Shown here: positions 1 through 19,786 of the stretch, one piece after another
Position numbering within the stretch: the first letter of the stretch is position 1
Layout of the letters: each line of letters opens with the position of its first letter
DNA from: a virus
Taxonomy: Duplodnaviria; Heunggongvirae; Uroviricota; Caudoviricetes
IMG/VR virus record: IMGVR_UViG_2721755712_000006
Reading direction: 5' to 3' (one strand)
Length of the DNA stretch: 19,786 nt
Program-made: the position numbers and the translations under genes
Notes under the pieces: model-generated
What the model saw: the letters and a program-made list of their open reading frames with translations, nothing else
The model's database searches: none
Told to the model about the DNA's origin: nothing

Positions 1-411
1 ATGCCTGCCCCCGTCGTCCTGATCCTTGCGGCCGGGCGTGGAGAGCGCTTTCTCGCCTCCGGGGGAAATACCCATAAGTGTATCGGCTGGCGTCAGTCCC
101 CGGAGGTTGCGCCTTATCGCTGGCCATTTGAAGAAAACGGGAGAACTTTCGACCTTGCGATTGAACCGCAGATTACGACTAATGATCTGCGTCTGATGTT
201 GAGGCTGGCTCTTGCCGGCGGAGGAATAACAATTGCCACTCAGGAAACTTTCAGGCCATATATTGAAAGCGGTAAGCTTGTATCGCTGCTTGATGACTTT
301 CTTCCACAATTTCCGGGCTTCTATCTGTATTTCCCACAGCGTCGCAATATTGCACCAAAGCTCCGCGCCCTGATTGACTACGTCAAAGAATGGCGGCAGC
401 AATTGGCTTAA
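1..411 (+). CDS. LysR-family transcriptional regulator, C-terminal (substrate-binding) portion; probably a truncated remnant flanking the island
   Basis: ORF runs from the window edge. The C-terminal ~80 aa (LRLALAGGGITIATQETF...LYFPQRRNIAPKLRALIDYVKEWRQQ) match the typical LysR C-terminus; the N-terminal part does not look LysR-like, so the gene may be a fragment. Family call from memory. Confidence 0.4.
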   Translation: MPAPVVLILAAGRGERFLASGGNTHKCIGWRQSPEVAPYRWPFEENGRTFDLAIEPQITTNDLRLMLRLALAGGGITIATQETFRPYIESGKLVSLLDDFLPQFPGFYLYFPQRRNIAPKLRALIDYVKEWRQQLA

Positions 412-532
412 ATGTCTGCACCTGCACTGCCTGATGTCAGAACAGTATTTTGATGAATTGCCAAGGTTACAATGGCACAAATACGGCACAGGAGGAAACG
501 TGGTGTATTTAAATATGGGGTAACTCTTTGAT

Positions 533-553
533 TTTAATGGTGCGATAATAGGA
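533..553. repeat. Imperfect direct repeat of the thrW 3' end (att-type boundary repeat)
   Basis: tttaatggtgcgataatagga here versus tttgaatggtgccgataatagga at 18338..18360 (tRNA 3' end); two single-base differences. Confidence 0.6.
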
Positions 554-612
554 ACAAAACAAACAATAAAAATACATTGATATATAAAGACATTTTCCAG
601 TTACATCTTTGG

Positions 613-637
613 AGATACCCCCAAAAGTACCCCCAAA
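613..637. repeat. Putative integrase arm-type site, left-end copy
   Basis: gatacccccaaaagtacccccaaac closely matches aatacccccataagtacccccat at 18209..18230, same orientation, each just inside an att core copy. Confidence 0.35.
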
Positions 638-895
638 CAATTTTCTCTCACCACCATTTGCACATAAAGCAGCCATGTACAACTGGTAGTTGAACAGGCG
701 GGTAGACCGTTCGTTCAGTAAATACCTGATATTTCCGCCAACGAGAAATTGCGTTGGCTGGCAGAGTGCAAATTTGCACGATAACCTAACCCATTGATTC
801 TTTCGAAAACCTGCAATGCAGGAAGCCGGATAACACCATTTTTATAGCTCCGATCCCTTCAAAGTGAGGGGTAATTTGCCAAAACAGAGAGAGCA

Positions 896-1183
896 TTACT
901 GTCTCTGGCAATCTTTATCGCGATAACGCCTGAAATACCCTCTCGCTTCCTCATCCATACCAAGAGCCGAATGAGTCCGCTTAACTGCCTGTCTTAAATC
1001 TCCGAATCTGTCTGTAGTTGCTGGTGGGCGTGCCGCCTTACGGATACATTCAGAGCGTCTGTTTGCTGCATGTTCACGTTCTTTATCGCCATCTGCCAGC
1101 ATCATGACTTCTGCCCATCGTGCGGCAGCTCTCCGGTATAGCCCTTTTGACTCCAGTTCTTCAGCTTTCCTGTCCCTTATCAT
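896..1183 (-). CDS. Small PerC-family-like regulator (phage/island-associated)
   Basis: 95-aa ORF; N-terminal IRDRKAEELESKGLYRRAAARWAEVM resembles PerC/Pch-type small regulators as I recall them; basic C-terminus. Not verified by search. Confidence 0.4.
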   Translation of the reverse strand: MIRDRKAEELESKGLYRRAAARWAEVMMLADGDKEREHAANRRSECIRKAARPPATTDRFGDLRQAVKRTHSALGMDEEARGYFRRYRDKDCQRQ

Positions 1184-1219
1184 TTCTGCCTCTCAGATTA
1201 TATAGATAAGCAAAAAGGT

Positions 1220-1340
1220 GTTGGTTCAGTTGGTTCAGTTGGTTCAATTTGTAAAGATCGTTGTTTTTATTGTGTTTTTTCTGAAATATTGAACCAACAT
1301 CAACTCATTTTGAACCAACACAGCCCAGCTCTGAACCAAC
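1220..1340. repeat. Iteron cluster A (crr/ori-like): 3 tandem GTTGGTTCA plus 3 inverted TGAACCAAC at 21-bp spacing
   Basis: GTTGGTTCA at 1220..1228, 1229..1237, 1238..1246; TGAACCAAC at 1290..1298, 1311..1319, 1332..1340. Confidence 0.7.
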
Positions 1341-1394
1341 AACACAGCGATAGCTTTGTGATTGGTCCGTTATTTTCTGGCTGATATTTGAGCG

Positions 1395-1425
1395 TATAAC
1401 AGTGTTATACAGTGGTATACTGTAT
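1395..1425 (+). promoter_or_regulatory. Operator-like repeats upstream of the 1443 ORF
   Basis: Tandem TATAACAGTG / TTATACAGTG followed by inverted repeat ATACAG-N7-CTGTAT, just upstream of the start codon. Confidence 0.3.
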
Positions 1426-1442
1426 GGATATTACTCACTGAT

Positions 1443-1883
1443 ATGGTCTTTGCAATGAGCAAATCTAATCTGGTCGCGTTCCGCATCCCATCTGAATTGC
1501 AGGATGAGTTTAATCGGTCTGTTCTCGCTTCTGGAGGGGATAAAACCTCCTGGCTTGTTGATGCGATTCGCATGAAGCTGGGACAGCCGGAAAAGTCTAT
1601 TGATTCACGAATGCTTGGGCTGGTGGAGCGCATGGAAAAAGCCGCTGCGTCGCTTATTGCCGGAAAGCCGAACATCCCACCAAAGCCATATAACGAAACG
1701 GCAGTTATAAAGATCATTGCCGATACCATCCGACAGGGATTTGATAATGGGCGTGTGATAGCGGAACGGCTCAATGAAGCAGGCTACCAAACAAAAGCTG
1801 GTAAAGCGTGGGATAAAGACATTTACAGCGCGTGGAAGCGTCAGGGTAACAATATTAAAAGAATCAATACGCTGCTTCAGTAA
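1443..1883 (+). CDS. Hypothetical DNA-binding protein with N-terminal ribbon-helix-helix-like segment
   Basis: 146-aa ORF (alternative ATG at 1455). N-terminus NLVAFRIPSELQDEFNRSV...WLVDAIRMKL has an RHH (CopG/Arc-like) pattern; C-terminal LNEAGYQTKAGKAWDKDIYSAWKR resembles a recombinase-type DNA-binding helix. No clear SD. Confidence 0.5.
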   Translation: MVFAMSKSNLVAFRIPSELQDEFNRSVLASGGDKTSWLVDAIRMKLGQPEKSIDSRMLGLVERMEKAAASLIAGKPNIPPKPYNETAVIKIIADTIRQGFDNGRVIAERLNEAGYQTKAGKAWDKDIYSAWKRQGNNIKRINTLLQ

Positions 1884-1912
1884 TTGATCAGTGTATAAAT
1901 GATATTTATCGC

Positions 1913-2890
1913 TCAATCGCTCCCTTTCCGCCCTTCAGCTACAGGGTCGTTGTCGGCGATAACAAAACCTAAGTCCTGAGAGAATCTCTCTCGTGGGAAT
2001 CCTTTAGCAGGTAAACCCATTGAATCATATCCACATCCGGGAACATTTGGTTTAGAGTCAATAAGGTCTGCAATTTGCCGAAGCCATGTTGATCCCGGAC
2101 CAAGTCGTTTAACTAAGTACCAGATAATACAGATCGCGCTAAAAATCCTCTCGCAACTCTCTGGATGGAGATTAAGTCCGTCAAAGTATTCATTATCCGG
2201 TACTGGAACTCGGGGATGCTTTCTATTCCATATTCTGGAATGGTGAGCGCAACGATTCCTTATGAGATTAAGGCACTTCAACCATTTTGCAAATGTCTGC
2301 TTATTATCAATGCCAAAACGACGTATAATTTTCCCCTGCATATGACCATTAAGCATCGCATAATATTTAGACATCTGACCAAAATCCCAGGTCTCCACCG
2401 CCACCCAAAATGGAATCTCCTTGCCTTGGCTTCGATGCCATTCAATACAGTCATCTCTGCTTTCGTCTAATTTTACTTTTTGCTTATACACCCAATGCTC
2501 GAAGGCAGATGAGAATTTTGGATTAATGTATTTTGATGACATGTAGGCAAGTGGATCATTGCGACCAACCTCATGCGCGATGACTGAACGAACATGAATC
2601 TCTATTCTTTCGATAGCATCAATCATCAAAAGACGCAGTTTTTTGTCAAAAAGATATAGATCGTACGTCTTCTCGAAACTGGTACCAGCAAGAAATCGGT
2701 CTGTTCTGTACGAAAGACCTTTATCTGTTGTCGCAATAATTCTTGATGGGTACCAAAAACCTGACAATCGATAATATCCAACCTGCGACAGCTTACGTAT
2801 CGCACGATTTCGATCATTGATAATCATGCCACGTTCAAGTAGCAATCCTAGCAATTCGTGATAGTCCTTATGAGGCTTTGCGGCAATCAT
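1913..2890 (-). CDS. Abi_2 family abortive infection protein (AbiD/AbiF-like)
   Basis: Contains the hallmark NRCAHHSRIWN motif plus YYRLSGFWYP near the N-terminus. ORF track starts at a GTG at 2935; ATG at 2890 (MIAAKPHKDYHELL...) fits family N-termini better. Neither start has a good SD. Confidence 0.7.
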   Translation of the reverse strand: MIAAKPHKDYHELLGLLLERGMIINDRNRAIRKLSQVGYYRLSGFWYPSRIIATTDKGLSYRTDRFLAGTSFEKTYDLYLFDKKLRLLMIDAIERIEIHVRSVIAHEVGRNDPLAYMSSKYINPKFSSAFEHWVYKQKVKLDESRDDCIEWHRSQGKEIPFWVAVETWDFGQMSKYYAMLNGHMQGKIIRRFGIDNKQTFAKWLKCLNLIRNRCAHHSRIWNRKHPRVPVPDNEYFDGLNLHPESCERIFSAICIIWYLVKRLGPGSTWLRQIADLIDSKPNVPGCGYDSMGLPAKGFPRERFSQDLGFVIADNDPVAEGRKGSD

Positions 2891-2986
2891 AGTGGCGAAA
2901 CAAAAGATAATAAAAGGCCCGACCGTGAAACTCACATGCCTGAAATCGGCGGCGGAGAAACAGAGGATCGGGCTCGGTTGCCTGTA

Positions 2987-3014
2987 ACTCTATCCGAAGT
3001 TATCCACATGTCAA
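2987..3014 (-). promoter_or_regulatory. Candidate sigma70 promoter for the Abi gene
   Basis: On the minus strand TTGACA (rc of 3009..3014), 16-nt spacer, TAGAGT (rc of 2987..2992), upstream of the Abi start. Confidence 0.25.
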
Positions 3015-3060
3015 TGCACAGTTACTTAGGAAACTAACATAGATACTATCATCACTCACG

Positions 3061-3083
3061 AAAAACCACTATATGTGGTTTTT
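3061..3083. terminator. Hairpin with flanking A/T runs (possible bidirectional intrinsic terminator)
   Basis: aaaaaccac-tatat-gtggttttt perfect 9-bp stem, followed by tattcat on the plus strand. Confidence 0.3.
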
Positions 3084-3358
3084 ATTCATATCGTTATCCA
3101 CTACAGGCTGTGTCAATAACTTTTACCTATTAATTGGGTAATTTCTACATTTTCCTATGCTGGCTAGTTTCTCTACTGAAAAGTTGGCACTCCTTAATCG
3201 CTTTTCGGTTAATACTATCGGTCTTCATATTGCCAGCAGCATACGCCATCCGATAATTTCGATGCTACGCGCGCGTACTTGTCGCAAAATATCAGGCAAA
3301 GGCCAGATTCAGAACGTCGTGATAACCACCAGCACAACATGAGATGTCATGTAACACG

Positions 3359-3366
3359 ATTTATCA
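3359..3366. repeat. IS1 target site duplication, left copy (ATTTATCA)
   Basis: Identical 8-mer directly abuts both IS1 ends (3359..3366 and 4135..4142). Confidence 0.7.
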
Positions 3367-3421
3367 GGTGATGCTGCCAACTTACTGATTTAGTGTATGA
3401 TGGTGTTTTTGAGGTGCTCCA

Positions 3422-3697
3422 GTGGCTTCTGTTTCTATCAGCTGTCCCTCCTGTTCAGCTACTGACGGGGTGGTGCGTAACGGCAAAAGCACCGCCGGAC
3501 ATCAGCGCTATCTCTGCTCTCACTGCCGTAAAACATGGCAACTGCAGTTCACTTACACCGCTTCTCAACCCGGTACGCACCAGAAAATCATTGATATGGC
3601 CATGAATGGCGTTGGATGCCGGGCAACTGCCCGCATTATGGGCGTTGGCCTCAACACGGTTTTACGTCACTTAAAAAACTCAGGCCGCAGTCGGTAA
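3422..3697 (+). CDS. insA: IS1 InsA
   Basis: 91-aa product [43 protein letters not shown]... matches IS1 InsA. Confidence 0.9.
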
Positions 3698-4119
3698 CCT
3701 CGCGCATACAACCGGGCAGTGATGTGATTGTCTGCGCGGAAATGGACGAACAGTGGGGCTACGTCGGTGCTAAATCACGTCAGCGCTGGCTGTTTTACGC
3801 GTATGACAGGATACGGAGGACAGTTGTGGCGCACGTTTTCGGTGAACGCACTCTGGCCACACTGGCGCGTCTTCTGAGCCTGCTGTCGGCCTTTGAGGTC
3901 GTGGTATGGATGACGGATGGCTGGCCGCTGTATGAATCACGCCTGAAGGGAAAGCTGCACGTTATCAGCAAGCGTTACACTCAGCGCATTGAGCGACATA
4001 ATCTGAATCTGAGACAACATCTGGCAAGGCTGGGACGGAAGTCACTGTCGTTCTCAAAATCGGTGGAGCTGCATGACAAGGTCATCGGGCATTATCTGAA
4101 CATAAAACACTATCAGTAA
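3616..4119 (+). CDS. insB: IS1 InsB (transposase InsAB' by -1 frameshift)
   Basis: 167-aa product [27 protein letters not shown]... matches IS1 InsB with several substitutions relative to the canonical sequence as I remember it. Confidence 0.85.
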
Positions 4120-4134
4120 GTTGGAGTCACTACC

Positions 4135-4142
4135 ATTTATCA
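4135..4142. repeat. IS1 target site duplication, right copy (ATTTATCA)
   Basis: See left copy. Confidence 0.7.
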
Positions 4143-4535
4143 CATCAGATACATGTGATTGGTGTACCCGCATAAAACATCGTCATAGCGCGTCCTGTGC
4201 GCATATACGCCGATAATCAACACATCACCACCACTCTGTCTCGTGTAGAGAACAGTTTCATGGTATCCCCCGCCATCGTGTGCGTACTGGTCGGACGTAG
4301 TTGCAAAATTTTTGCAACTGATACCCCTCGCGCGCGTACTGGTCACGAAATTGGTGTTTTGCTGTGGCAGTGATATCAGAAAAATCTTCCTGTTTCACAT
4401 AAAGCGGATATGCGCGTACTGTAACGGCCCCATCAACGGGGATCGGATTTGAAATCCCGACCCAAGCTATGTACCAAATGCCATGTCTTGGATATATGAT
4501 GATTGCCATTCTAAACAACGCTAAAGGGGGTTGGT

Positions 4536-5150
4536 GTGAGCAGAAAAGATACTAAAGAATTGCTAACTATCTGCATGGTGTACTTTTCAATTTATTTTTG
4601 TGCATACATGGTAGTCCCAGATGAGTTTGAACATGGCAGTATTATTTATTCCATAACATTCTATTTTTTAGAGCTAACACCAATTTTGGCTATCCTTTTG
4701 GCAATACATATTTATTTTTCCTTAAAAAAAGAATCGACTAATTGGGAGAAGGTATGGAGAGACAGAGGATTTCTAACATCACCTAAAGATGATGCATATG
4801 AGAGTGATTTTTCTGACTTTATAACAAACTACTACTCCAGCGAACAATTCAAAAATAGACTGTCTGATGTTTGGGAAACAGCAATGTATTCCATAGGGAT
4901 TATATTATTGATACTTACTGGTATCGCTCAATATGTTTTTAACATTGACTTATCATTAAATCCTGAAAATTTAATATCGCCATTGATTTTTGGTGAGATA
5001 TTGATCTTCTCATTCGGAATTTTCTTGAGTGTTGTTCTCTGCTCATTATGCAAACTACTGACTAACAGGTATCCAGGTGAAGCAAGGAGAGCAAGAAAGG
5101 CAAATCCATATTATCTTTTATTTCCTAATGGAGACAGCAGAGATATCTAA
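4536..5150 (+). CDS. AT-rich integral membrane protein (about 4 predicted TM helices), unknown function
   Basis: GTG start preceded by AAAGGGGG SD. Hydrophobic stretches near residues 10-25, 40-60, 115-135, 147-170 (by eye). Roughly 30% GC against ~50% neighbours. Convergent with the 701-aa gene; stops 18 bp apart. Confidence 0.6.
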   Translation: MSRKDTKELLTICMVYFSIYFCAYMVVPDEFEHGSIIYSITFYFLELTPILAILLAIHIYFSLKKESTNWEKVWRDRGFLTSPKDDAYESDFSDFITNYYSSEQFKNRLSDVWETAMYSIGIILLILTGIAQYVFNIDLSLNPENLISPLIFGEILIFSFGIFLSVVLCSLCKLLTNRYPGEARRARKANPYYLLFPNGDSRDI

Positions 5151-5168
5151 GCCATCCATGGCTACCAG

Positions 5169-7274
5169 TTATTGAGCTTCTTTTTGTGATGCCTGTGCGA
5201 CTCTGGTGAGCGATTGTGTGACCGTACTGATCGCTCTGTCATATGCTGTGCTACCTTTTGGCGTATTTGCCAGACGTAACAAGGCATTTCGTATAACAGG
5301 GCTTTCGTATGCCTTCGCTGCTCCGCCTACGGCACCAGCAGCAGGAACAACAAACGCAGCCGTTTTTAGCATCCCCGCTAATACTGCTGCGTTTATGATG
5401 CCACCACCAACTAACAATCCATAAAGCTGCTGACCATTTAAGTTTTGAACGTTCGCTTTTGCCGCGTGTCTTGTATCGTTGAGGTATTTAATAACGCCGT
5501 CCAGTTCCTTTCCATGTACGCCTTTAAAGAAAGTTGCTGATTGCTTCCTGTTCCGGTGTAACGCATTAATAAACTTCTCAACACTGATATTTCCAGACGG
5601 ATCAGTCGCCTTATCTACAGCATTCTGAACTATGGCTGCTCGTGCGTTTTGCCTACCATTGTCATCCAGAAGCCTGTAAAGCTGAGAACGTTCTGATGGG
5701 CTTTGGCTAAAAACGAGTTTTGTTACATCCTCAGGCGTGGCCTTGCCGCTGGCTATTGCCTTTTGAACGCGCGTTCTTCCCATCATGTCATTGAATTTAG
5801 ACCATGAGCGATCAACCCTTGCCATATTAATGGCTTCGTCTGCTCCAAGATTTTTGGCTACGGCTTTTTTCATATCCGCCGTATATGCCTTGTAGATAAT
5901 ATCGCTGGCTTTCTGGAGCGTATCTTTATCAACAGTGTCAGATGACGCCATAAATCGCTTTCGAAGATCGGTTCTGTTTTCCCTCGCCAGACGCAGGTCA
6001 TTTGGTCCGCTGGTGATATCGTCTTTAAATTGCTGCAAGACTTTTACCGCGGCTCTATCCTGAGATTTGCCCGGGCGGCTTAACACGGCAATCTGATTGT
6101 CGATAGCTTTTACCGTGTTTGAGAGATCGACAGGGGTATCCCCCATAGCGTCAATTATGCGGTTATATCGCTTTCCTGCTGCCTCAATGAATTTTTGTTG
6201 CCCTTTAGTCGCAGATTCATAAAGCTGTTTATCAGAAATGCCACCCAGACCATCGCTAAATGTTCTGACTAAATTTTCTCGTGCTTGTTGTTGATTCAGC
6301 CGATTCTTACCGGTTCCAAAAAAAGGAACTCTTTCGCCTAATGTCTGAGCCTGACTCTGCATAAAGGTTTTATCTTTCAGCATGTCACTGGTCATTAACG
6401 GCAGATTTCTTTCCGATGCAAAGTCGACAGCAGCCTTTGCTTCAGGCGACATATCACCACGAACAGCCCTCGAAACCGCACTCGCTGTATTTTCCAGCCC
6501 CTTACCAATACCACCAATGCCAGCAGAAATTACCGTTTGTAACGGATCAATATCTTCTCCACCAGCAAGGCTGGTGGCTCCCTGTAGTGCTAAATCTGTA
6601 GCTGCTGATTTTCCTATGGCACTAAGCACCGTTCCAGCCCTGCCCGCTGGTGTAAACGCCAACGCATTAGCAAGAAACGAGGTCAGGTCTTGCGGTGATA
6701 AACCCGGCTTGTTCAGGGCATAATCACCTGATGGCAGAGAAACGATAGTATTCCCCTTCTCATCCTGCCTTAATGTCGCCCCCATTCCCTGAAGAATCTT
6801 TTCCTGAGACGCGTCAGAGCCGAAAAGTTGAGACCATCCAGCCTTTAGGGCATCCATGCTTAGTGAGTTCAATTCTGGGGCAGAGGCGACATTTTGCAGT
6901 CTCTCCATCTCTGGAGTCATTCGGCTTTCGCCTGTTATAGCATCGCGCATCGCAGCCCCAAGACTGGCTCCCTGTTCTGCTGAACGCTCAAGCCCCTCTC
7001 TTTGCTGAGTAGCTAACTTTGCATACCCTGACGCAAGAGAATTATCAGATGATGTATGTTGAATATTTTGAGTTGCTGATTGGGATCGGTCTATTTCATT
7101 CGTTGATGGTAGTGGATAGGCAGCATAAAAAGCCTGCTTAGCCTGCTCTACACTTTCTCCGGCTTGCGGGGCCACGACTTCATTGAAGTATTGCTCCTGA
7201 GCCTGCGCTTTTTGTTCTGGTGCTAACGCCTGATACTGTGGAGAGGCGATAACATCTTTCCATGCTTTAGCCAT
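5169..7274 (-). CDS. Large hypothetical protein (701 aa), Ala/Gln/Gly/Ser-rich helical, C-terminal Gly/Ala-rich hydrophobic segment
   Basis: Long ORF; ATG overlaps the stop of the upstream gene (TAATG); GGGGTG SD. Hydrophobic segment LYGLLVGGGIINAAVLAGMLKTAAFVVPAAGAVGGAAKAY near residues 617-656. No family recognised. Confidence 0.7.
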   Translation of the reverse strand: MAKAWKDVIASPQYQALAPEQKAQAQEQYFNEVVAPQAGESVEQAKQAFYAAYPLPSTNEIDRSQSATQNIQHTSSDNSLASGYAKLATQQREGLERSAEQGASLGAAMRDAITGESRMTPEMERLQNVASAPELNSLSMDALKAGWSQLFGSDASQEKILQGMGATLRQDEKGNTIVSLPSGDYALNKPGLSPQDLTSFLANALAFTPAGRAGTVLSAIGKSAATDLALQGATSLAGGEDIDPLQTVISAGIGGIGKGLENTASAVSRAVRGDMSPEAKAAVDFASERNLPLMTSDMLKDKTFMQSQAQTLGERVPFFGTGKNRLNQQQARENLVRTFSDGLGGISDKQLYESATKGQQKFIEAAGKRYNRIIDAMGDTPVDLSNTVKAIDNQIAVLSRPGKSQDRAAVKVLQQFKDDITSGPNDLRLARENRTDLRKRFMASSDTVDKDTLQKASDIIYKAYTADMKKAVAKNLGADEAINMARVDRSWSKFNDMMGRTRVQKAIASGKATPEDVTKLVFSQSPSERSQLYRLLDDNGRQNARAAIVQNAVDKATDPSGNISVEKFINALHRNRKQSATFFKGVHGKELDGVIKYLNDTRHAAKANVQNLNGQQLYGLLVGGGIINAAVLAGMLKTAAFVVPAAGAVGGAAKAYESPVIRNALLRLANTPKGSTAYDRAISTVTQSLTRVAQASQKEAQ

Positions 7275-8740
7275 TAATCACCCCATAGTGAAGAAAAGTT
7301 ACTGCTGGCTGCTGGCTGTGATACCTGCTCAGATTGCGGCAATGTCTGCGACGAAGAAGCAGTTCCTCTGTCAACTGCTGAAATAACCCGCAAAGCATCA
7401 TAAGTTCGACCAGAAGCAGCTTTCAGCGAATTGAACTGGTTTTCCATCTTCCGGCGCTTGGTATCAATGGTTTTTGTGGAATCACCAGGCTGAGGGAAAT
7501 ACATTTGATAATATTTGGACATTTCAGCTGGTAGGATAGATGCCCCTGTTTCCTGACGGAGTATTGCCATTATTGCGTCATTAGCATTAACAACGTATTG
7601 CTGCTCTGCTGGGCTGAGCGTTAAGTTAGCCAGCGTCCCATTACCCAAAGCATTATTAATGATCGCCACTCGCTGTGGGCTAAGCTGGTCTTTCAGTGTA
7701 TCTATTGAATCAAGAGCATCCCTAACCCTGTATGCAAATCCAGCAGCTTTTTTAGCCCCTTCTGGCGACTTTTCCATGATCTTTTGGGCTGTTGGCAAAG
7801 CTATTGGACGAAACCCATCTCCAGATATTGGCTGGTTTAGTTTTCCCTGCTCTTCACTTCCGTCTGTGTAGTATTTTGTGACAGTGCCATCATCGTTTTC
7901 TCTAACACTCATTAATTTTTTGGCGTTTGTATTAATTCCAGCCGCTGCCGCAAATGCCGCCGCCCCCTCTGGATCCGCCTTTAACATTTGAGCGTACTGA
8001 TTGTAATTCTGCATTGCTGCTGTTGGTGCATATGCTGACGTTAACGCATTTGCTCGGCTAATATCCTGCCCTCTCGCCTGAAGTGCTTCGCCAGCCTGAT
8101 TGCTGCGGATTGTCTCTGCCAACTTGCCACGCTCAATATCCCGACCTTCCATTTGATCTTTGATATCGAAATACTTCTCATGACCGAGAGAAAACAGCGC
8201 CAGATTACCTGCGAAATGCTGGAAGCCCTGCGGGTCATTAACCTGCATTTCAGCAATAGTTTCTGGAGGGATACCTAAACGACGCATCTCCTGCTCATTA
8301 TCCATCATGAACCTGCCAAATGCGCCCTGACCAAGCGATGAGGCTACCTGTGCTTTGAGCGCCAGATTGCCATAATCATCCCTTTGAGCATCATCGACAT
8401 AACTCATCCCTTTACGGACTTCCTCAAACTCTTCTGGGAATGCTGTAATAAGATTACGCATCTGCTCCCTGTCACCGGACGCATAAGCATCTGCATAAGC
8501 TTTCTGGAATGCCGCTTTACGCTCCTGCTGTTGCTGCTGCTTATAAATATCAGCAACGCCAGCCAGACCACGAAGACCTGTCAGAGCAACGTTATTTGCA
8601 CCTGAGCGAGCCAGTTCATTGTTTTCGCGGATCAGACCAAGCGTTGCGTTAATGTCGCTTGCCTTTGGCGCATTCTCATTTTGCGTACCGATGCCAGCCA
8701 GAAAACCACCAGAATTAATACCCTGTTGCCACGTAGCCAT
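7274..8740 (-). CDS. Large hypothetical protein (~488 aa from ATG at 8740; 492 aa from GTG at 8752), low-complexity Ala/Gln-rich
   Basis: Long ORF translationally coupled to the 701-aa gene; poly-Gln run and Ala-rich tracts; no catalytic motif recognised. Confidence 0.7.
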   Translation of the reverse strand: MATWQQGINSGGFLAGIGTQNENAPKASDINATLGLIRENNELARSGANNVALTGLRGLAGVADIYKQQQQQERKAAFQKAYADAYASGDREQMRNLITAFPEEFEEVRKGMSYVDDAQRDDYGNLALKAQVASSLGQGAFGRFMMDNEQEMRRLGIPPETIAEMQVNDPQGFQHFAGNLALFSLGHEKYFDIKDQMEGRDIERGKLAETIRSNQAGEALQARGQDISRANALTSAYAPTAAMQNYNQYAQMLKADPEGAAAFAAAAGINTNAKKLMSVRENDDGTVTKYYTDGSEEQGKLNQPISGDGFRPIALPTAQKIMEKSPEGAKKAAGFAYRVRDALDSIDTLKDQLSPQRVAIINNALGNGTLANLTLSPAEQQYVVNANDAIMAILRQETGASILPAEMSKYYQMYFPQPGDSTKTIDTKRRKMENQFNSLKAASGRTYDALRVISAVDRGTASSSQTLPQSEQVSQPAASSNFSSLWGD

Positions 8741-8758
8741 TGATTTACCCACGTCCAG

Positions 8759-8917
8759 TTAAAGTGTAAGCCAGCGCCTTATCCATTAATCCCCGAGCAA
8801 TTTCGTGGATCGTTGGCGCAACTCCTACCTCTGATTTTTTACGCTGCTCCTCCTGAATTTTCTTTATCGCTTCCATTTGCTTCTCACTTATCAATACTGG
8901 CTTTACTGAAATAGCCA
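8759..8917 (-). CDS. Small protein (52 aa), possibly ribbon-helix-helix DNA-binding; first gene of the cargo operon
   Basis: Not in the ORF track (under 60 aa). ATG at 8917 with strong SD AAGGGGG; product MAISVKPVLISEKQMEAIKKIQEEQRKKSEVGVAPTIHEIARGLMDKALAYT; stop 6 nt before the next gene's GTG. Confidence 0.45.
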
Positions 8918-9011
8918 TAACGCCCCCTTAGAACTGTATAAAACAACAGTCATTATAGTTTCATAAAACGCAACATTCATCATTGTGATTGCAAAATATG
9001 AAACAAATAGC

Positions 9012-9044
9012 ACAAAAAAATGCCACCGTTCAGTAGCTGGTGGC
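9012..9044 (-). terminator. Intrinsic terminator for the 152-aa gene
   Basis: On the minus strand: GCCACC-11 nt loop-GGTGGC (rc of 9022..9044) followed by a T7 run (rc of 9014..9020). Confidence 0.5.
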
Positions 9045-9098
9045 ATCGTTCTGTATGTCAGGTTTTGACAGTTTTTTTATGGACTCTAAAAACTATAT

Positions 9099-9557
9099 TT
9101 ATGGAGTCGCATTACTCTTCATGGCGTGAGCTTTCCTGTTCTCTCTTTGTTCCTGGTTCCATGGATAAGTGTAATTGCCACCAGCAAAGACCATATTGAT
9201 TTTGTGAGGAACCATTAAAGCGATATCAGCACTCATGTCACTGAATGAAACACAGTGCAGACGTTCAAGCCATTTGTATGCTGCTGCCGCTTCTCCCCAC
9301 AAATTAATCCCTGCAAGTTCAACAATATCTCTGATGGAGCAGATATCAACCATCCCGTTAACGCCTGTAAAACGGCGTTTAAAGTCGCCAAGATACTTTC
9401 TGAAAAGAGTTGCTTTCATTGGTTCAGAAAGGTCTATGTATGGGAACACAACCACATCAAGCAGCATCTCCCTTCTGTTGTTCATCGGTATTACAGATGG
9501 CAAATCGGATACTTTGCCAAATACATGATGAAAAGCCTTTGCGATTATCTTCATCAT
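9099..9557 (-). CDS. Hypothetical protein (~152 aa), orphan cargo gene next to the iteron array
   Basis: ORF MMKIIAKAFHHVFGKVSDLP...; GGGAGA SD upstream of tandem ATGs; own terminator downstream. No family recognised. Confidence 0.5.
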   Translation of the reverse strand: MMKIIAKAFHHVFGKVSDLPSVIPMNNRREMLLDVVVFPYIDLSEPMKATLFRKYLGDFKRRFTGVNGMVDICSIRDIVELAGINLWGEAAAAYKWLERLHCVSFSDMSADIALMVPHKINMVFAGGNYTYPWNQEQRENRKAHAMKSNATP

Positions 9558-9643
9558 CAATCTCCCACTGAAACCAGTGATGTGGTGTTCAGATTTCGTA
9601 AAACACTCTCTAATGCCAGCCAGATGTTGTGCTCATCAATTCA

Positions 9644-9754
9644 GTCACGTTGTGTTGGTTCAAAATGCCGTGTTGTTGGTTCAGTGTTGGTTCAATAAAA
9701 AGAATAAAATCCTTATAAAACAATACTCTTTACAAATTGAACCAACTGAACCAA
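9644..9754. repeat. Iteron cluster B (putative replication origin downstream of the primase gene)
   Basis: GTTGGTTCA at 9644..9652, 9665..9673, 9676..9684; three tandem TGAACCAAC at 9728..9754. Segment 9717..9761 is the exact reverse complement of 1213..1257. Confidence 0.7.
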
Positions 9755-9789
9755 CTGAACCAACACCTTTTCTACGCACATGAAGAAGC

Positions 9790-12546
9790 TCATTCTTCAG
9801 ATGAGTTGTAATCTCCTGGCTGGTAATTGAGTACATAAACGTTTATTTGTCGTCCCTGAATACGTGGTGATTTTCTTTGGTATCCACGACCGCTGTTTGG
9901 TGGGGTTAGCATCCCGGCTTTTTTCAACACTTCAGCAAACTGTTTTGCGTTGAAACCACATGCGATCTCCTTTTCAAATGTGGCCGGGAATGTGTAGAAA
10001 ATCATTGGGCTTTCGTCATGTTCTCCACGCTGACGGTATCCGGCTAAATCTTTGATGGGCAAATCTGCCGGGCTGTATGGAAATGGTGCAAAACGGCTAA
10101 GCCCATAGGCATTAAGAAATGCCTCCGTTTGTTCAATAATCTGCTGATGCTCTTTGTTACCTGTGCCGAACTCGCGCAACCATGCGTTATAGCTGTGCTG
10201 TATCGCATCACGGCATGTCTGAGCATCCCAGCCTGTTACAACCTCGCCTAACAACAATGCGGCCTCCAGAATGGCAAATCGCGCGGCTACACGGTGAACC
10301 TGCTCACCATAATCGGATGGGATCAGGCTTCTCCATCTGCTTTCGCAGTCACGAACAGTTTTAATAGCCTGTTGCTGGTGGTCTGCCAGCCATTTAATCC
10401 ACTCACGCCCGGACGCGCCGTGGTGATGCTGGTAAGCGTCTTTCAGTGCGTCTGCGTGCTGTTTTCCGTTCTGGTAATCGTGAAAGCGTACTGCTTTACT
10501 CAACGGAATATTCAGCAGTCGCACCATTTGCCCGGCTTTGGTTTTTCGCCCGGAAGTAGCGATAAATGTTTCTAAATCCATTTCTCCGGTGCTGATTGCC
10601 ACTGTACGCCAGCGTTTTAGATCCCGGTTTCCACCATCTTTAGCGCCTTGCAGTTTCCCTACACCGTTAAATAACGCATAGGCAGACTGTGAAACACTGA
10701 CAGGATCAGCGCCCTGACCAACTTCATCAAGCGGCATTAGTCCGTCATTGTGGGCGGCAGCTTCATTTGCCAGCCCCAGCGCGGTTCCGTACCACGTCAG
10801 CCGCAGTAAATCAGGGTTGCCGTATAAGCTGCTCGCCACGTTTGCCGTGGTGGTCTTACCTGCGCTCGACTGCTCATAGAAATGAATGCCGAACCCGTCA
10901 GCGCCCACCAGCCCAATCAATGGCGCTGCCAGTGCTGCGCCGATCCCGGTCATCATTGAATAGTTACCAAAGGCCAGACGCGCCACGTTATCACGCCAGC
11001 TTTTCGCGCTCCCTGAGACGGTATATCCGGCTGCGGCTGAGCTTCTCCCGCTGAACAGCACAGGATTTTCAGGTGTTCCGATGATTTCCCCATCAGGCAT
11101 GATGTACGCTCCGCATTGCCAGCCAGTGGCATGAGCAACACGCCACAATTCACGAGAGCCACTGCGTTGTAGCCAGTCTGCCAGTATTGCTCTGAGGCTG
11201 CTTTTGGTCGTGACATTTACCCCACCAGCTTTAAGTGTGCGCCATCCTTCACGTTCACCAATATCAGCCAGTGGAATGGCAGCGGTTGTCGGCGTTTCAG
11301 AACCAAACGACAGCCAGCGAAGAATGAGATACTGGTCTTTATCGTCTCTGCCAGTACCGATAACGCTTAACGGAGAACATAACCAGCTTTCGTTATTGAT
11401 GATTTCTCCACTCTGGCTGTCAGCTCTCGGAGATACCCAATAAATACCATCCTCGCGGCTTTCTATTCTTGGTTTCAGTGGGTCGGTATCCATAACCTTA
11501 AAATCGCTTCCCTCAATGGTCTGTGGCTCCTGTTTCACGCCATTACCCTGTGGTTGGTACATTGACTTATTGAACGCTTCTGTGGCGCATTTAATGCCGT
11601 GTTTTTGGTGGTAATCATTCCAGTCTGCTTTGTGATCTGTCGGGGGTAATGCCACCCATCCAGAAACAGATAAAGCTGCCTTTTCTGCTGCTATTCTCCC
11701 CGTGTTTTGTCTTCCTTCGCTGTGGTCGTTATCCGCAGCAATGATGATTTGTGCTGAAGGAAATTTATCCCGCAGTACCTGGGCGACATATAACAGGTTC
11801 CCGGCATCAATCGCCGCCACTGTCAGCGCCTCTGGACGAATTAAATGGGCAGATAATGCCGTTGCCAGCCCTTCTGCGATTAAGATGCTCTGTGTTGTTT
11901 CTGGTGCGTTTATGGCGTGATATGCCCCCCGCTTTGCTGAACCTGTCAGGAGTCTTTTTTCACCATGTGAGGTAATAGTCTGTGCTGCTGTTACTGCGCC
12001 GGATTTATCCACCAGCGCCAGCAACAGAGATCCATCGGGCAACACGGGGAATGTAAAATCACCTACCCCTTTCGCAACCAGATAATCAGATTTGCCGTTT
12101 ACAGCCTTTCTGCGCATGTCATCAAACTGACGGGAAAACGTATCCCGTCTTTGTTGTTCGTCCTTCTCTGCCCTTTTCAGGCGCTCCTGTTCGCGTCGCT
12201 GGCGCTCGGTTTCCAGTTGTTCCCGTTTCTGGCTGGTGGCTTCTGGTGTTTCCGTTGTCCGGTAATCAATACCCAGAACATCAGCGGCAAGAAGCGCCGC
12301 CTCTGTTGTGTCGCAGTTATTTACGCGTTTAATTAAATCCAGCCCATCACCAGCGCCGCACTGATTACAGATGAAGCTACCGCGCCCGTTGTCATCGAAC
12401 CGGAATCGATCTTTGCCCCCACATGCAGGGCAGGGAGCATGACGGCGCGGAGAGTCAGGGACATTTATGTTCAGGCAGCCCAGCACATGAGGCCAGTTGT
12501 TTTCAGACGCACTGATAACCTGACGGATAAGATCAATGTTTCGCAT
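9790..12546 (-). CDS. P4 alpha-like primase-helicase (Zn ribbon, TOPRIM, P-loop NTPase)
   Basis: 918 aa. Cys4 ribbon CPACGG...FICNQCG; TOPRIM-like IIIAADNDH with upstream ILIAEGLATALS; Walker A SSAGKTTT. Confidence 0.9.
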   Translation of the reverse strand: MRNIDLIRQVISASENNWPHVLGCLNINVPDSPRRHAPCPACGGKDRFRFDDNGRGSFICNQCGAGDGLDLIKRVNNCDTTEAALLAADVLGIDYRTTETPEATSQKREQLETERQRREQERLKRAEKDEQQRRDTFSRQFDDMRRKAVNGKSDYLVAKGVGDFTFPVLPDGSLLLALVDKSGAVTAAQTITSHGEKRLLTGSAKRGAYHAINAPETTQSILIAEGLATALSAHLIRPEALTVAAIDAGNLLYVAQVLRDKFPSAQIIIAADNDHSEGRQNTGRIAAEKAALSVSGWVALPPTDHKADWNDYHQKHGIKCATEAFNKSMYQPQGNGVKQEPQTIEGSDFKVMDTDPLKPRIESREDGIYWVSPRADSQSGEIINNESWLCSPLSVIGTGRDDKDQYLILRWLSFGSETPTTAAIPLADIGEREGWRTLKAGGVNVTTKSSLRAILADWLQRSGSRELWRVAHATGWQCGAYIMPDGEIIGTPENPVLFSGRSSAAAGYTVSGSAKSWRDNVARLAFGNYSMMTGIGAALAAPLIGLVGADGFGIHFYEQSSAGKTTTANVASSLYGNPDLLRLTWYGTALGLANEAAAHNDGLMPLDEVGQGADPVSVSQSAYALFNGVGKLQGAKDGGNRDLKRWRTVAISTGEMDLETFIATSGRKTKAGQMVRLLNIPLSKAVRFHDYQNGKQHADALKDAYQHHHGASGREWIKWLADHQQQAIKTVRDCESRWRSLIPSDYGEQVHRVAARFAILEAALLLGEVVTGWDAQTCRDAIQHSYNAWLREFGTGNKEHQQIIEQTEAFLNAYGLSRFAPFPYSPADLPIKDLAGYRQRGEHDESPMIFYTFPATFEKEIACGFNAKQFAEVLKKAGMLTPPNSGRGYQRKSPRIQGRQINVYVLNYQPGDYNSSEE

Positions 12547-12558
12547 TCTGGCCCCCGT

Positions 12559-13161
12559 TTAGTGCGTCACTGGTGCTTCTGGGATGCCGTTTTCGTTTAG
12601 TTCGGCAATAAAGCTGTTGTGAAGATCGGCAAGCACTTCTCGCCCAAACGAAGTGAGTGTTCCCTGTTCGACATCGAACATGTTGCTGTAAAAAATGATG
12701 GCATTCTTTGTTCCGACATCAACACCATATTTCTCGATCATTGCGCCCTCAATGTTGTTTGCCATAGCGAGGCGCTCTGCTACTGGATACAGCGGCATGG
12801 CGACGATGCCATTGGAATAAACAGAAACCACGGAATGATTGCCACTGTCATCAATAATGCTGACGGTGCCGTTTCCCTTTCTCATTTCATTGATGAATGC
12901 TGTTGCTATCAGCCAGCGCCACATAATCACGTGATGCTGTGATGTGTAATCGAAATATCCCTGGTTGCCGCCACTGGCAATAGCGAGATGTATAAACATG
13001 CCTTCATCTGGTTTATCGTCATAATCCCCGGCATCCAGACGATTTACGGCATCAATATATGAGACGGTCTCAACGCGTTCTGTCATGCCATCGTTGCTGC
13101 GGTGCATGATGTTTACGCCGTCAGGCGTTGCTTCTGCATGGAAGGTTAAGAAATTATTCAT
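12559..13161 (-). CDS. Hypothetical protein (~200 aa) immediately upstream of the primase
   Basis: ATG at 13161 (MNNFLTFHAEATPDG...) with GAGG SD, overlapping the stop of the upstream gene by 8 nt; the ORF track's longer 235-aa form begins inside the upstream gene. Confidence 0.55.
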   Translation of the reverse strand: MNNFLTFHAEATPDGVNIMHRSNDGMTERVETVSYIDAVNRLDAGDYDDKPDEGMFIHLAIASGGNQGYFDYTSQHHVIMWRWLIATAFINEMRKGNGTVSIIDDSGNHSVVSVYSNGIVAMPLYPVAERLAMANNIEGAMIEKYGVDVGTKNAIIFYSNMFDVEQGTLTSFGREVLADLHNSFIAELNENGIPEAPVTH

Positions 13162-13375
13162 GTTTCGCCTCGCCTGAATGATTCTGTAACTCATATTTGC
13201 CCAACAATTCGTCTGCTTCCTGAATAGCTTCTGGTACGCCATTGAGCAGTGACATAACCGCGCCAATCATTAACTTGTCTCTGTTGCTGGGGCTGGCCCC
13301 TTCAAGCCAGAACCCTAAAACAGTCTGAACCTGTTCGATGCGACATTGCGCTTCAATGAGCTGGATGTTGGTCAT
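13154..13375 (-). CDS. Small hypothetical protein (73 aa)
   Basis: ORF in an overlapping-stop/start chain (ATGA overlap at 13372..13375). Confidence 0.45.
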   Translation of the reverse strand: MTNIQLIEAQCRIEQVQTVLGFWLEGASPSNRDKLMIGAVMSLLNGVPEAIQEADELLGKYELQNHSGEAKHE

Positions 13376-13635
13376 TTCGCACTCTCCACATCGATTAAAC
13401 TGATATCTATCAGGGAGGTAACTTTTTGTAGCCAGCTATTGATTACTGTCGCCTGTTCCCCTCCCACCGAGGGAATAATCTCATTCATCACATGAACCAG
13501 ACCTGTGCGCGCTCTGGTAAGCCGTTCAGTCGCGCAATCTGCGGGAGTGAATGTGTCTGGATATGGCTCTTCGCGCCCCAGCAATGATTCAATTTCCAGC
13601 TCACACGGATGACGATAAATTAAGTTGATATTCAT
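13372..13635 (-). CDS. Small hypothetical protein (87 aa)
   Basis: ORF in the same coupled chain (ATGA overlap at 13632..13635). Confidence 0.45.
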   Translation of the reverse strand: MNINLIYRHPCELEIESLLGREEPYPDTFTPADCATERLTRARTGLVHVMNEIIPSVGGEQATVINSWLQKVTSLIDISLIDVESAK

Positions 13636-13826
13636 TTTTCACCCCCAAGAATTACCAGCTCGGCACGGGCATCGTTAACCAAAGATGAGCACGCTTTAAT
13701 CGCATCCACGACATCAGCAGCGTCCATTTCTTCAGCCGAAAGACTGACAGCAACCAGGACAGCCGCTGCTTGCTCGATTAATTGAAGTGCGGACGTAAGG
13801 CGAGGGGTATTAATTGAGTTATTCAT
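13632..13826 (-). CDS. Small hypothetical protein (64 aa)
   Basis: ORF in the same coupled chain; overlaps upstream gene by 8 nt. Confidence 0.4.
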   Translation of the reverse strand: MNNSINTPRLTSALQLIEQAAAVLVAVSLSAEEMDAADVVDAIKACSSLVNDARAELVILGGEK

Positions 13827-14037
13827 TGGTTGCCCCCGTTTTTACTGGCATTTCGCCACCTTCCAGCAGGAAATGAACGTCACGAACGGCGAGATCCAAT
13901 ATCGCGAGTAACGCCTTCAGTCTTTCGTCTCGTGAGGGAGAGTTGCTCACCAGAATGTCGTTAATCACTTCTGTCAGTGTGATGATCTGGCTTGTGCGTT
14001 CGAGGGGATCCATATGCACATCGTAGGTTTTAATCAT
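13819..14037 (-). CDS. Small hypothetical protein (72 aa)
   Basis: ATG at 14037 (MIKTYDVHMDPLER...) with GGAGGTGG SD; this is the 3' part of the long 13819..14886 track ORF. Confidence 0.4.
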   Translation of the reverse strand: MIKTYDVHMDPLERTSQIITLTEVINDILVSNSPSRDERLKALLAILDLAVRDVHFLLEGGEMPVKTGATNE

Positions 14038-14224
14038 GTGCCACCTCCATGCGGATACGACCAGCAAAAAAGCAGACGTGATCGCGCACCAGAGAACGGC
14101 GAGCATCGCGTTCAGACTCGGCAGCAATATGATGAATTTTGGCGGTAATTGTCGGGCAATCGCGGCGAACTGCGGCGATAATCCAGATAAATTGCGGTTT
14201 TTGGGTAGGGGTAGTAGCCAGCAT
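14030..14224 (-). CDS. Small hypothetical protein (64 aa), first ORF after the structured leader
   Basis: ATG at 14224 (MLATTPTQKPQF...) preceded by GGAGG, which lies inside a predicted stem. Confidence 0.35.
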   Translation of the reverse strand: MLATTPTQKPQFIWIIAAVRRDCPTITAKIHHIAAESERDARRSLVRDHVCFFAGRIRMEVAHD

Positions 14225-14470
14225 GTGGCAGCCTCCATTCGATAGCATGTAACGCTACCACCGGAAACGCCAATTTCGCTGGTGGTAGCCCAGACAGGGT
14301 TGGCGTAACCGGCTCGAATGGATACCGGCGCTTCCGAAGAAGCCCCTGCCTGAGCCACCATTGATTGACAAAGGCGCTGGATTATACACCAACGCCCAAA
14401 AAATGGGTGAGTCAGACCTACGACATAAAAAAAGACGCTCGGCGCGTCATATGTCGCCATTCGATTTACC
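14225..14470 (-). promoter_or_regulatory. Structured non-coding leader with three mutually complementary 8-9 nt elements (P4 immunity-like topology)
   Basis: Plus-strand TCCATTCGA at 14234..14242, its reverse complement TCGAATGGA at 14314..14322, and a direct copy CCATTCGAT at 14457..14465; nested inner inverted repeat GCTACCACC (14254..14262) / GGTGGTAGC (14281..14289). Confidence 0.35.
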
Positions 14471-14524
14471 AGGACGCCAATCCCGGCACCCGTTTTATGA
14501 GGTGCCTTATAACCATAAACCGTG

Positions 14525-14551
14525 TTGCCGCATAACGGCAAGCTCTTTTTT
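14525..14551 (+). terminator. Hairpin plus T6 on the plus strand (possible terminator or part of the leader structure)
   Basis: ttgccg-cataa-cggcaa, then gctc, then tttttt; no obvious plus-strand gene upstream, so its role is uncertain. Confidence 0.25.
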
Positions 14552-14879
14552 ATGGACTCCGAAAACTCACTATTGGAAGAACCAGAAGCACAGTACATCG
14601 CGCTCATTTCGTTAACGTCACGCGCGTGGACGAATGTTTTTGTGGAGTCACTACACGAGCAGAACAGGTCATCTACGACCAGAAATTCTCTGGCGCAGCC
14701 GCTGACCTTCTCAACGCTAACATCATCGACCGTGATTTCTGACATAGTTAAGGCATCCGCTCCTACCACCAGCAAATGATAAACTTTGCTTGTATCTGCT
14801 GTATTAATGCCTGACTTTGCTGTCATATTGCTGGATTTTGGCGACATGCCAGCCAGTGAAAATGTCTTCTTCTGGGCGG

Positions 14880-15062
14880 TTAGCATTTGTTAACCTCCGC
14901 GAACTCCTTCATGAAACGTGCCAGCGGTTGTACGCATGGCGATTGATACCCGTCGCGATAAAACGTCACTCGGTTGTGAGACACGCTTTCGACAGTAACG
15001 AGTGCTCCGTGGGCATCTTTGTAGCGTTTTTGAGGTTGTGGTGTTCCTGTCGGCTTAAACAT
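14880..15062 (-). CDS. Small hypothetical protein (60 aa)
   Basis: ATG at 15062 (MFKPTGTPQPQKRYKDAHG...) with GGAGG SD 6 nt upstream; 8-nt overlap with the antirepressor gene stop. Confidence 0.4.
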   Translation of the reverse strand: MFKPTGTPQPQKRYKDAHGALVTVESVSHNRVTFYRDGYQSPCVQPLARFMKEFAEVNKC

Positions 15063-15888
15063 GGACCGCCTCCAGACGCTTAGCGAGCCAGCGTTGCGAC
15101 AGGCGGGTGAGTTCTCCTTTGCGCTGCTCATATTCCATGCCCATATCAATTAACGTGATATTGGTGCTTTCGAGATATGAGAGGTGCTCAAGCTGTTCTG
15201 CGTTCATATGGTCGCGAGGTTCGCCAGAATAGCCATTTATCCGCGCCCACTGCTTAGCAGTTAGCCCACCAAGAACGATACGAGAAATCATATTGCTCTC
15301 GTTTGTGTAGTGGTGTTGCTGCGTCGTTTTCCCCATCTCGGCACGGGCCATGTTCAGCGCATCGCACATTGGCTTAAAGTTGTTTGCGGCACTGATACGG
15401 GCTTTTAGCTGGCGACGATAGCGGGCGGCGATTTCAGGCACGCTACGCTGTAATTCTTTCTCGCACTGGATGAAATAACGGCGGATAGCGCGACCCTGAT
15501 CATTGCGTTCGATCATTGCCAGTTCTTTCGCCATTCCGACACTTAACAGATAGTCTTTGCCGGGTCTGCCAGAGTGCTTAATCTTGCTGTAAGCCGCGCC
15601 ATTCGGGCTTTTCCCCAAATTTGGGGAAATTGTTTTATGGACTGAGTAATCGTGCCCAATGGTGAAGTCATATTCAGAGATGCGATCAGTGATCCATGTA
15701 GAGAAGTCTTTTCCCACGCCCAACGCTTTGTGTAACGCTTTTGCGCTAACAATATTGGTTTCACGCCCACCTATATGACCAGGAATAACCGGGACAATTG
15801 CGGCAAATTCATTACCGTTAATTGTGCCCAGAGAGGCGTTCAGATGAGGGGCAGCCTCAGAAATTAATCTGCTTTTTTCGATGTTCAT
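15055..15888 (-). CDS. AntA/AntB-type phage antirepressor-like protein
   Basis: 277 aa; segments SAKALHKALGVGKDFSTWITDRISEYDF and KDYLLSVGMAKELAMIERNDQGRAIRRYFIQCEKEL resemble the AntA domain as I recall it; GGAG SD. Confidence 0.65.
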   Translation of the reverse strand: MNIEKSRLISEAAPHLNASLGTINGNEFAAIVPVIPGHIGGRETNIVSAKALHKALGVGKDFSTWITDRISEYDFTIGHDYSVHKTISPNLGKSPNGAAYSKIKHSGRPGKDYLLSVGMAKELAMIERNDQGRAIRRYFIQCEKELQRSVPEIAARYRRQLKARISAANNFKPMCDALNMARAEMGKTTQQHHYTNESNMISRIVLGGLTAKQWARINGYSGEPRDHMNAEQLEHLSYLESTNITLIDMGMEYEQRKGELTRLSQRWLAKRLEAVHV

Positions 15889-15900
15889 TTTCAGTCTCCG

Positions 15901-16332
15901 TTAGGCGGCGTTAAACGCGTCCGGGTAGAGTTTCAGAATGTCGGCAATTTCCTGCTGAGAAAGTCCGTTGTGATCATTTATGTTCGCAAGATGGTTAATA
16001 TGAGTGATCACTTTCAGAACATCACCACGGCAGGAGAAACGGTAGCGAAGGTGTGTTCCGATACCATCAGGATTCTTTTCGTCGATACGCTCCAGAGTGA
16101 TTCCGAGCTGGCGTTCTAACTCTGTTGCATAGTTACGACCAGAAGACAGACGGCAGTAGCGAAGAATGTCATTTTCTGTCCATCCCTCTATACCAGTACG
16201 CAGCATATAGACTCGGGCACGATGCTTTTTCGGCGTGCGCTTTGGTGCTTGAAGGGATTTTGTCAGGGGCGTAACATCAGATACGCGAATATCTGAATTA
16301 GCCGCCTGTAATGGGCGGTTTTTCTTTTCCAT
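15901..16332 (-). CDS. Hypothetical protein (143 aa), translationally coupled to alpA
   Basis: ATG overlaps the alpA stop (ATGA); basic N-terminus; no family recognised. Confidence 0.5.
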   Translation of the reverse strand: MEKKNRPLQAANSDIRVSDVTPLTKSLQAPKRTPKKHRARVYMLRTGIEGWTENDILRYCRLSSGRNYATELERQLGITLERIDEKNPDGIGTHLRYRFSCRGDVLKVITHINHLANINDHNGLSQQEIADILKLYPDAFNAA

Positions 16333-16535
16333 CAGGCCACCTCGTCTCTAGATTCTAATATACACTTCTCAATCCATTCATCTATTTCAGACTCAACAAA
16401 AGCAATTGCCCGACTTCCAATTTTTACCTGTTTAGGGAACCTCCCCTGACTAATAAGACGATAAATCCATGCTTTGCTATAACCAGTTCGCCTTTGAACT
16501 TCAGAGAGACGAATTAATGAATTGTAATTAGCCAT
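16332..16535 (-). CDS. alpA: AlpA-family phage regulatory / excisionase-like HTH protein
   Basis: 67 aa; LIRLSEVQRRTGYSKAWIYRLISQGRFPKQVKIGSRAIAFVESEIDEWI is a typical AlpA pattern. Confidence 0.85.
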   Translation of the reverse strand: MANYNSLIRLSEVQRRTGYSKAWIYRLISQGRFPKQVKIGSRAIAFVESEIDEWIEKCILESRDEVA

Positions 16536-16962
16536 TTATTAATATCCTGTACTAATGACGCAATAACCCCCTCCTGCAACGAATGGCGAGAGTTTTATTT
16601 GCGTCAAATGTCGAATACGCCAAAGACCACAATATGAAAAACATATTGCGGTCTTTTATAAAAGATAGTCAGATTGTTTTGGTTTGTTTGCTCCACAAGG
16701 GTAGAGCTACCCTGCATTTCGGCAGGATCACGCTATTAGGCGTGACATCCAGTAGTTTTAAAGAACAATTGCGCTTTGTCAGCGCCAAAGCCTGTTAAAG
16801 AACATTCCGCTTTTCAGCAGCGTAGAAGGCTCAATACACCTTCGTTTATAAAAGAGCGATTGCCCTTCTCCAGGGCTAACTGTTAAATAGCAATCCTCTG
16901 TGAGTTTTTATCAATCTACTCCCCTATACTTTAGTAAACCTCTGTATACTTGTCCAGTTGTT

Positions 16963-18177
16963 TCATGCGTGTTTTTCAAACACCATATGCACCACATTTC
17001 CGCCATGCTCGAGAGAATCCATATAGTCGGCATACCATTGAAGCATCTCCCGCCGTCCATCCAGATATTGCGCATGGTTGTATGTGCCACGAATTGAGTT
17101 CTTATCAACGTGAGCGAGCTGCGTTTCTATCCACGCGGTGTTATAGCCCTGCTCATGCAAAATCGTGCTCATAGTGTGTCGGAACCCATGACCAGTTACA
17201 CGTCCAGCGTAGCCAATGCGCTTAAACACTTGGTTTATGCTGGCCTCACTCATTGTTTTCCTTGGATCATTGCGCCCGGGAAACATAAGAGGGTAATTGC
17301 CTGTTATTTCTCTAATCTTCCCAATAAGCGAAAGAGCCTGCTCAGACAATGGCACAATATGAGGCCGCCGCATTTTCATACGTGAAGCGGGTATCTCCCA
17401 TATAGCCTTGTTGAAATCAATTTCATCCCATAATGCGCCACGTAGTTCGCCAGTTCGCAAGCCGGTGATAATCAGTAGGCGAGCCGCCATAACAACCAAT
17501 GCGCTTCCTGAGTAACTGGATAATGCCTTGAAAAAATCAGGTAATTCTTTGGTCGTAAGGAAAGGGTAATGATTAGATTCATGGCCTTGCATCGCGCTAG
17601 TAAGGTCTGGTGCAGGGTTATACTCTGCGCGACCAGTGACTATTGCATAGCGGAAAACTTCCCCGCACCGCTGCCTCACTTTTTTGGCTTTTTCTGTCGC
17701 ACCGCGCCCCTCGATGCGCCGCAGCACATTCAGAAGTTCAAGTGGTTTGATTTCGGCGATTGGTTTTTTGCCAATGTAAGGGAACACATCTTTGTTGAAG
17801 GCTTCGAGGATGTCTGAAGCATAACCAGCAGACCATTTTTTTAATTTGCTGCTGTGCCACTCAAGGGCAATATCTTTGAAGGTGTTGTTTAACTGCGTTT
17901 CCCGGGCAATCTTTTCCTCTCGTTTCGCTTCCATCGGATCGATACCACCAGCGATACCTCTTTTCGCATCTTCACGTTTTGCCCGAGCATCGGCTAGAGT
18001 AACCTCAGGATACACACCTAGTGCCAATAGCTTCTCTTTACCTGCTACACGATATTTAAGTCGCCAGTATTTACCTCCATTAGGTTTTACCAAGAGATAC
18101 AAACCGCCACCATCGGCCAGCTTGTAAGCCTTCTCTTTTGGCTTGGCTGTGTCTATTTGACGGGCATTGAGTTTCAC
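16963..18177 (-). CDS. P4-type tyrosine integrase (site-specific recombinase)
   Basis: 404 aa; N-terminal arm-binding region LYLLVKPNGGKYWRLKYR; C-terminal catalytic region with HGFRHT and final Tyr region; GTG start with GGAGG SD; adjacent to the tRNA. Confidence 0.9.
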   Translation of the reverse strand: MKLNARQIDTAKPKEKAYKLADGGGLYLLVKPNGGKYWRLKYRVAGKEKLLALGVYPEVTLADARAKREDAKRGIAGGIDPMEAKREEKIARETQLNNTFKDIALEWHSSKLKKWSAGYASDILEAFNKDVFPYIGKKPIAEIKPLELLNVLRRIEGRGATEKAKKVRQRCGEVFRYAIVTGRAEYNPAPDLTSAMQGHESNHYPFLTTKELPDFFKALSSYSGSALVVMAARLLIITGLRTGELRGALWDEIDFNKAIWEIPASRMKMRRPHIVPLSEQALSLIGKIREITGNYPLMFPGRNDPRKTMSEASINQVFKRIGYAGRVTGHGFRHTMSTILHEQGYNTAWIETQLAHVDKNSIRGTYNHAQYLDGRREMLQWYADYMDSLEHGGNVVHMVFEKHA

Positions 18178-18208
18178 TTGGGGGTACCTCCACTAAACCG
18201 AACAGCAA

Positions 18209-18326
18209 ATACCCCCATAAGTACCCCCATCTGACCGTAGATTTTGAGGGACTTTAGTAGACGTCAAAAGACGAACGGGGCTTTAATACGTGGATTATAA
18301 GGGGTTTTGAAAGACTTTAGTAGACT
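18209..18326. repeat. att-proximal arm-type repeats (right end)
   Basis: aatacccccataagtacccccat at 18209..18230; two direct copies of GACTTTAGTAGAC at 18250..18262 and 18313..18325. Confidence 0.45.
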
Positions 18327-18342
18327 TGGGGAGATGTTTGAA

Positions 18343-18418
18343 TGGTGCCGATAATAGGAGTCGAACCTACGACCTTCGCATTACGAATGCGCTGCTCTAC
18401 CAACTGAGCTATATCGGC
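18343..18418 (-). tRNA. thrW: tRNA-Thr (anticodon CGU)
   Basis: Reverse complement reads GCCGATATAGCTCAGTTGGTAGAGCAGCGCATTCGTAATGCGAAGGTCGTAGGTTCGACTCCTATTATCGGCACCA: 76 nt with encoded CCA and a GGTTCGA T-loop. Confidence 0.95.
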
Positions 18419-18532
18419 CCTGAAAGGACATGTTCACGAACGTGAATCACGGTGGACAAGGTTAAAACTAACCGGGCGATGCGTCAATGGCCTTGTGAAT
18501 CAAATGGCTACTTTTGCATCACCCGGTTTTAT

Positions 18533-19786
18533 TTACGCACGAATGGTGTAATCACCAATGCCGATCCACTTGTAAGTGGTCAGTGCTTCCAGCCCCATTG
18601 GGCCACGCGCGTGGAGTTTTTGTGTGCTTACCGCCACTTCCGCACCCAGACCAAACTGGCCGCCGTCGGTAAAACGCGTAGAGGCGTTAACGTAAATAGC
18701 GGACGAATCCACTTCGTTAACAAAACGCTGGGCGTTGCGCATATCGCGGGTCAGGATCGCATCGGAGTGTTGTGTGCCGTGTTCACGAATATGGGCGATG
18801 GCATCGTCAAGATCGCTGACGATTTTGACGTTCAAATCTAATGACAGAAACTCATCGTCATACTCTTCGGCTTTAACAGCAACCACCTTCGCAGGGCCTG
18901 CCTGCAACTGCGCCAGTGCAGCTGCATCTGCGTGTAATGTCACGCCGCTTTCCGCCATTTGTTTGCTTAATGCGGGCAGGAAGCTATCGGCGATGTTTTT
19001 ATTCACCAGCAACGTTTCAACCGTATTACATGTGCTCGGACGCTGAGTTTTCGCGTTGACGATCACTTTTAATGCTTCAGCGATCTCTACACTTTCATCA
19101 ACGTAAATATGGCATACGCCTATACCACCTGTGATCACCGGGATTGTCGACTGTTCACGGCACAGTTTATGCAAACCAGCGCCACCACGCGGGATCAGCA
19201 TGTCGATGTATTTATCCATACGCAGCATTTCACTGACCAGCGCACGGTCAGGATTATCAATCGCCTGCACGGCACCCGCCGGTAAGCCGCAGGATTTCAG
19301 GGCGTCCTGAATCACCGCCACCGTTGCAGCGTTAGTGCGACACGTTTCTTTGCCACCGCGCAGGATCACCGCATTACCGGTTTTCAGGCACAGCGAAGCG
19401 ACATCAACCGTCACGTTCGGGCGCGCTTCATAAATCACGCCAATAACCCCCAGCGGTACGCGACGACGCTCAAGACGCAGGCCGCTGTCCAGTACGCCGC
19501 CATCGATTACCTGCCCCACCGGATCGGCGAGGTTGCACACCTGACGTACATCGTCGGCAATGCCTTTCAGCCGTGCGGGCGTCAGTGCCAGACGGTCAAG
19601 CATCGCTTCGCTAAGGCCATTGGCTCGCGCGTCAGCAACATCCTGGGCGTTAGCGTTGAGGATGATTTCGCTTTGTGCTTCCAGTTCATCGGCGATTTTT
19701 TCCAGCACGCGATTTTTTTCGCGGCTGGAGAGTTGCGCTAATTTATACGAGGCTTGCTTCGCGGCAATGCCCATTTGTTCCAGCAT
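18533..19786 (-). CDS. proA: Gamma-glutamyl phosphate reductase
   Basis: 417-aa product [38 protein letters not shown]...GDYTIRA matches E. coli ProA as I recall it; ATG is the last three bases of the window. Confidence 0.95.

Follow-up and report, generated by a model that had tools for sequence, protein, structure and literature searches.

An EcCIMP1-type satellite island in thrW with a candidate copy of a P22-type packaging signal and its own ejection-protein genes

How might an integrated island spread if it carries the integration and replication genes of a satellite and no recognisable genes for redirecting a helper's capsid? The question is raised by IMG/VR record IMGVR_UViG_2721755712_000006, a stretch of 19,786 nucleotides (hereafter the window). 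The first-pass annotation described a complete element of about 17.8 kb in a tRNA-Thr gene, P4-like in its gene order, and offered two readings, a PICI-like or a degenerate satellite, both with an obscure mode of mobilisation. The element is probably an intact EcCIMP1-type PICI in thrW and a satellite of P22-like podoviruses (Lederbergvirus), mobilised by the mechanism proposed below. A candidate copy of a helper packaging signal, together with DNA-injection proteins of its own, suggests how the EcCIMP1 family spreads.

The thrW gene for tRNA-Thr(CGT) lies on the minus strand at 18343..18418, and its 3' 17 nucleotides, TGGTGCCGATAATAGGA (18343..18359), form the attL core. A second copy at 538..553, TGGTGC-GATAATAGGA, is one C short and forms the attR core, at the junction of the empty site; GATAATAGGA is common to both cores. 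A synthetic empty site, in which window positions 301..553 were joined to 18360..18606, was searched in 5426 complete E. coli genomes. The insert-free junction was recovered as one contiguous match (100% coverage, 99.8% identity) in 948 of them; in ATCC 8739, for example, LysR'-thrW-proA is uninterrupted. Because this junction matches as a single piece, the left repeat is not a chance occurrence. The first-pass annotation had proposed such a comparison and named a coincidental left repeat as what would undo its claim of a complete element with both att sites; the claim stands, now with exact boundaries. The insert measures 17,805 bp (538..18342); subtracting a recent IS1 leaves about 17.03 kb. 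The experimentally mapped attR of EcCIMP1 carries the same single-C core, and its att core, TCCTATTATC, is the direct repeat that flanks that island in thrW beside proA (PMC11773190).

The sites just inside the boundaries follow the same plan. The arm-like motif ATACCCCCAWAAGTACCCCCA occurs at 615..635 and 18209..18229, as had been noted in slightly wider intervals. The arm 8-mer TACCCCCA is present in five copies against 0.28 expected in the window, and every copy adjoins one of the two ends. Two plus-strand copies make up the arm-type integrase site pair at 615..635, which is also found inside the EcCIMP1 attR. The attL-side sites (18179..18325) comprise copies at 18179 (minus strand), 18210, and 18222 and the two 21 bp direct repeats seen earlier at the integrase end, located at 18242..18262 and 18305..18325. 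In core and arm sites, the attR layout is identical to that of EcCIMP1. The element sits exactly between two copies of the thrW core, with cognate arm sites at both ends.

Annotation and profile searches confirmed the gene order first read from the sequence, all of it on the minus strand. A P4-type tyrosine integrase with arm-binding, central, and catalytic domains (16963..18177; profile match) is followed by the regulator AlpA (16332..16535; Pfam Phage_AlpA, E=7e-20), a PM1773-family protein (15901..16332), an AntA/AntB antirepressor (15055..15888; Pfam/PHROG), and a DUF4222 protein (14880..15062). Next comes a long 'ash family' ORF (13819..14886), whose coding status beyond its N-terminal part is doubtful. 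It overlaps a C4-type antisense immunity RNA (14278..14365, minus strand; Rfam RF01695, 79.5 bits against a gathering score of 45) and, upstream of C4, an isrK-type RNA (14428..14505, minus strand; RF01394, 67.1 bits against a gathering score of 50), neither of which had been noticed in the first pass. A small ORF at 14030..14248 is called Icd-like after its homologues, which PGAP so names in three family loci (L006, L008, and L010), and is without a Pfam match. The replication operon includes a phrog_1515 protein and three small, conserved ORFs (12559..13826), followed by the 918 aa primase-helicase (9790..12546), which combines Zn-ribbon, TOPRIM, and DUF927 parts; at the nucleotide level it is 98.8% identical to the primase region of EcCIMP1. 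A 153 aa ORF in a variable insert (9099..9560), found only here and in L006, has no family match.

Iterons had also been reported, and TGAACCAAC indeed occurs in 12 copies against 0.15 expected. Six lie beside the primase gene (9654..9764), a probable ori, and six form a crr-like mirror image of that cluster at 1220..1340, which had been overlooked. The second cluster is kept in EcCIMP1, L006, and L011. No iterons were found in L010, whose replication protein differs, and iterons co-vary with the replication protein across the family.

Comparison with the locus of E. coli MP1 identifies the family. By blastn, window positions 9596..12546 are 98.8% identical to it and 12561..19786 are 95.9% identical. 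The backbone from primase through int is 96-99% identical to EcCIMP1, the PICI of that strain (Pick, Stadel and Raivio, ISME J 2025; PMC11773190), with int, alpA, antirepressor, ash region, and primase all homologous. On these matches, the island is not new in kind but a member of the EcCIMP1 family, described in 2025. Induction of the P22-like helper Kapi1 is the one condition under which EcCIMP1 excises, circularises, and is transduced, and both alpA and int are required (PMC11773190). Kapi1-mediated transduction was described as 'extremely low', and the packaging mechanism was left unexplained (PMC11773190). The authors scored EcCIMP1 as 'Type C #var01' because it has no recognisable packaging/interference module (PMC11773190).

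The present island resembles PICIs of Gram-negative bacteria (sensu Fillol-Salom 2018 and de Sousa 2023) in its integrase, AlpA, primase/replication module, specific att sites, and size within 10-20 kb. It departs from a definition that expects a packaging/interference module (terS, rppA, ppi, cpm) and no virion genes: none of these four families was hit among the window ORFs (Pfam, PHROG), and two ejection-protein genes are present. Its layout is EcCIMP1-like: the 'DNA transfer' genes lie downstream of the primase, and the distal end carries a PerC-family gene. When window ORFs of 50 aa or longer were run through hmmscan with Pfam and PHROG profiles, no homologues of sid, psu, delta, terminase, or capsid genes were found; the first-pass annotation had likewise not recognised sid, psu, or delta. 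The P4-like flavour holds for the P4-type integrase, AlpA, the primase with its two iteron clusters, and a C4/CI-type RNA, but fails for sid, psu, and delta. The reading as PICI-like rather than true P4 is sustained by the EcCIMP1 backbone and the same absences. A degenerate satellite is not supported, as the backbone genes are all intact and the family occurs in about 483 of 5426 E. coli genomes.

The virion genes lie between the primase and the cargo. A 57 aa ORF (8745..8918, minus strand), 92-100% identical in all eight family loci, heads the ejection cassette. It is followed by an intact gp20-family ejection protein of 488 aa (7274..8740, minus strand; Pfam Inj_translocase, E=5.5e-84; phrog_917), the N-terminal part of which is 55% identical to P22 gp20. 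An intact gp16-family ejection (DNA transfer) protein of 701 aa (5169..7274, minus strand) covers positions 3-667 of 668 of phrog_770 (E=1e-162); its nearest phages are N7 and HZ41 at 67.5% identity, and identity to P22 gp16 is about 30%. Both genes, and the SieA-like gene beside them, had escaped the first pass.

P22 itself integrates in thrW, its attP being 46 bp of that gene, and the 20-16-sieA block has the order and orientation relative to thrW of a P22 prophage. The island could on these grounds be a P4-like integrative element fused in thrW to the decayed right end (20, 16, sieA) of a P22-like prophage, with the ejection genes as leftovers. We consider such a fusion very improbable, and other features of the cassette already largely refute it. 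Genes for gp20 and gp16 follow the replication gene in 8/8 E. coli loci and in all three IMG/VR satellite contigs with enough flank. Carriers include yicC-side elements, which have another attachment site and a different integrase, as well as L005, which neighbours lambdoid prophage genes rather than thrW, and one element with a different replication protein. The attR consists of the short family core (16-17 bp, against the 46 bp thrW core of P22) and family arm sites, and the second iteron cluster, on the far side of the cassette, is conserved along with it. The EcCIMP1 cassette is part of the single unit that excises (PMC11773190). The cassette genes are intact, and dN/dS among satellite copies (0.15 for gp16, 0.27-0.37 for gp20) indicates purifying selection. 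A P22-like prophage (Lederbergvirus), complete or remnant, was likewise rejected, given only gp20, gp16, a SieA-like gene, and 107 bp of gene 3 alongside the short core; a remnant is further disfavoured by a cassette that travels with the satellite at other sites.

The 107 bp, which the first pass had also overlooked, are the candidate answer to its suggested search for helper-dependent packaging signals. They lie at 14632..14738 (plus strand), correspond to about nucleotides 268-380 of a P22-type small-terminase gene 3, and match solely the interior of gene 3, in 115-120 P22-like phage records. Their first 22 bp, GAATGTTTTTGTGGAGTCACTA (14632..14653), fall where P22 has its pac site. In alignments with B-type phages, IME10 among them, the homology begins at the first base of the pac position annotated in NC_002371; with P22, it begins 5 bp in, at 14637. 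The fragment region is full length in 483/5426 E. coli genomes. It is likely, as we infer, that a helper terminase packages satellite concatemers from this candidate pac mimic.

Alternatively, the satellite may be functional and the fragment a recombination scar that now serves an antisense ORF. Packaging would then either be non-specific or rely on a signal or a protein not yet recognised, the 57 aa ORF and the ejection cassette being two candidates. This alternative is somewhat unlikely, though several observations speak for it. The 'ash family' ORF, which has a strong Shine-Dalgarno sequence, runs antisense over the fragment and stays open in all eight loci with an identified start anchor, so protein coding could account for part of the conservation. 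The 22-mer has one variable position among the eight family loci (T or G at position 4), and this change is silent in the antisense frame. The window's own T variant, one base off the G variant, was found only in satellites and breaks the published P22 pseudo-pac pattern at two of 17 positions (T at 3, G at 10), whereas the EcCIMP1 22-mer does so at one (PMC11226127). Phages with the matching D-type gene 3 allele are rare (1/5426 E. coli genomes; 3/115 IMG/VR gene-3 contigs) and satellites are commoner, which counts against a pac mimic. Kapi1 mobilises EcCIMP1 without homology to the fragment.

Against a scar, the homology begins at the pac position and covers the zone of about 120 bp in which P22 initiation cuts fall. 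In its G variant, the family 22-mer coincides with a real pac allele of phages, present in three genuine full-length terS-terL-portal contigs. The next 17 bp alternate among P22-type, IME10-type, and a third phage allele in the eight loci, while the 22-mer stays D-type; in a sample drawn without reference to the 22-mer, phages had four pac alleles and 11/11 satellites had the D-type core. Kapi1 has an unrelated Sf6-type TerS, and no sequence like the gene 3 fragment was found in it. It counts against the pac mimic that the sole proven helper cannot be using a gene 3-derived signal. The lack of a matching pac and TerS fits the very inefficient EcCIMP1 transfer by Kapi1, as expected of a non-cognate helper.

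The SieA-like inner-membrane superinfection-exclusion protein (4536..5150, plus strand; PHROG SieA-like, E=4e-4) bears on what the ejection proteins do. It is 28.7% identical to P22 SieA over 108 aa (blastp, E=8e-8), it has four hydrophobic segments, an RYPGEA motif is shared, and its gene is convergent with gene 16, like in P22. In P22, escape from SieA maps to gp16 and gp20; their co-adaptation is obligatory, and foreign ejection proteins assemble into P22 virions (PMC10883804). We conjecture that the island's ejection proteins deliver its DNA. It counts against this explanation that homologues of gp7 and gp14, carried by EcCIMP1, L007, and L012, are absent from the window.

The ejection and SieA-like proteins could instead be mainly anti-phage devices, mismatched gp16 and gp20 poisoning helper virions and SieA blocking entry. 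P22 virions with mismatched gp16 or gp20 do assemble yet are non-infectious (PMC10883804), EcCIMP1 adds to superinfection immunity against Kapi1, and an AbiD gene shares the cargo region. As the main role, interference is nonetheless quite unlikely: on induction, EcCIMP1 leaves the Kapi1 titre undiminished, and gp16 and gp20 are always together and intact, as a delivery function requires. The two roles are compatible.

The cargo lies towards attR. The AbiD/Abi_2 abortive-infection gene (1913..2935, minus strand) is a defence gene (Pfam Abi_2, E=2.3e-52; PADLOC AbiD, E=8e-58). A PerC-family regulator (896..1183, minus strand; Pfam PerC, E=2.6e-33) has a homologue in EcCIMP1 that silences LEE1 expression (PMC11773190). 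A hypothetical protein of 146 aa (1443..1883, plus strand) is annotated in the RefSeq twin locus and has no family match. The IS1 (3367..4134, plus strand; 768 bp with an 8 bp target duplication, ATTTATCA), also overlooked at first, is recent and not part of the family; the strain E70 locus lacks it and is otherwise 100% identical.

The preferred reading, an EcCIMP1-type satellite of P22-like phages, suggests the following cycle. A C4/isrK antisense-RNA module of the P1 immI/P4 CI type would keep the replication operon silent. A helper's lytic cycle would turn on alpA, leading the integrase to excise the island, and the AntA/B antirepressor may then derepress a resident helper prophage. The primase-helicase would replicate the circle from the two mirrored iteron clusters, like P4 ori/crr. 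A gp3-type small terminase of the helper would recognise the pac-like 22-mer in the captured gene 3 piece, and headful packaging would start there and run towards int and attL. A normal P22-size head would take up about 2.4 unit lengths of concatemer, so a gene for capsid-size redirection would not be needed. Island gp20 and gp16 would enter procapsids and form the DNA conduit after adsorption; they would have to match each other and would set sensitivity to SieA exclusion. Such proteins may admit the satellite to cells whose P22-like prophage makes SieA, or spoil helper progeny. The SieA-like gene, AbiD, and PerC would be cargo that benefits the host.

Among known systems, P4 shares the P4-type integrase in a tRNA gene, AlpA, an iteron-acting primase-helicase, and an antisense immunity RNA of the C4/CI clan. 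P4 iterons also lie in two separated clusters, ori and crr. The antirepressor function is alike, provided by epsilon in P4 and AntA/B here. The helicase part of the primase is DUF927 here, and the likeness to P4 alpha is one of type. Unlike P4, whose helper is P2, the island would use a P22-like podovirus and is without P2-type cos and encoded capsid-size redirection; a P4-like satellite proper was rejected on the hmmscan result for sid, psu, and delta. The cos-type PICIs EcCICFT073 and EcCIEDL933 have the same int-alpA-primase layout, AlpA as master switch, and PerC-like cargo (PMC6092414; PMC11773190). In these, Rpp redirects the lambdoid TerS to the PICI cos site, whereas rpp and terS were not found here, the candidate signal is a direct copy of a helper pac region, and virion ejection proteins are encoded. 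A cf-PICI was set aside, as Pfam/PHROG scans found no capsid, portal, or terminase genes of its own.

Compared with the late-right module of the P22 prophage (14-7-20-16-sieA) and the P22 pac site, the island has homologues of gp20, gp16, and SieA whose order and orientation relative to one another are unchanged, and a homologous gene 3 stretch that includes the pac position. It differs in lacking terminase, portal, scaffold, coat, tail, and lysis genes, and in the orientation of the gene 3 piece, which is inverted with respect to the ejection genes. P1 immI (c4-icd-ant) likewise groups C4 RNA with an Icd-like ORF and an AntA/AntB antirepressor. Here the order differs, with ant upstream of C4 and icd, and the setting is an integrative satellite. 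EcCIMP1 is larger (19.96 kb against 17.8 kb), and its cassette holds DUF2824 at the gp14 position, a gp7-like protein, a 26%-identical gp20, and a 906 aa transglycosylase protein, against gp20 and the 701 aa gp16 here. The cargo also differs, with SieA-like, AbiD, and IS1 here and without the second alpA_1, and position 4 of the pac 22-mer is T here and G in EcCIMP1. The two islands share the site in thrW beside proA, the att core, the arm sites, both iteron clusters, and the gene 3 fragment. They also share one gene order: int, alpA, PM1773, antA/B, DUF4222, ash/icd, small ORFs, TOPRIM-DUF927 primase, 57 aa ORF, ejection cassette, and PerC.

The island occupies window positions 538..18342, an insert of 17,805 bp in the E. 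coli chromosome, where a LysR fragment on the paoD side (1..411) is followed by the island, thrW (18343..18418, minus strand), and proA. The thrW 3' end, TGGTGCCGATAATAGGA, forms the attL core (18343..18359), and a second copy minus one C forms the attR core (538..553). A synthetic unoccupied site, made by fusing 301..553 to 18360..18606, matched 948 of 5426 complete E. coli genomes in a single unbroken stretch, at 99.8% identity and 100% coverage, and the boundaries are exact because the construct matches as one piece. In ATCC 8739, for example, the LysR fragment, thrW, and proA are contiguous. Just inside the cores, the arm motif ATACCCCCAWAAGTACCCCCA lies at 615..635 and 18209..18229, and all five window copies of the arm 8-mer TACCCCCA (0.28 expected) lie close to the cores, no more than 100 bp away at attR and 165 bp at attL. 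Between int and attL are two direct repeats of 21 bp (18242..18262 and 18305..18325). The first-pass annotation had outlined a thrW-bounded element of about 17.8 kb with arm-like motifs inside both ends and two extra direct repeats at the integrase end, and had proposed comparison with an empty thrW site; the core repeat and the empty-site junction bear this outline out. The LysR-family fragment lacks its N-terminus, and since the same fragment is found in genomes with an empty thrW site, its truncation is older than the island and unrelated to it.

The closest described relative is EcCIMP1, a 19,963 bp PICI in the tRNA-Thr gene beside proA of E. coli MP1 (Pick, Stadel and Raivio, ISME J 2025; PMC11773190). 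EcCIMP1 is flanked by TCCTATTATC (PMC11773190), the window counterpart of which is its reverse complement, GATAATAGGA. Excision and circularisation occur only when the P22-like helper vB_EcoP_Kapi1 (Kapi1) is present or induced, and mobilisation requires alpA and int (PMC11773190). Kapi1 transduces EcCIMP1 at a very low rate, and the packaging mechanism was left unexplained by its authors (PMC11773190); later work on packaging was not found in the EcCIMP1 literature. The window is 98.8% identical to the MP1 locus over 9596..12546 and 95.9% over 12561..19786, and the EcCIMP1 attR shares both the single-C core and the arm pair. The window island is therefore an EcCIMP1-like element, and the earlier, cautious reading as a satellite was right. 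In MP1, the EcCIMP1 attR is adjoined by a second, decayed island with a truncated P4-type integrase, vat, and marR (MP1 locus L008, 1..8720). Tandem islands thus build up at thrW, whereas only one element is present there in the window.

Reading leftwards from thrW, the minus strand encodes a P4-type tyrosine integrase (16963..18177), AlpA (16332..16535), a PM1773-family protein, an AntA/AntB antirepressor (15055..15888), a DUF4222 protein, an 'ash family' ORF of 355 codons (13819..14886), small ORFs, and a 918 aa Zn-ribbon/TOPRIM/DUF927 primase-helicase (9790..12546). ORFs of 153 aa and 57 aa lead to full-length ejection proteins of the P22 gp20 family (7274..8740) and the gp16 family (701 aa; 5169..7274). 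A SieA-like membrane protein follows on the plus strand (4536..5150), then IS1, an AbiD gene, a hypothetical gene, and a PerC-family regulator (896..1183). The previously noted order of int, alpA, antirepressor, small genes, primase, and iterons holds, as does the failure to recognise sid, delta, and psu: no window gene matched sid, psu, delta, terminase, portal, coat, or lysis genes. Between the AbiD and SieA-like genes, the 768 bp IS1 (3367..4134) has inserted recently and as a simple insertion, duplicating an 8 bp target, ATTTATCA; the locus in strain E70 (NZ_CM173937) is otherwise 100% identical and lacks it. In the relatives L006 and L007, IS1 interrupts or truncates the ejection-protein cassette. 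The family is common, being present in roughly 9% of complete E. coli genomes, and brings along genes for defence (AbiD, SieA-like) and for a regulator of virulence (PerC). The PerC homologue of EcCIMP1 represses, rather than activates, LEE1 in Citrobacter rodentium (PMC11773190). The island is also found in EHEC O26 strains such as 97-3250, where such repression could matter.

For a helper-dependent packaging signal, which the first-pass annotation had proposed to look for, the window offers an unexpected candidate, a pac-like site. Window 14632..14738 (plus strand) is 89-93% identical to the interior of gene 3, which encodes the P22-type small terminase (TerS, gp3), of 115-120 P22-like phages. 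When the int-to-primase half was searched against phage genomes, this fragment matched nothing in P22-like phages except gene 3. The annotated pac of NC_002371 is gene 3 nt 268-289, GAAGATTTATCTGAAGTCGTTA. Against B-type phages such as IME10, homology begins at the first base of the equivalent 22-mer, GAATGTTTTTGTGGAGTCACTA (14632..14653); against P22, it begins 5 bp inside the 22-mer, at 14637. Gene 3 homology extends about 85 bp past the 22-mer, and the series-initiation cuts of P22 fall in a zone of roughly 120 bp around pac (PMC11226127). Of 5426 E. coli genomes, 483 have the fragment together with its satellite flanks, and about 200 others have just the gene 3 part, as a 'DNA-packaging protein' of real prophages. 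In one satellite, PGAP labels the fragment a partial DNA-packaging protein.

Across eight family loci, the sole variable site of the 22-mer is position 4 (T or G). Three alleles exist of the next 17 bp (14654..14670, with the homologous positions in L005-L012), corresponding to the P22 type, the IME10 type, and one further phage type; they point to repeated recombination with phage gene 3. Judging from these alleles, satellites and P22-like phages evidently swap the 17-bp stretch by recombination while the 22-mer stays the same. The G variant of the 22-mer occurs exactly in three IMG/VR contigs encoding a complete 164 aa gp3-type TerS, TerL, and portal. In an allele sample picked on a conserved downstream 32-mer, and so unbiased towards the 22-mer, the phage gene 3 pac alleles were A (P22; 55), B (IME10; 54), C (3), and D (3), and the satellites had a D-type core in 11 of 11 cases. 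The variable region of TerS (about aa 69-102) coincides with the pac region. The D-type TerS is P22-like at both ends with its own central region and pac 22-mer; it is carried by the IMG/VR contigs L017, L022, and L024 and by E. coli MB1159 (NZ_CP174273, 1580367..1580544). Kapi1 encodes an unrelated Sf6-type TerS and has no homology to the fragment, which fits its very poor transfer of EcCIMP1. On the pac model, efficient helpers should be phages whose TerS is of the gp3 type, and not Kapi1, the Sf6-type helper used to date.

Three observations call for caution with this assignment. Few genomes carry gene 3 of the D type (1 of 5426 from E. coli; 3 of 115 IMG/VR gene-3 contigs). The EcCIMP1 site mismatches the P22 pseudo-pac pattern AA[GC][AG][TC][AT][AT][ATC][TC][TC]T[GT][ACG][ACG][ACG]TC (PMC11226127) at one position and the window site at two. 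The fragment also lies antisense inside an ORF that is open in 8 of 8 loci checked, overlaps the stop codon of the DUF4222 gene, and has a good Shine-Dalgarno sequence at its start. Therefore, pac function is a hypothesis and not a demonstration, albeit a well-supported one that we judge slightly better than even. A small plus-strand ORF for a TerS-like peptide is unlikely, as the reading frame of gene 3 stays open over about 60 codons only and lacks both an ATG and a clear start. As a conserved copy of the P22-type pac region, the fragment offers a directly testable answer to the packaging question that the family's only paper left unanswered. An exact-pattern scan of species-representative genomes gave two matches only. 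Among the matches listed for the 5426 E. coli genomes, M160133 clearly has both a satellite and a gp3-type prophage. One locus considered as a possible relative lacking the fragment (H177/L145) proved to be an unrelated element. Separately, GTTTTTGTGGAATCAC at 7470..7485 (plus strand), inside gene 20 and oriented like the pac-like 22-mer, shares 15 of 16 positions with the core of that 22-mer (about 4e-4 such matches estimated by chance). This site is shared with L005 and L007 and absent from the other family loci, P22, and Kapi1; it could be a secondary pac-like site or a coincidence.

P22 likewise integrates in thrW, and the 20-16-sieA block of the window has the P22 orientation relative to thrW. 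The possibility of a chimera between a P4-like island and a P22 prophage remnant was therefore tested directly, with seven further family loci from E. coli genomes (L005-L008, L010-L012) compared. The ejection-protein genes directly follow the replication gene in all seven, including three elements beside yicC with a different integrase, L005, which adjoins lambdoid prophage genes and not thrW, and one locus with a different replication protein, DUF5906. They are also found in the three IMG/VR satellite contigs with enough flank. Beyond the cassette, a second iteron cluster and then a family-type attR close the element. The chimera is rejected on two grounds: satellites at other sites bring the cassette with them, and the island has cognate ends. 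The cassette has two forms, 57aa-gp20-gp16 and 53aa-DUF2824-gp7like-gp20-gp16like, and its alleles reassort: the gp16 of L012 is 99.9% identical to that of the window, its gp20 only 82%. Comparison of satellite copies gives a dN/dS of 0.15 for gp16 and of 0.27-0.37 for gp20. The synonymous divergence of gp16 is about 10 times that of the primase, and the cassette therefore has its own exchange history.

The window gp16 is 67.5% identical to its homologue in coliphages N7 and HZ41, the latter having a B-type gene 3, and 32-39% identical to those of Sf6, L, and ST64T. The plus-strand ORF that follows gene 16 encodes a distant homologue of SieA (E=8e-8; 28.7% over 108 aa), with four hydrophobic segments and a RYPGEA motif in common with SieA. 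SieA stops DNA entry of P22-like phages, and mutations that escape it fall in the C-terminal portions of gp16 and gp20 (PMC10883804). These two proteins work only if they come from the same phage, while gp7 is swappable, and P22 virions take up foreign ejection proteins during assembly (PMC10883804). An island that has just a matched gp20 and gp16 pair, like the one in the window, could therefore plausibly refit helper particles, which might serve entry into SieA-protected lysogens or damage helper progeny. If the pair is really in virions, this would be the first satellite known to alter the DNA-entry machinery of a helper particle, and satellite spread would be tied to superinfection exclusion. 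Literature searches directed at satellites with their own ejection proteins, a P22 pac site, or Lederbergvirus helpers brought up nothing pertinent, and none of the satellites described there supplies ejection proteins.

Rfam models identify a C4 antisense RNA (14278..14365; 79.5 bits) and an isrK RNA (14428..14505; 67 bits), both on the minus strand and both inside the Pfam Ash (Phage_ASH) domain stretch on the same strand (about nt 14191..14517). An Icd-like ORF comes next. The RNA immunity is of the same kind as P1 immI and P4 CI. RNA genes probably account for much of what is annotated as 'ash family protein', and Phage_ASH itself may largely describe an RNA-coding immunity region. A candidate C4-RNA target, one 11 nt complement (14763..14773), was dropped as within chance (about 0.1 expected). 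A 22 nt repeat, TTTTTTATGGACTCYRAAAACT, adjoins the 153 aa ORF (9099..9560), found only in the window and L006, at 9073..9094 and recurs directly upstream of isrK at 14546..14567; it might be a recombination joint or a regulatory target. The iterons of the first-pass annotation are substantiated by 12 copies of the 9-mer TGAACCAAC in the window (0.15 expected), arranged as two mirrored clusters of six beside the primase gene (9654..9764) and perC (1220..1340). The two clusters resemble P4 ori and crr. The layout is kept in EcCIMP1, L006, and L011 and absent from L010, which has another replication protein. In this thrW member (L010 coordinates 7654..10005), a DUF5906 protein replaces the TOPRIM/DUF927 primase and the TGAACCAAC iterons are gone, with the pac fragment and gp20/gp16 cassette retained; the replication module is thus exchangeable.

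Taken as a life cycle, helper-triggered integration and excision would be carried out by the P4-type integrase and AlpA, a step shown for EcCIMP1. C4 and isrK would provide silencing, replication would start from the iterons, and a gp3-type terminase would initiate headful packaging at the pac mimic. The P22 headful is about 43.4 kb, and roughly 2.4 unit lengths fit a P22 head, so capsid-size redirection would be unneeded. Because a forward-strand pac packages rightwards (PMC11226127), packaging would proceed towards int and thrW. The pac copy points to thrW and proA, and in situ packaging could thereby drive lateral transduction of the proBA region.

EcCIMP1-type islands may represent a distinct form of hijacking, a possibility we advance only tentatively. 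They would use a recombination-updated cis copy of the helper pac region, taken from the TerS gene, and would have neither a capsid-remodelling nor a terminase-redirecting protein. In the virion, their matched gp20 and gp16 would replace those of the helper, allowing entry into SieA-excluding lysogens that hold a future helper. The family was published in January 2025; the window element adds a member to it, and its kind is already known. New here are the candidate packaging signal, the cassettes that are constant in the family (with a SieA-like gene in this case), and the RNA immunity and double-iteron anatomy. Compared with EcCIMP1, the window island has a different cassette and cargo region.

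Follow-up and report, generated by a model that had tools for sequence, protein, structure and literature searches.

PICI origins have been described as one compact unit placed directly after pri-rep. In Gram-negative PICIs this unit consists of inverted iteron sets around an AT-rich region, as validated for EcCICFT073 (Fillol-Salom et al. 2018, PMC6092414), and the SaPI origins bound by Rep have a corresponding layout (Qiao et al. 2022, PMC9371898). A split mirror arrangement or a second origin in PICIs was not found described in a literature search that covered few subscription journals. Here we analysed a stretch of viral DNA of 19,786 nucleotides (the window) that carries two iteron clusters, one beside the replicase gene (R) and one at a distance (L). 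These are probably two mirror-image copies of a PICI-type replication origin that are split by accessory genes, with L still functional.

The island and its cargo

The window contains a 17.8-kb island at thrW with int, alpA and a primase-helicase gene (Table 1). The integrase stands at one end beside a specific att site, the alpA-type regulator lies downstream of int, and the genes are mostly unidirectional, all of them from int through the gp16-like gene being on the minus strand. Directly after pri-rep there is an origin with two iteron sets around an AT-rich region (R, 9654-9771), and accessory or late genes (Abi, ejection genes and PerC) are found 3' of it. The length of the island, ~17.8 kb, falls within the PICI size range of 10-20 kb (PMC10111431). 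Pfam and PHROG scans of the ORFs detected neither a capsid-morphogenesis gene nor a small terminase (terS). Three of the five components of the SatelliteFinder core set are present, which limits the rating to 'Type C' under the scheme of PMC10085698. When P4 proteins were searched against the window by tblastn, matches were limited to int, the N-terminus of alpha and the 'cI' ORF (Ash region), and none was obtained for sid, delta, psu or epsilon. The replicase is not of the alpha type: residues 7-361 align with P4 alpha (33% identity, E 2e-41), and the other 560 aa are without similarity. Because sid, delta and psu are missing and the likeness to alpha is confined to the primase domain, the element is a phage-satellite island of the Gram-negative PICI (EcCI) type in E. 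coli, not of the P4 type.

Table 1. Features of the island, with positions in the window
Feature	Position	Strand	Remark
Distal att repeat (tggtgcgataatagga)	540-555	.	matches tRNA 3' end at 18344-18360; the pair bounds the ~17.8-kb island
PerC gene	896-1183	-	reads outward from L; Pfam PF06069
L outer arm, perfect 45-bp inverted repeat	1213-1257	.	reverse complement of 9727-9771
L triplet, three abutting 9-bp iterons (GTTGGTTCAG/GTTGGTTCAG/GTTGGTTCAA)	1220-1247	+	invariant in distal halves, six genera
L AT-rich spacer	1248-1289	.	21% GC (window mean 47%); presumed melting region
L three spaced iterons (TGAACCAAC)	1289-1340	-	at 1290, 1311 and 1332; 21 + 21 bp apart, facing triplet
146-aa gene	1443-1883	+	points inward from L; N-terminus ribbon-helix-helix-like by eye, without fold or domain match
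Cargo between halves, whole block	1913-9560	.	content differs in sister islands
Abi_2	1913-2935	-	
IS1	3367-4134		
SieA-like gene	4536-5150	+	
P22 gp16-like gene	5169-7274	-	
gp20-like gene	7274-8752	-	
orf57	8745-8918	-	
orf153	9099-9560	-	inward-pointing gene beside R
R three spaced iterons	9654-9695	+	replicase-proximal; at 9655, 9676 and 9687; 21 + 11 bp apart
R AT-rich spacer	9696-9737	.	17% GC
R outer arm, perfect 45-bp inverted repeat	9727-9771	.	ends 19 bp from replicase stop codon
R triplet, three abutting 9-bp iterons	9737-9764	-	
Pri-Rep gene, 918 aa	9790-12546	-	Zn-ribbon + Toprim primase, DUF927 helicase, putative C-terminal DNA-binding region (Pfam)
alpA-type regulator	16332-16535	-	PICI hallmark; PF05930, E 7e-20
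Tyrosine integrase	16963-18177	-	adjoins tRNA-Thr (18343-18418)

The cargo combines late genes of P22 type, captured as a block, with a variable defence slot, and a P22-like helper may be indicated by the ejection genes of P22 type. An earlier note on this DNA had raised the question of whether the segment between the clusters is the variable part, and the cargo does differ among islands. It had also placed all accessory genes there; this is correct for the Abi gene, IS1, the SieA-like gene and the ejection genes, but not for PerC, which lies outside.

Each cluster is followed by one inward-pointing gene, as that note had described. The two genes are not homologous, so a duplicated iteron-plus-gene module was rejected. 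Homologues of the 146-aa gene adjoin the distal half in Cedecea, Pantoea, Chimaeribacter and Lonsdalea. The 146-aa protein was also considered as the iteron binder and rejected, since its gene has separate operator-like repeats of its own (GTTATACAG, at ~1396-1425) and its homologues are present, too, in islands that lack a distal cluster and use other iteron words.

The iteron clusters and their replicase

The word TTGGTTCA occurs 13 times in the window against 0.87 expected, a count that none of 200 shuffles reached, and 12 of the 13 copies sit within L and R. This clustering is far beyond chance. Each cluster is built from a triplet of abutting 9-bp iterons, an AT-rich spacer of 42 bp (17-21% GC) and a set of three spaced iterons in the opposite orientation, and the distance from the triplet to the first spaced iteron is 53 bp in L, in R and in relatives. 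Judged by this layout, each cluster amounts to a complete origin-like unit. The perfect 45-bp inverted repeat (AAAAGGTGTTGGTTCAGTTGGTTCAGTTGGTTCAATTTGTAAAGA) reported earlier exists and its left copy was placed correctly, but the right copy had been set 10 bp too low, at 9717-9761. It belongs to an imperfect inverted repeat with arms of 55 nt (1213-1267 and 9717-9771, 95% identity), and homology between L and R extends over ~135 bp. The three further inner iterons per cluster were likewise recovered. Their orientation is the reverse of that of the abutting triplet in the same cluster, a point absent from the earlier note.

Accessory genes occupy the ~8.45-8.5 kb between L and R, and on the excised 17.8-kb circle the clusters stand nearly opposite each other (arcs of 8.56 and 9.25 kb). 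No DnaA boxes were found near either cluster, which fits a self-loading initiator. Consensus scans gave no sigma-70 promoters or terminators in L or R, and no replicase gene remnant was seen beside L.

The presumed iteron-binding initiator is Pri-Rep. In addition to the DUF927 match (Pfam, E 3.5e-47), residues 402-813 match PDB 8tch_A ('Pathogenicity island protein', E 1.1e-11) and 5dgk_A (E 0.009), and by these matches the helicase core is homologous to the SaPI Rep and Cch helicases.

We scored 58 full-length relatives from many genera. In all but ~5 of them the iteron array starts ~25 bp past the stop codon. The repeats behave as iterons do, with multiple copies, helical-turn spacing, an AT-rich neighbour and a word that co-varies with the initiator. 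At least 12 words were found, each following its replicase lineage: GAACCAAC, GAGACAAC, TAACCCGT, GAACCGAC, GGTACAAC and GTGTGTCA, and further TGGGATAA, GGTGTAAC, TGGTAACA, GTACTACA, AAACCGAC and GTAACCAC. Only 5 of ~918 alignment columns separate the replicases of the GAACCAAC type from those of the GAGACAAC type, and all five (residues 823, 891-893 and 910) lie within residues 823-910, at the extreme C-terminus. The tie between the clusters and the alpha-like replication protein suggested earlier is thus strengthened, the word co-varying with the protein across genera and the group-specific differences being C-terminal. This extreme C-terminus is most likely the part of Pri-Rep that recognises the 9-bp word GTTGGTTCA. 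An AlphaFold model of residues 700-918 was of low confidence (pLDDT 55.7); the beta-alpha-alpha-beta-beta arrangement at 848-908, which includes 891-893, would be compatible with a winged helix but is unreliable at this score.

Both mirror halves occur within 170-370 bp in ~35 relatives, the counts per origin class being approximate because they come from reading array coordinates. In the contiguous double origins of L018, L029, L031, L033 and L034 each mirror half has a triplet, an AT trough and spaced iterons, and in contiguous origins the distal triplet is followed by a TATATAA motif. Five iteron words are represented among these five, so the type of the distal half co-varies with the replicase too. 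Ancestrally, origins of this replicase family consist of the mirror pair, which is usually contiguous. In the window's lineage (E. coli, Cedecea, Pantoea, Chimaeribacter, Leclercia and Lonsdalea) the halves are split, lying 6-10 kb apart around variable cargo. Across these genera and Rosenbergiella, the spacers drift but neither half shows variation in its iterons. The Lonsdalea copy of L (L015) is degenerate. A 21/21 spacing is typical of the distal halves in all split loci, and 11/21 of the proximal halves in all relatives. Within the 10 kb examined, L016, L019, L027 and L028 had the proximal half only, indicating that the distal half may be dispensable. The outer arms of L and R look homogenised within lineages, as in the window, L086 and L040 (not in L021 or L025), so that one arm may have converted the other.

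L was present in each of the 25 sampled E. coli genomes that have this replicase and R. In addition, ~150 E. coli genomes carry L alone, at 98.7-100% identity, with similar cargo and a DUF5906-type replicase that has different iterons (GGTAYAGGT). A cognate Rep in cis is therefore not needed for L to persist, and the two clusters, which the earlier note had thought might mark a modular cassette, are not an obligatory cassette bracket; relatives with one cluster and the same cargo were among the grounds for refutation that the note itself had named. L stays beside PerC even after such a replicase swap, and the orphan in L002 has 5 of its 6 iterons left. Because the swaps look recent, the orphan copies neither prove nor disprove that L has a function.

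Possible roles of the distal cluster

We interpret R as the canonical PICI origin directly 3' of pri-rep, and L as the second, mirror-image half of a dyad origin that in most relatives is contiguous and 200-370 bp long. Bound as oligomers to either side of the AT-rich stretch, Rep would melt it and load itself. L, which we think is a working Rep-binding replication element, would serve as a second initiation site and might pair with R through Rep-mediated looping. Reading by eye, we also noted a TATAAT at 1202-1197 on the minus strand, 17 nt past the outermost L iteron and without a -35 element. The outer triplet of L occupies the expected -35 position of this PerC promoter, and Rep binding at L may therefore couple PerC expression to replication. 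The promoter is a by-eye reading only, as a consensus promoter scan upstream of PerC found none.

More speculatively, the split itself could be a functional design, in which two Rep-loading sites cooperate over kilobases (by looping or dual firing) and frame a slot for the capture of helper late genes and defence genes; an orphan L would then let islands with a different replicase be replicated in trans by the Rep of a co-resident island, a form of origin sharing or piracy. We offer this extension tentatively, as a possibility well short of probable.

A P4-style division of labour is unlikely, although it has several points of contact with the data. One cluster would be the start site and the other a crr-like cis enhancer, both being obligatory and looped by Rep. 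In P4, crr lies directly 3' of alpha with ori 4.7 kb off, and type-1 repeats are common to both regions; Pri-Rep and alpha have a primase domain in common, every sampled E. coli island with this replicase carries both clusters, and most relatives keep both mirror halves. Against this, each half has an AT trough of its own and forms a complete origin-like unit, four relatives had only the proximal half, and the helicase and DNA-binding part of Pri-Rep is unrelated to alpha. The resemblance to P4 ori/crr pointed out earlier holds formally, in that there is a replicase-proximal and a distal iteron region. The element is of PICI type, however, and each of its clusters is a complete unit.

Iteron plasmids classically have a second, gene-flanking iteron cluster for control. 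As a negative copy-control locus L would titrate Rep or handcuff the origin, like P1 incA or F incC. We regard this as improbable, even though uncontrolled replication of EcCICFT073 is harmful to its host cell (PMC6092414). An AT-rich melting region between opposed iterons is not normally part of a control array, whereas L has one with conserved spacing, and PICIs replicate as a post-induction burst, not at a steady copy number.

L also fills the divergent intergenic region between PerC and the 146-aa gene, and could be mainly their transcriptional operator, bound by Rep or another island protein and without a role in replication. The perfect TATAAT beside the outermost iteron, the TATATAA after the distal triplet of contiguous origins and the retention of L beside PerC after replicase swaps are in line with this. 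However, the consensus promoter scan found nothing there, a separate and dissimilar set of operator-like repeats belongs to the 146-aa gene, and the conservation of the AT spacer, the inner iterons and the iteron spacing would be left unexplained, making this reading improbable.

We similarly doubt that L is a decaying relic without present function, for instance the origin of a lost second island. The orphan copies beside a non-cognate replicase, one of them reduced to 5 of 6 iterons, and the degenerate Lonsdalea copy would agree with decay. In contrast, genera whose replicases share only 62-78% identity have unchanged iterons but freely varying spacers, the spacing of the distal type is kept, and L has no replicase gene remnant at its side.

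Finally, a role of the inverted repeats in recombination, whether as substrate for cargo inversion (as the earlier note had considered) or as cassette-swap anchors, is very improbable despite inverted identity that is perfect or nearly so over 45-55 bp, the arm homogenisation and the differing cargo, because none of 550 matching E. coli genomes, from a search of 5,426 complete ones, spanned the predicted recombinant junction (best coverage 55%, one side only), and the conserved flanking genes would be equally good anchors.

Comparison with known replicons

What is new here is that the origin of a large replicase family, in Enterobacterales and beyond, is a dyad of mirror-image half-origins, that the halves can separate by 6-10 kb with both intact across genera, and that a change of specificity among at least 12 iteron words maps to a few C-terminal residues (891-893). 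This raises the question of whether a self-loading helicase initiator acts at two distant sites or via a loop, like P4 alpha at ori and crr. The iteron diversity could be exploited to engineer orthogonal satellite replicons and to predict whether co-resident islands cross-replicate. In practice, the paired clusters can be used to delimit the variable accessory and defence region of these islands.

In common with PICIs and SaPIs, the window has its origin directly 3' of pri-rep, with two opposed iteron sets around an AT-rich region, and an initiator that fuses a primase to a self-loading helicase and is similar in sequence to the SaPI Rep structure. With PICIs it also has in common a backbone of int, alpA, DUF4222, pri-rep, origin, PerC and captured late genes. 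The window differs in its second complete mirror copy, 8.45 kb off at the far end of the accessory region, in its 9-bp iterons, where SaPIs have penta- or hexanucleotides, and in that no capsid or terS gene was found. EcCICFT073, the validated PICI origin, has a different Pri-Rep variant; its tested origin carries inverted tandem repeats at both ends, as the contiguous relatives do.

P4 likewise has two separated regions with common replicase-binding repeats, one directly after the replicase and the other kilobases off, together with a homologous N-terminal primase domain, and one relative (L051) uses the P4 type-1 word GGTGAACA. However, the replicase and early genes lie between the regions of P4, whereas cargo lies between those of the window; crr consists of two direct 120-bp repeats and is not a mirror copy of ori; and the helicase and DNA-binding two-thirds of Pri-Rep are unrelated to alpha.

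In the iteron plasmids, site clusters of one initiator are spread over kilobases and engage in looping or handcuffing (P1 incC/incA, F incB/incC, R6K alpha/gamma/beta). Their initiators are RepA- or Pi-type proteins that recruit host DnaB, whereas in the window the initiator would itself provide the helicase, and either cluster has the appearance of a full origin.

The DUF5906-type replicon (E. coli L002 and L003, Buttiauxella L056) has an N-terminal primase domain 86% identical over the first 340 aa, the same island backbone and two iteron clusters bracketing genes. Its helicase and DNA-binding part and its iteron are different, and its clusters lie only 1.1 kb apart, around two small genes. 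In the contiguous dyad origins of Morganella (L031, L034), Pseudomonas (L029) and Enterobacter (L006), the units, their order and their spacing are as in the window, with inverted tandem triplets at the outer ends; there the halves are 100-250 bp apart, in contrast to the 6-10 kb of the window's lineage.

Two copies of one iteron unit

The exact 45-bp inverted repeat described in the earlier note was present, with its right copy, first placed at 9717-9761, lying 10 bases further on. Around it we found imperfect arms, and recognisable homology between the distal cluster (L) and the proximal cluster beside the replicase gene (R) extended to about 135 bp. For the core word TTGGTTCA, 0.87 occurrences were expected in the window and 13 were counted, a number reached in none of 200 shuffles; 12 of these 13 copies fell inside the two clusters. 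L and R share one anatomy: an abutting iteron triplet, an AT-rich spacer and three opposed, spaced iterons. The spaced iterons on the inner side of each cluster had been noticed earlier, as had an inward-pointing gene beside each; both observations held, and the two genes proved unrelated to each other. No DnaA box was found near L or R.

Coordinates of the iteron clusters and associated features (window positions unless another locus is named)
Feature	Position	Details
att repeats	540-555; 18344-18360	delimit about 17.8 kb
Direct repeats just within both island ends	615-635; 18209-18229	ATACCCCCA(A/T)AAGTACCCCCA
TATAAT upstream of PerC	1197-1202 (-)	perfect; 17 nt past outermost L iteron
Exact inverted repeat, 45 bp	1213-1257; 9727-9771	
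Imperfect inverted-repeat arms	1213-1267; 9717-9771	55 nt, 95%
Three abutting 9-bp iterons, L	1220-1247	
Three abutting 9-bp iterons, R	9737-9764	
AT-rich spacers, 42 bp		GC 21% in L, 17% in R; window mean 47%
Spaced iterons, L	1290, 1311, 1332	21/21 bp apart; opposite to triplet
Spaced iterons, R	9655, 9676, 9687	21/11 bp apart; opposite to triplet
Direct repeats GTATAACAGTGTTATACAGTGGTATAC	1396-1425	immediately upstream of 146-aa gene
Abi_2 gene	1913-2935	
IS1	3367-4134	complete (InsA/InsB)
P22-type block	4536-8752	contiguous
Primase-helicase (replicase)	9790-12546 (-)	918 aa; Zn-ribbon, Toprim_3, DUF927
DUF5906-type clusters, L002 (E. coli)	22014-22109; 23118-23220	bracket two small genes
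DUF5906-type clusters, L056 (Buttiauxella)	+41..+127; +1183..+1278 from replicase stop	bracket two small genes

The replicase and the mirror-pair origin

Matches to residues 402-813 of the replicase were 8tch (E 1e-11), a staphylococcal 'Pathogenicity island protein' of solved structure, and 5dgk (E 0.009), the Cch helicase of SCCmec. Both are members of the SaPI Rep family, whose proteins are initiator helicases that load themselves. In that family a C-terminal winged helix reads iterons that lie directly 3' of rep, on either side of an AT-rich centre (PMC9371898). An AlphaFold model of the corresponding C-terminal region of the window replicase was too weak for fold assignment (pLDDT 55.7). 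Residues 7-361 resembled the primase domain of P4 alpha (33% identity, E 2e-41); outside this stretch the protein and alpha are unrelated.

We collected 80 relative loci, one genome per species, and scored the 58 full-length ones. The iteron array began about 25 bp past the replicase stop codon in all but about five; in the window, 19 bp separate the stop codon from the end of R. The iteron word differed by replicase lineage, with at least 12 different words among the 58. An E. coli replicase 79% identical to that of the window (L004) was accompanied by TTGTCTCA in unchanged layout and spacing. What separated replicases of the GAACCAAC type from those of the GAGACAAC type was just five alignment columns at the far C-terminal end, 823, 891-893 and 910; the window protein has P823, R891-K892-S893 and P910 there. 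We infer that the iterons of L and R belong to the window's replicase. A Tatumella replicase sharing the N-terminal primase domain (L051) uses GGTGAACA, at +22..+235 from its stop, which is the same word as the annotated type-1 repeat of P4 (TGTTCACC).

A second tandem triplet, opposed to the first, lay within 170-370 bp in about 35 of the 58 relatives, the counts of origin classes being approximate as they were read from array coordinates. Five of these (L018, L029, L031, L033 and L034) plainly carried adjoining mirror-image half-origins built from five different iteron words, each half with its own AT trough. In the experimentally validated origin of the PICI (phage-inducible chromosomal island) EcCICFT073, too, inverted tandem repeats occupy the two ends. 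The halves were about 0.5 kb apart in Vitreoscilla and 6-10 kb apart in the window, E. coli L086 and L088, Cedecea, Pantoea, Chimaeribacter, Leclercia and, in degenerate form, Lonsdalea. Judged from these arrangements, a mirror pair is the usual origin design of this replicase family.

When the halves were aligned across the split-origin genera, iterons were invariant while spacers drifted freely, spacing followed half type (proximal 11/21, distal 21/21), and the triplet stood a constant 53 bp from the nearest spaced iteron. These regularities argue that the split is old and that both halves are constrained. The perfect 45-bp identity was lineage-specific: it was complete in E. coli, almost complete in Cedecea and missing from Pantoea and Chimaeribacter. 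In Ecol_244 arm identity reached about 55 bp despite a different distal allele, which suggests occasional gene conversion between the L and R arms.

A duplicated, or split, PICI origin is the best-supported reading of the sequence. Rep would bind the iterons of both units, melt the AT spacer and load itself, with R as the canonical origin and L as a retained second unit that might fire itself, enhance R as crr does in P4, or restrain copy number. The TATAAT upstream of PerC has no -35 element, as read by eye, and in L029, L031 and L034, whose origins are contiguous, TATATAA is found past the distal triplet; on these grounds Rep occupancy may gate outward transcription toward PerC. A consensus promoter scan called no promoter at this TATAAT. 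In an excised circle of ~17.8 kb the halves (1213 and 9771) would sit nearly opposite one another, on arcs of 8.56 and 9.25 kb.

Features of the proximal cluster's kind are already known. Our literature search, of incomplete coverage, found no description of a distal mirror copy, of the dyad design of origins in this replicase family, or of the iterons seen here.

Cassette and inversion readings

The clusters could also be taken as brackets of a modular cassette. The content between them did differ among islands, with orf153 alternating with gp14 plus gp7-like genes, the Abi gene with ImmA/IrrE or small ORFs, and different IS elements, but an obligatory pairing with cargo did not hold up. Cluster-L-like DNA was found in 564 genomes, the cognate replicase together with R in only 413. 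In L002 and L003, L adjoins PerC at 98.7-100% identity beside a DUF5906-type replicase, which has only the N-terminal primase domain in common with that of the window. The iterons of this other replicase (GGTAYAGGT / CTGTACCA) are its own and likewise form two clusters, separated by about 1.1 kb. Four relatives (L016, L019, L027 and L028) had a proximal half only within the 10 kb examined. Carriage of the cargo thus does not require the pair. Since L stays by PerC in L002 and L003, we infer that replicase and proximal half travel as one module, leaving the distal half behind. As for a substrate for inversion, the predicted junction was spanned in none of 550 matching E. coli genomes.

The island and known systems

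The window holds an E. coli chromosomal island running from the thrW tRNA-Thr gene, adjoining proA, to a LysR gene remnant. From the tRNA, minus-strand genes encode a tyrosine integrase and then an AlpA regulator (PF05930), with further PM1773-family, AntA/B, DUF4222 and Ash-family genes, several small ORFs and the replicase. Beyond R follow orf153, orf57, P22 gp20-like and gp16-like ejection genes, a weakly SieA-like gene, IS1, the Abi_2 gene and a 146-aa gene and, last before the island ends, cluster L and PerC. Strain E70, the closest genome, has an island that is 100% identical except that it lacks this IS1. The direct repeats just within the island ends may be arm-type integrase binding sites.

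The 146-aa protein has a ribbon-helix-helix-like N-terminus, as judged by eye. Its homologues in other genera keep the upstream repeats as TGTCTTACA or TGTTATACA, and the repeats are probably the protein's own operator. The neighbouring slot, filled here by Abi_2, is occupied in sister islands either by ImmA/IrrE with a hypothetical gene or by small ORFs; this position, immediately inward of the distal origin half, has the look of a defence hot spot.

The P22-type block comprises the two ejection genes and the weakly SieA-like gene; sister islands (L003:18146-22804, L088:12516-20347) additionally carry gp14 (DUF2824) and a gp7-like gene. Together they mirror the P22 order 14-7-20-16-sieA, suggesting that the block was captured as a whole from a helper resembling P22.

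The P4 genes sid, delta, psu and epsilon are all absent from the island. Its backbone, including a PICI-borne PerC, matches that of the Gram-negative PICIs (Fillol-Salom et al. 2018, PMC6092414), which share the yicC-dinD attachment site with its sister islands.

What the first reader, a model, noticed from the sequence alone, without database searches (positions are those of the whole stretch)
1913..2935. Abi_2 (AbiD/AbiF-like) abortive-infection gene in the satellite cargo
The protein carries the diagnostic R-x-x-A-H-H-x-R-x-W-N motif (NRCAHHSRIWN) of the Abi_2 family. It sits on a P4-like element, consistent with satellites acting as carriers of anti-phage genes. It is convergent with the RHH gene at 1443..1883 and has a candidate promoter and an upstream hairpin at 3061..3083. 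Start codon is ambiguous (GTG 2935 versus ATG 2890).
Basis: partly seen in the sequence, partly recalled or inferred. Interest (0 to 1): 0.55.

Follow-up and report, generated by a model that had tools for sequence, protein, structure and literature searches.

The report
AbiF-type RNase toxin with RNA antitoxin

Summary
ORF 1913..2935(-) encodes an Abi_2 protein (Pfam 2.3e-52; PADLOC AbiD 8e-58) with an invariant HEPN R-x4-H motif (RNRCAH). It matches the solved PbAbiF-ncRNA complex 8VZ6 by sequence (4e-36) and by fold (TM 0.75/0.82).

- The start codon is ATG 2890 (325 aa), not GTG 2935.
- The host element is an EcCIMP1-like PICI at thrW/proA, not P4-like. The abi cassette (1854-3197) fills a variable cargo slot.
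- The neighbouring 146-aa gene is island backbone. Its RHH fold is unverified.
- The hairpin at 3061-3083 lies upstream of the promoter.

Main addition: a sigma70 promoter (3014-2987) drives a ~75-nt structured RNA (2982-2904). A covariance model built here finds this RNA once per locus in 73 of 80 homologous loci. It is always on the abi strand and immediately upstream of the gene. 91% of cells pair and 11 of 14 pairs show compensatory changes.

Rfam's abiF model (RF03085) does not detect this RNA. My model does align, weakly, to the validated PbAbiF antitoxin RNA, through a shared CCCG stem, an unpaired CCUCU and a U-rich tail.

Best reading: an AbiF-like type III toxin-antitoxin defence module with an expanded variant of the antitoxin RNA. 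RNA-protein binding, toxicity and phage resistance are all untested.

The parts
1913..2890 (-). abi CDS (325 aa), an AbiF/AbiD-family HEPN RNase toxin. The true start is ATG 2890.
   Evidence: Pfam Abi_2 2.3e-52; PADLOC AbiD 8.4e-58. PDB 8VZ6 PbAbiF matches at 4e-36 by sequence. Foldseek gives E=3e-16, TM 0.75/0.82, rmsd 3.0 A, on an AF2 model with pLDDT 91.9. The N-terminus MIAAKPHK is conserved in homologues.
2225..2260 (-). HEPN catalytic motif R211-N-R-C-A-H216 followed by H-S-R-I-W-N222
   Evidence: R211, N212, H216, H217, R219, W221 and N222 are invariant across 34 homologues, including PbAbiF relatives. They align with R210/H215 of PbAbiF, whose double mutant is inactive according to PMC12373285.
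2904..2982 (-). Conserved structured RNA at the 5' end of the transcript: the candidate AbiFr-like antitoxin and leader. P1 is 2973-2966 paired with 2924-2917. An unpaired CUC(UG) lies at 2965-2961. A long two-part P2 lies at 2962-2927. A U-rich tail lies at 2916-2904.
   Evidence: CM R1 hit of 53.3 bits, E=9e-12. On the 57-sequence alignment, 91.2% of cells pair against 75.9% in shuffles and at most 51.5% with slid partners, and 11 of 14 pairs show compensatory change. The MFE fold agrees. GTG 2935 falls inside P2.
2987..3014 (-). Sigma70-type promoter: -35 TTGACA 3014-3009, 16-nt spacer, -10 TAGAGT 2992-2987. The predicted transcription start is about 2980-2978.
   Evidence: Consensus scan scores 10/12. 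An equivalent promoter (at least 9/12) whose -10 ends 2-5 nt before the RNA model start occurs in 63 of 73 homologous loci.
3061..3083 (-). It is terminator-like and lies upstream of the abi promoter.
   Evidence: Seen in the sequence and in the MFE and centroid folds. The core ACATATAGTG is conserved only in the closest loci L002, L003 and L004. The only Rfam overlap is a non-significant lactis-plasmid hit (E=3.1).
3121..3134 (-). Conserved 14-nt box ATTAATAGGTAAAA at the upstream edge of the cassette. Function unknown.
   Evidence: The box AT(T/A)(G/A)ATAG(G/T)TAAAA occurs upstream of abi in Enterobacterales, Aeromonadaceae and Pasteurellaceae loci. Nucleotide similarity to the Raoultella locus L002 begins at 3134.
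1854..3197 (-). The abi cargo cassette: box, hairpin, promoter, RNA and abi. It occupies a variable slot of the island.
   Evidence: Backbone identity to island variant L084 is 97.6% up to 1853 and 98% from 3198. L084 carries ImmA/IrrE plus a hypothetical gene in this slot. EcCIMP1 of E. coli MP1 resumes similarity at 3203 and has no abi.
1443..1883 (+). 146-aa gene (probable start ATG 1455) convergent with abi. It is island backbone, not a cassette partner. Its last ~10 codons lie within the cassette-specific sequence.
   Evidence: It is 92% identical in the abi-less island L084, diverging only at the C-terminus. It has 373 homologues across Enterobacterales but is present in only 2 of 80 abi loci. 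There is no family or fold assignment.
554..18342 (.). EcCIMP1-like PICI integrated at tRNA-Thr (thrW) next to proA. attL core is 537-553 and attR core is 18342-18359.
   Evidence: Empty site in NZ_CP182374 (H107). The tRNA 3'-end repeat TGGTGC(C)GATAATAGGA is present at both ends. Window 9596-19679 is 96-99% identical to EcCIMP1. The gene set is int, AlpA-like excisionase, AntA/B, Ash and TOPRIM-DUF927 primase.

Best explanation
Window 1854-3197 is a self-contained AbiF-like type III toxin-antitoxin defence cassette, carried as cargo by an EcCIMP1-like phage-inducible chromosomal island.

Proposed mechanism:
1. A constitutive sigma70 promoter (3014-2987) starts a transcript whose first ~75 nt fold into a two-helix RNA: a G+C-rich P1 closing an internal loop that holds an unpaired CCUCU(G), plus a variable hairpin P2.
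2. P1 followed by the U-rich tail probably terminates most transcripts. The small RNA would then be in excess, and only read-through reaches abi. The abi ATG lies 14 nt downstream and has no Shine-Dalgarno sequence.
3. The 325-aa Abi protein is a HEPN RNase that dimerises to form an R-x4-H active site.
4. The RNA binds each monomer and blocks that site, as in PbAbiF-AbiFr (8VZ6) and RCd22-AbiFCd.
5. When phage infection disturbs the RNA:protein balance, the freed RNase cleaves cellular and phage RNA, arrests growth and aborts the infection.

Shown here: family membership, fold, catalytic motif, existence and structure of the RNA, its strict association with the gene, conservation of the promoter, and cargo status.

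Inferred by homology: RNA-protein binding, antitoxin action, termination, toxicity and phage resistance.
For: Protein:
- Pfam Abi_2 2.3e-52 and PADLOC AbiD 8.4e-58.
- phmmer to 8VZ6_A gives 4e-36 over residues 4-301.
- The AF2 model (pLDDT 91.9) has 8VZ6 as its only significant PDB fold match (E=3e-16, TM 0.75/0.82).
- R211 and H216 are invariant.

RNA:
- The element is visible in nearly all 78 upstream regions.
- On the MAFFT alignment A3, 91.2% of cells pair, 134 cells show double changes, and 0 of 500 shuffles reach the observed values; slid controls give at most 51.5%.
- CM R1 finds one hit per locus in 73 of 80 loci plus the window. All hits are on the abi strand and just upstream of the gene. 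Seventeen of these loci were not in the seed. There was one stray hit in 522 kb searched on both strands.
- Five Pasteurellaceae loci keep the architecture with an entirely different P1 sequence.
- The promoter is positionally conserved in 63 of 73 loci.

Link to validated systems:
- The contig encoding a protein 100% identical to PbAbiF carries RF03085 (58.5 bits) at the equivalent position. R1 aligns to that same site (13.4 bits, E=0.03) through CCCG / CCUCU / A.GU / CGGG / U-tail.
- The literature establishes AbiF plus an upstream ncRNA as a type III TA (PMC12373285; PMC13064643; PMC12737573).

Cargo status.
Against: - No experiment was done on this locus or on any member of this proteobacterial clade.
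- Rfam RF03085 does not hit the window at E<=10, nor 20 related loci at the gathering threshold. Homology of the RNA to AbiFr rests on architecture and a weak CM alignment (E=0.03).
- The fold of the window RNA alone is not exceptional (z=-1.23).
- P1 plus the U-tail is not a canonical simple terminator hairpin and was not flagged by the terminator scan.
- The window has one RNA copy, whereas RCd22 has two motifs.
- The phage trigger is unknown. AbiFCd itself has no demonstrated anti-phage phenotype.
Confidence: 0.75

Rival explanations
1. The upstream element acts only in cis, as a transcription attenuator or translational leader that keeps abi expression low. This would resemble the structured abiD1 leader, whose translation is activated by a phage protein. 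On this view it is not a trans-acting, protein-binding antitoxin.
For: The RNA sits at the extreme 5' end of the abi transcript and ends in a stem plus U-rich tail 14 nt before the ATG. Many homologues have TTG or GTG starts and weak or absent SD sequences. RCd22 also acts in cis through premature termination. The AbiD1 precedent is cited.
Against: The invariant unpaired nucleotides (CCUCUG, UAYG, GGCCUUCU in 49 of 78 loci) are conserved far beyond what a terminator needs. They correspond to the CCUCU of the abiF motif, which occupies the protein surface in 8VZ6 and RCd22. Cis and trans roles coexist in RCd22, so this is more a subset of the best explanation than an alternative to it.
Confidence: 0.12
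2. A classical single-protein Abi. The protein alone senses phage and kills the cell, and the upstream conservation is only promoter or UTR sequence.
For: PADLOC and DefenseFinder model AbiD as a single gene. Historical lactococcal AbiD and AbiF were described as single genes.
Against: Covariation shows selection for RNA base-pairing, not for DNA sequence. Lactococcal AbiD/F members need their native upstream region and are now regarded as protein-plus-RNA systems. The closest solved homologue is an RNA-bound dimer.
Confidence: 0.05
3. The module serves mainly as an addiction or stabilisation system for the PICI, or as a tool the satellite uses against its helper. It would not be a general host anti-phage defence.
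For: TA modules on mobile elements commonly stabilise them, and AbiFCd was proposed to stabilise its prophage. The cassette is found only within this island family, at three different chromosomal sites. EcCIMP1 affects superinfection by its helper Kapi1.
Against: The slot is variable. EcCIMP1 itself and L084 lack abi, so abi is not needed for island maintenance. It is present in only 73 of 5426 E. coli genomes, which fits accessory defence cargo. The molecular mechanism would be the same either way.
Confidence: 0.15
4. The convergent 146-aa 'RHH' protein is the regulator or antitoxin partner of Abi.
For: It is adjacent and convergent. Its N-terminus has a beta-alpha-alpha pattern, and one database source names a homologue 'Arc-like DNA binding domain protein'. 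It accompanies abi in the Raoultella locus L002.
Against: It is 92% identical in an island that lacks abi. It is absent from 78 of 80 abi loci. It is widespread as a backbone gene with 373 homologues. L002 shares the island's iteron region, so the linkage there reflects a shared backbone.
Confidence: 0.03

Closest known systems
PbAbiF-AbiFr (Prevotellaceae AbiF type III TA; PDB 8VZ6; Zilberzwige-Tal et al., Cell 2025, known to me only through PMC12373285 and PMC12737573)
   Same: About 300-325-aa Abi_2 HEPN protein with the same fold (TM 0.75/0.82) and the same R-x4-H residues. A cis-encoded small RNA lies immediately upstream of the start codon. That RNA has a CCCG...CGGG closing stem, an unpaired CCUCU and a U-rich tail.
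   Different: Protein identity is only 28-33%. The RNA here has a real 7-8-bp (in the window, longer and two-part) hairpin P2 after CCUCUG, in place of the 3-bp AGC/GCU mini-helix. RF03085 does not detect it, and R1 detects PbAbiFr only weakly (E=0.03). There are no biochemical data for this clade.
RCd22-AbiFCd of Clostridioides difficile prophage phi027/phiC2 (PMC12373285)
   Same: Promoter, then ncRNA, then terminator-like stem, then abiF. The toxin has the HEPN motif RNQCAH against RNRCAH here. It is carried on a mobile element.
   Different: RCd22 carries two RF03085 motifs plus a separate terminator; here there is one expanded motif. Protein identity is about 29%. It sits in a prophage lysis module, not a PICI cargo slot.
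Lactococcal AbiD / AbiD1 / AbiF (plasmid-borne Abi_2 founders)
   Same: Same Pfam family and PADLOC AbiD model. The upstream region is required, and the proteins are toxic without it.
   Different: Gram-positive plasmids. AbiD1 is controlled by activation of translation by a phage protein. The lactococcal upstream RNA was not compared here.
EcCIMP1 (E. coli MP1 PICI; PMC11773190)
   Same: Same integration site (thrW/proA). The backbone is 96-99% identical from the primase to the integrase. It has the same iteron clusters, a PerC-family gene and P22-type ejection-protein genes.
   Different: EcCIMP1 has no abi cassette and no 146-aa gene, and its authors found no known defence system. The window's island fills the slot with the AbiF-like module.
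P4-like satellites and their defence hotspots
   Same: An integrative satellite with integrase, an AlpA-type regulator, a primase and an Ash-family gene; two inverted iteron clusters reminiscent of P4 ori/crr; variable defence cargo.
   Different: No Psu, Sid or Delta matches. The primase-helicase is TOPRIM+DUF927 rather than the P4 alpha type. The helper of the closest characterised relative is a P22-like podovirus, not P2.

Membership tests
Pfam Abi_2 (PF07751) / PADLOC AbiD | Significant full-length match to the family profile | tested here: met
   178.4 bits against a cut-off of 25.6, covering profile positions 2-184 of 184. PADLOC AbiD 194 bits.
HEPN superfamily RNase | R-phi-x3-H catalytic motif (R-x4-6-H) in the last helix of the four-helix core | tested here: met
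   RNRCAH is present, and R211, N212 and H216 are invariant in 34 homologues. It aligns to PbAbiF RNSCCH.
AbiF/AbiD fold (PbAbiF, 8VZ6) | Whole-protein structural similarity to the solved AbiF | tested here: met
   Foldseek E=3.1e-16, probability 1.00, TM 0.75/0.82, rmsd 3.0 A over 312 columns. It is the only PDB hit with E<0.001.
AbiF-type type III toxin-antitoxin | Conserved structured ncRNA encoded immediately upstream on the same strand | tested here: met
   R1 hit at 2904-2982(-). One hit per locus in 73 of 80 loci, with covariation support.
AbiF-type type III toxin-antitoxin | The RNA binds the toxin and neutralises it; the toxin alone is growth-inhibitory | not testable with these tools
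   Requires expression, rescue and co-purification experiments.
Rfam abiF RNA (RF03085) | Match to the covariance model at or above the gathering score (37 bits) | tested here: not met
   No RF03085 hit in window 2850-3400 at E<=10, none in the whole window at E<=1, and none in 20 related loci at the gathering threshold. Positive controls did hit: phiC2 37.6 bits and the PbAbiF locus 58.5 bits.
Rfam abiF RNA (RF03085) | Shared architecture: G+C-rich closing stem, unpaired CCUCU, U-rich tail, directly 5' of abiF | tested here: inconclusive
   R1 aligns to the RF03085 sites of L085 and L086 at 13.4-13.7 bits, E about 0.03. The middle helix differs.
Abortive-infection defence system | Reduces phage plating or burst through death or arrest of the infected cell | not testable with these tools
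   No phenotype data exist for this gene.
P4-like satellite | Core genes psu, sid, delta and a P4 alpha-type primase | tested here: not met
   Pfam and PHROG scans of the island ORFs gave no Psu, Sid or Delta matches. The primase is Zn-ribbon + Toprim_3 + DUF927. Very small ORFs were not all scanned.
PICI (EcCIMP1 type) | Integrase, AlpA-type regulator and primase/rep module; about 15-18 kb; tRNA or fixed att site; homology to a verified PICI | tested here: met
   The backbone is 96-99% identical to EcCIMP1.
PICI (EcCIMP1 type) | Excision and transfer induced by a helper phage | not testable with these tools
   Shown for EcCIMP1 with Kapi1 in PMC11773190, not for this variant.
Ribbon-helix-helix (for the 146-aa neighbour) | Match to an RHH/Arc/CopG profile or fold | tested here: inconclusive
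   No Pfam hit with E<0.01, and no NCBIfam or PDB hit. In the AF2 model the N-terminal 70 residues have pLDDT of about 40-60. Foldseek best E=0.69. Only a source label 'Arc-like' on one homologue supports it.

The most novel reading that the evidence does not exclude
The ~55-80-nt RNA defined here would be a previously uncatalogued, expanded class of AbiF antitoxin RNA. Its signature is CAAU-N-G, then P1, then unpaired CCUCUG, then a hypervariable hairpin P2, then UAYG, then P1', then CCUUCUU. It accompanies most proteobacterial (and some cyanobacterial) Abi_2 genes. Its hypervariable P2 would give each toxin a cognate, orthogonal RNA partner, or would act as a sensor that a phage factor displaces. 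That would be a further intermediate on the AbiF-to-Cas13 road, here mobilised as cargo in a defence hotspot of EcCIMP1-type PICIs.
Probability: 0.3. Interest if true: 0.55.

Novelty: new variant of a known kind. Interest (0 to 1): 0.42.

Why it matters
- It changes the annotation from a single 'Abi family protein' to a two-part protein-RNA system with defined coordinates. This matters to anyone cloning or deleting the gene, because the ORF without its RNA is likely to be toxic.
- It shows that Rfam's abiF model misses the RNA partner of a large proteobacterial Abi_2 clade, and it supplies a seed alignment and model for that RNA.
- It locates a variable cargo slot (abi cassette against ImmA/IrrE pair against other genes) in the EcCIMP1 PICI family. 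The authors of EcCIMP1 found no known defence system there.
- It explains why many database entries for these proteins carry spurious N-terminal extensions that read through the RNA.
- The core biology (an Abi_2 HEPN toxin on a mobile element) is expected, so the advance is incremental.

Tried and rejected
- GTG 2935 as the start: rejected (homologue N-termini, profile alignment, position inside RNA helix P2).
- Rfam abiF RF03085 in the window and in 20 loci: no hit. The best Rfam overlap upstream was lactis-plasmid RNA at 18.3 bits, E=3.1, over 3018-3107, which is not significant and was not pursued.
- Single-sequence folding of 2880-3130 and of 2904-2982: z-scores of -0.45 and -1.23, uninformative.
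- The 146-aa neighbour as partner or RHH: it is a backbone gene and the fold is unverified.
- P4-like classification: rejected.
- Close homologues in sequenced phages: none. All 78 phage hits are below 60% identity and from Gram-positive phages or unannotated faecal contigs.
- The Cell 2025 AbiF paper could not be read. I therefore cannot say whether it already describes this RNA class.
- The terminator scan did not flag P1 plus the U-tail, nor the 3061-3083 hairpin.
Full report
**1. Observation**

The minus strand carries an open frame from 2935 to 1913: 340 aa from GTG, or 325 aa from ATG 2890. It matches Pfam Abi_2 over the full profile (E=2.3e-52). It also matches PADLOC AbiD (8.4e-58) and PHROG 2158 'abortive infection resistance protein'. 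Together with the preceding R211 it forms the HEPN R-x4-H signature RNRCAH.

RefSeq annotates the identical gene as 'Abi family protein', starting at the ATG. The gene occurs in 73 of 5426 complete E. coli genomes, always at 99% identity or more.

**2. Start codon**

Sixteen homologues of 52-74% identity begin MIAAKPHK or an equivalent at the position of ATG 2890. The 15-residue GTG extension has no conserved counterpart. The PADLOC profile begins at that methionine. GTG 2935 also lies inside a conserved RNA helix, described below. The CDS is therefore 1913-2890.

**3. What the protein is**

phmmer against PDB sequences finds one real hit, 8VZ6 chain A 'Abi family protein', at E=4e-36 over residues 4-301. 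An AlphaFold2 model built on 34 homologues has pLDDT 91.9 and pTM 0.86. Its only significant PDB fold match is again 8VZ6, 'PbAbiF dimer bound to ncRNA' (Foldseek E=3e-16, TM 0.75/0.82, rmsd 3.0 A). R211, N212, H216, H217, R219, W221 and N222 are invariant across homologues, including relatives of PbAbiF.

The literature now treats the Abi_2/AbiD/AbiF group as HEPN RNase toxins of type III toxin-antitoxin systems. Their antitoxin is a small RNA encoded just upstream, and the group is regarded as ancestral to Cas13. The relevant sources are:
- RCd22-AbiFCd in C. difficile (PMC12373285).
- PbAbiF-AbiFr (Zilberzwige-Tal 2025, as summarised in PMC12737573).
- A review of the lactococcal systems (PMC13064643).

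**4. The RNA partner**

I fetched 80 loci encoding homologues of 40-68% identity from Gamma-, Beta- and Deltaproteobacteria, cyanobacteria and others. I then compared the 450 nt upstream of each gene.

Nearly all share the same layout:
- a TTGACA-17-TAnnnT promoter;
- then CAAYNGNGCCCnnnCCYCUG;
- then a hairpin of variable sequence;
- then UAYG-nnnGGGCCUUCUU, ending 15-60 nt before the start codon.

GGCCTTCT alone occurs in 49 of 78 upstream regions.

On a MAFFT alignment of 57 non-identical elements (A3) I scored a two-helix structure, P1 of 6 bp and P2 of 8 bp. Results:
- 91.2% of cells form standard pairs, against 75.9% in column shuffles and at most 51.5% when the partners are slid.
- 11 of 14 pairs show compensatory double changes, in 134 cells.
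- 0 of 500 shuffles reach the observed values.

RNAalifold independently predicts the same helices.

A covariance model (R1) was searched over the window and all 80 loci, 522 kb on both strands:
- It gives one hit per locus in 73 loci plus the window.
- Every hit is on the abi strand and immediately upstream of the gene.
- Seventeen of these loci were not in the seed.
- There was a single stray hit, at E=0.13.

Of the seven loci without a hit, two have no upstream DNA. The other five are Pasteurellaceae. These keep the architecture but with a completely different P1 sequence, for example GGCGUAGC/GCUACGUC. That is further natural covariation.

The window's copy is 2982-2904 (53.3 bits, E=9e-12). 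P1 is GCCCGAUC/GGUCGGGC (2973-2966 paired with 2924-2917). CUC is unpaired. P2 is long and two-part. The tail is CCUUUUAUUAUCUU, and the ATG lies 14 nt beyond it with no Shine-Dalgarno sequence.

A sigma70-like promoter scoring at least 9/12, whose -10 ends 2-5 nt before the model start, is present in 63 of 73 loci. In the window it is TTGACA 3014-3009 and TAGAGT 2992-2987. The RNA is therefore the extreme 5' end of the transcript, as with RCd22.

**5. Relation to the known abiF RNA**

Rfam RF03085 does not hit the window, even at E<=10 on a 551-nt slice. It does not hit 20 related loci at the gathering threshold either. It does hit the positive controls: phage phiC2 at 37.6 bits, and the contig encoding a protein 100% identical to PbAbiF at 58.5 bits.

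The RF03085 consensus is CCCGCC-A-AGC-CUCUCAACGAU-GCU-CAAAUC-GGCGGG-U.

R1 aligns to exactly that site in the PbAbiF locus, at 13.4 bits and E=0.03. The matched features are CA.U.G, the CCCG stem, CCUCU, A.GU, CGGG and the U-rich tail. R1 also finds an element at 20.7 bits (E=1.4e-4) upstream of a 35%-identical homologue on a faecal contig.

My reading is that the RNA here is a diverged, expanded relative of AbiFr. It shares the closing stem and the unpaired CCUCU. It differs in having a true hairpin P2 where RF03085 has a 3-bp mini-helix.

This homology is an inference. Membership in RF03085 was tested and not met.

I could not read the Cell 2025 paper. No open-access paper I could search describes this variant.

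**6. Context**

The window is an E. coli chromosome segment running from paoD and a lysR fragment to proA.

The island spans about 554-18342, between an 18-nt repeat of the tRNA-Thr 3' end at 537-553 and 18342-18359. An empty site exists in NZ_CP182374.

Its genes are an integrase, an AlpA-type excisionase, AntA/B, DUF4222, Ash (with C4 and isrK RNAs), a TOPRIM+DUF927 primase, P22 gp20- and gp16-type ejection proteins, and PerC. No Psu, Sid or Delta matches were found.

From the primase to proA the window is 96-99% identical to EcCIMP1 of E. coli MP1. EcCIMP1 is a PICI shown experimentally to be excised and transferred by the P22-like phage Kapi1. Its authors found no known defence system on it (PMC11773190). 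The element is therefore an EcCIMP1-like PICI, not P4-like.

Comparison with EcCIMP1 and with another island variant, L084, puts the backbone breakpoints at 1853/1854 and at 3197/3198-3203. The 1,344-bp cassette between these points holds only the conserved box, the hairpin, the promoter, the RNA and abi. L084 carries an ImmA/IrrE gene plus a hypothetical gene in the same slot.

The same cassette sits in the same island family at two other chromosomal sites. An IS1 (3367-4134, 8-bp target duplication) lies in backbone DNA 350 nt upstream of the promoter. It does not touch the cassette.

**7. The neighbour and the hairpin**

The 146-aa gene is convergent with abi, but it is backbone:
- It is 92% identical in the abi-less L084, diverging only in the last ~10 codons.
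- It has 373 homologues in Enterobacterales.
- It is present in only 2 of 80 abi loci, and one of those (L002) shares the island's iteron region.

No profile, PDB sequence or fold search supports or excludes an RHH fold.

The hairpin at 3061-3083 is real. It lies upstream of the conserved promoter, and only the nearest relatives keep it. It is most simply an insulating terminator, but this was not tested.

**8. Mechanism and confidence**

I commit, at about 0.75, to an AbiF-type type III toxin-antitoxin module. A constitutive promoter makes the RNA in excess. Read-through produces a little HEPN RNase. [quoted passage not shown] Phage infection upsets the balance and the freed RNase arrests the cell.

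Shown here: the protein family, fold and catalytic residues; the RNA's existence, structure and strict linkage to the gene; the conserved promoter; and the cassette's cargo status.

Inferred: RNA-protein binding, antitoxin action, termination, toxicity, the trigger, and any phage-resistance phenotype.

**9. Verdict**

The gene is an ordinary, already-annotated member of a known defence family. The added value is in four points:
- the corrected start codon;
- the corrected host element;
- the definition of a PICI cargo slot;
- above all, the conserved RNA partner that the current Rfam model does not recognise.

Novelty: a new variant of a known kind. Interest is moderate, at about 0.4.

Noticed in passing
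window 1213-1348 and 9651-9771: There are two clusters of GTTGGTTCA iterons in inverted orientation (55-nt arms, 95% complementary). One lies just downstream of the TOPRIM/DUF927 primase gene and the other between PerC and the 146-aa gene. Together they bracket the 8.4-kb cargo and ejection-protein segment. This recalls P4 ori/crr. The same pair is present in EcCIMP1.
   Followed up: partly
window 5169-8752 (-) and 4536-5150 (+): The PICI carries P22 gp20-type (Inj_translocase, 5.5e-84) and gp16-type (PHROG 770 'DNA transfer protein') ejection-protein genes. Related islands also have a DUF2824 gene. Next to them is a 204-aa protein with a weak SieA-like superinfection-exclusion match (phrog_7745, E=4e-4). 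A satellite of P22-like phages that supplies its own ejection proteins beside a possible injection blocker deserves a separate look.
   Followed up: partly
window 14278-14505 (-): C4 antisense RNA (79.5 bits) and isrK (67.1 bits) lie in tandem within or upstream of the ash-family gene. This looks like a P1/P7-type antisense immunity module on the island.
   Followed up: no
window 3121-3134 (-); L002, L003, L004, L008, L010, L066, L068: A 14-nt box AT(T/A)(G/A)ATAGGTAAAA lies upstream of abi promoters in Enterobacterales, Aeromonadaceae and Pasteurellaceae, at different distances from the gene. In the window it marks where similarity to the Raoultella cassette begins. It could be a cassette boundary or recombination site, or an operator.
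   Followed up: partly
window 3367-4134: An IS1 with an 8-bp target duplication is inserted in backbone DNA between the abi cassette and the 204-aa gene. It is absent from otherwise identical islands such as that of strain E70.
   Followed up: yes
L085 970-2019; P0121, P0003 and others: Many database gene calls for AbiF homologues are extended at the N-terminus through the upstream RNA. PbAbiF, for example, is called as 349 aa against 300 aa in the solved structure, and the extension covers the RF03085 site. This is the same artefact as GTG 2935 here.
   Followed up: partly
L005, L018, L023, L026 and many Pseudomonas loci, about 3001: Many homologues appear to start at TTG or GTG. The window subclade has no Shine-Dalgarno sequence, whereas other clades keep a conserved CAUGGAA just upstream. 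This suggests deliberately weak or regulated translation of the toxin. My start assignments are only approximate.
   Followed up: no
NZ_CP148430.1 7682-7873 (hit H40): A 12-kb record holds only the last 192 bp of abi at 100% identity, under a feature annotated 'phage DNA ejection protein'. This suggests a deletion or rearrangement that fused the cassette's end to the ejection-protein region.
   Followed up: no
window 615-635 and 18209-18229: A 21-nt direct repeat ATACCCCCA(A/T)AAGTACCCCCA lies near both island ends, just inside attL and attR. These are probably integrase arm-type sites.
   Followed up: no

Follow-up and report, generated by a model that had tools for sequence, protein, structure and literature searches.

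SieA of phage P22 is an inner-membrane protein, and SieA blocks DNA injection by P22-like phages but not by others (Leavitt et al. 2024). SieA alone is sufficient for this effect, a partner is unneeded, and the protein works in E. coli (PMC10883804). Exclusion of P22-like phages has been shown experimentally for the SieA of the E. coli prophage HS1; this protein is 24% identical to P22 SieA and yet excludes the same phages (PMC10883804). The function therefore survives such divergence within the family. The number of transmembrane helices is three in type A and four in types B and C, and a C-terminal cytoplasmic motif, FxRYPxEAxxFNK, has been described (Leavitt et al. 2024, PMC10883804). Mutations that let P22 escape SieA map to the C-terminal parts of both gp16 and gp20 (PMC10883804). 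According to Leavitt et al. (2024), sieA is found directly downstream of gene 16, with which it converges, in the interval that separates genes 16 and 9 in a P22-like prophage; the SieA proteins of E. coli and Salmonella belong to type A or B, and the gene is always found in a P22-like prophage.

The second system for comparison is EcCIMP1, a phage-inducible chromosomal island (PICI) of E. coli MP1 and the founding member of its island family; its mobilising helper is the P22-like phage Kapi1 (Pick, Stadel & Raivio 2025, PMC11773190). Helper-induced excision and transfer in this island family have been shown only for EcCIMP1 with Kapi1, and superinfection immunity was measured for EcCIMP1, in which no known defence system and no mechanism were identified (PMC11773190).

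The DNA analysed here, referred to as the window, is a stretch of 19,786 nucleotides from the virus record IMGVR_UViG_2721755712_000006. It codes for a divergent member of the SieA family on a new carrier, a phage satellite island of E. coli.

Composition and predicted membrane layout of the 204-residue protein

The gene occupies positions 4536..5150 of the + strand, begins with GTG and codes for 204 amino acid residues. The RefSeq annotation has identical coordinates and the product name 'hypothetical protein'. Its GC content is 33.2% (30.7% at third codon positions), while the value for the whole window is 47.3% and for the two adjoining genes 47.4-47.5%. The lowest value in a sliding-window scan, 0.32, falls at 4601-5000. 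The initial annotation, which had put the gene at about 30% in DNA of ~50% GC, was roughly right in this respect.

Four hydrophobic segments are found in the protein, at about residues 9-27, 39-57, 116-137 and 148-170. They coincide with the four long helices of the AlphaFold2 model (pLDDT 74), residues 3-26, 34-66, 105-135 and 149-176, and the four hydrophobic helices noticed earlier in the sequence are confirmed. Charge counts under the positive-inside rule predict that both termini face the cytoplasm. In this arrangement a predicted cytoplasmic loop of about 50 residues ends in the motif YSSExFxNRxSD, and the motif RYPGEA near the C-terminus is also placed on the predicted cytoplasmic side. 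The four-helix layout is that of types B and C.

Membership in the SieA family

The protein is designated SieA-like, with four predicted transmembrane helices, from its reading frame, its match to PHROG 7745, BLASTP and hhalign comparisons, invariant residues and the GC content of its gene. PHROG 7745, 'superinfection exclusion SieA-like', matches with an E-value of 4.4e-4. In BLASTP comparisons the protein is 34% identical to HS1 SieA over 118 residues of the C-terminal part (E 2e-9) and 29% identical to P22 SieA over 108 residues (E 8e-8). The global identity is 17% with P22 SieA and 18% with HS1 SieA, the representatives of types A and B. Alignment of a profile of the window clade with that of types A and B by hhalign gave a probability of 98.9% and an E-value of 1.9e-17 over 129 columns.

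An exhaustive phmmer search of 1.84 billion representative sequences gave 22 matches. Sequences were retrieved for 20 of them, the other two being short or partial matches. At least the YSSE..NRxSD motif is present in all 20, and every full-length sequence among them has RYPG(E/Q)A as well, in this or a closely similar form. The residues that are invariant in the family, Asn107, Arg108, Asp111, Arg178, Pro180, Gly181 and Ala183, are all kept in the window protein, as are the NRxSD and RYPGEA motifs. When compared with the published motif FxRYPxEAxxFNK, Arg178, Tyr179, Pro180, Glu182, Ala183 and Lys188 agree, and the positions of the first Phe and of the Phe-Asn pair are substituted by Thr176, Ala186 and Arg187. 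The protein also has N107-R108-x-x-D111, another invariant motif.

Searches of the local Pfam copy (E<=10), NCBIfam (E<=1) and PADLOC produced only noise for this protein. The local Pfam copy does not contain PF26849, so it misses P22 SieA too and its silence is uninformative. PF26849 is the precomputed Pfam label of the clusters of P22 and HS1 SieA; it is not recorded for the clusters of the window protein. Foldseek comparison of the AlphaFold2 model with BFVD and the PDB gave nothing significant, nor did the family profile against PDB sequences, where no solved relative was found. Models of helical bundles discriminate poorly in structure searches.

The position of the gene agrees with these similarities. 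It adjoins and converges with a homologue of gene 16, which is the canonical slot of sieA. The gap between the two stop codons is 18 bp in the window, 22 bp in P22, 21 bp in HS1 and 22 bp in the Citrobacter prophage. The drop in GC content from gene 16 to sieA is also shared: 49.9 to 33.7% in P22, 47.1 to 36.3% in HS1, 50.0 to 38.0% in Citrobacter and 47.4 to 33.2% in the window. Taken together, homology, motifs, predicted topology and synteny support the assignment of the 204-residue protein as a divergent member of the SieA superinfection-exclusion family. Superinfection exclusion had been the last of the alternatives offered in the initial annotation, and it is the one that the family match and the gene position favour.

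Start signals and the gap between the convergent genes

The Shine-Dalgarno sequence AAAGGGGG is located at 4523-4530, 5 nt ahead of the GTG codon, and is strong, as first described. The ribosome-binding site and start (4519..4538, + strand) are conserved at the DNA level with P22 sieA, reading CTAAAGGGGGTTGGTGTG in the window and CTAAGGAGGTTGGTGTG in P22. Further upstream, the 11-mer TTGAAATCCCG (4449..4459, + strand) is located at -87, and the same 11-mer is found at -84 of HS1 sieA, for which 106 bp of upstream DNA is enough for function (PMC10883804). It is possible that this 11-mer is a promoter element of the sieA-like gene. A consensus promoter scan around the gene gave nothing convincing. 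An IS1 element (3367-4134) lies about 400 bp upstream of the gene.

The 701-residue gene on the opposite strand (5169..7274) ends at the other side of the gap, and the distance of 18 bp between the stops (5151-5168) was stated correctly at the outset. The short palindrome reported between them, AGCCATCCATGGCT, is indeed present; its coordinates are 5150..5163, one base off the 5151..5164 given before, since its first A is the final base of the TAA stop. With arms of 5 bp and a loop of 4 nt, it forms a weak hairpin whose folding is no better than that of shuffled sequence (z = -1.0). A terminator scan around the gene called none, the palindrome included. P22 and the Citrobacter prophage have the motif GCCnTCCnTGGC of the palindrome at the corresponding position.

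Neighbouring ejection-protein genes

The 701-residue protein is an ejection (DNA transfer) protein of the P22 gp16 type. It matches PHROG 770 with an E-value of 1.1e-162 and is 31% identical to P22 gp16 over 435 residues (BLASTP, E 2e-52); identically placed 701-residue genes of other E. coli islands carry the precomputed Pfam label Phage_P22_gp16. The C-terminal hydrophobic hairpin that had been noticed in this protein is real and spans about residues 614-660. The two sites in P22 gp16 at which escape mutations arise align within this hairpin, Gly532 with Gly614 and Pro546 with Lys637.

The gp16 homologue is co-operonic with a gene for a 492-residue ejection protein of the P22 gp20 type (7274..8752, - strand), which was identified by Pfam Inj_translocase (5.5e-84), PHROG 917 (9e-143) and BLASTP (E 2e-85). 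The N-terminal 239 residues of this protein are 55% identical to P22 gp20 and the C-terminal part is divergent. Ahead of the ejection cassette there is a reading frame of 57 codons (8745..8918, - strand), and sister islands have one of 53 codons at the matching place. In the sister islands gp14 (DUF2824) and gp7 are found between the 53-codon frame and gp20; both are absent from the window.

Comparison with described SieA proteins and relatives

The window protein shares with type A SieA of P22 (SIEA_BPP22, 164 residues) the NRxSD and RYPGEA motifs, the convergent position about 20 bp from gene 16, a GC content of ~33% beside ejection genes of ~50%, and a nearly identical ribosome-binding site and GTG start. 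However, it has about 40 additional N-terminal residues, which form an additional transmembrane helix, and about 8 additional C-terminal residues; besides the low global identity, the F..FN positions of the motif are replaced. The carriers also differ: a satellite island for the window gene and a P22-like prophage for P22 sieA.

Type B SieA of HS1 (EcHS_A0321, 212 residues) resembles the window protein in its four transmembrane helices, its nearly equal length, its E. coli host and its thrW locus, as well as in the upstream 11-mer. It nevertheless falls into another clade of the tree, and its gene is part of a complete P22-like prophage, with gene 16 on one side and the immI/tailspike region on the other.

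The nearest named clade comprises the SieA-like proteins of Providencia, Morganella and Proteus (P0006 clade, 195-199 residues), with 31-35% identity over the full length and a phmmer E-value of 6e-25. These proteins have the same four-helix layout and the motifs WR/KxRGF and YYSS..NRxSD, and their genes occupy the canonical slot of P22-like prophages; they differ in host genus, and only about one third of their residues are identical to those of the window protein. In the tree this clade is the sister of the clade containing the window protein and its relatives in E. coli, Citrobacter and Serratia. Judging from its genus range, protein length and context, it is probably the published 'type C'.

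The Citrobacter homologue is 50% identical to the window protein. Complete P22-like prophages carry the homologues from Citrobacter, Providencia and Morganella; the gene order there is mnt -> orf -> sieA, with sieA converging on gene 16 and arc/ant/tailspike beside it. The mnt-orf stretch that is found upstream of sieA in these prophages is missing from the window. In E. coli, a PICI-type island was found in every context examined and never a full prophage.

Among 5,426 complete E. coli genomes, 102 (~2%) carry the gene at >=95% identity, and 101 of these do so over 80% or more of its length; one natural carrier is strain F5656C1 (NZ_CP024260). Twelve copies were examined in sequence, and every one is intact. 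The sampled alleles differ at five synonymous and three conservative nonsynonymous sites and are under apparent purifying selection, with a rough dN/dS of 0.16 based on these small numbers. A tblastn search of 50,697 phage records with the protein gave no match even at an E-value of 10, and no locus was confirmed when the genomes of GTDB species representatives were scanned twice, with alignments of the window clade and of types A/B.

The carrier island

The att core TCCTATTATC, which is also that of EcCIMP1 (PMC11773190), is found twice in the window, where 0.04 matches are expected. The distal copy is at 544..553 (- strand). The proximal copy, at 18350..18359 (- strand), lies inside the tRNA-Thr gene (18343-18418) next to proA. 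The island is therefore 17.8 kb long from att to att (544..18359), integrated at thrW. It contains genes for an integrase (16963-18177), an AlpA-like protein (16332-16535), AntA, Ash, a TOPRIM/DUF927 primase (9790-12546) and a PerC-family protein (896-1183). The integrase/AlpA/primase/PerC set, the size in the range of ~15-20 kb and the lack of capsid and lysis genes identify it as an EcCIMP1-like PICI.

This island and EcCIMP1 both use the same tRNA-Thr site next to proA and the same att core, and for the greater part of the integrase-AlpA-AntA-Ash-primase backbone their DNA is 96-99% identical. Each also has a PerC-family gene and genes for P22-type ejection proteins. The cargo differs: EcCIMP1 has gp14-gp7-gp20 with a 906-residue transglycosylase-type protein followed by a 232-residue lipoprotein, whereas the window island retains only gp20-gp16-sieA of the P22-like genes and has in addition AbiD and IS1. 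The Abi_2/AbiD gene of the window is found at 1913-2935; it is absent from most islands with the 204-residue gene, which have other cargo in this variable slot. The boundary of the P22-like module is located at about 4464, which implies that the sieA-like gene entered as one block together with the gp20 and gp16 genes.

EcCIMP1 is the sole island of its family for which superinfection immunity has been measured. An origin of that immunity in the sieA-like gene was considered and rejected, as EcCIMP1 lacks the gene.

Proposed function and alternative interpretations

The similarity to SieA, as read from sequence, allows us to propose that the 204-residue protein most likely blocks DNA injection by P22-like phages. 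By analogy with P22 and HS1 SieA, it would be expressed constitutively from the integrated element. It would then halt the delivery of DNA across the inner membrane by P22-like podophages, through interference with the conduit made of gp20 and gp16 of the incoming phage. The gene probably arrived with a P22-like 'gp20-gp16-sieA' module that recombined into an EcCIMP1-like PICI at thrW. Because the module sits in such a PICI, the source of exclusion would be a satellite and not a prophage. The likely target is the very kind of phage that mobilises these islands, because Kapi1, which mobilises EcCIMP1, is P22-like.

A 'hypothetical' protein that about 2% of the complete E. coli genomes encode, and that neither PADLOC nor NCBIfam nor the local Pfam copy recognises, in this way receives a name and a testable function. 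The assignment also extends the SieA family past the published picture, adding a type-C-related lineage on a phage satellite. An injection block at the inner membrane is a candidate mechanism for immunity to P22-like helpers conferred by satellites, and the presence of P22 ejection-protein genes as cargo of these PICIs is brought to attention.

A wider and rather speculative proposal, in which our confidence is low, is that PICI satellites of E. coli captured a full 'entry / anti-entry' module from P22-like helpers. Helper capsids would take up the gp20 and gp16 of the island (in sister islands also gp14 and gp7), these proteins would set how satellite particles cross the envelope of the recipient, and the linked, divergent SieA would then exclude helper-type phages and rival satellites. 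If this were true, it would explain mechanistically how a PICI can confer superinfection immunity such as that reported for EcCIMP1. If the ejection proteins of islands are matched to evade their own or other SieA types, there would be an arms race over DNA entry at the level of satellites.

It is also conceivable, but unlikely, that the protein is a SieA homologue that has acquired another role in the satellite, for example to modulate the island gp20/gp16 or the entry of the helper, or that it is a mere passenger of the ejection module. The E. coli contexts are all PICI-type islands with no full prophage among them, the island-borne gp20 and gp16 are always found alongside the gene, the module seems to have arrived as one block with its boundary near 4464, and the divergence from the tested SieA proteins is strong. 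However, the frame is intact in 12 of 12 copies with alleles under apparent purifying selection, every family-invariant residue is kept, and SieA proteins act alone (PMC10883804). An exclusion protein of the SieA family therefore remains the preferred interpretation. Much less probable is an interpretation that the initial annotation had also considered, a membrane effector or sensor of Abi or Kiwa-like defence; it would possibly work with the nearby AbiD. A small protein with four transmembrane helices at the accessory end of a mobile island, in a region that is a variable cargo slot and with an Abi_2/AbiD gene at hand, would suit this explanation. PADLOC, however, did not match the 204-residue protein and among it and its neighbours recognised only AbiD, and no adjacent KwaB-like (DUF4868) partner was found. 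The constant neighbour is gp16 and no defence gene, AbiD is missing from most of the islands, and the homology to SieA is significant.

The leading idea of the initial annotation was that the 701-residue gene codes for a pore-forming bacteriocin and the 204-residue gene for the immunity protein to it. The convergent layout and the C-terminal hydrophobic hairpin of the large protein had suggested it. This pairing was rejected and must be regarded as extremely improbable: the large protein is a gp16-type ejection protein (PHROG 770) in an operon with gp20, it has no colicin domain match in Pfam, and the same pair of genes is found inside the P22-like virion-gene clusters of Citrobacter, Providencia and Morganella. 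No colicin, pyocin or immunity family was matched in Pfam, NCBIfam or PADLOC; for the 204-residue protein, the colicin-immunity families were silent at E<=10 in Pfam and E<=1 in NCBIfam. The likeness to colicins is one of functional analogy only, in that a small protein of the inner membrane counteracts one that arrives from outside and inserts into membranes. There is no homology, the large protein of the window is a virion ejection protein and not a secreted toxin, and the protection is from bacteriocin killing in colicin pairs, while here it is proposed to be from the entry of phage DNA. The earlier reasoning was near in spirit: its two partners were a small protein of the inner membrane and a large one that inserts into membranes.

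The 204-residue protein and the SieA family

The window derives from the E. coli chromosome at the proA / tRNA-Thr (thrW) locus. The gene under study, called here the sieA-like gene (4536..5150, + strand), starts with GTG and encodes 204 residues; the same ORF is labelled 'hypothetical protein' in RefSeq. Its GC content is 33.2% (GC3 30.7%), while the window overall has 47.3% and the two adjacent genes 47.4-47.5%. The ribosome-binding site AAAGGGGG is located 5 nt 5' of the GTG, and the stop codon lies 18 bp from that of the convergent 701-aa gene (5169..7274, - strand). Four segments of transmembrane length were found by hydropathy (residues 9-27, 39-57, 116-137 and 148-170), and the charge distribution points to an N-in/C-in topology. 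The AlphaFold2 model (pLDDT 74, pTM 0.63) contains long helices at residues 3-26, 34-66, 105-135 and 149-176. The initial annotation, which described an AT-rich gene for a four-helix membrane protein with a strong ribosome-binding site and an 18-bp convergent gap, was thus correct on these points.

The 204-aa protein is almost certainly a member of the SieA family, named after the superinfection-exclusion protein of P22. A PHROGs search gave a single match, phrog_7745 'superinfection exclusion SieA-like' (E 4.4e-4). In BLASTP the protein is 29% identical to P22 SieA over 108 aa (E 8e-8) and 34% identical to SieA of the E. coli prophage HS1 over 118 aa (E 2e-9); the latter was found in the HS genome as a 212-aa convergent gene after three 'DNA transfer protein' genes. 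When the window clade was aligned profile to profile with 21 type A/B SieAs, the probability was 98.9% (E 1.9e-17, 129 columns). In the 15-member family alignment the invariant residues are N107, R108 and D111 (YSSExFxNRxSD, just before TM3) and R178, P180, G181 and A183 (RYPGEA, just after TM4). The second of these motifs is the one that Leavitt et al. (mBio 2024, PMC10883804) singled out, in the form FxRYPxEAxxFNK, as the best-conserved part of SieA proteins, and they placed it on the cytoplasmic side. With phmmer, run exhaustively over 1.84 billion representatives, only 22 proteins were obtained at E <= 1e-3. PF26849, the precomputed Pfam label of the P22 and HS1 SieA clusters, is not recorded for the clusters of the window protein.

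The locus is similar as well. The gap between gene 16 and sieA is 22 bp in P22, where sieA is on the opposite strand, 21 bp in HS1, 22 bp in the Citrobacter prophage and 18 bp in the window. The GC contents of sieA and gene 16 are 33.7 vs 49.9% in P22, 36.3 vs 47.1% in HS1, 38.0 vs 50.0% in Citrobacter and 33.2 vs 47.4% in the window; an AT-rich gene for a membrane protein directly beside a large gene characterises the sieA genes as a family. The ribosome-binding site and start are nearly identical DNA in the window (CTAAAGGGGGTTGGTGTG) and P22 (CTAAGGAGGTTGGTGTG), and the 11-mer TTGAAATCCCG upstream of the sieA-like gene occurs in the HS1 upstream region at a similar distance. A sigma-70 promoter scan upstream of the gene gave no good match. 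The window protein has its fold-level layout, invariant motifs and locus in common with the SieA family.

Within the family, global identity is only 17% to P22 (type A) and 18% to HS1 (type B), and reaches 50% for Citrobacter freundii, 39% for Serratia fonticola and 31% for Providencia/Proteus, the proteins with which the window protein groups by neighbour-joining. The Providencia-type clade, to which an additional homology search added proteins of Morganella morganii and Providencia alcalifaciens, is encoded by complete P22-like prophages. The gene order there is mnt, orf(111-140 aa), sieA, with sieA convergent with gene 16 and adjoining arc, ant and the tailspike gene. This clade is probably the published 'type C', since genus range, length and position match (PMC10883804). 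On these comparisons the window protein represents a sister lineage of the probable type C, with an identity of about one third between the two. The lineage occurs in Escherichia, Citrobacter and Serratia, whereas in PMC10883804 these genera have only types A/B or are not listed.

Neighbouring genes and alternative readings

Judged from its sequence, the 701-aa protein is an ejection (DNA transfer) protein of the P22 gp16 type. It matches PHROG 770 'DNA transfer protein' nearly end to end (E 1e-162) and is 31% identical to P22 gp16 over 435 aa (E 2e-52); 701-aa genes at the equal position in other E. coli islands carry the precomputed Pfam label Phage_P22_gp16. The 492-aa protein encoded upstream (7274..8752, - strand) is a gp20 homologue (Pfam Inj_translocase, 5.5e-84), its N-terminal 239 aa being 55% identical to P22 gp20. 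Residues G532 and P546 of P22 gp16, which are sites of SieA-escape mutations (PMC10883804), align with the conserved G614 and with K637 of the 701-aa protein, both within the glycine-rich hydrophobic hairpin pointed out in the initial annotation. The closest gp16 of a sequenced phage is that of Escherichia phage N7 (Lederbergvirus; 67.5% identity), where other small ORFs occupy the slot after gp16.

The convergent layout had also been read as a bacteriocin/immunity pair. This reading fails because the large neighbours are gp16 and gp20 homologues and neither contains a colicin-like domain in Pfam; given what the 701-aa protein is, bacteriocin immunity is extremely improbable for the 204-aa protein. 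A membrane component of an Abi/Kiwa-type defence is also very unlikely: the protein has no PADLOC match, the gene has no constant defence partner, and AbiD is just one among several alternative cargoes in the adjoining slot.

A palindrome, AGCCATCCATGGCT, does lie between the convergent stops, at 5150-5163, one base from the position first assigned. The hairpin it forms, of 5 bp, is weak (z = -1.0 relative to shuffled sequence) and was not called in the terminator scan. Between sieA and gene 16, P22 and the Citrobacter prophage have the motif GCCnTCCnTGGC in common with the window, although the flanking proteins share only 17-50% identity; it was not found in the Providencia and Morganella prophages, where sieA and gene 16 abut. 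The motif may mark a module junction or an RNA end.

Carrier island

The Citrobacter homologue is carried by a true P22-like prophage (coat, gp4, gp10, needle, gp14, gp7, IS-disrupted gp20, gp16, sieA-like gene, orf105, mnt, arc, ant, tailspike, int). In E. coli all contexts examined, 8 of them taken from the assembly collection and 3 from annotated regions in RefSeq, were satellite-type islands. The backbone comprises an integrase, an AlpA-like regulator, an AntA antirepressor, Ash, several small ORFs and a TOPRIM primase (DUF927 or DUF5906 type). It is followed only by an ejection cassette, gp14-gp7-gp20-gp16 or, in the window, 57aa-gp20-gp16, and then by the convergent sieA-like gene. Next comes a variable cargo slot, occupied by AbiD in the window and in other islands by an M78 peptidase with a 125-aa ORF or by ORFs of 318 and 145 aa. 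Most islands then have an ORF of 146-151 aa, and a PerC-family gene is last. The islands are found at thrW or near yicG/ligB.

These islands are of the EcCIMP1 family; EcCIMP1 itself is carried by E. coli MP1 as a PICI and is mobilised by Kapi1, a P22-like phage (Pick et al., ISME J 2025, PMC11773190). In the window the EcCIMP1 att core TCCTATTATC has exactly two occurrences, at 544-553 and, within the tRNA-Thr, at 18350-18359, which bound an island of 17.8 kb. The backbones of the window island and EcCIMP1 are 96-99% identical. The cassette of EcCIMP1 is a different one, in which gp14, gp7 and gp20 are joined by a transglycosylase-type protein of 906 aa and a lipoprotein of 232 aa, without a sieA-like gene. 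Homology between the two islands resumes at window 4135-4463, which marks the gp20-gp16-sieA block (~4464-8769) as a swapped module of P22-like origin. In E. coli HS (1742-45046 of the region compared), thrW is occupied in tandem by the P22-like prophage HS1 and another island, whose integrase is of the tyrosine type; this arrangement would offer P22-like phages and such islands an occasion for module exchange.

The window island has P22 ejection-protein genes and no other virion genes (7274-8918). Sister islands have gp14(DUF2824)-gp7-gp20-gp16; the window island has lost gp14 and gp7 and keeps the 57-aa ORF, fused upstream of gp20.

Proposed function

SieA is located exclusively in the inner membrane, stops DNA injection by P22-like phages only and is active in E. 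coli; HS1 SieA, 24% identical to that of P22, behaves alike (PMC10883804). An exclusion function is likely for the 204-aa protein. It would be expressed from the integrated island and inserted in the inner membrane, the loop and the RYPGEA tail facing the cytoplasm, and could there prevent DNA delivery by the gp20/gp16 conduit of incoming P22-like virions. The cell would be shielded from phages of the kind mobilising such islands (Kapi1 for EcCIMP1; the window island has no known helper) and also from rival satellite particles packaged by them. That the protein is instead a repurposed or passenger SieA homologue in a satellite is rather unlikely. The gene is present in 102 of 5,426 complete E. 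coli genomes, always chromosomal, at least 95% identical and labelled 'hypothetical protein', with at least 80% of its length covered in 101 copies. The ORF is intact in all 12 copies whose sequence was examined; they represent four alleles, distinguished by 5 synonymous sites and by 3 nonsynonymous ones with conservative changes (rough dN/dS 0.16, from small numbers).

This kind of system is already known and recently characterised, and the finding is solid, yet an extension of known biology. What is new is a divergent SieA lineage overlooked by current annotation resources, its residence on a PICI satellite, contradicting the generalisation that sieA is found in P22-like prophages, and a concrete candidate explanation of how a satellite could confer immunity to P22-like helpers.

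Other features of the islands

The 232-aa lipoprotein gene of EcCIMP1 (12632-13330, - strand; lipobox LLAGC) takes the place of sieA after the gp16-type gene. Its product is a candidate for the superinfection immunity of that island to Kapi1, for which no known defence system was found by the authors (PMC11773190).

An IS1 insertion (3367-4134; 768 bp, 8-bp target duplication ATTTATCA) lies ~400 bp upstream of the sieA-like gene and is not present in the otherwise identical island of strain F5656C1. In that strain the segment matching window 14065-16188 (2.1 kb; part of the Ash gene, AntA and a 143-aa ORF) is deleted, and the remainder is 99.9-100% identical. The variable cargo slot of the window holds the Abi_2/AbiD gene (1913-2935, - strand; Pfam 2e-52, PADLOC AbiD 8e-58), and the PerC-family regulator gene is at 896-1183 (- strand; Pfam 2.6e-33). 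The EcCIMP1 PerC homologue is reported to repress, rather than activate, LEE expression (PMC11773190).

A ~120-bp iteron module is present in two inverted copies, at 1213-1340, in the interval that separates PerC from the 146-aa ORF, and at 9654-9770, immediately 3' of the primase gene. The module consists of AAAAGGT with three copies of GTTGGTTCA, then ATTTGTAAAGA, an AT-rich spacer and three copies of TGAACCAAC. There are 12 exact 9-mers and, allowing at most one mismatch, 20 against 4.7 expected; the modules probably serve as the replication origin of the PICI, as sites bound by a regulator, or as both. Matches to C4 antisense RNA (14278-14365, - strand; Rfam 79.5 bits) and the isrK Hfq-binding RNA (14428-14505, - strand; 67.1 bits) fall within the called 355-aa Ash-family ORF, adjoining the AntA antirepressor, and identify this region as a putative P1/P7-type c4-icd-ant-like immunity module on a PICI.

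What the first reader, a model, noticed from the sequence alone, without database searches (positions are those of the whole stretch)
5169..8917. Unassigned three-gene cargo operon: small RHH-like protein plus two large low-complexity helical proteins
Three minus-strand genes (52 aa; ~490 aa; 701 aa) are tightly coupled: 6-nt gap, then a TAATG stop/start overlap. They sit in the variable cargo of a P4-like satellite, where anti-phage and competition systems tend to accumulate. Upstream (minus strand, rc of ~8942..8947) is a perfect TATAAT but no convincing -35. Both large proteins are Ala/Gln/Gly/Ser-rich with no catalytic motif I can recognise; the composition recalls phage ejection/internal-virion or tape-measure-like proteins, yet no structural genes are nearby. 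This is my main candidate for an undescribed system; function is unknown.
Basis: partly seen in the sequence, partly recalled or inferred. Interest (0 to 1): 0.8.

Follow-up and report, generated by a model that had tools for sequence, protein, structure and literature searches.

The report
Phage ejection-protein cassette in a satellite
The three genes are not an unknown system: two of them encode P22-type DNA-ejection proteins (gp20 and gp16 homologues), led by a small conserved gene, and they sit inside a published type of E. coli phage satellite (EcCIMP1-like PICI) that most likely loads them into the capsids it steals.

Summary
The operon is real, with small coordinate corrections. It is not unassigned. 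The 488-aa protein is a P22 gp20 homologue (Pfam Inj_translocase, E 6e-84). The 701-aa protein is a P22 gp16 homologue (PHROG 770, E 1e-162). RefSeq already names both as phage DNA ejection proteins. They keep the P22 gene order 20-16 with the same TAATG overlap, followed by a convergent SieA-like membrane protein.

The host element is a 17.8-kb island at tRNA-Thr (thrW). Its backbone is 96-99% identical to EcCIMP1, a published PICI mobilised by the P22-like phage Kapi1.

The cassette is a replaceable allele. Sister islands carry 14-7-20-16; this one and a Serratia island carry only 20-16. The genes are intact and under purifying selection (dN/dS 0.07-0.16 for gp16).

What appears to be new: the 57-aa leader gene and its conserved promoter precede virion entry proteins in all about 65 related loci examined. 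These are ejection proteins, internal virion proteins, tape-measure proteins or baseplate hubs.

My best reading is that the satellite equips hijacked particles with its own DNA-delivery proteins, possibly to evade SieA-type exclusion. This is inferred, not shown.

The parts
9012..9045 (-). Intrinsic-terminator-like hairpin (GCCACC...GGTGGC) plus T-run that ends the upstream primase-side transcription unit
   Evidence: Sequence read; scan hit at 9037..9022. Equivalent GC hairpin plus T-run is present in homologous loci of other genera (alignment A4).
8988..9003 (-). Distal copy of a conserved 16-bp palindromic element, TTKCRT-N4-TGMAAY (here TTTCATATTTTGCAAT)
   Evidence: Across 56 IMG/VR loci, 39 have two or more such sites at two fixed offsets about 30 bp apart, against a background of 0.0037 per 145 nt.
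8958..8973 (-). Proximal copy of the same element (TTGCGTTTTATGAAAC), directly abutting the -10 hexamer; putative operator or activator site
8952..8957 (-). -10 hexamer TATAAT. The -35 is weak (ATGAAT at 17-nt spacing, 3/6).
   Evidence: The hexamer is conserved across genera in A4. The consensus promoter scan did not pick this site up because a -35 is lacking.
8745..8918 (-). 57-aa leader protein (RBS AAGGGGG at 8929..8923), conserved across Enterobacterales. Predicted as an extended N-terminus followed by two helices. DNA binding is suspected but not shown.
   Evidence: 45 homologues, none with a Pfam domain. Alignment A3. AF2 pLDDT 77, helices 12-28 and 37-53. No fold or profile hit. The last 7 codons and the stop derive from the junction with the phage gene-20 RBS region.
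7274..8740 (-). P22 gp20-family ejection protein (488 aa). The first ~70 aa are P22/N7-type. The C-terminal half is unrelated to P22 and is APSE-like (54% identity).
   Evidence: PF16928 Inj_translocase, E 5.7e-84, 281.6 bits against a cut-off of 29.7. PHROG 917, E 9e-143, full length. BLASTP against P22 and N7 gp20: 55-57% over residues 1-235.. dN/dS about 0.3.
5169..7274 (-). P22 gp16-family ejection protein (701 aa, no SLT domain), with a hydrophobic Gly/Ala-rich segment at 617-635
   Evidence: PHROG 770 'DNA transfer protein', E 1.1e-162, covering residues 19-700. tblastn: phage N7 67.5% over 90% of the protein; P22 gene 16 30.8% over 60%, E 1e-38. Same TAATG 20/16 overlap as P22. dN/dS 0.07-0.16, and four diverged copies are all intact. 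P22 G532 is conserved.
4536..5150 (+). Convergent SieA-like inner-membrane protein (204 aa, 4 predicted TM segments, GC 0.33). It is a neighbour of the operon, not part of it, but occupies the position sieA has in P22.
   Evidence: PHROG 7745 'SieA-like', E 4e-4. BLASTP against P22 SieA: 29% over 108 aa, E 8e-8. Against type-B SieA of prophage HS1: 34% over 118 aa, E 2e-9, including the NRYPGEAR motif. TM prediction. P22 gene order.

Best explanation
The operon is the ejection-protein (E-protein) cassette of an EcCIMP1-type phage-inducible chromosomal island integrated at thrW.

It encodes homologues of P22 gp20, which forms the periplasmic conduit, and P22 gp16, which forms the inner-membrane channel. 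In front of them sits a small island-family protein, transcribed from a regulated promoter that has a good -10, a weak -35 and two conserved palindromic sites.

Proposed mechanism:
1. A P22-like helper phage is induced, and the island excises and replicates. This step is shown experimentally for EcCIMP1, not for this island.
2. The cassette is switched on.
3. The island's gp20 and gp16 are incorporated into the helper's procapsids alongside or instead of the helper's own E-proteins.
4. On the next infection they are ejected and build the trans-envelope conduit through which the packaged DNA enters.

Because gp16 and gp20 are the targets of SieA-type injection blocks, island-specified alleles would let island-carrying particles enter cells that exclude the helper's own E-protein type. 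They might otherwise change entry specificity.

Shown here: homology, synteny, island identity, purifying selection, and family-wide linkage of the leader gene to entry proteins. Inferred: expression timing, incorporation into virions, and the selective benefit.
For: Identity:
- Pfam and PHROG assignments.
- tblastn to P22, N7 and APSE E-protein genes.
- P22 order 20-16-sieA(convergent) with an identical TAATG overlap.
- RefSeq product names.

Host element:
- The backbone at 9596-19179 is 96-99% identical to EcCIMP1 of E. coli MP1.
- The att core is the same, TCCTATTATC, at both ends (PMC11773190).
- Integrase, AlpA, Ash, AntA, a Toprim/DUF927 primase and PerC are present. No capsid, terminase or tail genes were found.
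- EcCIMP1 is excised only when the P22-like helper Kapi1 is present, and is transduced by it.

Functional constraint:
- gp16-like dN/dS is 0.07-0.16 at dS up to 0.25, and four diverged copies are all intact at 701 aa. gp20-like dN/dS is about 0.3.
- The junction specific to this 3-gene layout is present in 219 of 5426 complete genomes.
- The same leader-20-16 layout occurs in Serratia islands.

Module logic:
- Sister islands carry leader-14-7-20-16.
- The cassette is swapped as an allele between conserved flanks.
- In 57 IMG/VR loci and about 9 genome or metagenome contexts, the leader gene is always followed by virion entry proteins: E-proteins, internal virion proteins, tape-measure proteins, lytic tail proteins, Dit or baseplate hub.
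- The promoter architecture is conserved across these loci.

Plausibility of the mechanism:
- Particles still form when P22 lacks gene 7, 16 or 20, so E-proteins are not needed for assembly or packaging.
- E-proteins 21-60% identical to P22's own can substitute in P22.
- SieA-escape mutations map to gp16 and gp20 (PMC10883804).
Against: - There is no direct evidence that the island proteins are expressed on induction or enter virions.
- EcCIMP1 transduction by Kapi1 is very inefficient, about 5e3 particles per ml.
- This variant lacks gp7 and gp14, so it would depend on the helper for them.
- The conserved P22 gp16 G532 is retained, so no SieA-escape signature is visible at that site.
- Type A and type B SieA excluded phages with very different E-proteins. 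This weakens the idea that allele divergence alone gives escape.
- Only 2 of 21 EcCIMP1-bearing strains carry a Kapi1-like prophage.
- Decayed and rearranged copies exist.
Confidence: 0.6

Rival explanations
1. Defence or superinfection exclusion. The island expresses gp20/gp16 homologues in the resident cell, possibly together with the SieA-like protein. They would act as decoys or dominant-negative subunits that disturb conduit assembly of incoming P22-like phages, or that poison the helper's progeny.
For: [quoted passage not shown] A SieA-like gene, or another envelope-protein gene, always sits directly after gp16: a lipoprotein in MP1, a secreted 146-aa protein in L006/L007, and an N-anchored 91-aa protein in Serratia. 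Abi_2 lies nearby.
Against: Kapi1 titres after induction are unchanged by EcCIMP1, and non-lysogens are not protected. gp20 and gp16 have no signal peptides, so cytoplasmic copies would not reach the periplasm where the conduit forms (inference). The exclusion phenotype is explained more simply by the adjacent envelope protein. Related islands carry tape-measure and baseplate-hub genes in the same slot, which fits virion incorporation better than decoy action. No PADLOC hit.
Confidence: 0.18
2. Packaging or capsid-morphogenesis module. As suggested for EcCIMP1_017-019 by Pick et al., the proteins would redirect helper packaging or head assembly toward island DNA.
For: The genes occupy the slot downstream of the primase where other PICIs keep packaging genes. 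PHROG labels such as 'head morphogenesis' attach to gp14-like and part of gp16-like families.
Against: In P22, particles lacking gp7, gp16 or gp20 are still produced and are only defective in injection (PMC10883804). There is no terminase or pac-recognition homology in these proteins. In many related islands a separate TerS-like gene follows the entry module.
Confidence: 0.08
3. Helper-complementation 'insurance'. The island carries spare helper genes so that it can exploit degraded P22-like prophages that have lost E-protein genes, in the same way that EcCIMP1 alpA_1 can substitute for Kapi1 xis.
For: Excisionase cross-complementation is shown for EcCIMP1. Few EcCIMP1 strains carry an intact Kapi1-like prophage.
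Against: Island alleles are very divergent from phage alleles: MP1 gp20 is under 30% identical to any sequenced phage gp20, and the window's gp20 reaches at most 54-58%. This argues for an independent island lineage rather than spare copies. It also does not explain why only entry proteins are carried across the whole family.
Confidence: 0.08
4. Non-functional remnant. A P22-like prophage and the satellite share the thrW att site, recombination left a 20-16-sieA fragment in the island, and the fragment is simply decaying.
For: P22-like prophages (for example HS1) lie in the same chromosomal neighbourhood (P22's use of thrW as attB is from my own knowledge). The small ORF's 3' end is a recombination junction with the phage gene-20 RBS region. 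IS1 sits next door. Truncated derivatives exist.
Against: There is strong purifying selection, and intact reading frames persist across up to 25% synonymous divergence. The cassette has a dedicated conserved promoter and leader gene. The same layout is found in Serratia, and the layout is found in E. coli islands next to a different flanking gene, dinD. It is present in 4% of complete E. coli genomes.
Confidence: 0.05

Closest known systems
EcCIMP1, the PICI of E. coli MP1 with P22-like helper vB_EcoP_Kapi1 (Pick, Stadel & Raivio, ISME J 2025, PMC11773190)
   Same: Same integration site (tRNA-Thr between proA and yagU) and the same att core TCCTATTATC. The backbone (integrase, AlpA, AntA, Ash, primase) is 96-99% identical at nucleotide level. 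The leader protein is 89% identical. The cassette sits in the same slot after the primase. A PerC gene is present.
   Different: The cassette allele is entirely different, with no nucleotide similarity across 4463-8770. MP1 has gp14 and gp7, a 439-aa gp20 that is 24% identical, a 906-aa gp16 with an N-terminal lytic transglycosylase domain, and then a lipoprotein. The window has no gp14 or gp7, a 488-aa gp20, a 701-aa gp16 without SLT, and a convergent SieA-like gene. The paper called these genes hypothetical packaging candidates and never identified them as ejection proteins.
Phage P22 ejection-protein cluster 14-7-20-16 with sieA (Lederbergvirus)
   Same: Family membership of both large proteins. 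Gene order 20 then 16 with a TAATG overlap. A convergent sieA-type gene directly after 16. Ala/Gly/Gln-rich, cysteine-free composition.
   Different: No capsid, portal, terminase, tail or lysis genes are nearby. Genes 14 and 7 are absent. The operon is driven by its own promoter and a non-phage leader gene; the leader has no tblastn hit in 50,697 phage records. The gp20 C-terminal half is unrelated to P22, and gp16 is only 31% identical.
P4-like satellites
   Same: Tyrosine integrase with an Arm-DNA-binding domain at a tRNA gene, an AlpA regulator, an Ash-family protein, and a large Zn-ribbon/Toprim primase.
   Different: No sid, psu or delta was found or annotated. The helicase part is DUF927. 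The demonstrated helper of the family is a P22-like podophage, not P2. By the SatelliteFinder scheme, EcCIMP1 is a 'Type C PICI'.
Capsid-forming PICIs (cf-PICIs; comparison from my own knowledge of Alqurainy et al. 2023, not read here)
   Same: Both are satellites that encode a subset of virion proteins themselves and take the rest from a helper, producing chimeric particles.
   Different: cf-PICIs make their own capsid and packaging proteins and steal tails. This family appears to do the converse: it has no capsid or large terminase genes, and it encodes only the ejected or tail-tip proteins.
SieA superinfection-exclusion proteins, types A to C (Leavitt et al., mBio 2024, PMC10883804)
   Same: The neighbouring 204-aa protein shares the C-terminal RYPGEA motif region and the multi-TM topology. 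Its length fits type B. It sits convergent after gene 16.
   Different: It is only 29-34% identical over about 110 aa and has no tblastn hit in phage records at 1e-3. It resides in a PICI, whereas that paper found every examined sieA inside a P22-like prophage. Its function is untested.

Membership tests
P22 gp20 / Inj_translocase (PF16928) | Sequence match to the curated family model above its gathering score | tested here: met
   281.6 bits against a cut-off of 29.7, E 5.7e-84, covering model positions 1-217 of 218. PHROG 917 matches full length.
P22 gp20 / Inj_translocase (PF16928) | Gene lies immediately upstream of, and is translationally coupled to, a gp16-family gene | tested here: met
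   TAATG overlap at 7274, identical in kind to the P22 20/16 junction.
P22 gp20 / Inj_translocase (PF16928) | Protein is packaged in the virion and ejected on infection | not testable with these tools
   Needs virion proteomics or ejection assays.
P22 gp16 DNA-transfer protein family | Sequence homology to gp16 of P22-like phages along most of its length | tested here: met
   PHROG 770, E 1.1e-162, residues 19-700. tblastn: N7 67.5% over 90% of the protein, ST64T 32% over 100%, P22 30.8% over 60%. P22 G532 is invariant in alignment A5. The Pfam scan returned no significant family for this protein. Whether that Pfam copy holds the PF26808 Phage_P22_gp16 model (named in the precomputed hits) was not checked.
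P22 gp16 DNA-transfer protein family | Membrane-active channel formation for DNA passage | not testable with these tools
   Only a hydrophobic Gly/Ala-rich segment at 617-635 was seen.
Complete P22-type E-protein set (gp7 + gp20 + gp16, with gp14) | All three ejection proteins are encoded together | tested here: not met
   There is no gp7 or gp14 in the window. Both are present in sister islands L004, L005 and L022.
EcCIMP1-like PICI | Integrase, AlpA and primase backbone at tRNA-Thr with flanking TCCTATTATC repeats, size 15-20 kb, no structural or lysis genes | tested here: met
   The element is about 17.8 kb including IS1.
EcCIMP1-like PICI | Helper-dependent excision, replication and transduction | not testable with these tools
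   Shown only for EcCIMP1 itself (PMC11773190).
P4-like satellite | Presence of the sid, psu and delta capsid-size and transactivation genes | tested here: not met
   None appears among the Pfam or PHROG hits of the larger island ORFs, nor in the RefSeq annotation of identical islands. Small ORFs were not all scanned.
Ribbon-helix-helix (Arc/MetJ/CopG) regulators | Detectable sequence or structure similarity to RHH proteins; beta-alpha-alpha fold | tested here: inconclusive
SieA superinfection exclusion (neighbouring gene 4536..5150) | Multi-pass inner-membrane protein with the FxRYPxEAxxFNK motif, encoded after gene 16 | tested here: met
   Four predicted TM segments. The motif reads LLTNRYPGEARRARK, a partial match. 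BLASTP E values are 8e-8 and 2e-9 against type A and type B SieA. PHROG 7745 E 4e-4. The gene is convergent after gp16. Exclusion activity was not tested.
Known anti-phage defence systems (PADLOC-DB) | Match to any defence-system protein model | tested here: not met
   No family matched either large protein. The small protein had only a chance-level Cas11a hit at E 0.017.

The most novel reading that the evidence does not exclude
A widespread family of enterobacterial PICIs (AlpA plus a DUF927/Toprim primase) carries a swappable 'entry module'. A conserved leader gene and a conserved two-operator promoter drive whichever ejected or tail-tip proteins match the local helper type. These are P22 E-proteins, T7-like internal virion proteins, tape-measure protein with its upstream 108-aa partner, a lytic tail protein with Dit and hub, or a baseplate hub alone. 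The satellite would thereby re-equip stolen virions with its own DNA-delivery device. That could let it enter cells that block the helper's own injection proteins, through SieA-type or tape-measure-targeting exclusion, or it could shift host range. This is the mirror image of capsid-forming PICIs.
Probability: 0.3. Interest if true: 0.8.

Novelty: new variant of a known kind. Interest (0 to 1): 0.55.

Why it matters
Satellites are known to steal capsids, resize them, redirect packaging or build their own heads. They are not known to bring their own DNA-injection proteins.

If the island's gp20 and gp16 really enter helper particles, the step at which a satellite could escape helper- or prophage-encoded injection blocks becomes directly testable in a tractable system: E. 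coli, P22-like phages and EcCIMP1.

It would also reinterpret the 'hypothetical packaging candidates' of the published EcCIMP1 paper. It points to the adjacent envelope proteins, such as the SieA-like protein here and the lipoprotein in MP1, as candidates for that island's unexplained superinfection immunity.

For annotation, it shows that a 'phage DNA ejection protein' outside a prophage can mark a PICI rather than a prophage remnant.

Tried and rejected
- **Defence-system reading.** PADLOC and NCBIfam gave no meaningful hit for any of the three proteins.
- **Phage origin of the small gene and the SieA-like gene.** tblastn against 50,697 phage records found nothing.
- **Simple deletion of genes 14-7 from the L004-type cassette.** Rejected. 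The first ~70 aa of the window's gp20 are of a different type (P22/N7), and phage homology begins at the gene-20 RBS, so a recombination with a P22/N7-type cluster is involved.
- **SieA-escape signature.** P22 gp16 G532 is conserved in the island allele. The P546-equivalent region is variable and carries a 12-residue insertion, which is not interpretable. The gp20 C-terminal half cannot be aligned to P22.
- **Tai (tail-assembly inhibition) systems of PICIs.** I read the paper (PMC11364771). It is unrelated to these proteins.
- **Transcriptome paper on MP1 (PMC12922286).** It does not say which EcCIMP1 genes respond to Kapi1.
- **Literature.** Eight full-text searches found no description of satellite-encoded ejection or tape-measure proteins. 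The library does not cover subscription journals.
- **Not attempted.** A pac-site search, co-occurrence of the island with P22-like prophages genome by genome, and structure prediction of gp20 and gp16.

Full report
**1. Observation**

The three minus-strand ORFs exist.
- The small ORF is 8918..8745. It is 57 aa, starts at ATG, and has the RBS AAGGGGG upstream.
- The middle ORF starts at the ATG at 8740, 4 nt after the small ORF's TAA, and runs to 7274 (488 aa).
- The large ORF runs 7274..5169 (701 aa) and overlaps the middle ORF's stop as TAATG.
- A perfect TATAAT lies at 8957..8952 with only a 3/6 match at -35.
- A hairpin plus T-run at about 9045..9012 closes the upstream unit.
- Both large proteins are 37% Ala+Gln+Gly+Ser and have no cysteine.

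**2. What the proteins are**

The 488-aa protein matches Pfam PF16928, 'DNA/protein translocase of phage P22 injectosome' (gp20). The E-value is 5.7e-84, far above the gathering score. It also matches PHROG 917 over its full length.

The 701-aa protein matches PHROG 770, 'DNA transfer protein', at E 1e-162 over residues 19-700. By tblastn it is 67.5% identical to the gene-16 product of Escherichia phage N7. It is 31-33% identical to gene 16 of P22, ST64T and others.

RefSeq already names these proteins 'phage DNA ejection protein', 'injection protein' and 'P22-gp16 family phage DNA ejection protein'. PADLOC and NCBIfam give nothing.

In P22 the order is 14-7-20-16, followed by a convergent sieA. 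Genes 20 and 16 overlap as TAATG.

The window has the same arrangement. The convergent 204-aa gene at 4536..5150 has these SieA-like properties:
- four predicted TM segments;
- a hit to the PHROG 'SieA-like' family;
- 29% identity to P22 SieA;
- 34% identity to the type-B SieA of prophage HS1, including the conserved RYPGEA motif.

'Unassigned' is therefore not tenable.

**3. Where they sit**

The element is bounded by the repeat CGATAATAGGA at 543 and 18349. The second copy lies inside tRNA-Thr(CGT).

Its genes are:
- integrase (18177..16963);
- AlpA (16535..16332);
- AntA/B;
- DUF4222;
- Ash;
- a Zn-ribbon/Toprim/DUF927 primase (12546..9790);
- the operon itself;
- the SieA-like gene;
- IS1;
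- Abi_2;
- PerC.

No capsid, portal, terminase, tail or lysis gene was found.

The region 9596..19179 is 96-99% identical to EcCIMP1 of E. coli MP1. EcCIMP1 is a published PICI at the same site with the same att core. It excises only when the P22-like podophage Kapi1 is present. It needs its own AlpA and integrase, and Kapi1 transduces it at low frequency (PMC11773190).

[quoted passage not shown] The words ejection, gp16, gp20 and SieA do not occur in it.

The element is therefore an EcCIMP1-like PICI rather than a P4-like satellite in the strict sense. No sid, psu or delta was found.

**4. The cassette is a variable, selected module**

Against EcCIMP1, the stretch 4463..8770 has no nucleotide similarity, although both flanks are conserved.
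- EcCIMP1 carries leader-gp14-gp7-gp20-gp16, where gp16 has an N-terminal lytic transglycosylase, followed by a lipoprotein.
- A second E. coli type (L004, L007) carries leader-14-7-20-16(701 aa). In L004 this is followed by the SieA-like gene. In L007 it is followed by a secreted 146-aa protein of phrog_2651, and the window-type L006 also has that protein instead of the SieA-like gene.
- The window type has only leader-20-16.

The window type is not a simple deletion of genes 14 and 7. The first ~70 residues of its gp20 are P22/N7-type, whereas L004 and MP1 share a shorter N-terminal type. Phage-like sequence begins at the gene-20 RBS, so the last seven codons of the leader ORF are junction-derived.

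Evidence that the window type is maintained:
- Its junction is found in 219 of 5426 complete E. coli genomes.
- The same leader-20-16 layout exists in Serratia islands.
- Four copies diverged by up to dS 0.25 all retain intact 701-aa and 473/488-aa frames.
- dN/dS is 0.07-0.16 for gp16 and about 0.3 for gp20.

The island alleles are also far from sequenced phages. The best match for gp20 is APSE, at 54% over residues 90-455. MP1's gp20 is under 30% identical to any phage gp20.

Truncated and rearranged derivatives do exist. The bulk of the evidence nevertheless argues against a decaying remnant.

**5. The leader gene and its promoter: a family-wide pattern**

The 57-aa protein has no Pfam or PHROG family and no phage homologue. 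It is nonetheless strongly conserved in Escherichia, Serratia, Klebsiella, Raoultella, Erwinia and metagenomes.

I examined nine genome or metagenome contexts and 57 IMG/VR loci. I classified the downstream genes by local blastp and PHROGs. In every case the gene or genes directly after the leader encode virion entry proteins.

The 57 IMG/VR loci break down as follows:

| Genes following the leader | Loci |
|---|---|
| P22 20-16 or 14-7-20-16 | 14 |
| Internal-virion-protein sets, including a T7-gp14-like protein (phrog_418) and SLT proteins | about 9 |
| 605-aa injection-transglycosylase-like protein (phrog_7694) | 5 |
| Lytic tape-measure-like protein plus Dit-like protein | 8 |
| Lytic tail protein plus baseplate hub | 9 |
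| Baseplate hub (phrog_196) plus a 238-aa protein | 7 |
| 108-aa protein plus a 1050-1166-aa tape-measure protein (phrog_1107) | 3 |
| Other hub or Dit variants | 2 |

The region upstream of the leader is also conserved across these loci. It has a terminator, then two 16-bp palindromic elements (TTKCRT-N4-TGMAAY) about 30 bp apart, with the proximal one abutting a TATAAT. Of 56 loci, 39 have two or more such sites at fixed offsets, against a background of 0.0037 per 145 nt. In the window the element occurs only at this promoter.

This looks like a dedicated, regulated expression platform for a helper-matched 'entry module'.

Whether the leader protein binds these sites is unknown. Its AF2 model, an extended N-terminus plus two helices at pLDDT 77, is compatible with RHH. 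No sequence, profile or fold comparison supports that label.

**6. Mechanism and rivals**

Established facts bearing on the mechanism:
- P22 carries about 12 gp7, 12 gp16 and 30 gp20 molecules per virion, and they form the trans-periplasmic conduit (PMC8402733 abstract).
- Particles still form without any one of these proteins, but they cannot inject (PMC10883804).
- E-proteins 21-60% identical to P22's own can substitute in P22.
- SieA blocks injection, and escape mutations map to the C-terminal regions of gp16 and gp20.

From this I infer that the island's proteins are made during helper-induced island activation, are incorporated into helper procapsids, and form the conduit for the next injection.

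A plausible benefit is entry into cells whose prophage-encoded SieA-type blocks recognise the helper's E-protein type. Consistent with this, the variant here retains exactly the two SieA-target proteins and drops the conserved gp7.

Weaknesses of this reading:
- SieA types A and B excluded phages with very different E-proteins.
- G532 is conserved in the island's gp16.
- EcCIMP1 transfer is inefficient.
- Nothing is known about expression of the cassette.

Rivals considered:
- **Resident-cell defence by decoy or dominant-negative E-proteins.** This is supported by EcCIMP1's contribution to superinfection immunity. It is weakened because helper titres are unchanged, the proteins lack export signals, and an adjacent envelope protein is a simpler culprit.
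- **Packaging redirection.** This is contradicted by P22 genetics.
- **Helper-complementation 'insurance'.**
- **Non-functional remnant.** This is contradicted by selection and conservation.

**7. Novelty**

The protein families, the island family and the product names are all known. The specific three-gene variant is a new variant of the EcCIMP1 cassette.

Three points appear undescribed in the literature I could search. That library lacks subscription journals.
- The explicit recognition that these PICIs carry P22-type ejection-protein genes: the full set in sister islands, only gp20 and gp16 here.
- A sieA-like gene residing outside a P22-like prophage.
- The family-wide coupling of a conserved leader and promoter to helper-type entry proteins.

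**8. Limits**

All functional statements about this island are inferred from homology, synteny, selection and the published behaviour of a 96-99% identical backbone. I did not determine whether genomes with this island carry a compatible P22-like prophage. I did not determine how the island is packaged. The IMG/VR survey classifies downstream genes by homology only.

Noticed in passing
window 8745..8918 and loci L010-L082: The 53-61-aa leader protein is conserved across Enterobacterales. In every one of about 65 contexts it is the first gene of a cassette of virion entry proteins: P22 E-proteins, internal virion proteins, tape-measure proteins, lytic tail protein with Dit, or baseplate hub. 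The cassette lies directly after a DUF927/Toprim primase.
   Followed up: yes
window 8952..9003; alignment A4; loci L026-L082: The promoter architecture is conserved. Two palindromic 16-bp elements, TTKCRT-N4-TGMAAY, lie about 30 bp apart, and the proximal one abuts a TATAAT with no good -35. It is preceded by a terminator. 39 of 56 loci have two or more sites at fixed offsets. In the window the element occurs only here. The binding factor is unknown.
   Followed up: partly
window 4536..5150 (+): A low-GC (0.33) SieA-like four-TM protein is encoded in a PICI. Leavitt et al. 2024 reported that every sieA they examined lies in a P22-like prophage. It has no tblastn hit in phage records.
   Followed up: partly
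L005:4632-5330 (MP1), L006:5501-5941, L010:13378-13653: Other cassette variants have a different envelope protein directly after gp16: a 232-aa lipoprotein (LLAGC lipobox) in EcCIMP1 itself, a secreted 146-aa phrog_2651 protein, and a 91-aa N-anchored coiled-coil protein. The MP1 lipoprotein is a candidate for the unexplained superinfection immunity reported for EcCIMP1.
   Followed up: no
window 3367..4131: IS1 (InsA 3422..3697, InsB 3616..4119) is inserted in the intergenic region about 400 bp upstream of the SieA-like gene. An ~11-nt overlap of the flanks relative to IS-free islands indicates a target-site duplication. The insertion could affect sieA-like expression.
   Followed up: partly
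window 896..2935: Other island cargo: an Abi_2 abortive-infection protein (2935..1913), a 146-aa unknown (1443..1883), and a PerC-family regulator (1183..896). The EcCIMP1 PerC homologue represses LEE in the published work.
   Followed up: partly
window 9099..9560 (-): A 153-aa ORF (TTG start) lies between the primase and the operon's terminator. It matches no family. It is annotated in the identical island L001 but is absent from L004, L005 and L006, which marks a second small variable spot.
   Followed up: no
L001:14291-16106 and L004:13291-15106: Recent PGAP runs flag the gp16-like gene as a pseudogene 'missing C-terminus'. However, the 701-aa frame is intact, full-length against PHROG 770, and under purifying selection. 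This is a likely annotation artefact.
   Followed up: partly
L007 (NZ_CP072688.1, next to dinD); L008; L009: The same cassette occurs in an island whose left flank is dinD rather than the pao/LysR side of thrW, which suggests another integration site. L008 is a tandem or rearranged pair of islands with a truncated gp20. L009 has a deletion from the primase into gp16.
   Followed up: no
loci L040, L043-L045, L055, L056, L060-L062, L066, L067, L071-L073, L079, L081, L082: In many non-P22-type family members a TerS-like gene (phrog_57/phrog_51 similarity) follows the entry module. This suggests packaging redirection by a satellite small terminase. No such gene was seen in the E. coli P22-type islands.
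   Followed up: no
L001:22204-22467 (= window 13372..13635): An 87-aa island ORF is annotated in RefSeq as 'nicotinic acetylcholine receptor subunit beta'. This is an evident misannotation.
   Followed up: no

Follow-up and report, generated by a model that had tools for sequence, protein, structure and literature searches.

Near the C-terminus of a 701-aa protein encoded in the window, the 19,786-nucleotide stretch of viral DNA analysed here, lies a long apolar segment, which raises the question of what kind of protein carries it and whether the segment engages a membrane. The features of the locus are listed in Table 1. A preliminary description had placed a ~40-residue apolar, glycine-zipper-like stretch at positions 5307-5426, and both its position, an exact match to residues 617-656, and its apolar nature were confirmed. 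Gly and Ala make up 47.5% of these residues versus 21.8% of the whole protein, and the 19-residue Kyte-Doolittle (KD19) window exceeded 1.0 in this segment alone (maximum 1.79; whole-protein mean -0.42). The only charges are K637, the sole internal one, and K654. In a test on this single sequence, the 40-residue mean hydropathy of the segment was matched by 34 of 5000 residue shuffles (p ~0.007). The protein had been called otherwise hydrophilic, which is true in that no other strongly apolar stretch was found; however, it is not uniformly hydrophilic elsewhere because of the second, weaker Gly/Ala-rich stretch at residues ~197-268, which is an alternative membrane- or partner-binding region. 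Zipper-like motifs, (G/A/S)xxxGxxx(G/S/T), occur twice in the segment, at 630 and 647, and GxxxG occurs twice, at 619 and 647, but this count was reached by 43% of 20000 composition-preserving shuffles of the segment (P ~0.4). As a statistical claim, glycine-zipper enrichment is not supported, since the motif count does not exceed the composition expectation. The helical hydrophobic moment of the segment was 0.03-0.09, that is, non-amphipathic, and an amphipathic channel-lining helix was rejected because this moment is near zero.

Table 1. Positions of the ejection-protein gene, its parts and its neighbours in the window
Feature	Position	Strand	Basis
SieA-like membrane protein, 204 aa, convergent with gene 16	4536..5150	+	P22 SieA likeness, KD19
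P22 gp16-family DNA-ejection ('DNA transfer'/'injection') protein, 701 aa	5169..7274	-	ORF and translation
C-terminal boundary motif Y656-E657-S658 ... R662 ... LLRLANTPKGS	5250..5309	-	Alignments, regular expression
Apolar Gly/Ala-rich segment, residues 617-656, LYGLLVGGGIINAAVLAGMLKTAAFVVPAAGAVGGAAKAY	5307..5426	-	Exact coordinate and sequence match
Arm 2, T638-A655, with conserved P644 and G650-G651	5310..5363	-	AF2 helix 639-656
K637, single internal charge, predicted turn between arms	5364..5366	-	K-T-A-A conserved
Arm 1 and N-terminal boundary: G614-Q615 ('PTGQ' family motif), then L617-L636	5367..5435	-	Alignments, AF2
Second, weaker Gly/Ala-rich region, residues ~197-268	6471..6686	-	AF2 pLDDT <50, KD19 maximum 0.93
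N-terminal mosaic module, residues 1-56, HK620-type gp16	7107..7274	-	74-75% identity to HK620 and vB_EcoP-611R6 'DNA transfer protein'
gp20-type ejection protein, 488 aa (ATG at 8740)	7274..8740	-	PF16928 Inj_translocase 5.5e-84; phrog_917 9e-143
tRNA-Thr	18343..18418		Integration site thrW

The 701-aa protein matched phrog_770 'DNA transfer protein' over residues 19-700 (1e-162), and tblastn comparison gave 30.8% identity to P22 gene 16 over window residues ~260-683 (1e-38) and 67.5% identity to ORF13 of E. coli phage N7. PGAP names the gene 'P22-gp16 family phage DNA ejection protein'. PF26808 (Phage_P22_gp16) is found on all homologs, close and distant, a label that rests solely on precomputed annotations of these homologs; the protein itself had no match in local Pfam-A or NCBIfam. 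Homologs comprised 1400 representatives (50% identity level) at E<=1e-3, and the 95%-identical cluster of the protein contains 2417 member sequences. In alignments of 102-106 sequences, the family-invariant residues of P22, among them G532, Y565, E566 and R571, are present as G614, Y656, E657 and R662 in the window. Likeness to HK620 and vB_EcoP-611R6 is confined to the N-terminal module, which was modelled by AF2 with a pLDDT of 88-96. A PDB sequence search with the protein returned noise (E ~0.8), no solved structure of a P22 gp16-family member was present in the PDB copy searched, and PADLOC gave no match for the gp16, gp20 or SieA-like proteins of the window. The matches to phrog_770 and P22 gene 16 place the protein among the P22 gp16-type ejection proteins, a known family of which it is an ordinary member, as the earlier guess of a phage ejection protein had anticipated. 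P22 gp16 is packaged in the virion, ejected ahead of the DNA and needed for DNA delivery, a function known for P22 only (PMC10883804). According to Perez 2009 and Wang 2019, as cited in the same article, P22 gp16 is membrane-associated and acts at the cytoplasmic membrane.

The segment was then compared across 107 family representatives that are pairwise <50% identical. The equivalent stretch fell within the top 1% most hydrophobic windows of its own protein in 81% of the representatives and within the top 5% in 98%, and this conservation is stronger evidence for the segment than the single-sequence shuffle test. The family segment is uncharged except near its middle and Gly/Ala/Thr-rich, with a median length of 32 aa (interquartile range 29-33) and 0-2 charges in 103 of the 107. 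Internal charges are concentrated centrally, at a relative position of 0.3-0.6, and the flanks are net-positive (+1.2 and +2.1). The arms are typically ~12-16 residues long, and Asp or Glu is frequent at the centre. All branches share the same brackets around the segment, an invariant Gly (PTGQ; window G614, invariant in alignments A1-A3) and an invariant YES...R, in which the first two residues and the Arg are invariant and S658 almost so; a regular-expression scan found the YES motif in 109 of 151 sequences. G650 is at least 90% conserved within the family. These alignments indicate that the apolar stretch is a hallmark of the P22 gp16 family.

The allele in the window, designated variant A, has a segment of 38 aa with one Lys at the turn and a mean Kyte-Doolittle value of 1.42, compared with a family median of 1.01, and is the longest and most hydrophobic type in the family. 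K-T-A-A around K637 is kept in variant-A homologs across genera, and A630-G634-T638 and G619/G623 are also conserved among them. Citrobacter and Yersinia both have complete P22-like prophages with the variant-A segment; in the collection searched, the variant-A C-terminus at >47% identity was absent from deposited phage genomes. N7 ORF13 and the 'injection proteins' of Salmonella and Citrobacter prophages, designated variant B, are 65-75% identical to the window protein and have the same architecture, but carry an unrelated-looking apolar sequence, TGQLMAGPAALASMLNPIAAKAVAIGAGVGLAGRAYES, in the segment position. The segment is a local divergence hotspot, with 0.39-0.49 identity to close homologs versus 0.7-0.87 in the flanks, and residues 601-660 had a dN/dS of 0.114, which denotes purifying selection despite fast sequence turnover. 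The segment thus evolves as cassette-like variants, as would be expected if it were the surface contacted in an arms race over exclusion.

Fast divergence would also suit a flexible low-complexity hinge that allows unfolding and threading through the portal and tail channel and has no specific binding role. No part of the C-terminal half diverges faster than the segment, which exists in two unrelated-looking variants in proteins that are otherwise 65-75% identical; its composition is Gly/Ala-rich, and pLDDT was <50 at window residues 623-639 and P22 residues 528-550. Ejection proteins have also been called refolding 'conformational gymnasts' (PMC8954989). However, a pure linker would tolerate charged and polar residues, while charge exclusion and hydrophobicity are held in 98% of the 107 representatives. 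The tight length, the invariant boundaries, the low dN/dS and the specific phenotypes of point mutations in the segment (PMC10883804) also argue against a hinge, which we consider very unlikely.

The neighbouring genes are of the P22 type as well. The gp20 homolog is 55% identical to P22 gp20 in the first 239 aa only, its stop codon and the start codon of gp16 share one base at 7274 as in P22, and the P22 order 20-16-sieA is reproduced with the sieA homolog convergent. The 204-aa protein was 29% identical to P22 SieA over 108 aa (pairwise E 8e-8) and shared its RYPGEA motif, matched the SieA-like phrog_7745 (4e-4) and had a KD19 maximum of 2.47. In a complete P22-like prophage of Citrobacter, variant-A gp16 is likewise followed by a 204-aa gene. 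A tape-measure protein, also named in the preliminary description, would be encoded between the tail-assembly chaperone and distal tail genes of a long-tailed phage. It is inapplicable because the module is of the podovirus ejection type, with gp20 and sieA as neighbours and no tail genes.

The island at thrW contains int, an AlpA-type HTH gene, AntA, Ash and a TOPRIM-DUF927 primase; capsid, tail, lysis and other virion structural genes were not found in it. No gp7 or gp14 homolog or remnant was found in the window, in which the 153-aa ORF at 9099..9560 matched neither, and a promoter and terminator scan of 4100-9900 gave nothing above shuffle expectation. By its genes and site, the island has the features of a phage-inducible chromosomal island (PICI), namely an integrase, an AlpA-type regulator, a primase, a tRNA site, a length of ~17 kb and no capsid, tail or lysis genes. 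This gene content indicates that the carrier is an EcCIMP1-like PICI at thrW and not a complete phage. An ejection-protein gene in an island without capsid or tail genes is more unusual than the segment itself. Related islands were found in Escherichia, Pectobacterium and one further Enterobacterales genome, and their ejection-gene sets vary from gp14-gp7-gp20-gp16 to gp20 and gp16 or, in one, gp16 alone.

Since other virion genes are missing from the island, the segment might have an apolar composition by chance or belong to a pseudogene remnant in decay. PGAP marks the gene as partial, 'missing C-terminus', in the near-identical genomes of strains E70 and PEC011, where it ends at ~residue 605. 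However, the ORF is intact through YES...LLRLANTPKGS in the window, E67 and PEC011, and dN/dS between the gene and its copy in the strain E67 island was 0.155. The large 95% cluster, the rarity of matching shuffles and the same segment in complete Citrobacter and Yersinia prophages also argue against decay. This reading is extremely improbable, and it was effectively ruled out, given that the frame is intact, the sequence conserved and selection purifying.

Previous reports link this region to superinfection exclusion. The P22 gp16 substitutions G532W and P546S allow escape from the inner-membrane exclusion protein SieA (PMC10883804). In alignment A3, P22 G532 corresponds to window G614 and P546 to about A633; one substitution thus falls on the invariant boundary Gly and the other within the segment. 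The escape mutants slow K+ efflux, and the authors consider the mutations probably without effect on membrane association (PMC10883804). Escape requires gp16 and gp20 to change together (gp20 residues 338-350), and Sf6 gp16 and Sf6 gp20 are functional in P22 only if supplied together (PMC10461980, PMC10883804). P22 gp16 without residues 476-609, in which this region is missing, is reported to bind membranes in vitro nonetheless (PMC10883804).

We examined whether the predicted structure and the hydrophobicity of the segment fit membrane insertion. The AF2 pLDDT over residues 611-660, in blocks of ten, was 62, 48, 47, 66 and 89. Helices were predicted at 614-622 and, after a loop, at 629-636, both with low confidence, whereas arm 2 was modelled as a helix (639-656) whose pLDDT climbs from 47 to 89 and which joins the conserved C-terminal helices; the C-terminal boundary motif had a pLDDT of ~89-93. 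The P22 gp16 model has the same unplaced first half (residues 528-550), in both proteins next to a core of >90, and a low-confidence region at 34-189 analogous to window ~197-268. The preliminary description had set a buried core helix of a soluble fold against membrane insertion; no confident core helix was predicted in residues 611-640 (pLDDT 47-62), but 641-656 is modelled as a helix with rising confidence (66 to 89). The KD19 maximum of the segment, 1.79, compares with 2.5-2.6 for the neighbouring SieA transmembrane helices. Wimley-White octanol values were -1.4 to -2 versus -12 to -16 kcal/mol, and Hessa additive dG values were +2.6 (arm 1, +1.2 to +4.5) versus -0.8 to -1.3 kcal/mol, all on rough, additive scales. 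Eisenberg thresholds were set aside because this normalised scale misses even the SieA helices. A constitutive transmembrane hairpin takes two stretches of ~18-20 or more residues with favourable insertion energy, and the segment fell short of this on the rough scales. Arm 1 has ~20 residues, but in arm 2 only 16 residues separate K637 from K654.

These values would also fit a protein-protein packing element, either a gp16 oligomer interface or a joint with the gp20 C-terminus, at which SieA blocks assembly while membrane contact occurs elsewhere, for example through the N-terminal Gly/Ala-rich region. The weak hydrophobicity, the short arms, the central acidic residues common in the family and the conserved small residues of variant A (G619, GGG623-625, A633-G634 and G650-G651) are consistent with packing. 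The paired gp16 and gp20 requirements and the membrane-binding truncation point the same way, and the low-confidence region of P22 gp16 is kept in that truncation. However, the segment is uniformly apolar with no single packing face, and the small residues of arm 2 do not lie on one face (resultant 0.09). The net-positive flanks and polar centre suit a membrane hairpin, and SieA is an integral inner-membrane protein whose escape mutants slow K+ efflux. Packing without lipid contact of the segment is possible, although we think it doubtful. The packing and membrane readings are compatible, as both would be required in an oligomeric membrane pore.

Our preferred reading, with a probability of roughly 0.55, is that the segment forms a hairpin, an apolar helix-turn-helix that defines the P22 gp16 family and engages the membrane after ejection. 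It is a feature of a known kind, because it is a conserved near-C-terminal element of these proteins. The hairpin reading is favoured by the SieA-escape sites that map onto the segment, by its conserved position, composition and boundaries, by the polar centre and positive flanks, by the lack of amphipathicity, by the first half left unplaced in the AF2 models of both proteins, by the similar apolar run in the gp16-position protein of EcCIMP1 described below, and by the dN/dS of 0.11. Putative C-terminal transmembrane helices have also been reported for every gp16-like homolog surveyed in a review (PMC8954989). Against the hairpin stand the sub-transmembrane hydrophobicity on all rough scales, the short arms, the charged P22 segment, the membrane binding of the truncated P22 protein and the probable membrane neutrality of the escape mutations. 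These results suggest that the segment is the part of gp16 most likely to engage the host inner membrane, and that membrane insertion by residues 617-656 specifically is plausible. The segment is thus probably a hairpin, within a known family of ejection proteins, that inserts conditionally into the membrane or takes part in channel assembly.

In the proposed mechanism, weak hydrophobicity and small residues would keep gp16 soluble in the virion and allow partly unfolded passage through the portal and tail. Once ejected, gp16 would meet the cytoplasmic membrane where the gp20 tube ends; there, several copies may expose the hairpin, which would partition into the bilayer. Helix-to-helix packing of the hairpins could then create the DNA passage through the inner membrane or anchor it, and the hairpin surface would be the target of SieA interference. 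The opening of the cytoplasmic membrane for DNA by short-tailed phages is the least understood step of ejection. The present analysis defines a compact testable element for it, consisting of an invariant Gly, ~32-38 apolar residues and an invariant YES motif, with which the SieA-escape sites coincide. Intact ejection genes under purifying selection in capsid-less islands across genera suggest that satellites may tune DNA delivery besides packaging. One unlikely extension is that gp20 and gp16 are working cargo of a P22-helper-dependent satellite lineage, in which helper-built particles would be loaded with the gp20 and gp16 of the island. The hairpin, which evolves fast, would then set delivery into SieA-protected cells, such as helper lysogens, or the island proteins would poison the helper ejectosome, and variant A would be an exclusion-evading or interfering allele and not a passive remnant.

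The window protein was compared with known systems. Colicin-type and other alpha-helical pore-forming toxins are soluble proteins that carry an uncharged Ala/Gly-rich hairpin of ~35-40 residues and insert it into membranes conditionally. The window segment resembles this hairpin in length, Ala/Gly richness and lack of charge; however, no fold likeness of the 701-aa protein to pore-forming toxin domains was found, and it did not qualify as colicin-like, for which a helical-bundle fold burying a hydrophobic hairpin would be expected. P22 gp16 shares with the window the 20-16-sieA order, the G...YES brackets around an apolar stretch and the same AF2 pattern. The window protein is 92 aa longer and has a different, HK620-like N-terminal module. 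The P22 segment has 29 aa, three internal charges and a mean Kyte-Doolittle value of 0.72, compared with 38 aa, one charge and 1.42 in the window, and P22 gp16 is encoded by a phage, whereas the window protein is encoded by a satellite-type island. T7 gp16, an inner-membrane ejectosome component, is similar in ejection-operon position and proposed role, but is a 1318-aa protein with a transglycosylase domain and has no detectable sequence or fold similarity to the window protein. T7 gp16 is soluble when purified, and its putative transmembrane regions are thought to refold into the inner membrane (PMC8954989).

The closest counterpart of the carrier is EcCIMP1, a PICI of E. coli MP1 that is mobilised by the P22-like phage Kapi1 (PMC11773190). 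Like the window island, it occupies the thrW site between proA and yagU, and the two share a backbone of int, AlpA-type HTH, AntA, DUF4222, Ash, TOPRIM-DUF927 primase and PerC, with ejection-protein genes downstream of the primase in both. They differ in the ejection genes themselves. The window island has only gp20 and a PF26808-type gp16, together with SieA-like and AbiD genes, whereas EcCIMP1 has gp14-like (DUF2824), gp7-like and gp20-like genes and, where gp16 would lie, a gene for a 906-aa transglycosylase-type protein. This 906-aa protein, although of another sequence type, has a similar run of apolar, Gly-rich sequence that lies ~100 aa before its C-terminus.

The preliminary description had likened the 701-aa protein to phage ejection proteins, and this guess was correct: the protein is a member of the P22 gp16 family of ejection proteins. 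It matched phrog_770, 'DNA transfer protein' (PHROGs, 1e-162, residues 19-700). Using tblastn, we found 31% identity to P22 gene 16 across residues 260-683 (1e-38) and 67.5% identity to ORF13 of E. coli phage N7. The precomputed family of its homologs is PF26808 (Phage_P22_gp16), PGAP names it 'P22-gp16 family phage DNA ejection protein', and an exhaustive search yielded 1400 homolog representatives at 50% identity. The PDB copy contained no solved structure for any gp16-family member, and a fold-neighbour search with the AF2 model returned nothing significant. The first 56 residues, confidently helical in AF2, form a mosaic module shared with HK620-type gp16, which is otherwise unrelated.

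The gene order is also that of P22. Upstream lies a gp20 homolog (PF16928, 5.5e-84) whose stop codon runs into the start codon of gp16, an overlap that P22 also has. Downstream and convergent, again as in P22, lies a gene related to SieA, the inner-membrane exclusion protein of P22 (pairwise E 8e-8, RYPGEA motif included). Therefore, the order 20-16-sieA is retained. PGAP labels the SieA-like protein merely hypothetical, and PADLOC did not detect it. In L004, a complete P22-like prophage of Citrobacter whose gp16 has the window's segment type, variant A, that gene is likewise followed by one of 204 aa. The C-terminal half of the gp20 homolog was unmatched by tblastn with P22 and N7 gp20; the SieA-escape sites of P22 gp20 (residues 338-350) lie in the corresponding half. 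Among public assemblies, P0004 (1019 aa) is an apparent gp20-gp16 fusion (PF16928 plus PF26808), and P0116 (818 aa) has primase domains yet 100% identity to gp16 over 43% of the query. Both are probably frameshift or assembly artefacts.

Coordinates of the features discussed (window positions unless a related locus is named)
Feature	Position	Strand	Basis or remark
Island, PerC to tRNA-Thr	896..18418		thrW site; related loci L008, L009, L010, L012, L007
AbiD/Abi_2 abortive-infection protein	1913..2935	-	PADLOC AbiD 8e-58; Pfam Abi_2 2e-52
Excess over strain E70	~3350..4130		~776 bp, between AbiD and SieA-like gene
IS1-family transposase fragment	3616..4119		NF033558, 5.6e-43
SieA-related 204-aa multi-pass membrane protein	4536..5150	+	29% over 108 aa to P22 SieA
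701-aa gp16-like ORF	5169..7274	-	ORF and translation
'Missing C-terminus' gp16 loci	about 5169..5459; L003 16683..18498; L008 13287..15102		PGAP
Recombination or divergence hotspot	5250..5470		residues ~601-675
Apolar 40-mer	5307..5426	-	residues 617-656; exact coordinate match
Second Gly/Ala-rich region	6471..6686		residues ~197-268
N-terminal mosaic module	7107..7274		residues 1-56; 74-75% identical to start of HK620-type gp16
gp20 homolog	7274..8740		P22 and N7 gp20 55-57% identity, first 234-239 residues only
87-aa island ORF	13372..13635	-	RefSeq in E70 'nicotinic acetylcholine receptor subunit beta' (WP_200986729.1)

The apolar Gly/Ala-rich stretch of about 40 residues was found exactly as first described. 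Gly and Ala make up 47.5% of it, versus 21.8% of the whole protein. Nowhere else in the protein does 19-residue Kyte-Doolittle hydropathy (KD19) exceed 1.0 (maximum 1.79, protein mean -0.42), and 34 of 5000 shuffles reached the segment's 40-residue mean (single sequence tested). The number of glycine-zipper/GxxxG motifs equals the chance expectation from this composition.

The same rough, additive hydrophobicity scales were applied to the segment and to the transmembrane (TM) helices of the SieA encoded nearby. The SieA helices reached KD19 maxima of 2.5-2.6, against 1.79 for the segment. The Hessa additive dG was -0.8 to -1.3 kcal/mol for SieA and +2.6 for the segment, and the Wimley-White octanol values were -12 to -16 and -1.4 kcal/mol, respectively. 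In the second arm, only 16 residues lie between K637 and K654. Because of these sub-TM scores and the short second arm, the segment is not a constitutive transmembrane hairpin, and is a conditional one at most. Conditional insertion is expected for a protein that needs solubility inside the capsid. The P22 version has three charges and is far less hydrophobic. A hydrophobic moment close to zero along the helix ruled out an amphipathic surface or lumen-lining helix.

Conservation was examined in alignments of 51-106 diverse family members. G614, Y656, E657, and R662 are among the invariant residues, and near-invariance extends to S658 and G650. The apolar stretch occurs in every branch, bracketed by the invariant Gly (consensus PTGQ) and a YES motif, and is a hallmark of the gp16 family. 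Among 107 representatives, the segment has a median length of 32 aa (interquartile range 29-33), a mean KD of 1.0, and 0-2 charged residues in 103; it ranks within the top 1% of the protein's windows by hydrophobicity in 81% and within the top 5% in 98%. Across the family, Gly accounts for 19.5% of the segment, Ala for 23%, Leu for 12%, and Thr for 8.6%, and 87% of segments contain Pro. Internal charges are central and both flanks are net positive, a pattern that fits two short helices with a polar turn. The window segment stands at the long and most hydrophobic end of the family (38 aa, KD 1.42, single internal charge K637).

Two unrelated-looking cassettes of the segment, variant A in the window and variant B in phage N7 and Salmonella prophages, occur in otherwise 65-75% identical proteins. 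Identity to the window protein was 0.39-0.49 over residues 601-660 versus 0.7-0.87 on both flanks, and the region is a local recombination or divergence hotspot. Between two island copies, dN/dS was 0.11 for residues 601-660 and 0.155 for the whole gene. Variant A at >47% identity was in no deposited phage genome of the collection; complete P22-like prophages with variant-A gp16 do occur in Citrobacter and Yersinia. In the near-identical genomes of strains E70 and PEC011, PGAP calls the gp16 gene a pseudogene, cutting it off around residue 605, immediately ahead of the segment. Despite this flag, the frame stays open across the conserved C-terminal motif. The truncation looks like an annotation artefact and may stem from the divergent variant-A cassette. 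A chance patch or pseudogene was excluded.

AF2 with a 102-sequence alignment gave a mean pLDDT of 79, with the helical core 270-610 mostly >90. The 10-residue block means across 611-660 were 62, 48, 47, 66, and 89, with helices predicted at 614-622, 629-636, and 639-656. P22 gp16 behaved the same way (residues 528-550 <50, then a helix at 548-565 at 63-81). Given the low pLDDT in both proteins, the models do not make the first half a helix of the buried core; the second half runs into conserved C-terminal helices. A purely flexible hinge would agree with the low pLDDT and rapid divergence of the segment, but is improbable given its strict exclusion of charge, fixed length, invariant boundaries, and mutant phenotypes.

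Escape from SieA in P22 needs changes in gp20 (residues 338-350) and gp16, the latter being P546S, plus G532W for full escape (PMC10883804). [quoted passage not shown] In our alignment, G532 corresponds to the invariant boundary residue G614, and P546 lies inside the apolar stretch near A633. By this mapping, both escape sites appear to belong to the conserved apolar element. In the earlier work summarised in PMC10883804, the periplasmic conduit forms largely without gp16, which has for that reason been assigned to the inner membrane; when purified, the protein associates with membranes and helps DNA to enter liposomes. A review lists putative C-terminal TM helices in all gp16-like homologs tabulated there (PMC8954989).

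We consider it somewhat probable (about 55%) that the conserved apolar hairpin is the part of gp16 that, once ejected, contacts the cytoplasmic membrane and assembles at it, and that it is the surface with which SieA interferes. The main rival, possible though distinctly weaker, is a protein-protein packing element, either between gp16 subunits of an oligomer or facing gp20, while lipid is contacted elsewhere. Such contact could be made by the N-terminal Gly/Ala-rich region, low-confidence in AF2. A gp16 truncation without residues 476-609 still binds membranes in vitro, as summarised in PMC10883804. The region, weakly apolar with pLDDT <50, has its P22 equivalent in residues 34-189, which this truncation keeps, and is therefore a candidate membrane-binding region. 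The packing and membrane-hairpin readings overlap. The observation is confirmed, and its first interpretation is partly supported.

The apolar element is an allele in a known protein family, and published work has already considered a membrane role for this family, so there is little new in the feature itself. Its exact limits and their coincidence with SieA-escape sites are worth carrying forward, as is the satellite context of the gp20-gp16 genes.

The window comes from the E. coli chromosome and matches strain E70 at 100% identity; it holds an EcCIMP1-like phage-inducible chromosomal island (PICI) of ~17 kb at tRNA-Thr(CGT), adjoining proA. On the minus strand, its order is integrase, AlpA-type HTH regulator, AntA, DUF4222, Ash, TOPRIM-DUF927 primase, two small ORFs, gp20, and gp16. 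The SieA-like gene, IS1 (missing in E70), AbiD, and PerC lie further on. Capsid, tail, and lysis genes are all absent from the island. The excess over E70 is consistent with an IS1 insertion. The stretch from gene 16 to PerC holds variable cargo, here AbiD and, in related islands, ImmA/IrrE-type and other genes. The receptor name of the 87-aa ORF is almost certainly a propagated misannotation. The ejection-protein genes of this satellite are intact and kept by purifying selection.

Of 5426 complete E. coli genomes, 299 contain the gp20 and gp16 pair, and related E. coli islands occupy two different integration sites. In the related islands, the ejection-protein genes likewise lie downstream of the primase. 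The PEC011 island, at a different chromosomal site, has gp14-like, gp7-like, gp20, and this gp16 genes; a Pectobacterium island has the window's layout (small ORF, gp20, gp16), and an Enterobacterales island has gp16 alone. The window island shares its integration site and backbone with EcCIMP1, a PICI of E. coli MP1 mobilised by the P22-like phage Kapi1, in which 'DNA transfer' and DUF2824 genes downstream of primase were suggested to act in packaging (PMC11773190). EcCIMP1 encodes gp14-like, gp7-like, and gp20-like proteins and, in the gp16 position, a 906-aa transglycosylase-type protein that also has a Gly-rich apolar run close to its C-terminus. These varied gene sets show that ejection-protein modules are a recurrent, mosaic feature of the EcCIMP1-like island lineage.

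What the first reader, a model, noticed from the sequence alone, without database searches (positions are those of the whole stretch)
14225..14470. Leader with three mutually complementary elements that can sequester the downstream ribosome-binding site
On the minus-strand transcript, a central element (UCCAUUCGA, rc of 14314..14322) is complementary to both an upstream copy (rc of 14457..14465) and a downstream copy (rc of 14234..14242). The downstream copy overlaps the GGAGG SD of the first small ORF, and a 9-bp inner stem lies between the central and downstream elements. The A-B-C layout, with B complementary to both A and C, matches as I recall it the seqA/seqB/seqC arrangement of P4 RNA-based immunity, placed as in P4 upstream of the operon ending in the primase gene.
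Basis: partly seen in the sequence, partly recalled or inferred. Interest (0 to 1): 0.55.

Follow-up and report, generated by a model that had tools for sequence, protein, structure and literature searches.

The report
P4-type RNA immunity leader (CI/C4 + IsrK)
This is an ordinary, already described phage-satellite "RNA immunity" switch, homologous to the one in satellite phage P4, in which a small antisense RNA pairs with matching sites before and after its own gene and most likely keeps the element's replication genes off.

Summary
On the minus strand, UCCAUUCGA (14322..14314) is complementary to a downstream copy (14242..14234, 9 bp, overlapping the GGAGG SD) and an upstream copy (14464..14457, 8 bp). 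A triple like this arises in 9 of 5000 shuffles.

The P4 interpretation is supported.
- **RNA gene:** the central element lies in a hairpin loop of an Rfam C4 antisense RNA (RF01695, 79.5 bits, threshold 45), the family that also matches the P4 cI region where the literature places CI RNA.
- **Upstream target:** the upstream copy lies in an isrK-like RNA (RF01394, 67.1 bits), the P4 seqA homologue, which ends in an intrinsic terminator.
- **Same layout in P4:** P4 has the same elements in the same order, with different complementary sequences.
- **Covariation:** 90 related loci fall into 14 classes of the central sequence. The exact 8-mer complement lies upstream in 82 and downstream in 76. 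With another class's sequence the counts are 6 and 1 of 1170.

The first ORF is Kil/Icd-like, and the operon ends in a primase whose N-terminal half resembles P4 alpha. This leader family occurs in 2870 of 5426 E. coli genomes. It is an already known kind and of low interest.

The parts
14512..14541 (-). Candidate constitutive promoter, homologous in position to P4 PLE: -35 TTGCCG 14541..14536, 18-nt spacer, -10 TATGGT 14517..14512. The presumed start is near 14505.
   Evidence: It aligns with P4 TTGCCT-18-TATAGT, and the -10 columns are nearly invariant in 29 loci. It matches only 8 of 12 consensus positions, so the promoter scan did not list it. Activity is inferred, not shown.
14428..14505 (-). 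IsrK-like / P4 seqA-type leader RNA: two hairpins, a single-stranded linker, an intrinsic terminator and a U tract.
   Evidence: Rfam RF01394 isrK, 67.1 bits against a gathering score of 50. P4 gives the same hit at the homologous place. The literature equates IsrK with P4 seqA RNA (PMC3632133, PMC4825925).
14474..14480 (-). a1: UUGGCGU in the loop of isrK hairpin 2, the upstream target of C4 segment a'.
   Evidence: Found. In 29 loci the helix is 100% paired and 6 of 7 pairs change on both sides.
   Evidence: An exact complement of the locus's own seqB is present upstream in 82 of 90 loci, against 6 of 1170 with a foreign seqB.
14427..14448 (-). Intrinsic terminator of the isrK-like RNA, at the position of P4 t1: GACGC-GCCGA-GCGUC plus U7.
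   Evidence: Listed by the terminator scan and matches the terminator hairpin of the isrK model. The identification with P4 t1 rests on my recollection of Briani et al. 2000.
14278..14365 (-). C4 / P4 CI-type antisense RNA gene. It has a 17-bp outer stem (14360..14344 with 14299..14283), hairpin 1 (14343..14330, UUCG loop) and hairpin 2 (stem 14329..14325 with 14312..14308).
   Evidence: Rfam RF01695 C4, 79.5 bits against a gathering score of 45, full-length match. The MFE fold has the same outer stem and two hairpins, at -47.2 kcal/mol and z = -5.8. It is 71% identical to the P4 cI region.
It has a constant CC followed by a 6-nt variable core.
   Evidence: Fourteen variants of the 6-nt core occur among 90 loci.
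14300..14306 (-). a': ACGCCAA in the single-stranded junction between hairpin 2 and the 3' strand of the outer stem.
   Evidence: P4 has UUCUCAC here, with GUGAGAA at both targets.
14254..14289 (-). Its loop carries a2, UUGGCGU 14273..14267. Its 5' strand overlaps the 3' strand of the C4 outer stem by 7 nt. It is a possible counterpart of P4 terminator t4.
   Evidence: 97.3% of cells are paired in 29 loci and 4 pairs change on both sides. a':a2 is 100% paired. The t4 assignment is an inference from position only.
It overlaps the SD GGAGG at 14236..14232.
   Evidence: An exact complement lies 62-66 nt downstream of seqB in 76 of 90 loci, against 1 of 1170 with a foreign seqB.
14030..14224 (-). 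First ORF of the operon, Kil/Icd-like, 64 aa (ATG 14224, stop 14032..14030). Its 5' part (14221..14131) is C-rich and G-poor, resembling a Rho loading site.
   Evidence: 44% identity to the 65-aa P4 ORF at the kil position, E = 4e-11. RefSeq names the homologues 'host cell division inhibitor Icd-like protein'. C is 33-36%, G is 15-17% and C/G exceeds 2.
13819..14886 (-). Long eta/ash-like ORF (355 aa) read through the promoter, the isrK-like RNA, C4 and seqC. Its start overlaps the stop of the upstream DUF4222 gene.
   Evidence: Pfam Phage_ASH on residues 124-232, which is 14517..14191. RefSeq annotates it as 'ash family protein'. An open frame spans the leader in 69 of 72 related loci, and the six spacer lengths all differ by multiples of 3. 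The role of P4 eta is as summarised in PMC10111431.
9790..14037 (-). Remainder of the controlled operon: four small ORFs (14037..13819, 13826..13632, 13635..13372, 13375..13154), a 235-aa ORF (13266..12559) and a primase-helicase (12546..9790).
   Evidence: The ORFs are contiguous or overlapping on the same strand. The primase has Zn_Ribbon_Prim, Toprim_3 and DUF927 domains. Its N-terminal 359 aa are 33% identical to P4 alpha.

Best explanation
The region is the immunity (lysogeny-maintenance) control region of a P4-type satellite or island integrated at tRNA-Thr thrW. It uses the P4 CI / P1 c4 antisense-RNA mechanism.

Shown here from sequence and comparison:
- A weak promoter that aligns with P4 PLE lies just before an isrK/seqA-type RNA.
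- That RNA carries two target segments, a1 (UUGGCGU) and b1 (UCGAAUGG), and ends in an intrinsic terminator.
- About 60 nt further on lies a C4/CI-type RNA. It exposes b' (CCAUUCGA) in a hairpin loop and a' (ACGCCAA) in a single-stranded junction.
- Immediately downstream, a second copy of the targets follows. a2 sits in the loop of a 9-bp hairpin, and b2 overlaps the Shine-Dalgarno of a Kil/Icd-like ORF. That ORF heads the operon ending in the primase.
- All four pairings covary across many relatives, so selection acts on complementarity rather than on the sequences themselves.

Inferred from the experimentally studied homologues P4, P1 and Gifsy-1:
- Read-through transcripts are processed into a stable CI-like RNA of about 80 nt, with RNase P cutting the 5' end.
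- The RNA's pairing with a1/b1 enhances termination at the isrK terminator, which autoregulates the RNA.
- Its pairing with a2/b2 blocks the kil ribosome-binding site.
- The untranslated, C-rich start of kil then allows premature termination (Rho-dependent or at the 9-bp hairpin), so the primase operon stays silent.
- Transcripts that start further upstream, in the alpA-antA operon, are translated through the leader as the eta/ash-like ORF. This would override termination and switch replication on.

The 6-nt core of b' and the 7-nt a' would set the immunity specificity. On that basis this element should be heteroimmune to P4.
For: - **Rfam:** C4 79.5 bits (gathering 45) at 14278..14365 and isrK 67.1 bits (gathering 50) at 14428..14505, both on the minus strand.
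- **P4:** the same two hits occur in the same order, with compensatory seqA/B/C sequences.
- **b element:** among 90 unique C4-like loci in 14 seqB classes, the exact 8-mer complement lies upstream in 82, downstream in 76 and on both sides in 72. With a foreign seqB the counts are 6, 1 and 0 of 1170.
- **a element:** this helix was not used to select loci. It is 100% paired in 29 loci, 6 of 7 pairs change on both sides, no shuffle of 500 reaches the observed score, and slid controls pair at 36-48%.
- **9-bp hairpin:** 97% paired with 4 covarying pairs.
- **Chance:** an 8-mer triple arises in 9 of 5000 shuffles.
- **Terminator:** a hairpin plus U7 follows b1.
- **Genes:** the first ORF is 44% identical to the P4 ORF at the kil position and is annotated Icd-like in RefSeq. 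The primase N-terminal domain is homologous to P4 alpha.
- **Rho:** a C-rich, G-poor stretch lies at the start of kil.
- **eta:** the spanning reading frame is conserved and indels preserve the frame. Pfam Phage_ASH matches it.
- **Literature:** IsrK is equated with seqA RNA and C4 with CI RNA in P4-like prophages (PMC3632133, PMC4825925). C4/isrK hits and the eta/kil mechanism are summarised for satellites (PMC10111431). CI and C4 are listed as RNase P substrates (PMC5499578).
Against: - No expression, processing or termination data exist for this locus. Every functional step is carried over from homologues.
- The PLE-like promoter matches only 8 of 12 consensus positions and was not called by the scan.
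- The b1:b' and b':b2 helices in alignment A1 are paired by construction, because the loci were chosen for having both copies. Only the unselected counts and the a helices are unbiased.
- The helicase part of the primase (DUF927) differs from P4 alpha, and no sid/delta/psu homologue was identified in the window. The element is therefore not a canonical P4.
- Equilibrium folding of the whole leader predicts cis pairing of a1b1 with a'b' and a local helix over the SD. A purely trans mechanism is therefore not the only possibility.
Confidence: 0.9

Rival explanations
1. The region is a purely cis-acting attenuator. Within one transcript B pairs with A or with C, alternative structures decide whether the kil RBS is open, and no processed trans-acting RNA is needed.
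For: The MFE and partition function of the full leader pair a1:a' and b1:b' in cis with probability about 0.9. They also place the SD in a local helix with UUUCC at 14267..14263. The anti-SD CUCC/UUCC is conserved in most of the 29 loci.
Against: B lies inside a full-length C4-family fold that folds very stably on its own (-47 kcal/mol, z = -5.8). In P4 and P1 the homologous RNA is a processed, trans-acting immunity factor that confers superinfection immunity (literature cited in PMC4825925 and PMC5499578). Cis b':b2 pairing has negligible predicted probability (2e-5). The SD:anti-SD helix shows no covariation. Cis effects may add to trans action but are unlikely to replace it.
Confidence: 0.06
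2. The region is a Gifsy-1-type activating switch. The short IsrK-like RNA acts in trans to open a translationally inactive long mRNA and turn on the first ORF, and so acts mainly as an activator or anti-antisense RNA rather than as part of an immunity repressor.
For: The upstream RNA is a full isrK family match with its own terminator. In Gifsy-1, IsrK activates orf45/anrP translation by remodelling the long transcript (PMC4825925). Because a1b1 has the same sequence as a2b2, the short RNA could titrate the C4-like RNA. A local SD-sequestering fold is predicted.
Against: The architecture here is the P4 one: a Kil/Icd-like first ORF, a spanning eta/ash ORF and a primase operon. It is not the lambdoid isrK-orf45-antirepressor layout. 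The related loci with a short A-to-B spacing that lack the spanning ORF form a separate group. The two roles are not mutually exclusive, since a decoy role for the seqA RNA could coexist with CI immunity.
Confidence: 0.1
3. The conserved feature is simply a protein gene (the 'ash family protein', a Bro-network regulator), and the complementary elements are by-products of its coding sequence.
For: A 355-aa ORF spans the region and matches Pfam Phage_ASH at E = 2.8e-30. RefSeq annotates it as a protein. The frame is open in 69 of 72 relatives.
Against: The variable a and b segments change the encoded amino acids freely while complementarity is kept at 96-100% through double-sided changes. That is a constraint on RNA, not on protein. 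Two covariance models score well above threshold. What is conserved is an open frame, which fits 'translation through the leader' as reported for P4 eta (PMC10111431) better than a folded protein domain.
Confidence: 0.02

Closest known systems
Satellite phage P4 immunity region (PLE - seqA/t1 - cI[seqB] - seqC - kil/eta - ... - alpha)
   Same: - The order and spacing of all elements match.
- Both give Rfam isrK and C4 hits.
- seqB sits in the hairpin-2 loop, and seqC overlaps GGAGG 7-8 nt before the kil ATG.
- Both have the 9-bp hairpin between cI and seqC, with covarying sequence.
- Both have a Kil-like ORF (44% identity), a spanning eta/Ash ORF and a homologous primase N-terminal domain at the end of the operon.
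   Different: - The specificity sequences differ: CCAUUCGA and ACGCCAA here, against CCUGUGAA and UUCUCAC in P4.
- The t1-to-C4 spacer is 45 nt shorter.
- kil is out of frame with the eta-like ORF, because the SD-to-ATG spacing is 1 nt shorter.
- The helicase part of the primase is DUF927-type.
- The island carries antA, DUF4222, P22-type ejection genes, Abi_2 and PerC rather than an identified sid/delta/psu set.
Phage P1/P7 immI: c4 antisense RNA with targets a1 b1 (upstream) and a2 b2 (downstream) controlling icd-ant
   Same: - Same Rfam family (C4, RF01695).
- The antisense RNA has two recognition segments (a', b'), each with an upstream and a downstream target.
- The downstream target covers the RBS of an Icd-like ORF whose translation is needed for downstream expression.
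- The P1 details are from my knowledge of Citron and Schuster, and the Rfam family c4-a1b1 describes the upstream targets.
   Different: - The downstream cargo is a replication (primase) operon, not an antirepressor.
- The window's upstream module scores only 17.9 bits on c4-a1b1 (gathering 46.7) but passes isrK.
Salmonella Gifsy-1 IsrK - STnc1160 - orf45 - anrP locus
   Same: - An IsrK-family RNA with its own terminator is followed by a processed stable RNA that shares complementarity with it, then a small ORF whose RBS is structurally controlled (PMC4825925).
- The authors themselves call IsrK a structural homologue of P4 seqA RNA.
   Different: - That locus is in a lambdoid prophage, and its output is antirepressor/antiterminator expression and growth arrest.
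- IsrK is shown there to act as an activator in trans.
- No spanning eta-like ORF was seen in the lambdoid-type loci examined here.
C4/isrK-containing Bro zones of Gram-negative PICIs and helper-embedded PICIs (PMC10111431)
   Same: The int - alpA - Bro-network genes (AntA, Phage_ASH) - primase layout matches, with C4 and isrK Rfam hits inside the Ash gene.
   Different: I did not test whether this island belongs to any PICI clade defined in that paper.

Membership tests
Rfam C4 antisense RNA (RF01695; includes P4 CI and P1/P7 c4) | Covariance-model score at or above the curated gathering threshold over the full model. | tested here: met
   79.5 bits against 45, model positions 1-87 of 87, at 14365..14278 (-). 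P4 itself scores 74.9.
Rfam C4 antisense RNA (RF01695; includes P4 CI and P1/P7 c4) | Long outer stem enclosing two hairpins, with the recognition sequence exposed in the loop of hairpin 2. | tested here: met
   The independent MFE fold gives the same outer stem and two hairpins, at -47.2 kcal/mol and z = -5.8. In the Rfam consensus structure, UCCAUUCGA lies in the 12-nt loop of hairpin 2. The MFE closes two extra pairs inside that loop.
Rfam isrK (RF01394; P4 seqA-type RNA) | Covariance-model score at or above the gathering threshold, ending in an intrinsic terminator. | tested here: met
   67.1 bits against 50, model positions 1-77 of 77, at 14505..14428 (-). The terminator hairpin plus U7 is also found by the scan.
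P4-type CI RNA immunity system | seqB in the RNA is complementary to an upstream seqA and a downstream seqC, and the complementarity is kept when the sequences differ between elements. | tested here: met
   The window has 8 bp with A and 9 bp with C. Window and P4 show a triple compensatory change. Among 90 loci, 82 have the upstream copy and 76 the downstream copy, against 6 and 1 of 1170 with a foreign seqB.
P4-type CI RNA immunity system | seqC overlaps the ribosome-binding site of the first translated gene (kil), which is homologous to P4 Kil. | tested here: met
   b2 at 14242..14234 overlaps GGAGG at 14236..14232, and the ATG is at 14224. The ORF is 44% identical to the P4 ORF at the kil position, E = 4e-11.
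P4-type CI RNA immunity system | A long eta ORF spans the promoter, seqA, cI and seqC, is coupled to the upstream gene, and has kil nested in frame. | tested here: inconclusive
   A spanning ORF with a Phage_ASH match is present, and its start overlaps the upstream gene. In this lineage, however, kil is out of frame with it (14 of 76 loci). Translation was not tested.
P4-type CI RNA immunity system | The control region lies upstream of the replication operon that ends in the alpha primase, in an integrase-bearing satellite. | tested here: met
   The order is int 18177..16963, alpA 16535..16332, the leader, small ORFs, then primase 12546..9790, all on the minus strand. The primase N-terminal domain is 33% identical to P4 alpha, but the C-terminal helicase is not homologous.
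P4-type CI RNA immunity system | A stable small RNA is produced by processing (RNase P at the 5' end) and acts in trans to cause premature termination and superinfection immunity. | not testable with these tools
   This needs Northern blots or RNA-seq and genetics. There is only indirect support: family membership, and a C-rich, G-poor stretch after the kil start.
P1/P7 c4-type two-site antisense control (a'/b' with a1b1 and a2b2) | There are two separate recognition segments in the RNA, each with an upstream and a downstream complementary target in the same order. | tested here: met
   a' ACGCCAA (14306..14300) matches UUGGCGU at 14480..14474 and at 14273..14267. These helices are 100% paired in 29 loci, and 6 of 7 pairs change on both sides.
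Rfam c4-a1b1 (RF03163) | Score at or above the gathering threshold. | tested here: not met
   17.9 bits against 46.7 at 14518..14466. P4 scores 44.1, also just below. The isrK model describes this region better.

The most novel reading that the evidence does not exclude
The most novel reading not excluded has two parts.

1. The two recognition segments (the 6-nt core of b' and the 7-nt a') form a combinatorial two-module specificity code. The modules assort independently among satellites: for example, seqB CCAUUGAG occurs with six or more different a' sequences. This could let up to 8 related elements coexist in one E. coli genome without cross-repression.

2. A chain of mutually exclusive helices links folding of the antisense RNA, in cis, to closure of the kil RBS. 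The chain runs from the C4 outer stem, to the 9-bp hairpin, to a GGUAGC/GCUAUC hairpin plus a conserved anti-SD. In that case repression would not depend on trans-acting RNA alone.
Probability: 0.2. Interest if true: 0.35.

Novelty: already known. Interest (0 to 1): 0.15.

Why it matters
The finding has practical value rather than conceptual value.

- **Annotation:** the locus is a typical case where genome annotation shows only an 'ash family protein' and an 'Icd-like protein'. The functional units are two small RNAs and their four target sites.
- **Prediction:** the a'/b' sequences probably set the immunity type of the satellite. Reading them could predict which co-resident or incoming P4-like elements would be cross-immune.
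- **Specificity:** the comparison across 90 loci shows that complementarity, not sequence, is conserved.

None of this changes the current understanding of the mechanism.

Tried and rejected
- **Ash ORF as an artefact.** I first suspected that the 355-aa 'ash' ORF and Pfam Phage_ASH were artefacts of translating a conserved RNA region. I rejected this as stated. P4 eta is reported to be translated (PMC10111431), the frame is open in 69 of 72 relatives, and all six spacer lengths differ by multiples of 3. The constraint does appear to be on an open frame rather than on the amino-acid sequence.
- **kil out of frame with eta.** I considered whether this shift and the resulting long fusion ORF were a meaningful novelty. 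I rejected it, because the same alternative frame is also open across kil in P4 itself for 159 codons.
- **RNAcofold/duplexfold.** Folding C4 with its targets was uninformative, because loop-loop (kissing) pairing cannot be modelled. Only the simple helix energies are usable: -10 to -11.9 kcal/mol for b and -9.3 for a.
- **Genome-wide pattern scan.** The 16-base pattern scan of genome contigs gave mostly chance hits in GC-rich genomes. Across the two scans together, 130 of 244 matches had neither flanking copy. The viral-contig scan was much richer in true loci.
- **Foreign-a' control.** This control (73 of 1059) is inflated, because different junction strings share the same 7-mer. I rely instead.
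- **Local SD:anti-SD fold.** Overall pairing in 29 loci is 75%, against 73% in shuffles, with no covariation in the core. It is kept only as a lead.
- **Primary P4 papers.** Sabbattini 1995 and Forti 1999 are not in the held library. The details on t1, t4 and timm rest on secondary summaries and my own recollection.

Full report
**1. The observation**

On the minus strand the central element UCCAUUCGA occupies 14322..14314.
- The downstream copy UCGAAUGGA (14242..14234) is a perfect 9-nt complement. It overlaps GGAGG (14236..14232), which lies 7 nt before the ATG at 14224.
- The upstream copy UCGAAUGG (14464..14457) gives 8 contiguous pairs.

TCGAATGG or its complement occurs only three times in the 19.8-kb window, all of them here. 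The 9-bp stem GCUACCACC (14289..14281) with GGUGGUAGC (14262..14254) is also present. In 5000 dinucleotide shuffles of the 326-nt leader, an 8-mer flanked on both sides by its reverse complement arose 9 times.

**2. What it is**

An Rfam scan at curated thresholds gives three hits in the window.
- C4 antisense RNA (RF01695) at 14365..14278 (-): 79.5 bits, gathering 45, full length.
- isrK (RF01394) at 14505..14428 (-): 67.1 bits, gathering 50, full length.
- A tRNA at 18418..18346 (-), which I read as tRNA-Thr(CGU).

The upstream copy lies in the single-stranded linker of the isrK-like RNA, 8 nt before its terminator hairpin and U7 tract. That terminator is also found by the terminator scan.

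BLASTN links 14203..14364 to the P4 cI region at 71% identity. P4's own region gives the same two Rfam hits in the same order. Its seqA is UUCACAGG, its seqB CCUGUGAA and its seqC UUCACAGGAGG, at the homologous positions. Window and P4 therefore differ by a triple compensatory change in an otherwise colinear architecture.

The literature states the equivalence explicitly. [quoted passage not shown] IsrK is 'a structural homolog' of P4 seqA RNA (PMC4825925). C4 and isrK profiles hit the Bro/Ash genes of satellites (PMC10111431).

**3. Comparative test**

Scanning genome and viral contig collections for GCCGGTATCC-N6-GCCGGT gave 90 unique loci whose flanks resemble the C4 gene. They fall into 14 classes of the 6-nt core.
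- The exact 8-mer complement of each locus's own seqB lies within 330 nt upstream in 82 of 90, within 200 nt downstream in 76 of 90, and on both sides in 72 of 90.
- With another class's seqB the counts are 6, 1 and 0 of 1170.
- The downstream copy lies 58-66 nt after the C4 hairpin. In the P4-like loci (62-66 nt) it reads NNNNNNGGAGG, overlapping an SD.

In an alignment of 29 loci (A1) the helices are 96-100% paired, and 12 of 15 pairs change on both sides. There is a caveat. The loci in A1 were chosen for having both b copies, so only the unselected counts are unbiased for the b helices.

**4.

The C4 junction segment ACGCCAA (14306..14300) is complementary to UUGGCGU in two places: the loop of isrK hairpin 2 (14480..14474), and the loop of the 9-bp hairpin (14273..14267).
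- P4 has UUCUCAC with GUGAGAA at the same three places. Other loci have UUUCCAC/GUGGAAA, UUCCUAC/GUAGGAA, CUGCAAA/UUUGCAG and others.
- This helix was not used to select loci. It is 100% paired in 29 loci, and 6 of 7 pairs change on both sides. It is present on both sides in 86 of 90 loci.

The layout is therefore the two-site arrangement a1 b1 – c4(b' a') – a2 b2 known from P1/P7 c4. The P1 details are from my own knowledge, and Rfam has a c4-a1b1 family. The a and b modules assort independently among loci.

**5. The 9-bp stem**

The stem is 97% paired in 29 loci, with 4 covarying pairs, and it displays a2 in its loop. Its 5' strand shares 7 nt (14289..14283) with the 3' strand of the C4 outer stem. 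It can therefore form only in transcripts where the base of the C4 fold is open. By position it may correspond to P4 terminator t4. As I recall from Briani et al. 2000, t4 lies between cI and timm. This is an inference only.

**6. Coding context**

- The first ORF (14224..14030, 64 aa) is 44% identical to the 65-aa P4 ORF at the kil position. RefSeq names the homologues 'host cell division inhibitor Icd-like'.
- It heads a tight minus-strand operon of small ORFs that ends in a 918-aa primase-helicase. The N-terminal 359 aa of that protein are 33% identical to P4 alpha. Its helicase part is DUF927-type and differs from P4 alpha.
- The first 90 nt of the kil-like ORF are C-rich and G-poor (C/G above 2). 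This is the composition expected of a Rho loading site that would be exposed if kil is not translated.

The whole leader also lies inside a 355-aa ORF (14886..13819). That ORF matches Pfam Phage_ASH over exactly the isrK-to-seqC segment and is annotated 'ash family protein'. I first took this for an artefact. However, P4 eta, the ORF spanning PLE, seqA, cI and seqC, is reported to be translated from upstream transcripts and to suppress termination (Forti 1999, as summarised in PMC10111431). In relatives, an open frame spans the leader in 69 of 72 loci, and all six spacer lengths differ by multiples of three.

In the window lineage, kil is out of frame with this ORF because the SD-to-ATG spacing is 1 nt shorter (14 of 76 loci). 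The same alternative frame is open in P4 too, so I attach no significance to this.

**7. Mechanism**

Shown here: the elements, their order, their complementarity and its covariation, the terminator, and the homology of kil and of the primase N-terminal domain.

Inferred from P4, P1 and Gifsy-1:
- Transcription starts at a PLE-like promoter (TTGCCG-18-TATGGT, 14541..14512). It matches only 8 of 12 consensus positions and was not called by the scan.
- Transcription partly terminates at the isrK terminator.
- Read-through RNA is processed into a CI-like RNA. CI and C4 are RNase P substrates (PMC5499578).
- The RNA's pairing with a1/b1 autoregulates its own synthesis.
- Its pairing with a2/b2 occludes the kil RBS and causes premature termination before the primase genes.
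- Translation of the eta/ash frame from upstream alpA-antA transcripts overrides this block.

Equilibrium folding of the whole leader predicts cis a1b1:a'b' pairing (probability about 0.9) and a local helix over the SD. The anti-SD is conserved but does not covary. Cis contributions therefore remain possible.

**8. Comparison and novelty**

The locus meets the curated thresholds of two Rfam families. It matches P4 feature by feature apart from the specificity sequences, the spacer length and the kil/eta frame. It belongs to a leader family found in 2870 of 5426 complete E. coli genomes, with up to 8 copies per genome, and 135 records are at least 99% identical to this one.

The host context is proA – tRNA-Thr – int, which I recognise as the E. 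coli thrW site, in an island that also carries alpA, antA, P22-type ejection genes, IS1, Abi_2 and PerC.

Interest is low.

Noticed in passing
window 14300..14306, 14474..14480, 14267..14273 (minus strand): There is a second covarying complementary triple, a' ACGCCAA with two UUGGCGU targets. One target sits in the loop of isrK hairpin 2 and the other in the loop of the 9-bp hairpin. This gives a P1-type two-site a1b1 - c4 - a2b2 layout.
   Followed up: yes
window 14263..14267 with 14232..14236; 14252..14260 with 14240..14248 (minus strand): The predicted local fold pairs the SD GGAGG with UUUCC (CUCC in most relatives). It also pairs GGUAGCGUU with AUGCUAUCG. This would close the kil RBS in cis once the C4 fold has taken up the shared strand. 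The anti-SD is conserved but shows no covariation.
   Followed up: partly
window 14381..14386 (minus strand): A perfect TATAAT lies between the isrK terminator and the C4 gene. It is conserved in the window-type subgroup (L123, L132, L138, L141 and others) and absent from P4. No convincing -35 is present. It might be a second promoter for the C4-like RNA.
   Followed up: no
window 13819..14886 (minus strand): The 355-aa 'ash family protein' ORF is composite. It comprises an N-terminal part, the Ash segment that overlies the two RNA genes, an out-of-frame passage across the kil-like ORF, and an in-frame join to the next small gene (ATG 14037). The RNA genes are not annotated in RefSeq.
   Followed up: partly
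window 18346..18418, 16963..18177, 16332..16535, 15055..15888: The island is integrated next to tRNA-Thr(CGU), which I recognise as thrW, downstream of proA. It carries a tyrosine integrase, an AlpA-type regulator, a 143-aa ORF with no family match and an AntA-domain protein. All are on the minus strand upstream of the leader.
   Followed up: partly
window 7274..8752, 5169..7274, 3616..4119, 1913..2935, 896..1183: Beyond the primase, the island carries a P22-injectosome-type protein (Inj_translocase), a 701-aa ORF with no family match, an IS1 transposase, an Abi_2 abortive-infection protein and a PerC-family activator. This is a mixed cargo that is not typical of canonical P4.
   Followed up: no
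loci L139, L152, L167, L171, L184, L187, L217, L239 (viral contigs): This subgroup has a short A-to-B spacing (94-99 nt). It lacks the spanning eta-like ORF. Where the downstream copy was found (L167, L184, L239), it is followed by a longer first ORF (about 233-235 aa), not a 64-aa kil. It is probably the lambdoid isrK/antirepressor type rather than the P4 type.
   Followed up: no
locus L079 (Pseudovibrio sp. Ad37, 5339-5360): A pattern match in an alphaproteobacterium also has exact complements of its own loop sequence (CCUUACGA), 89 nt upstream and 58 nt downstream next to an ATG. This suggests that C4-type control extends well outside the Enterobacterales.
   Followed up: no
E. coli genomes: Homologues of this leader occur up to 8 times per genome, and 320 places are on plasmids. 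I did not examine whether co-resident copies carry different a'/b' specificities.
   Followed up: no
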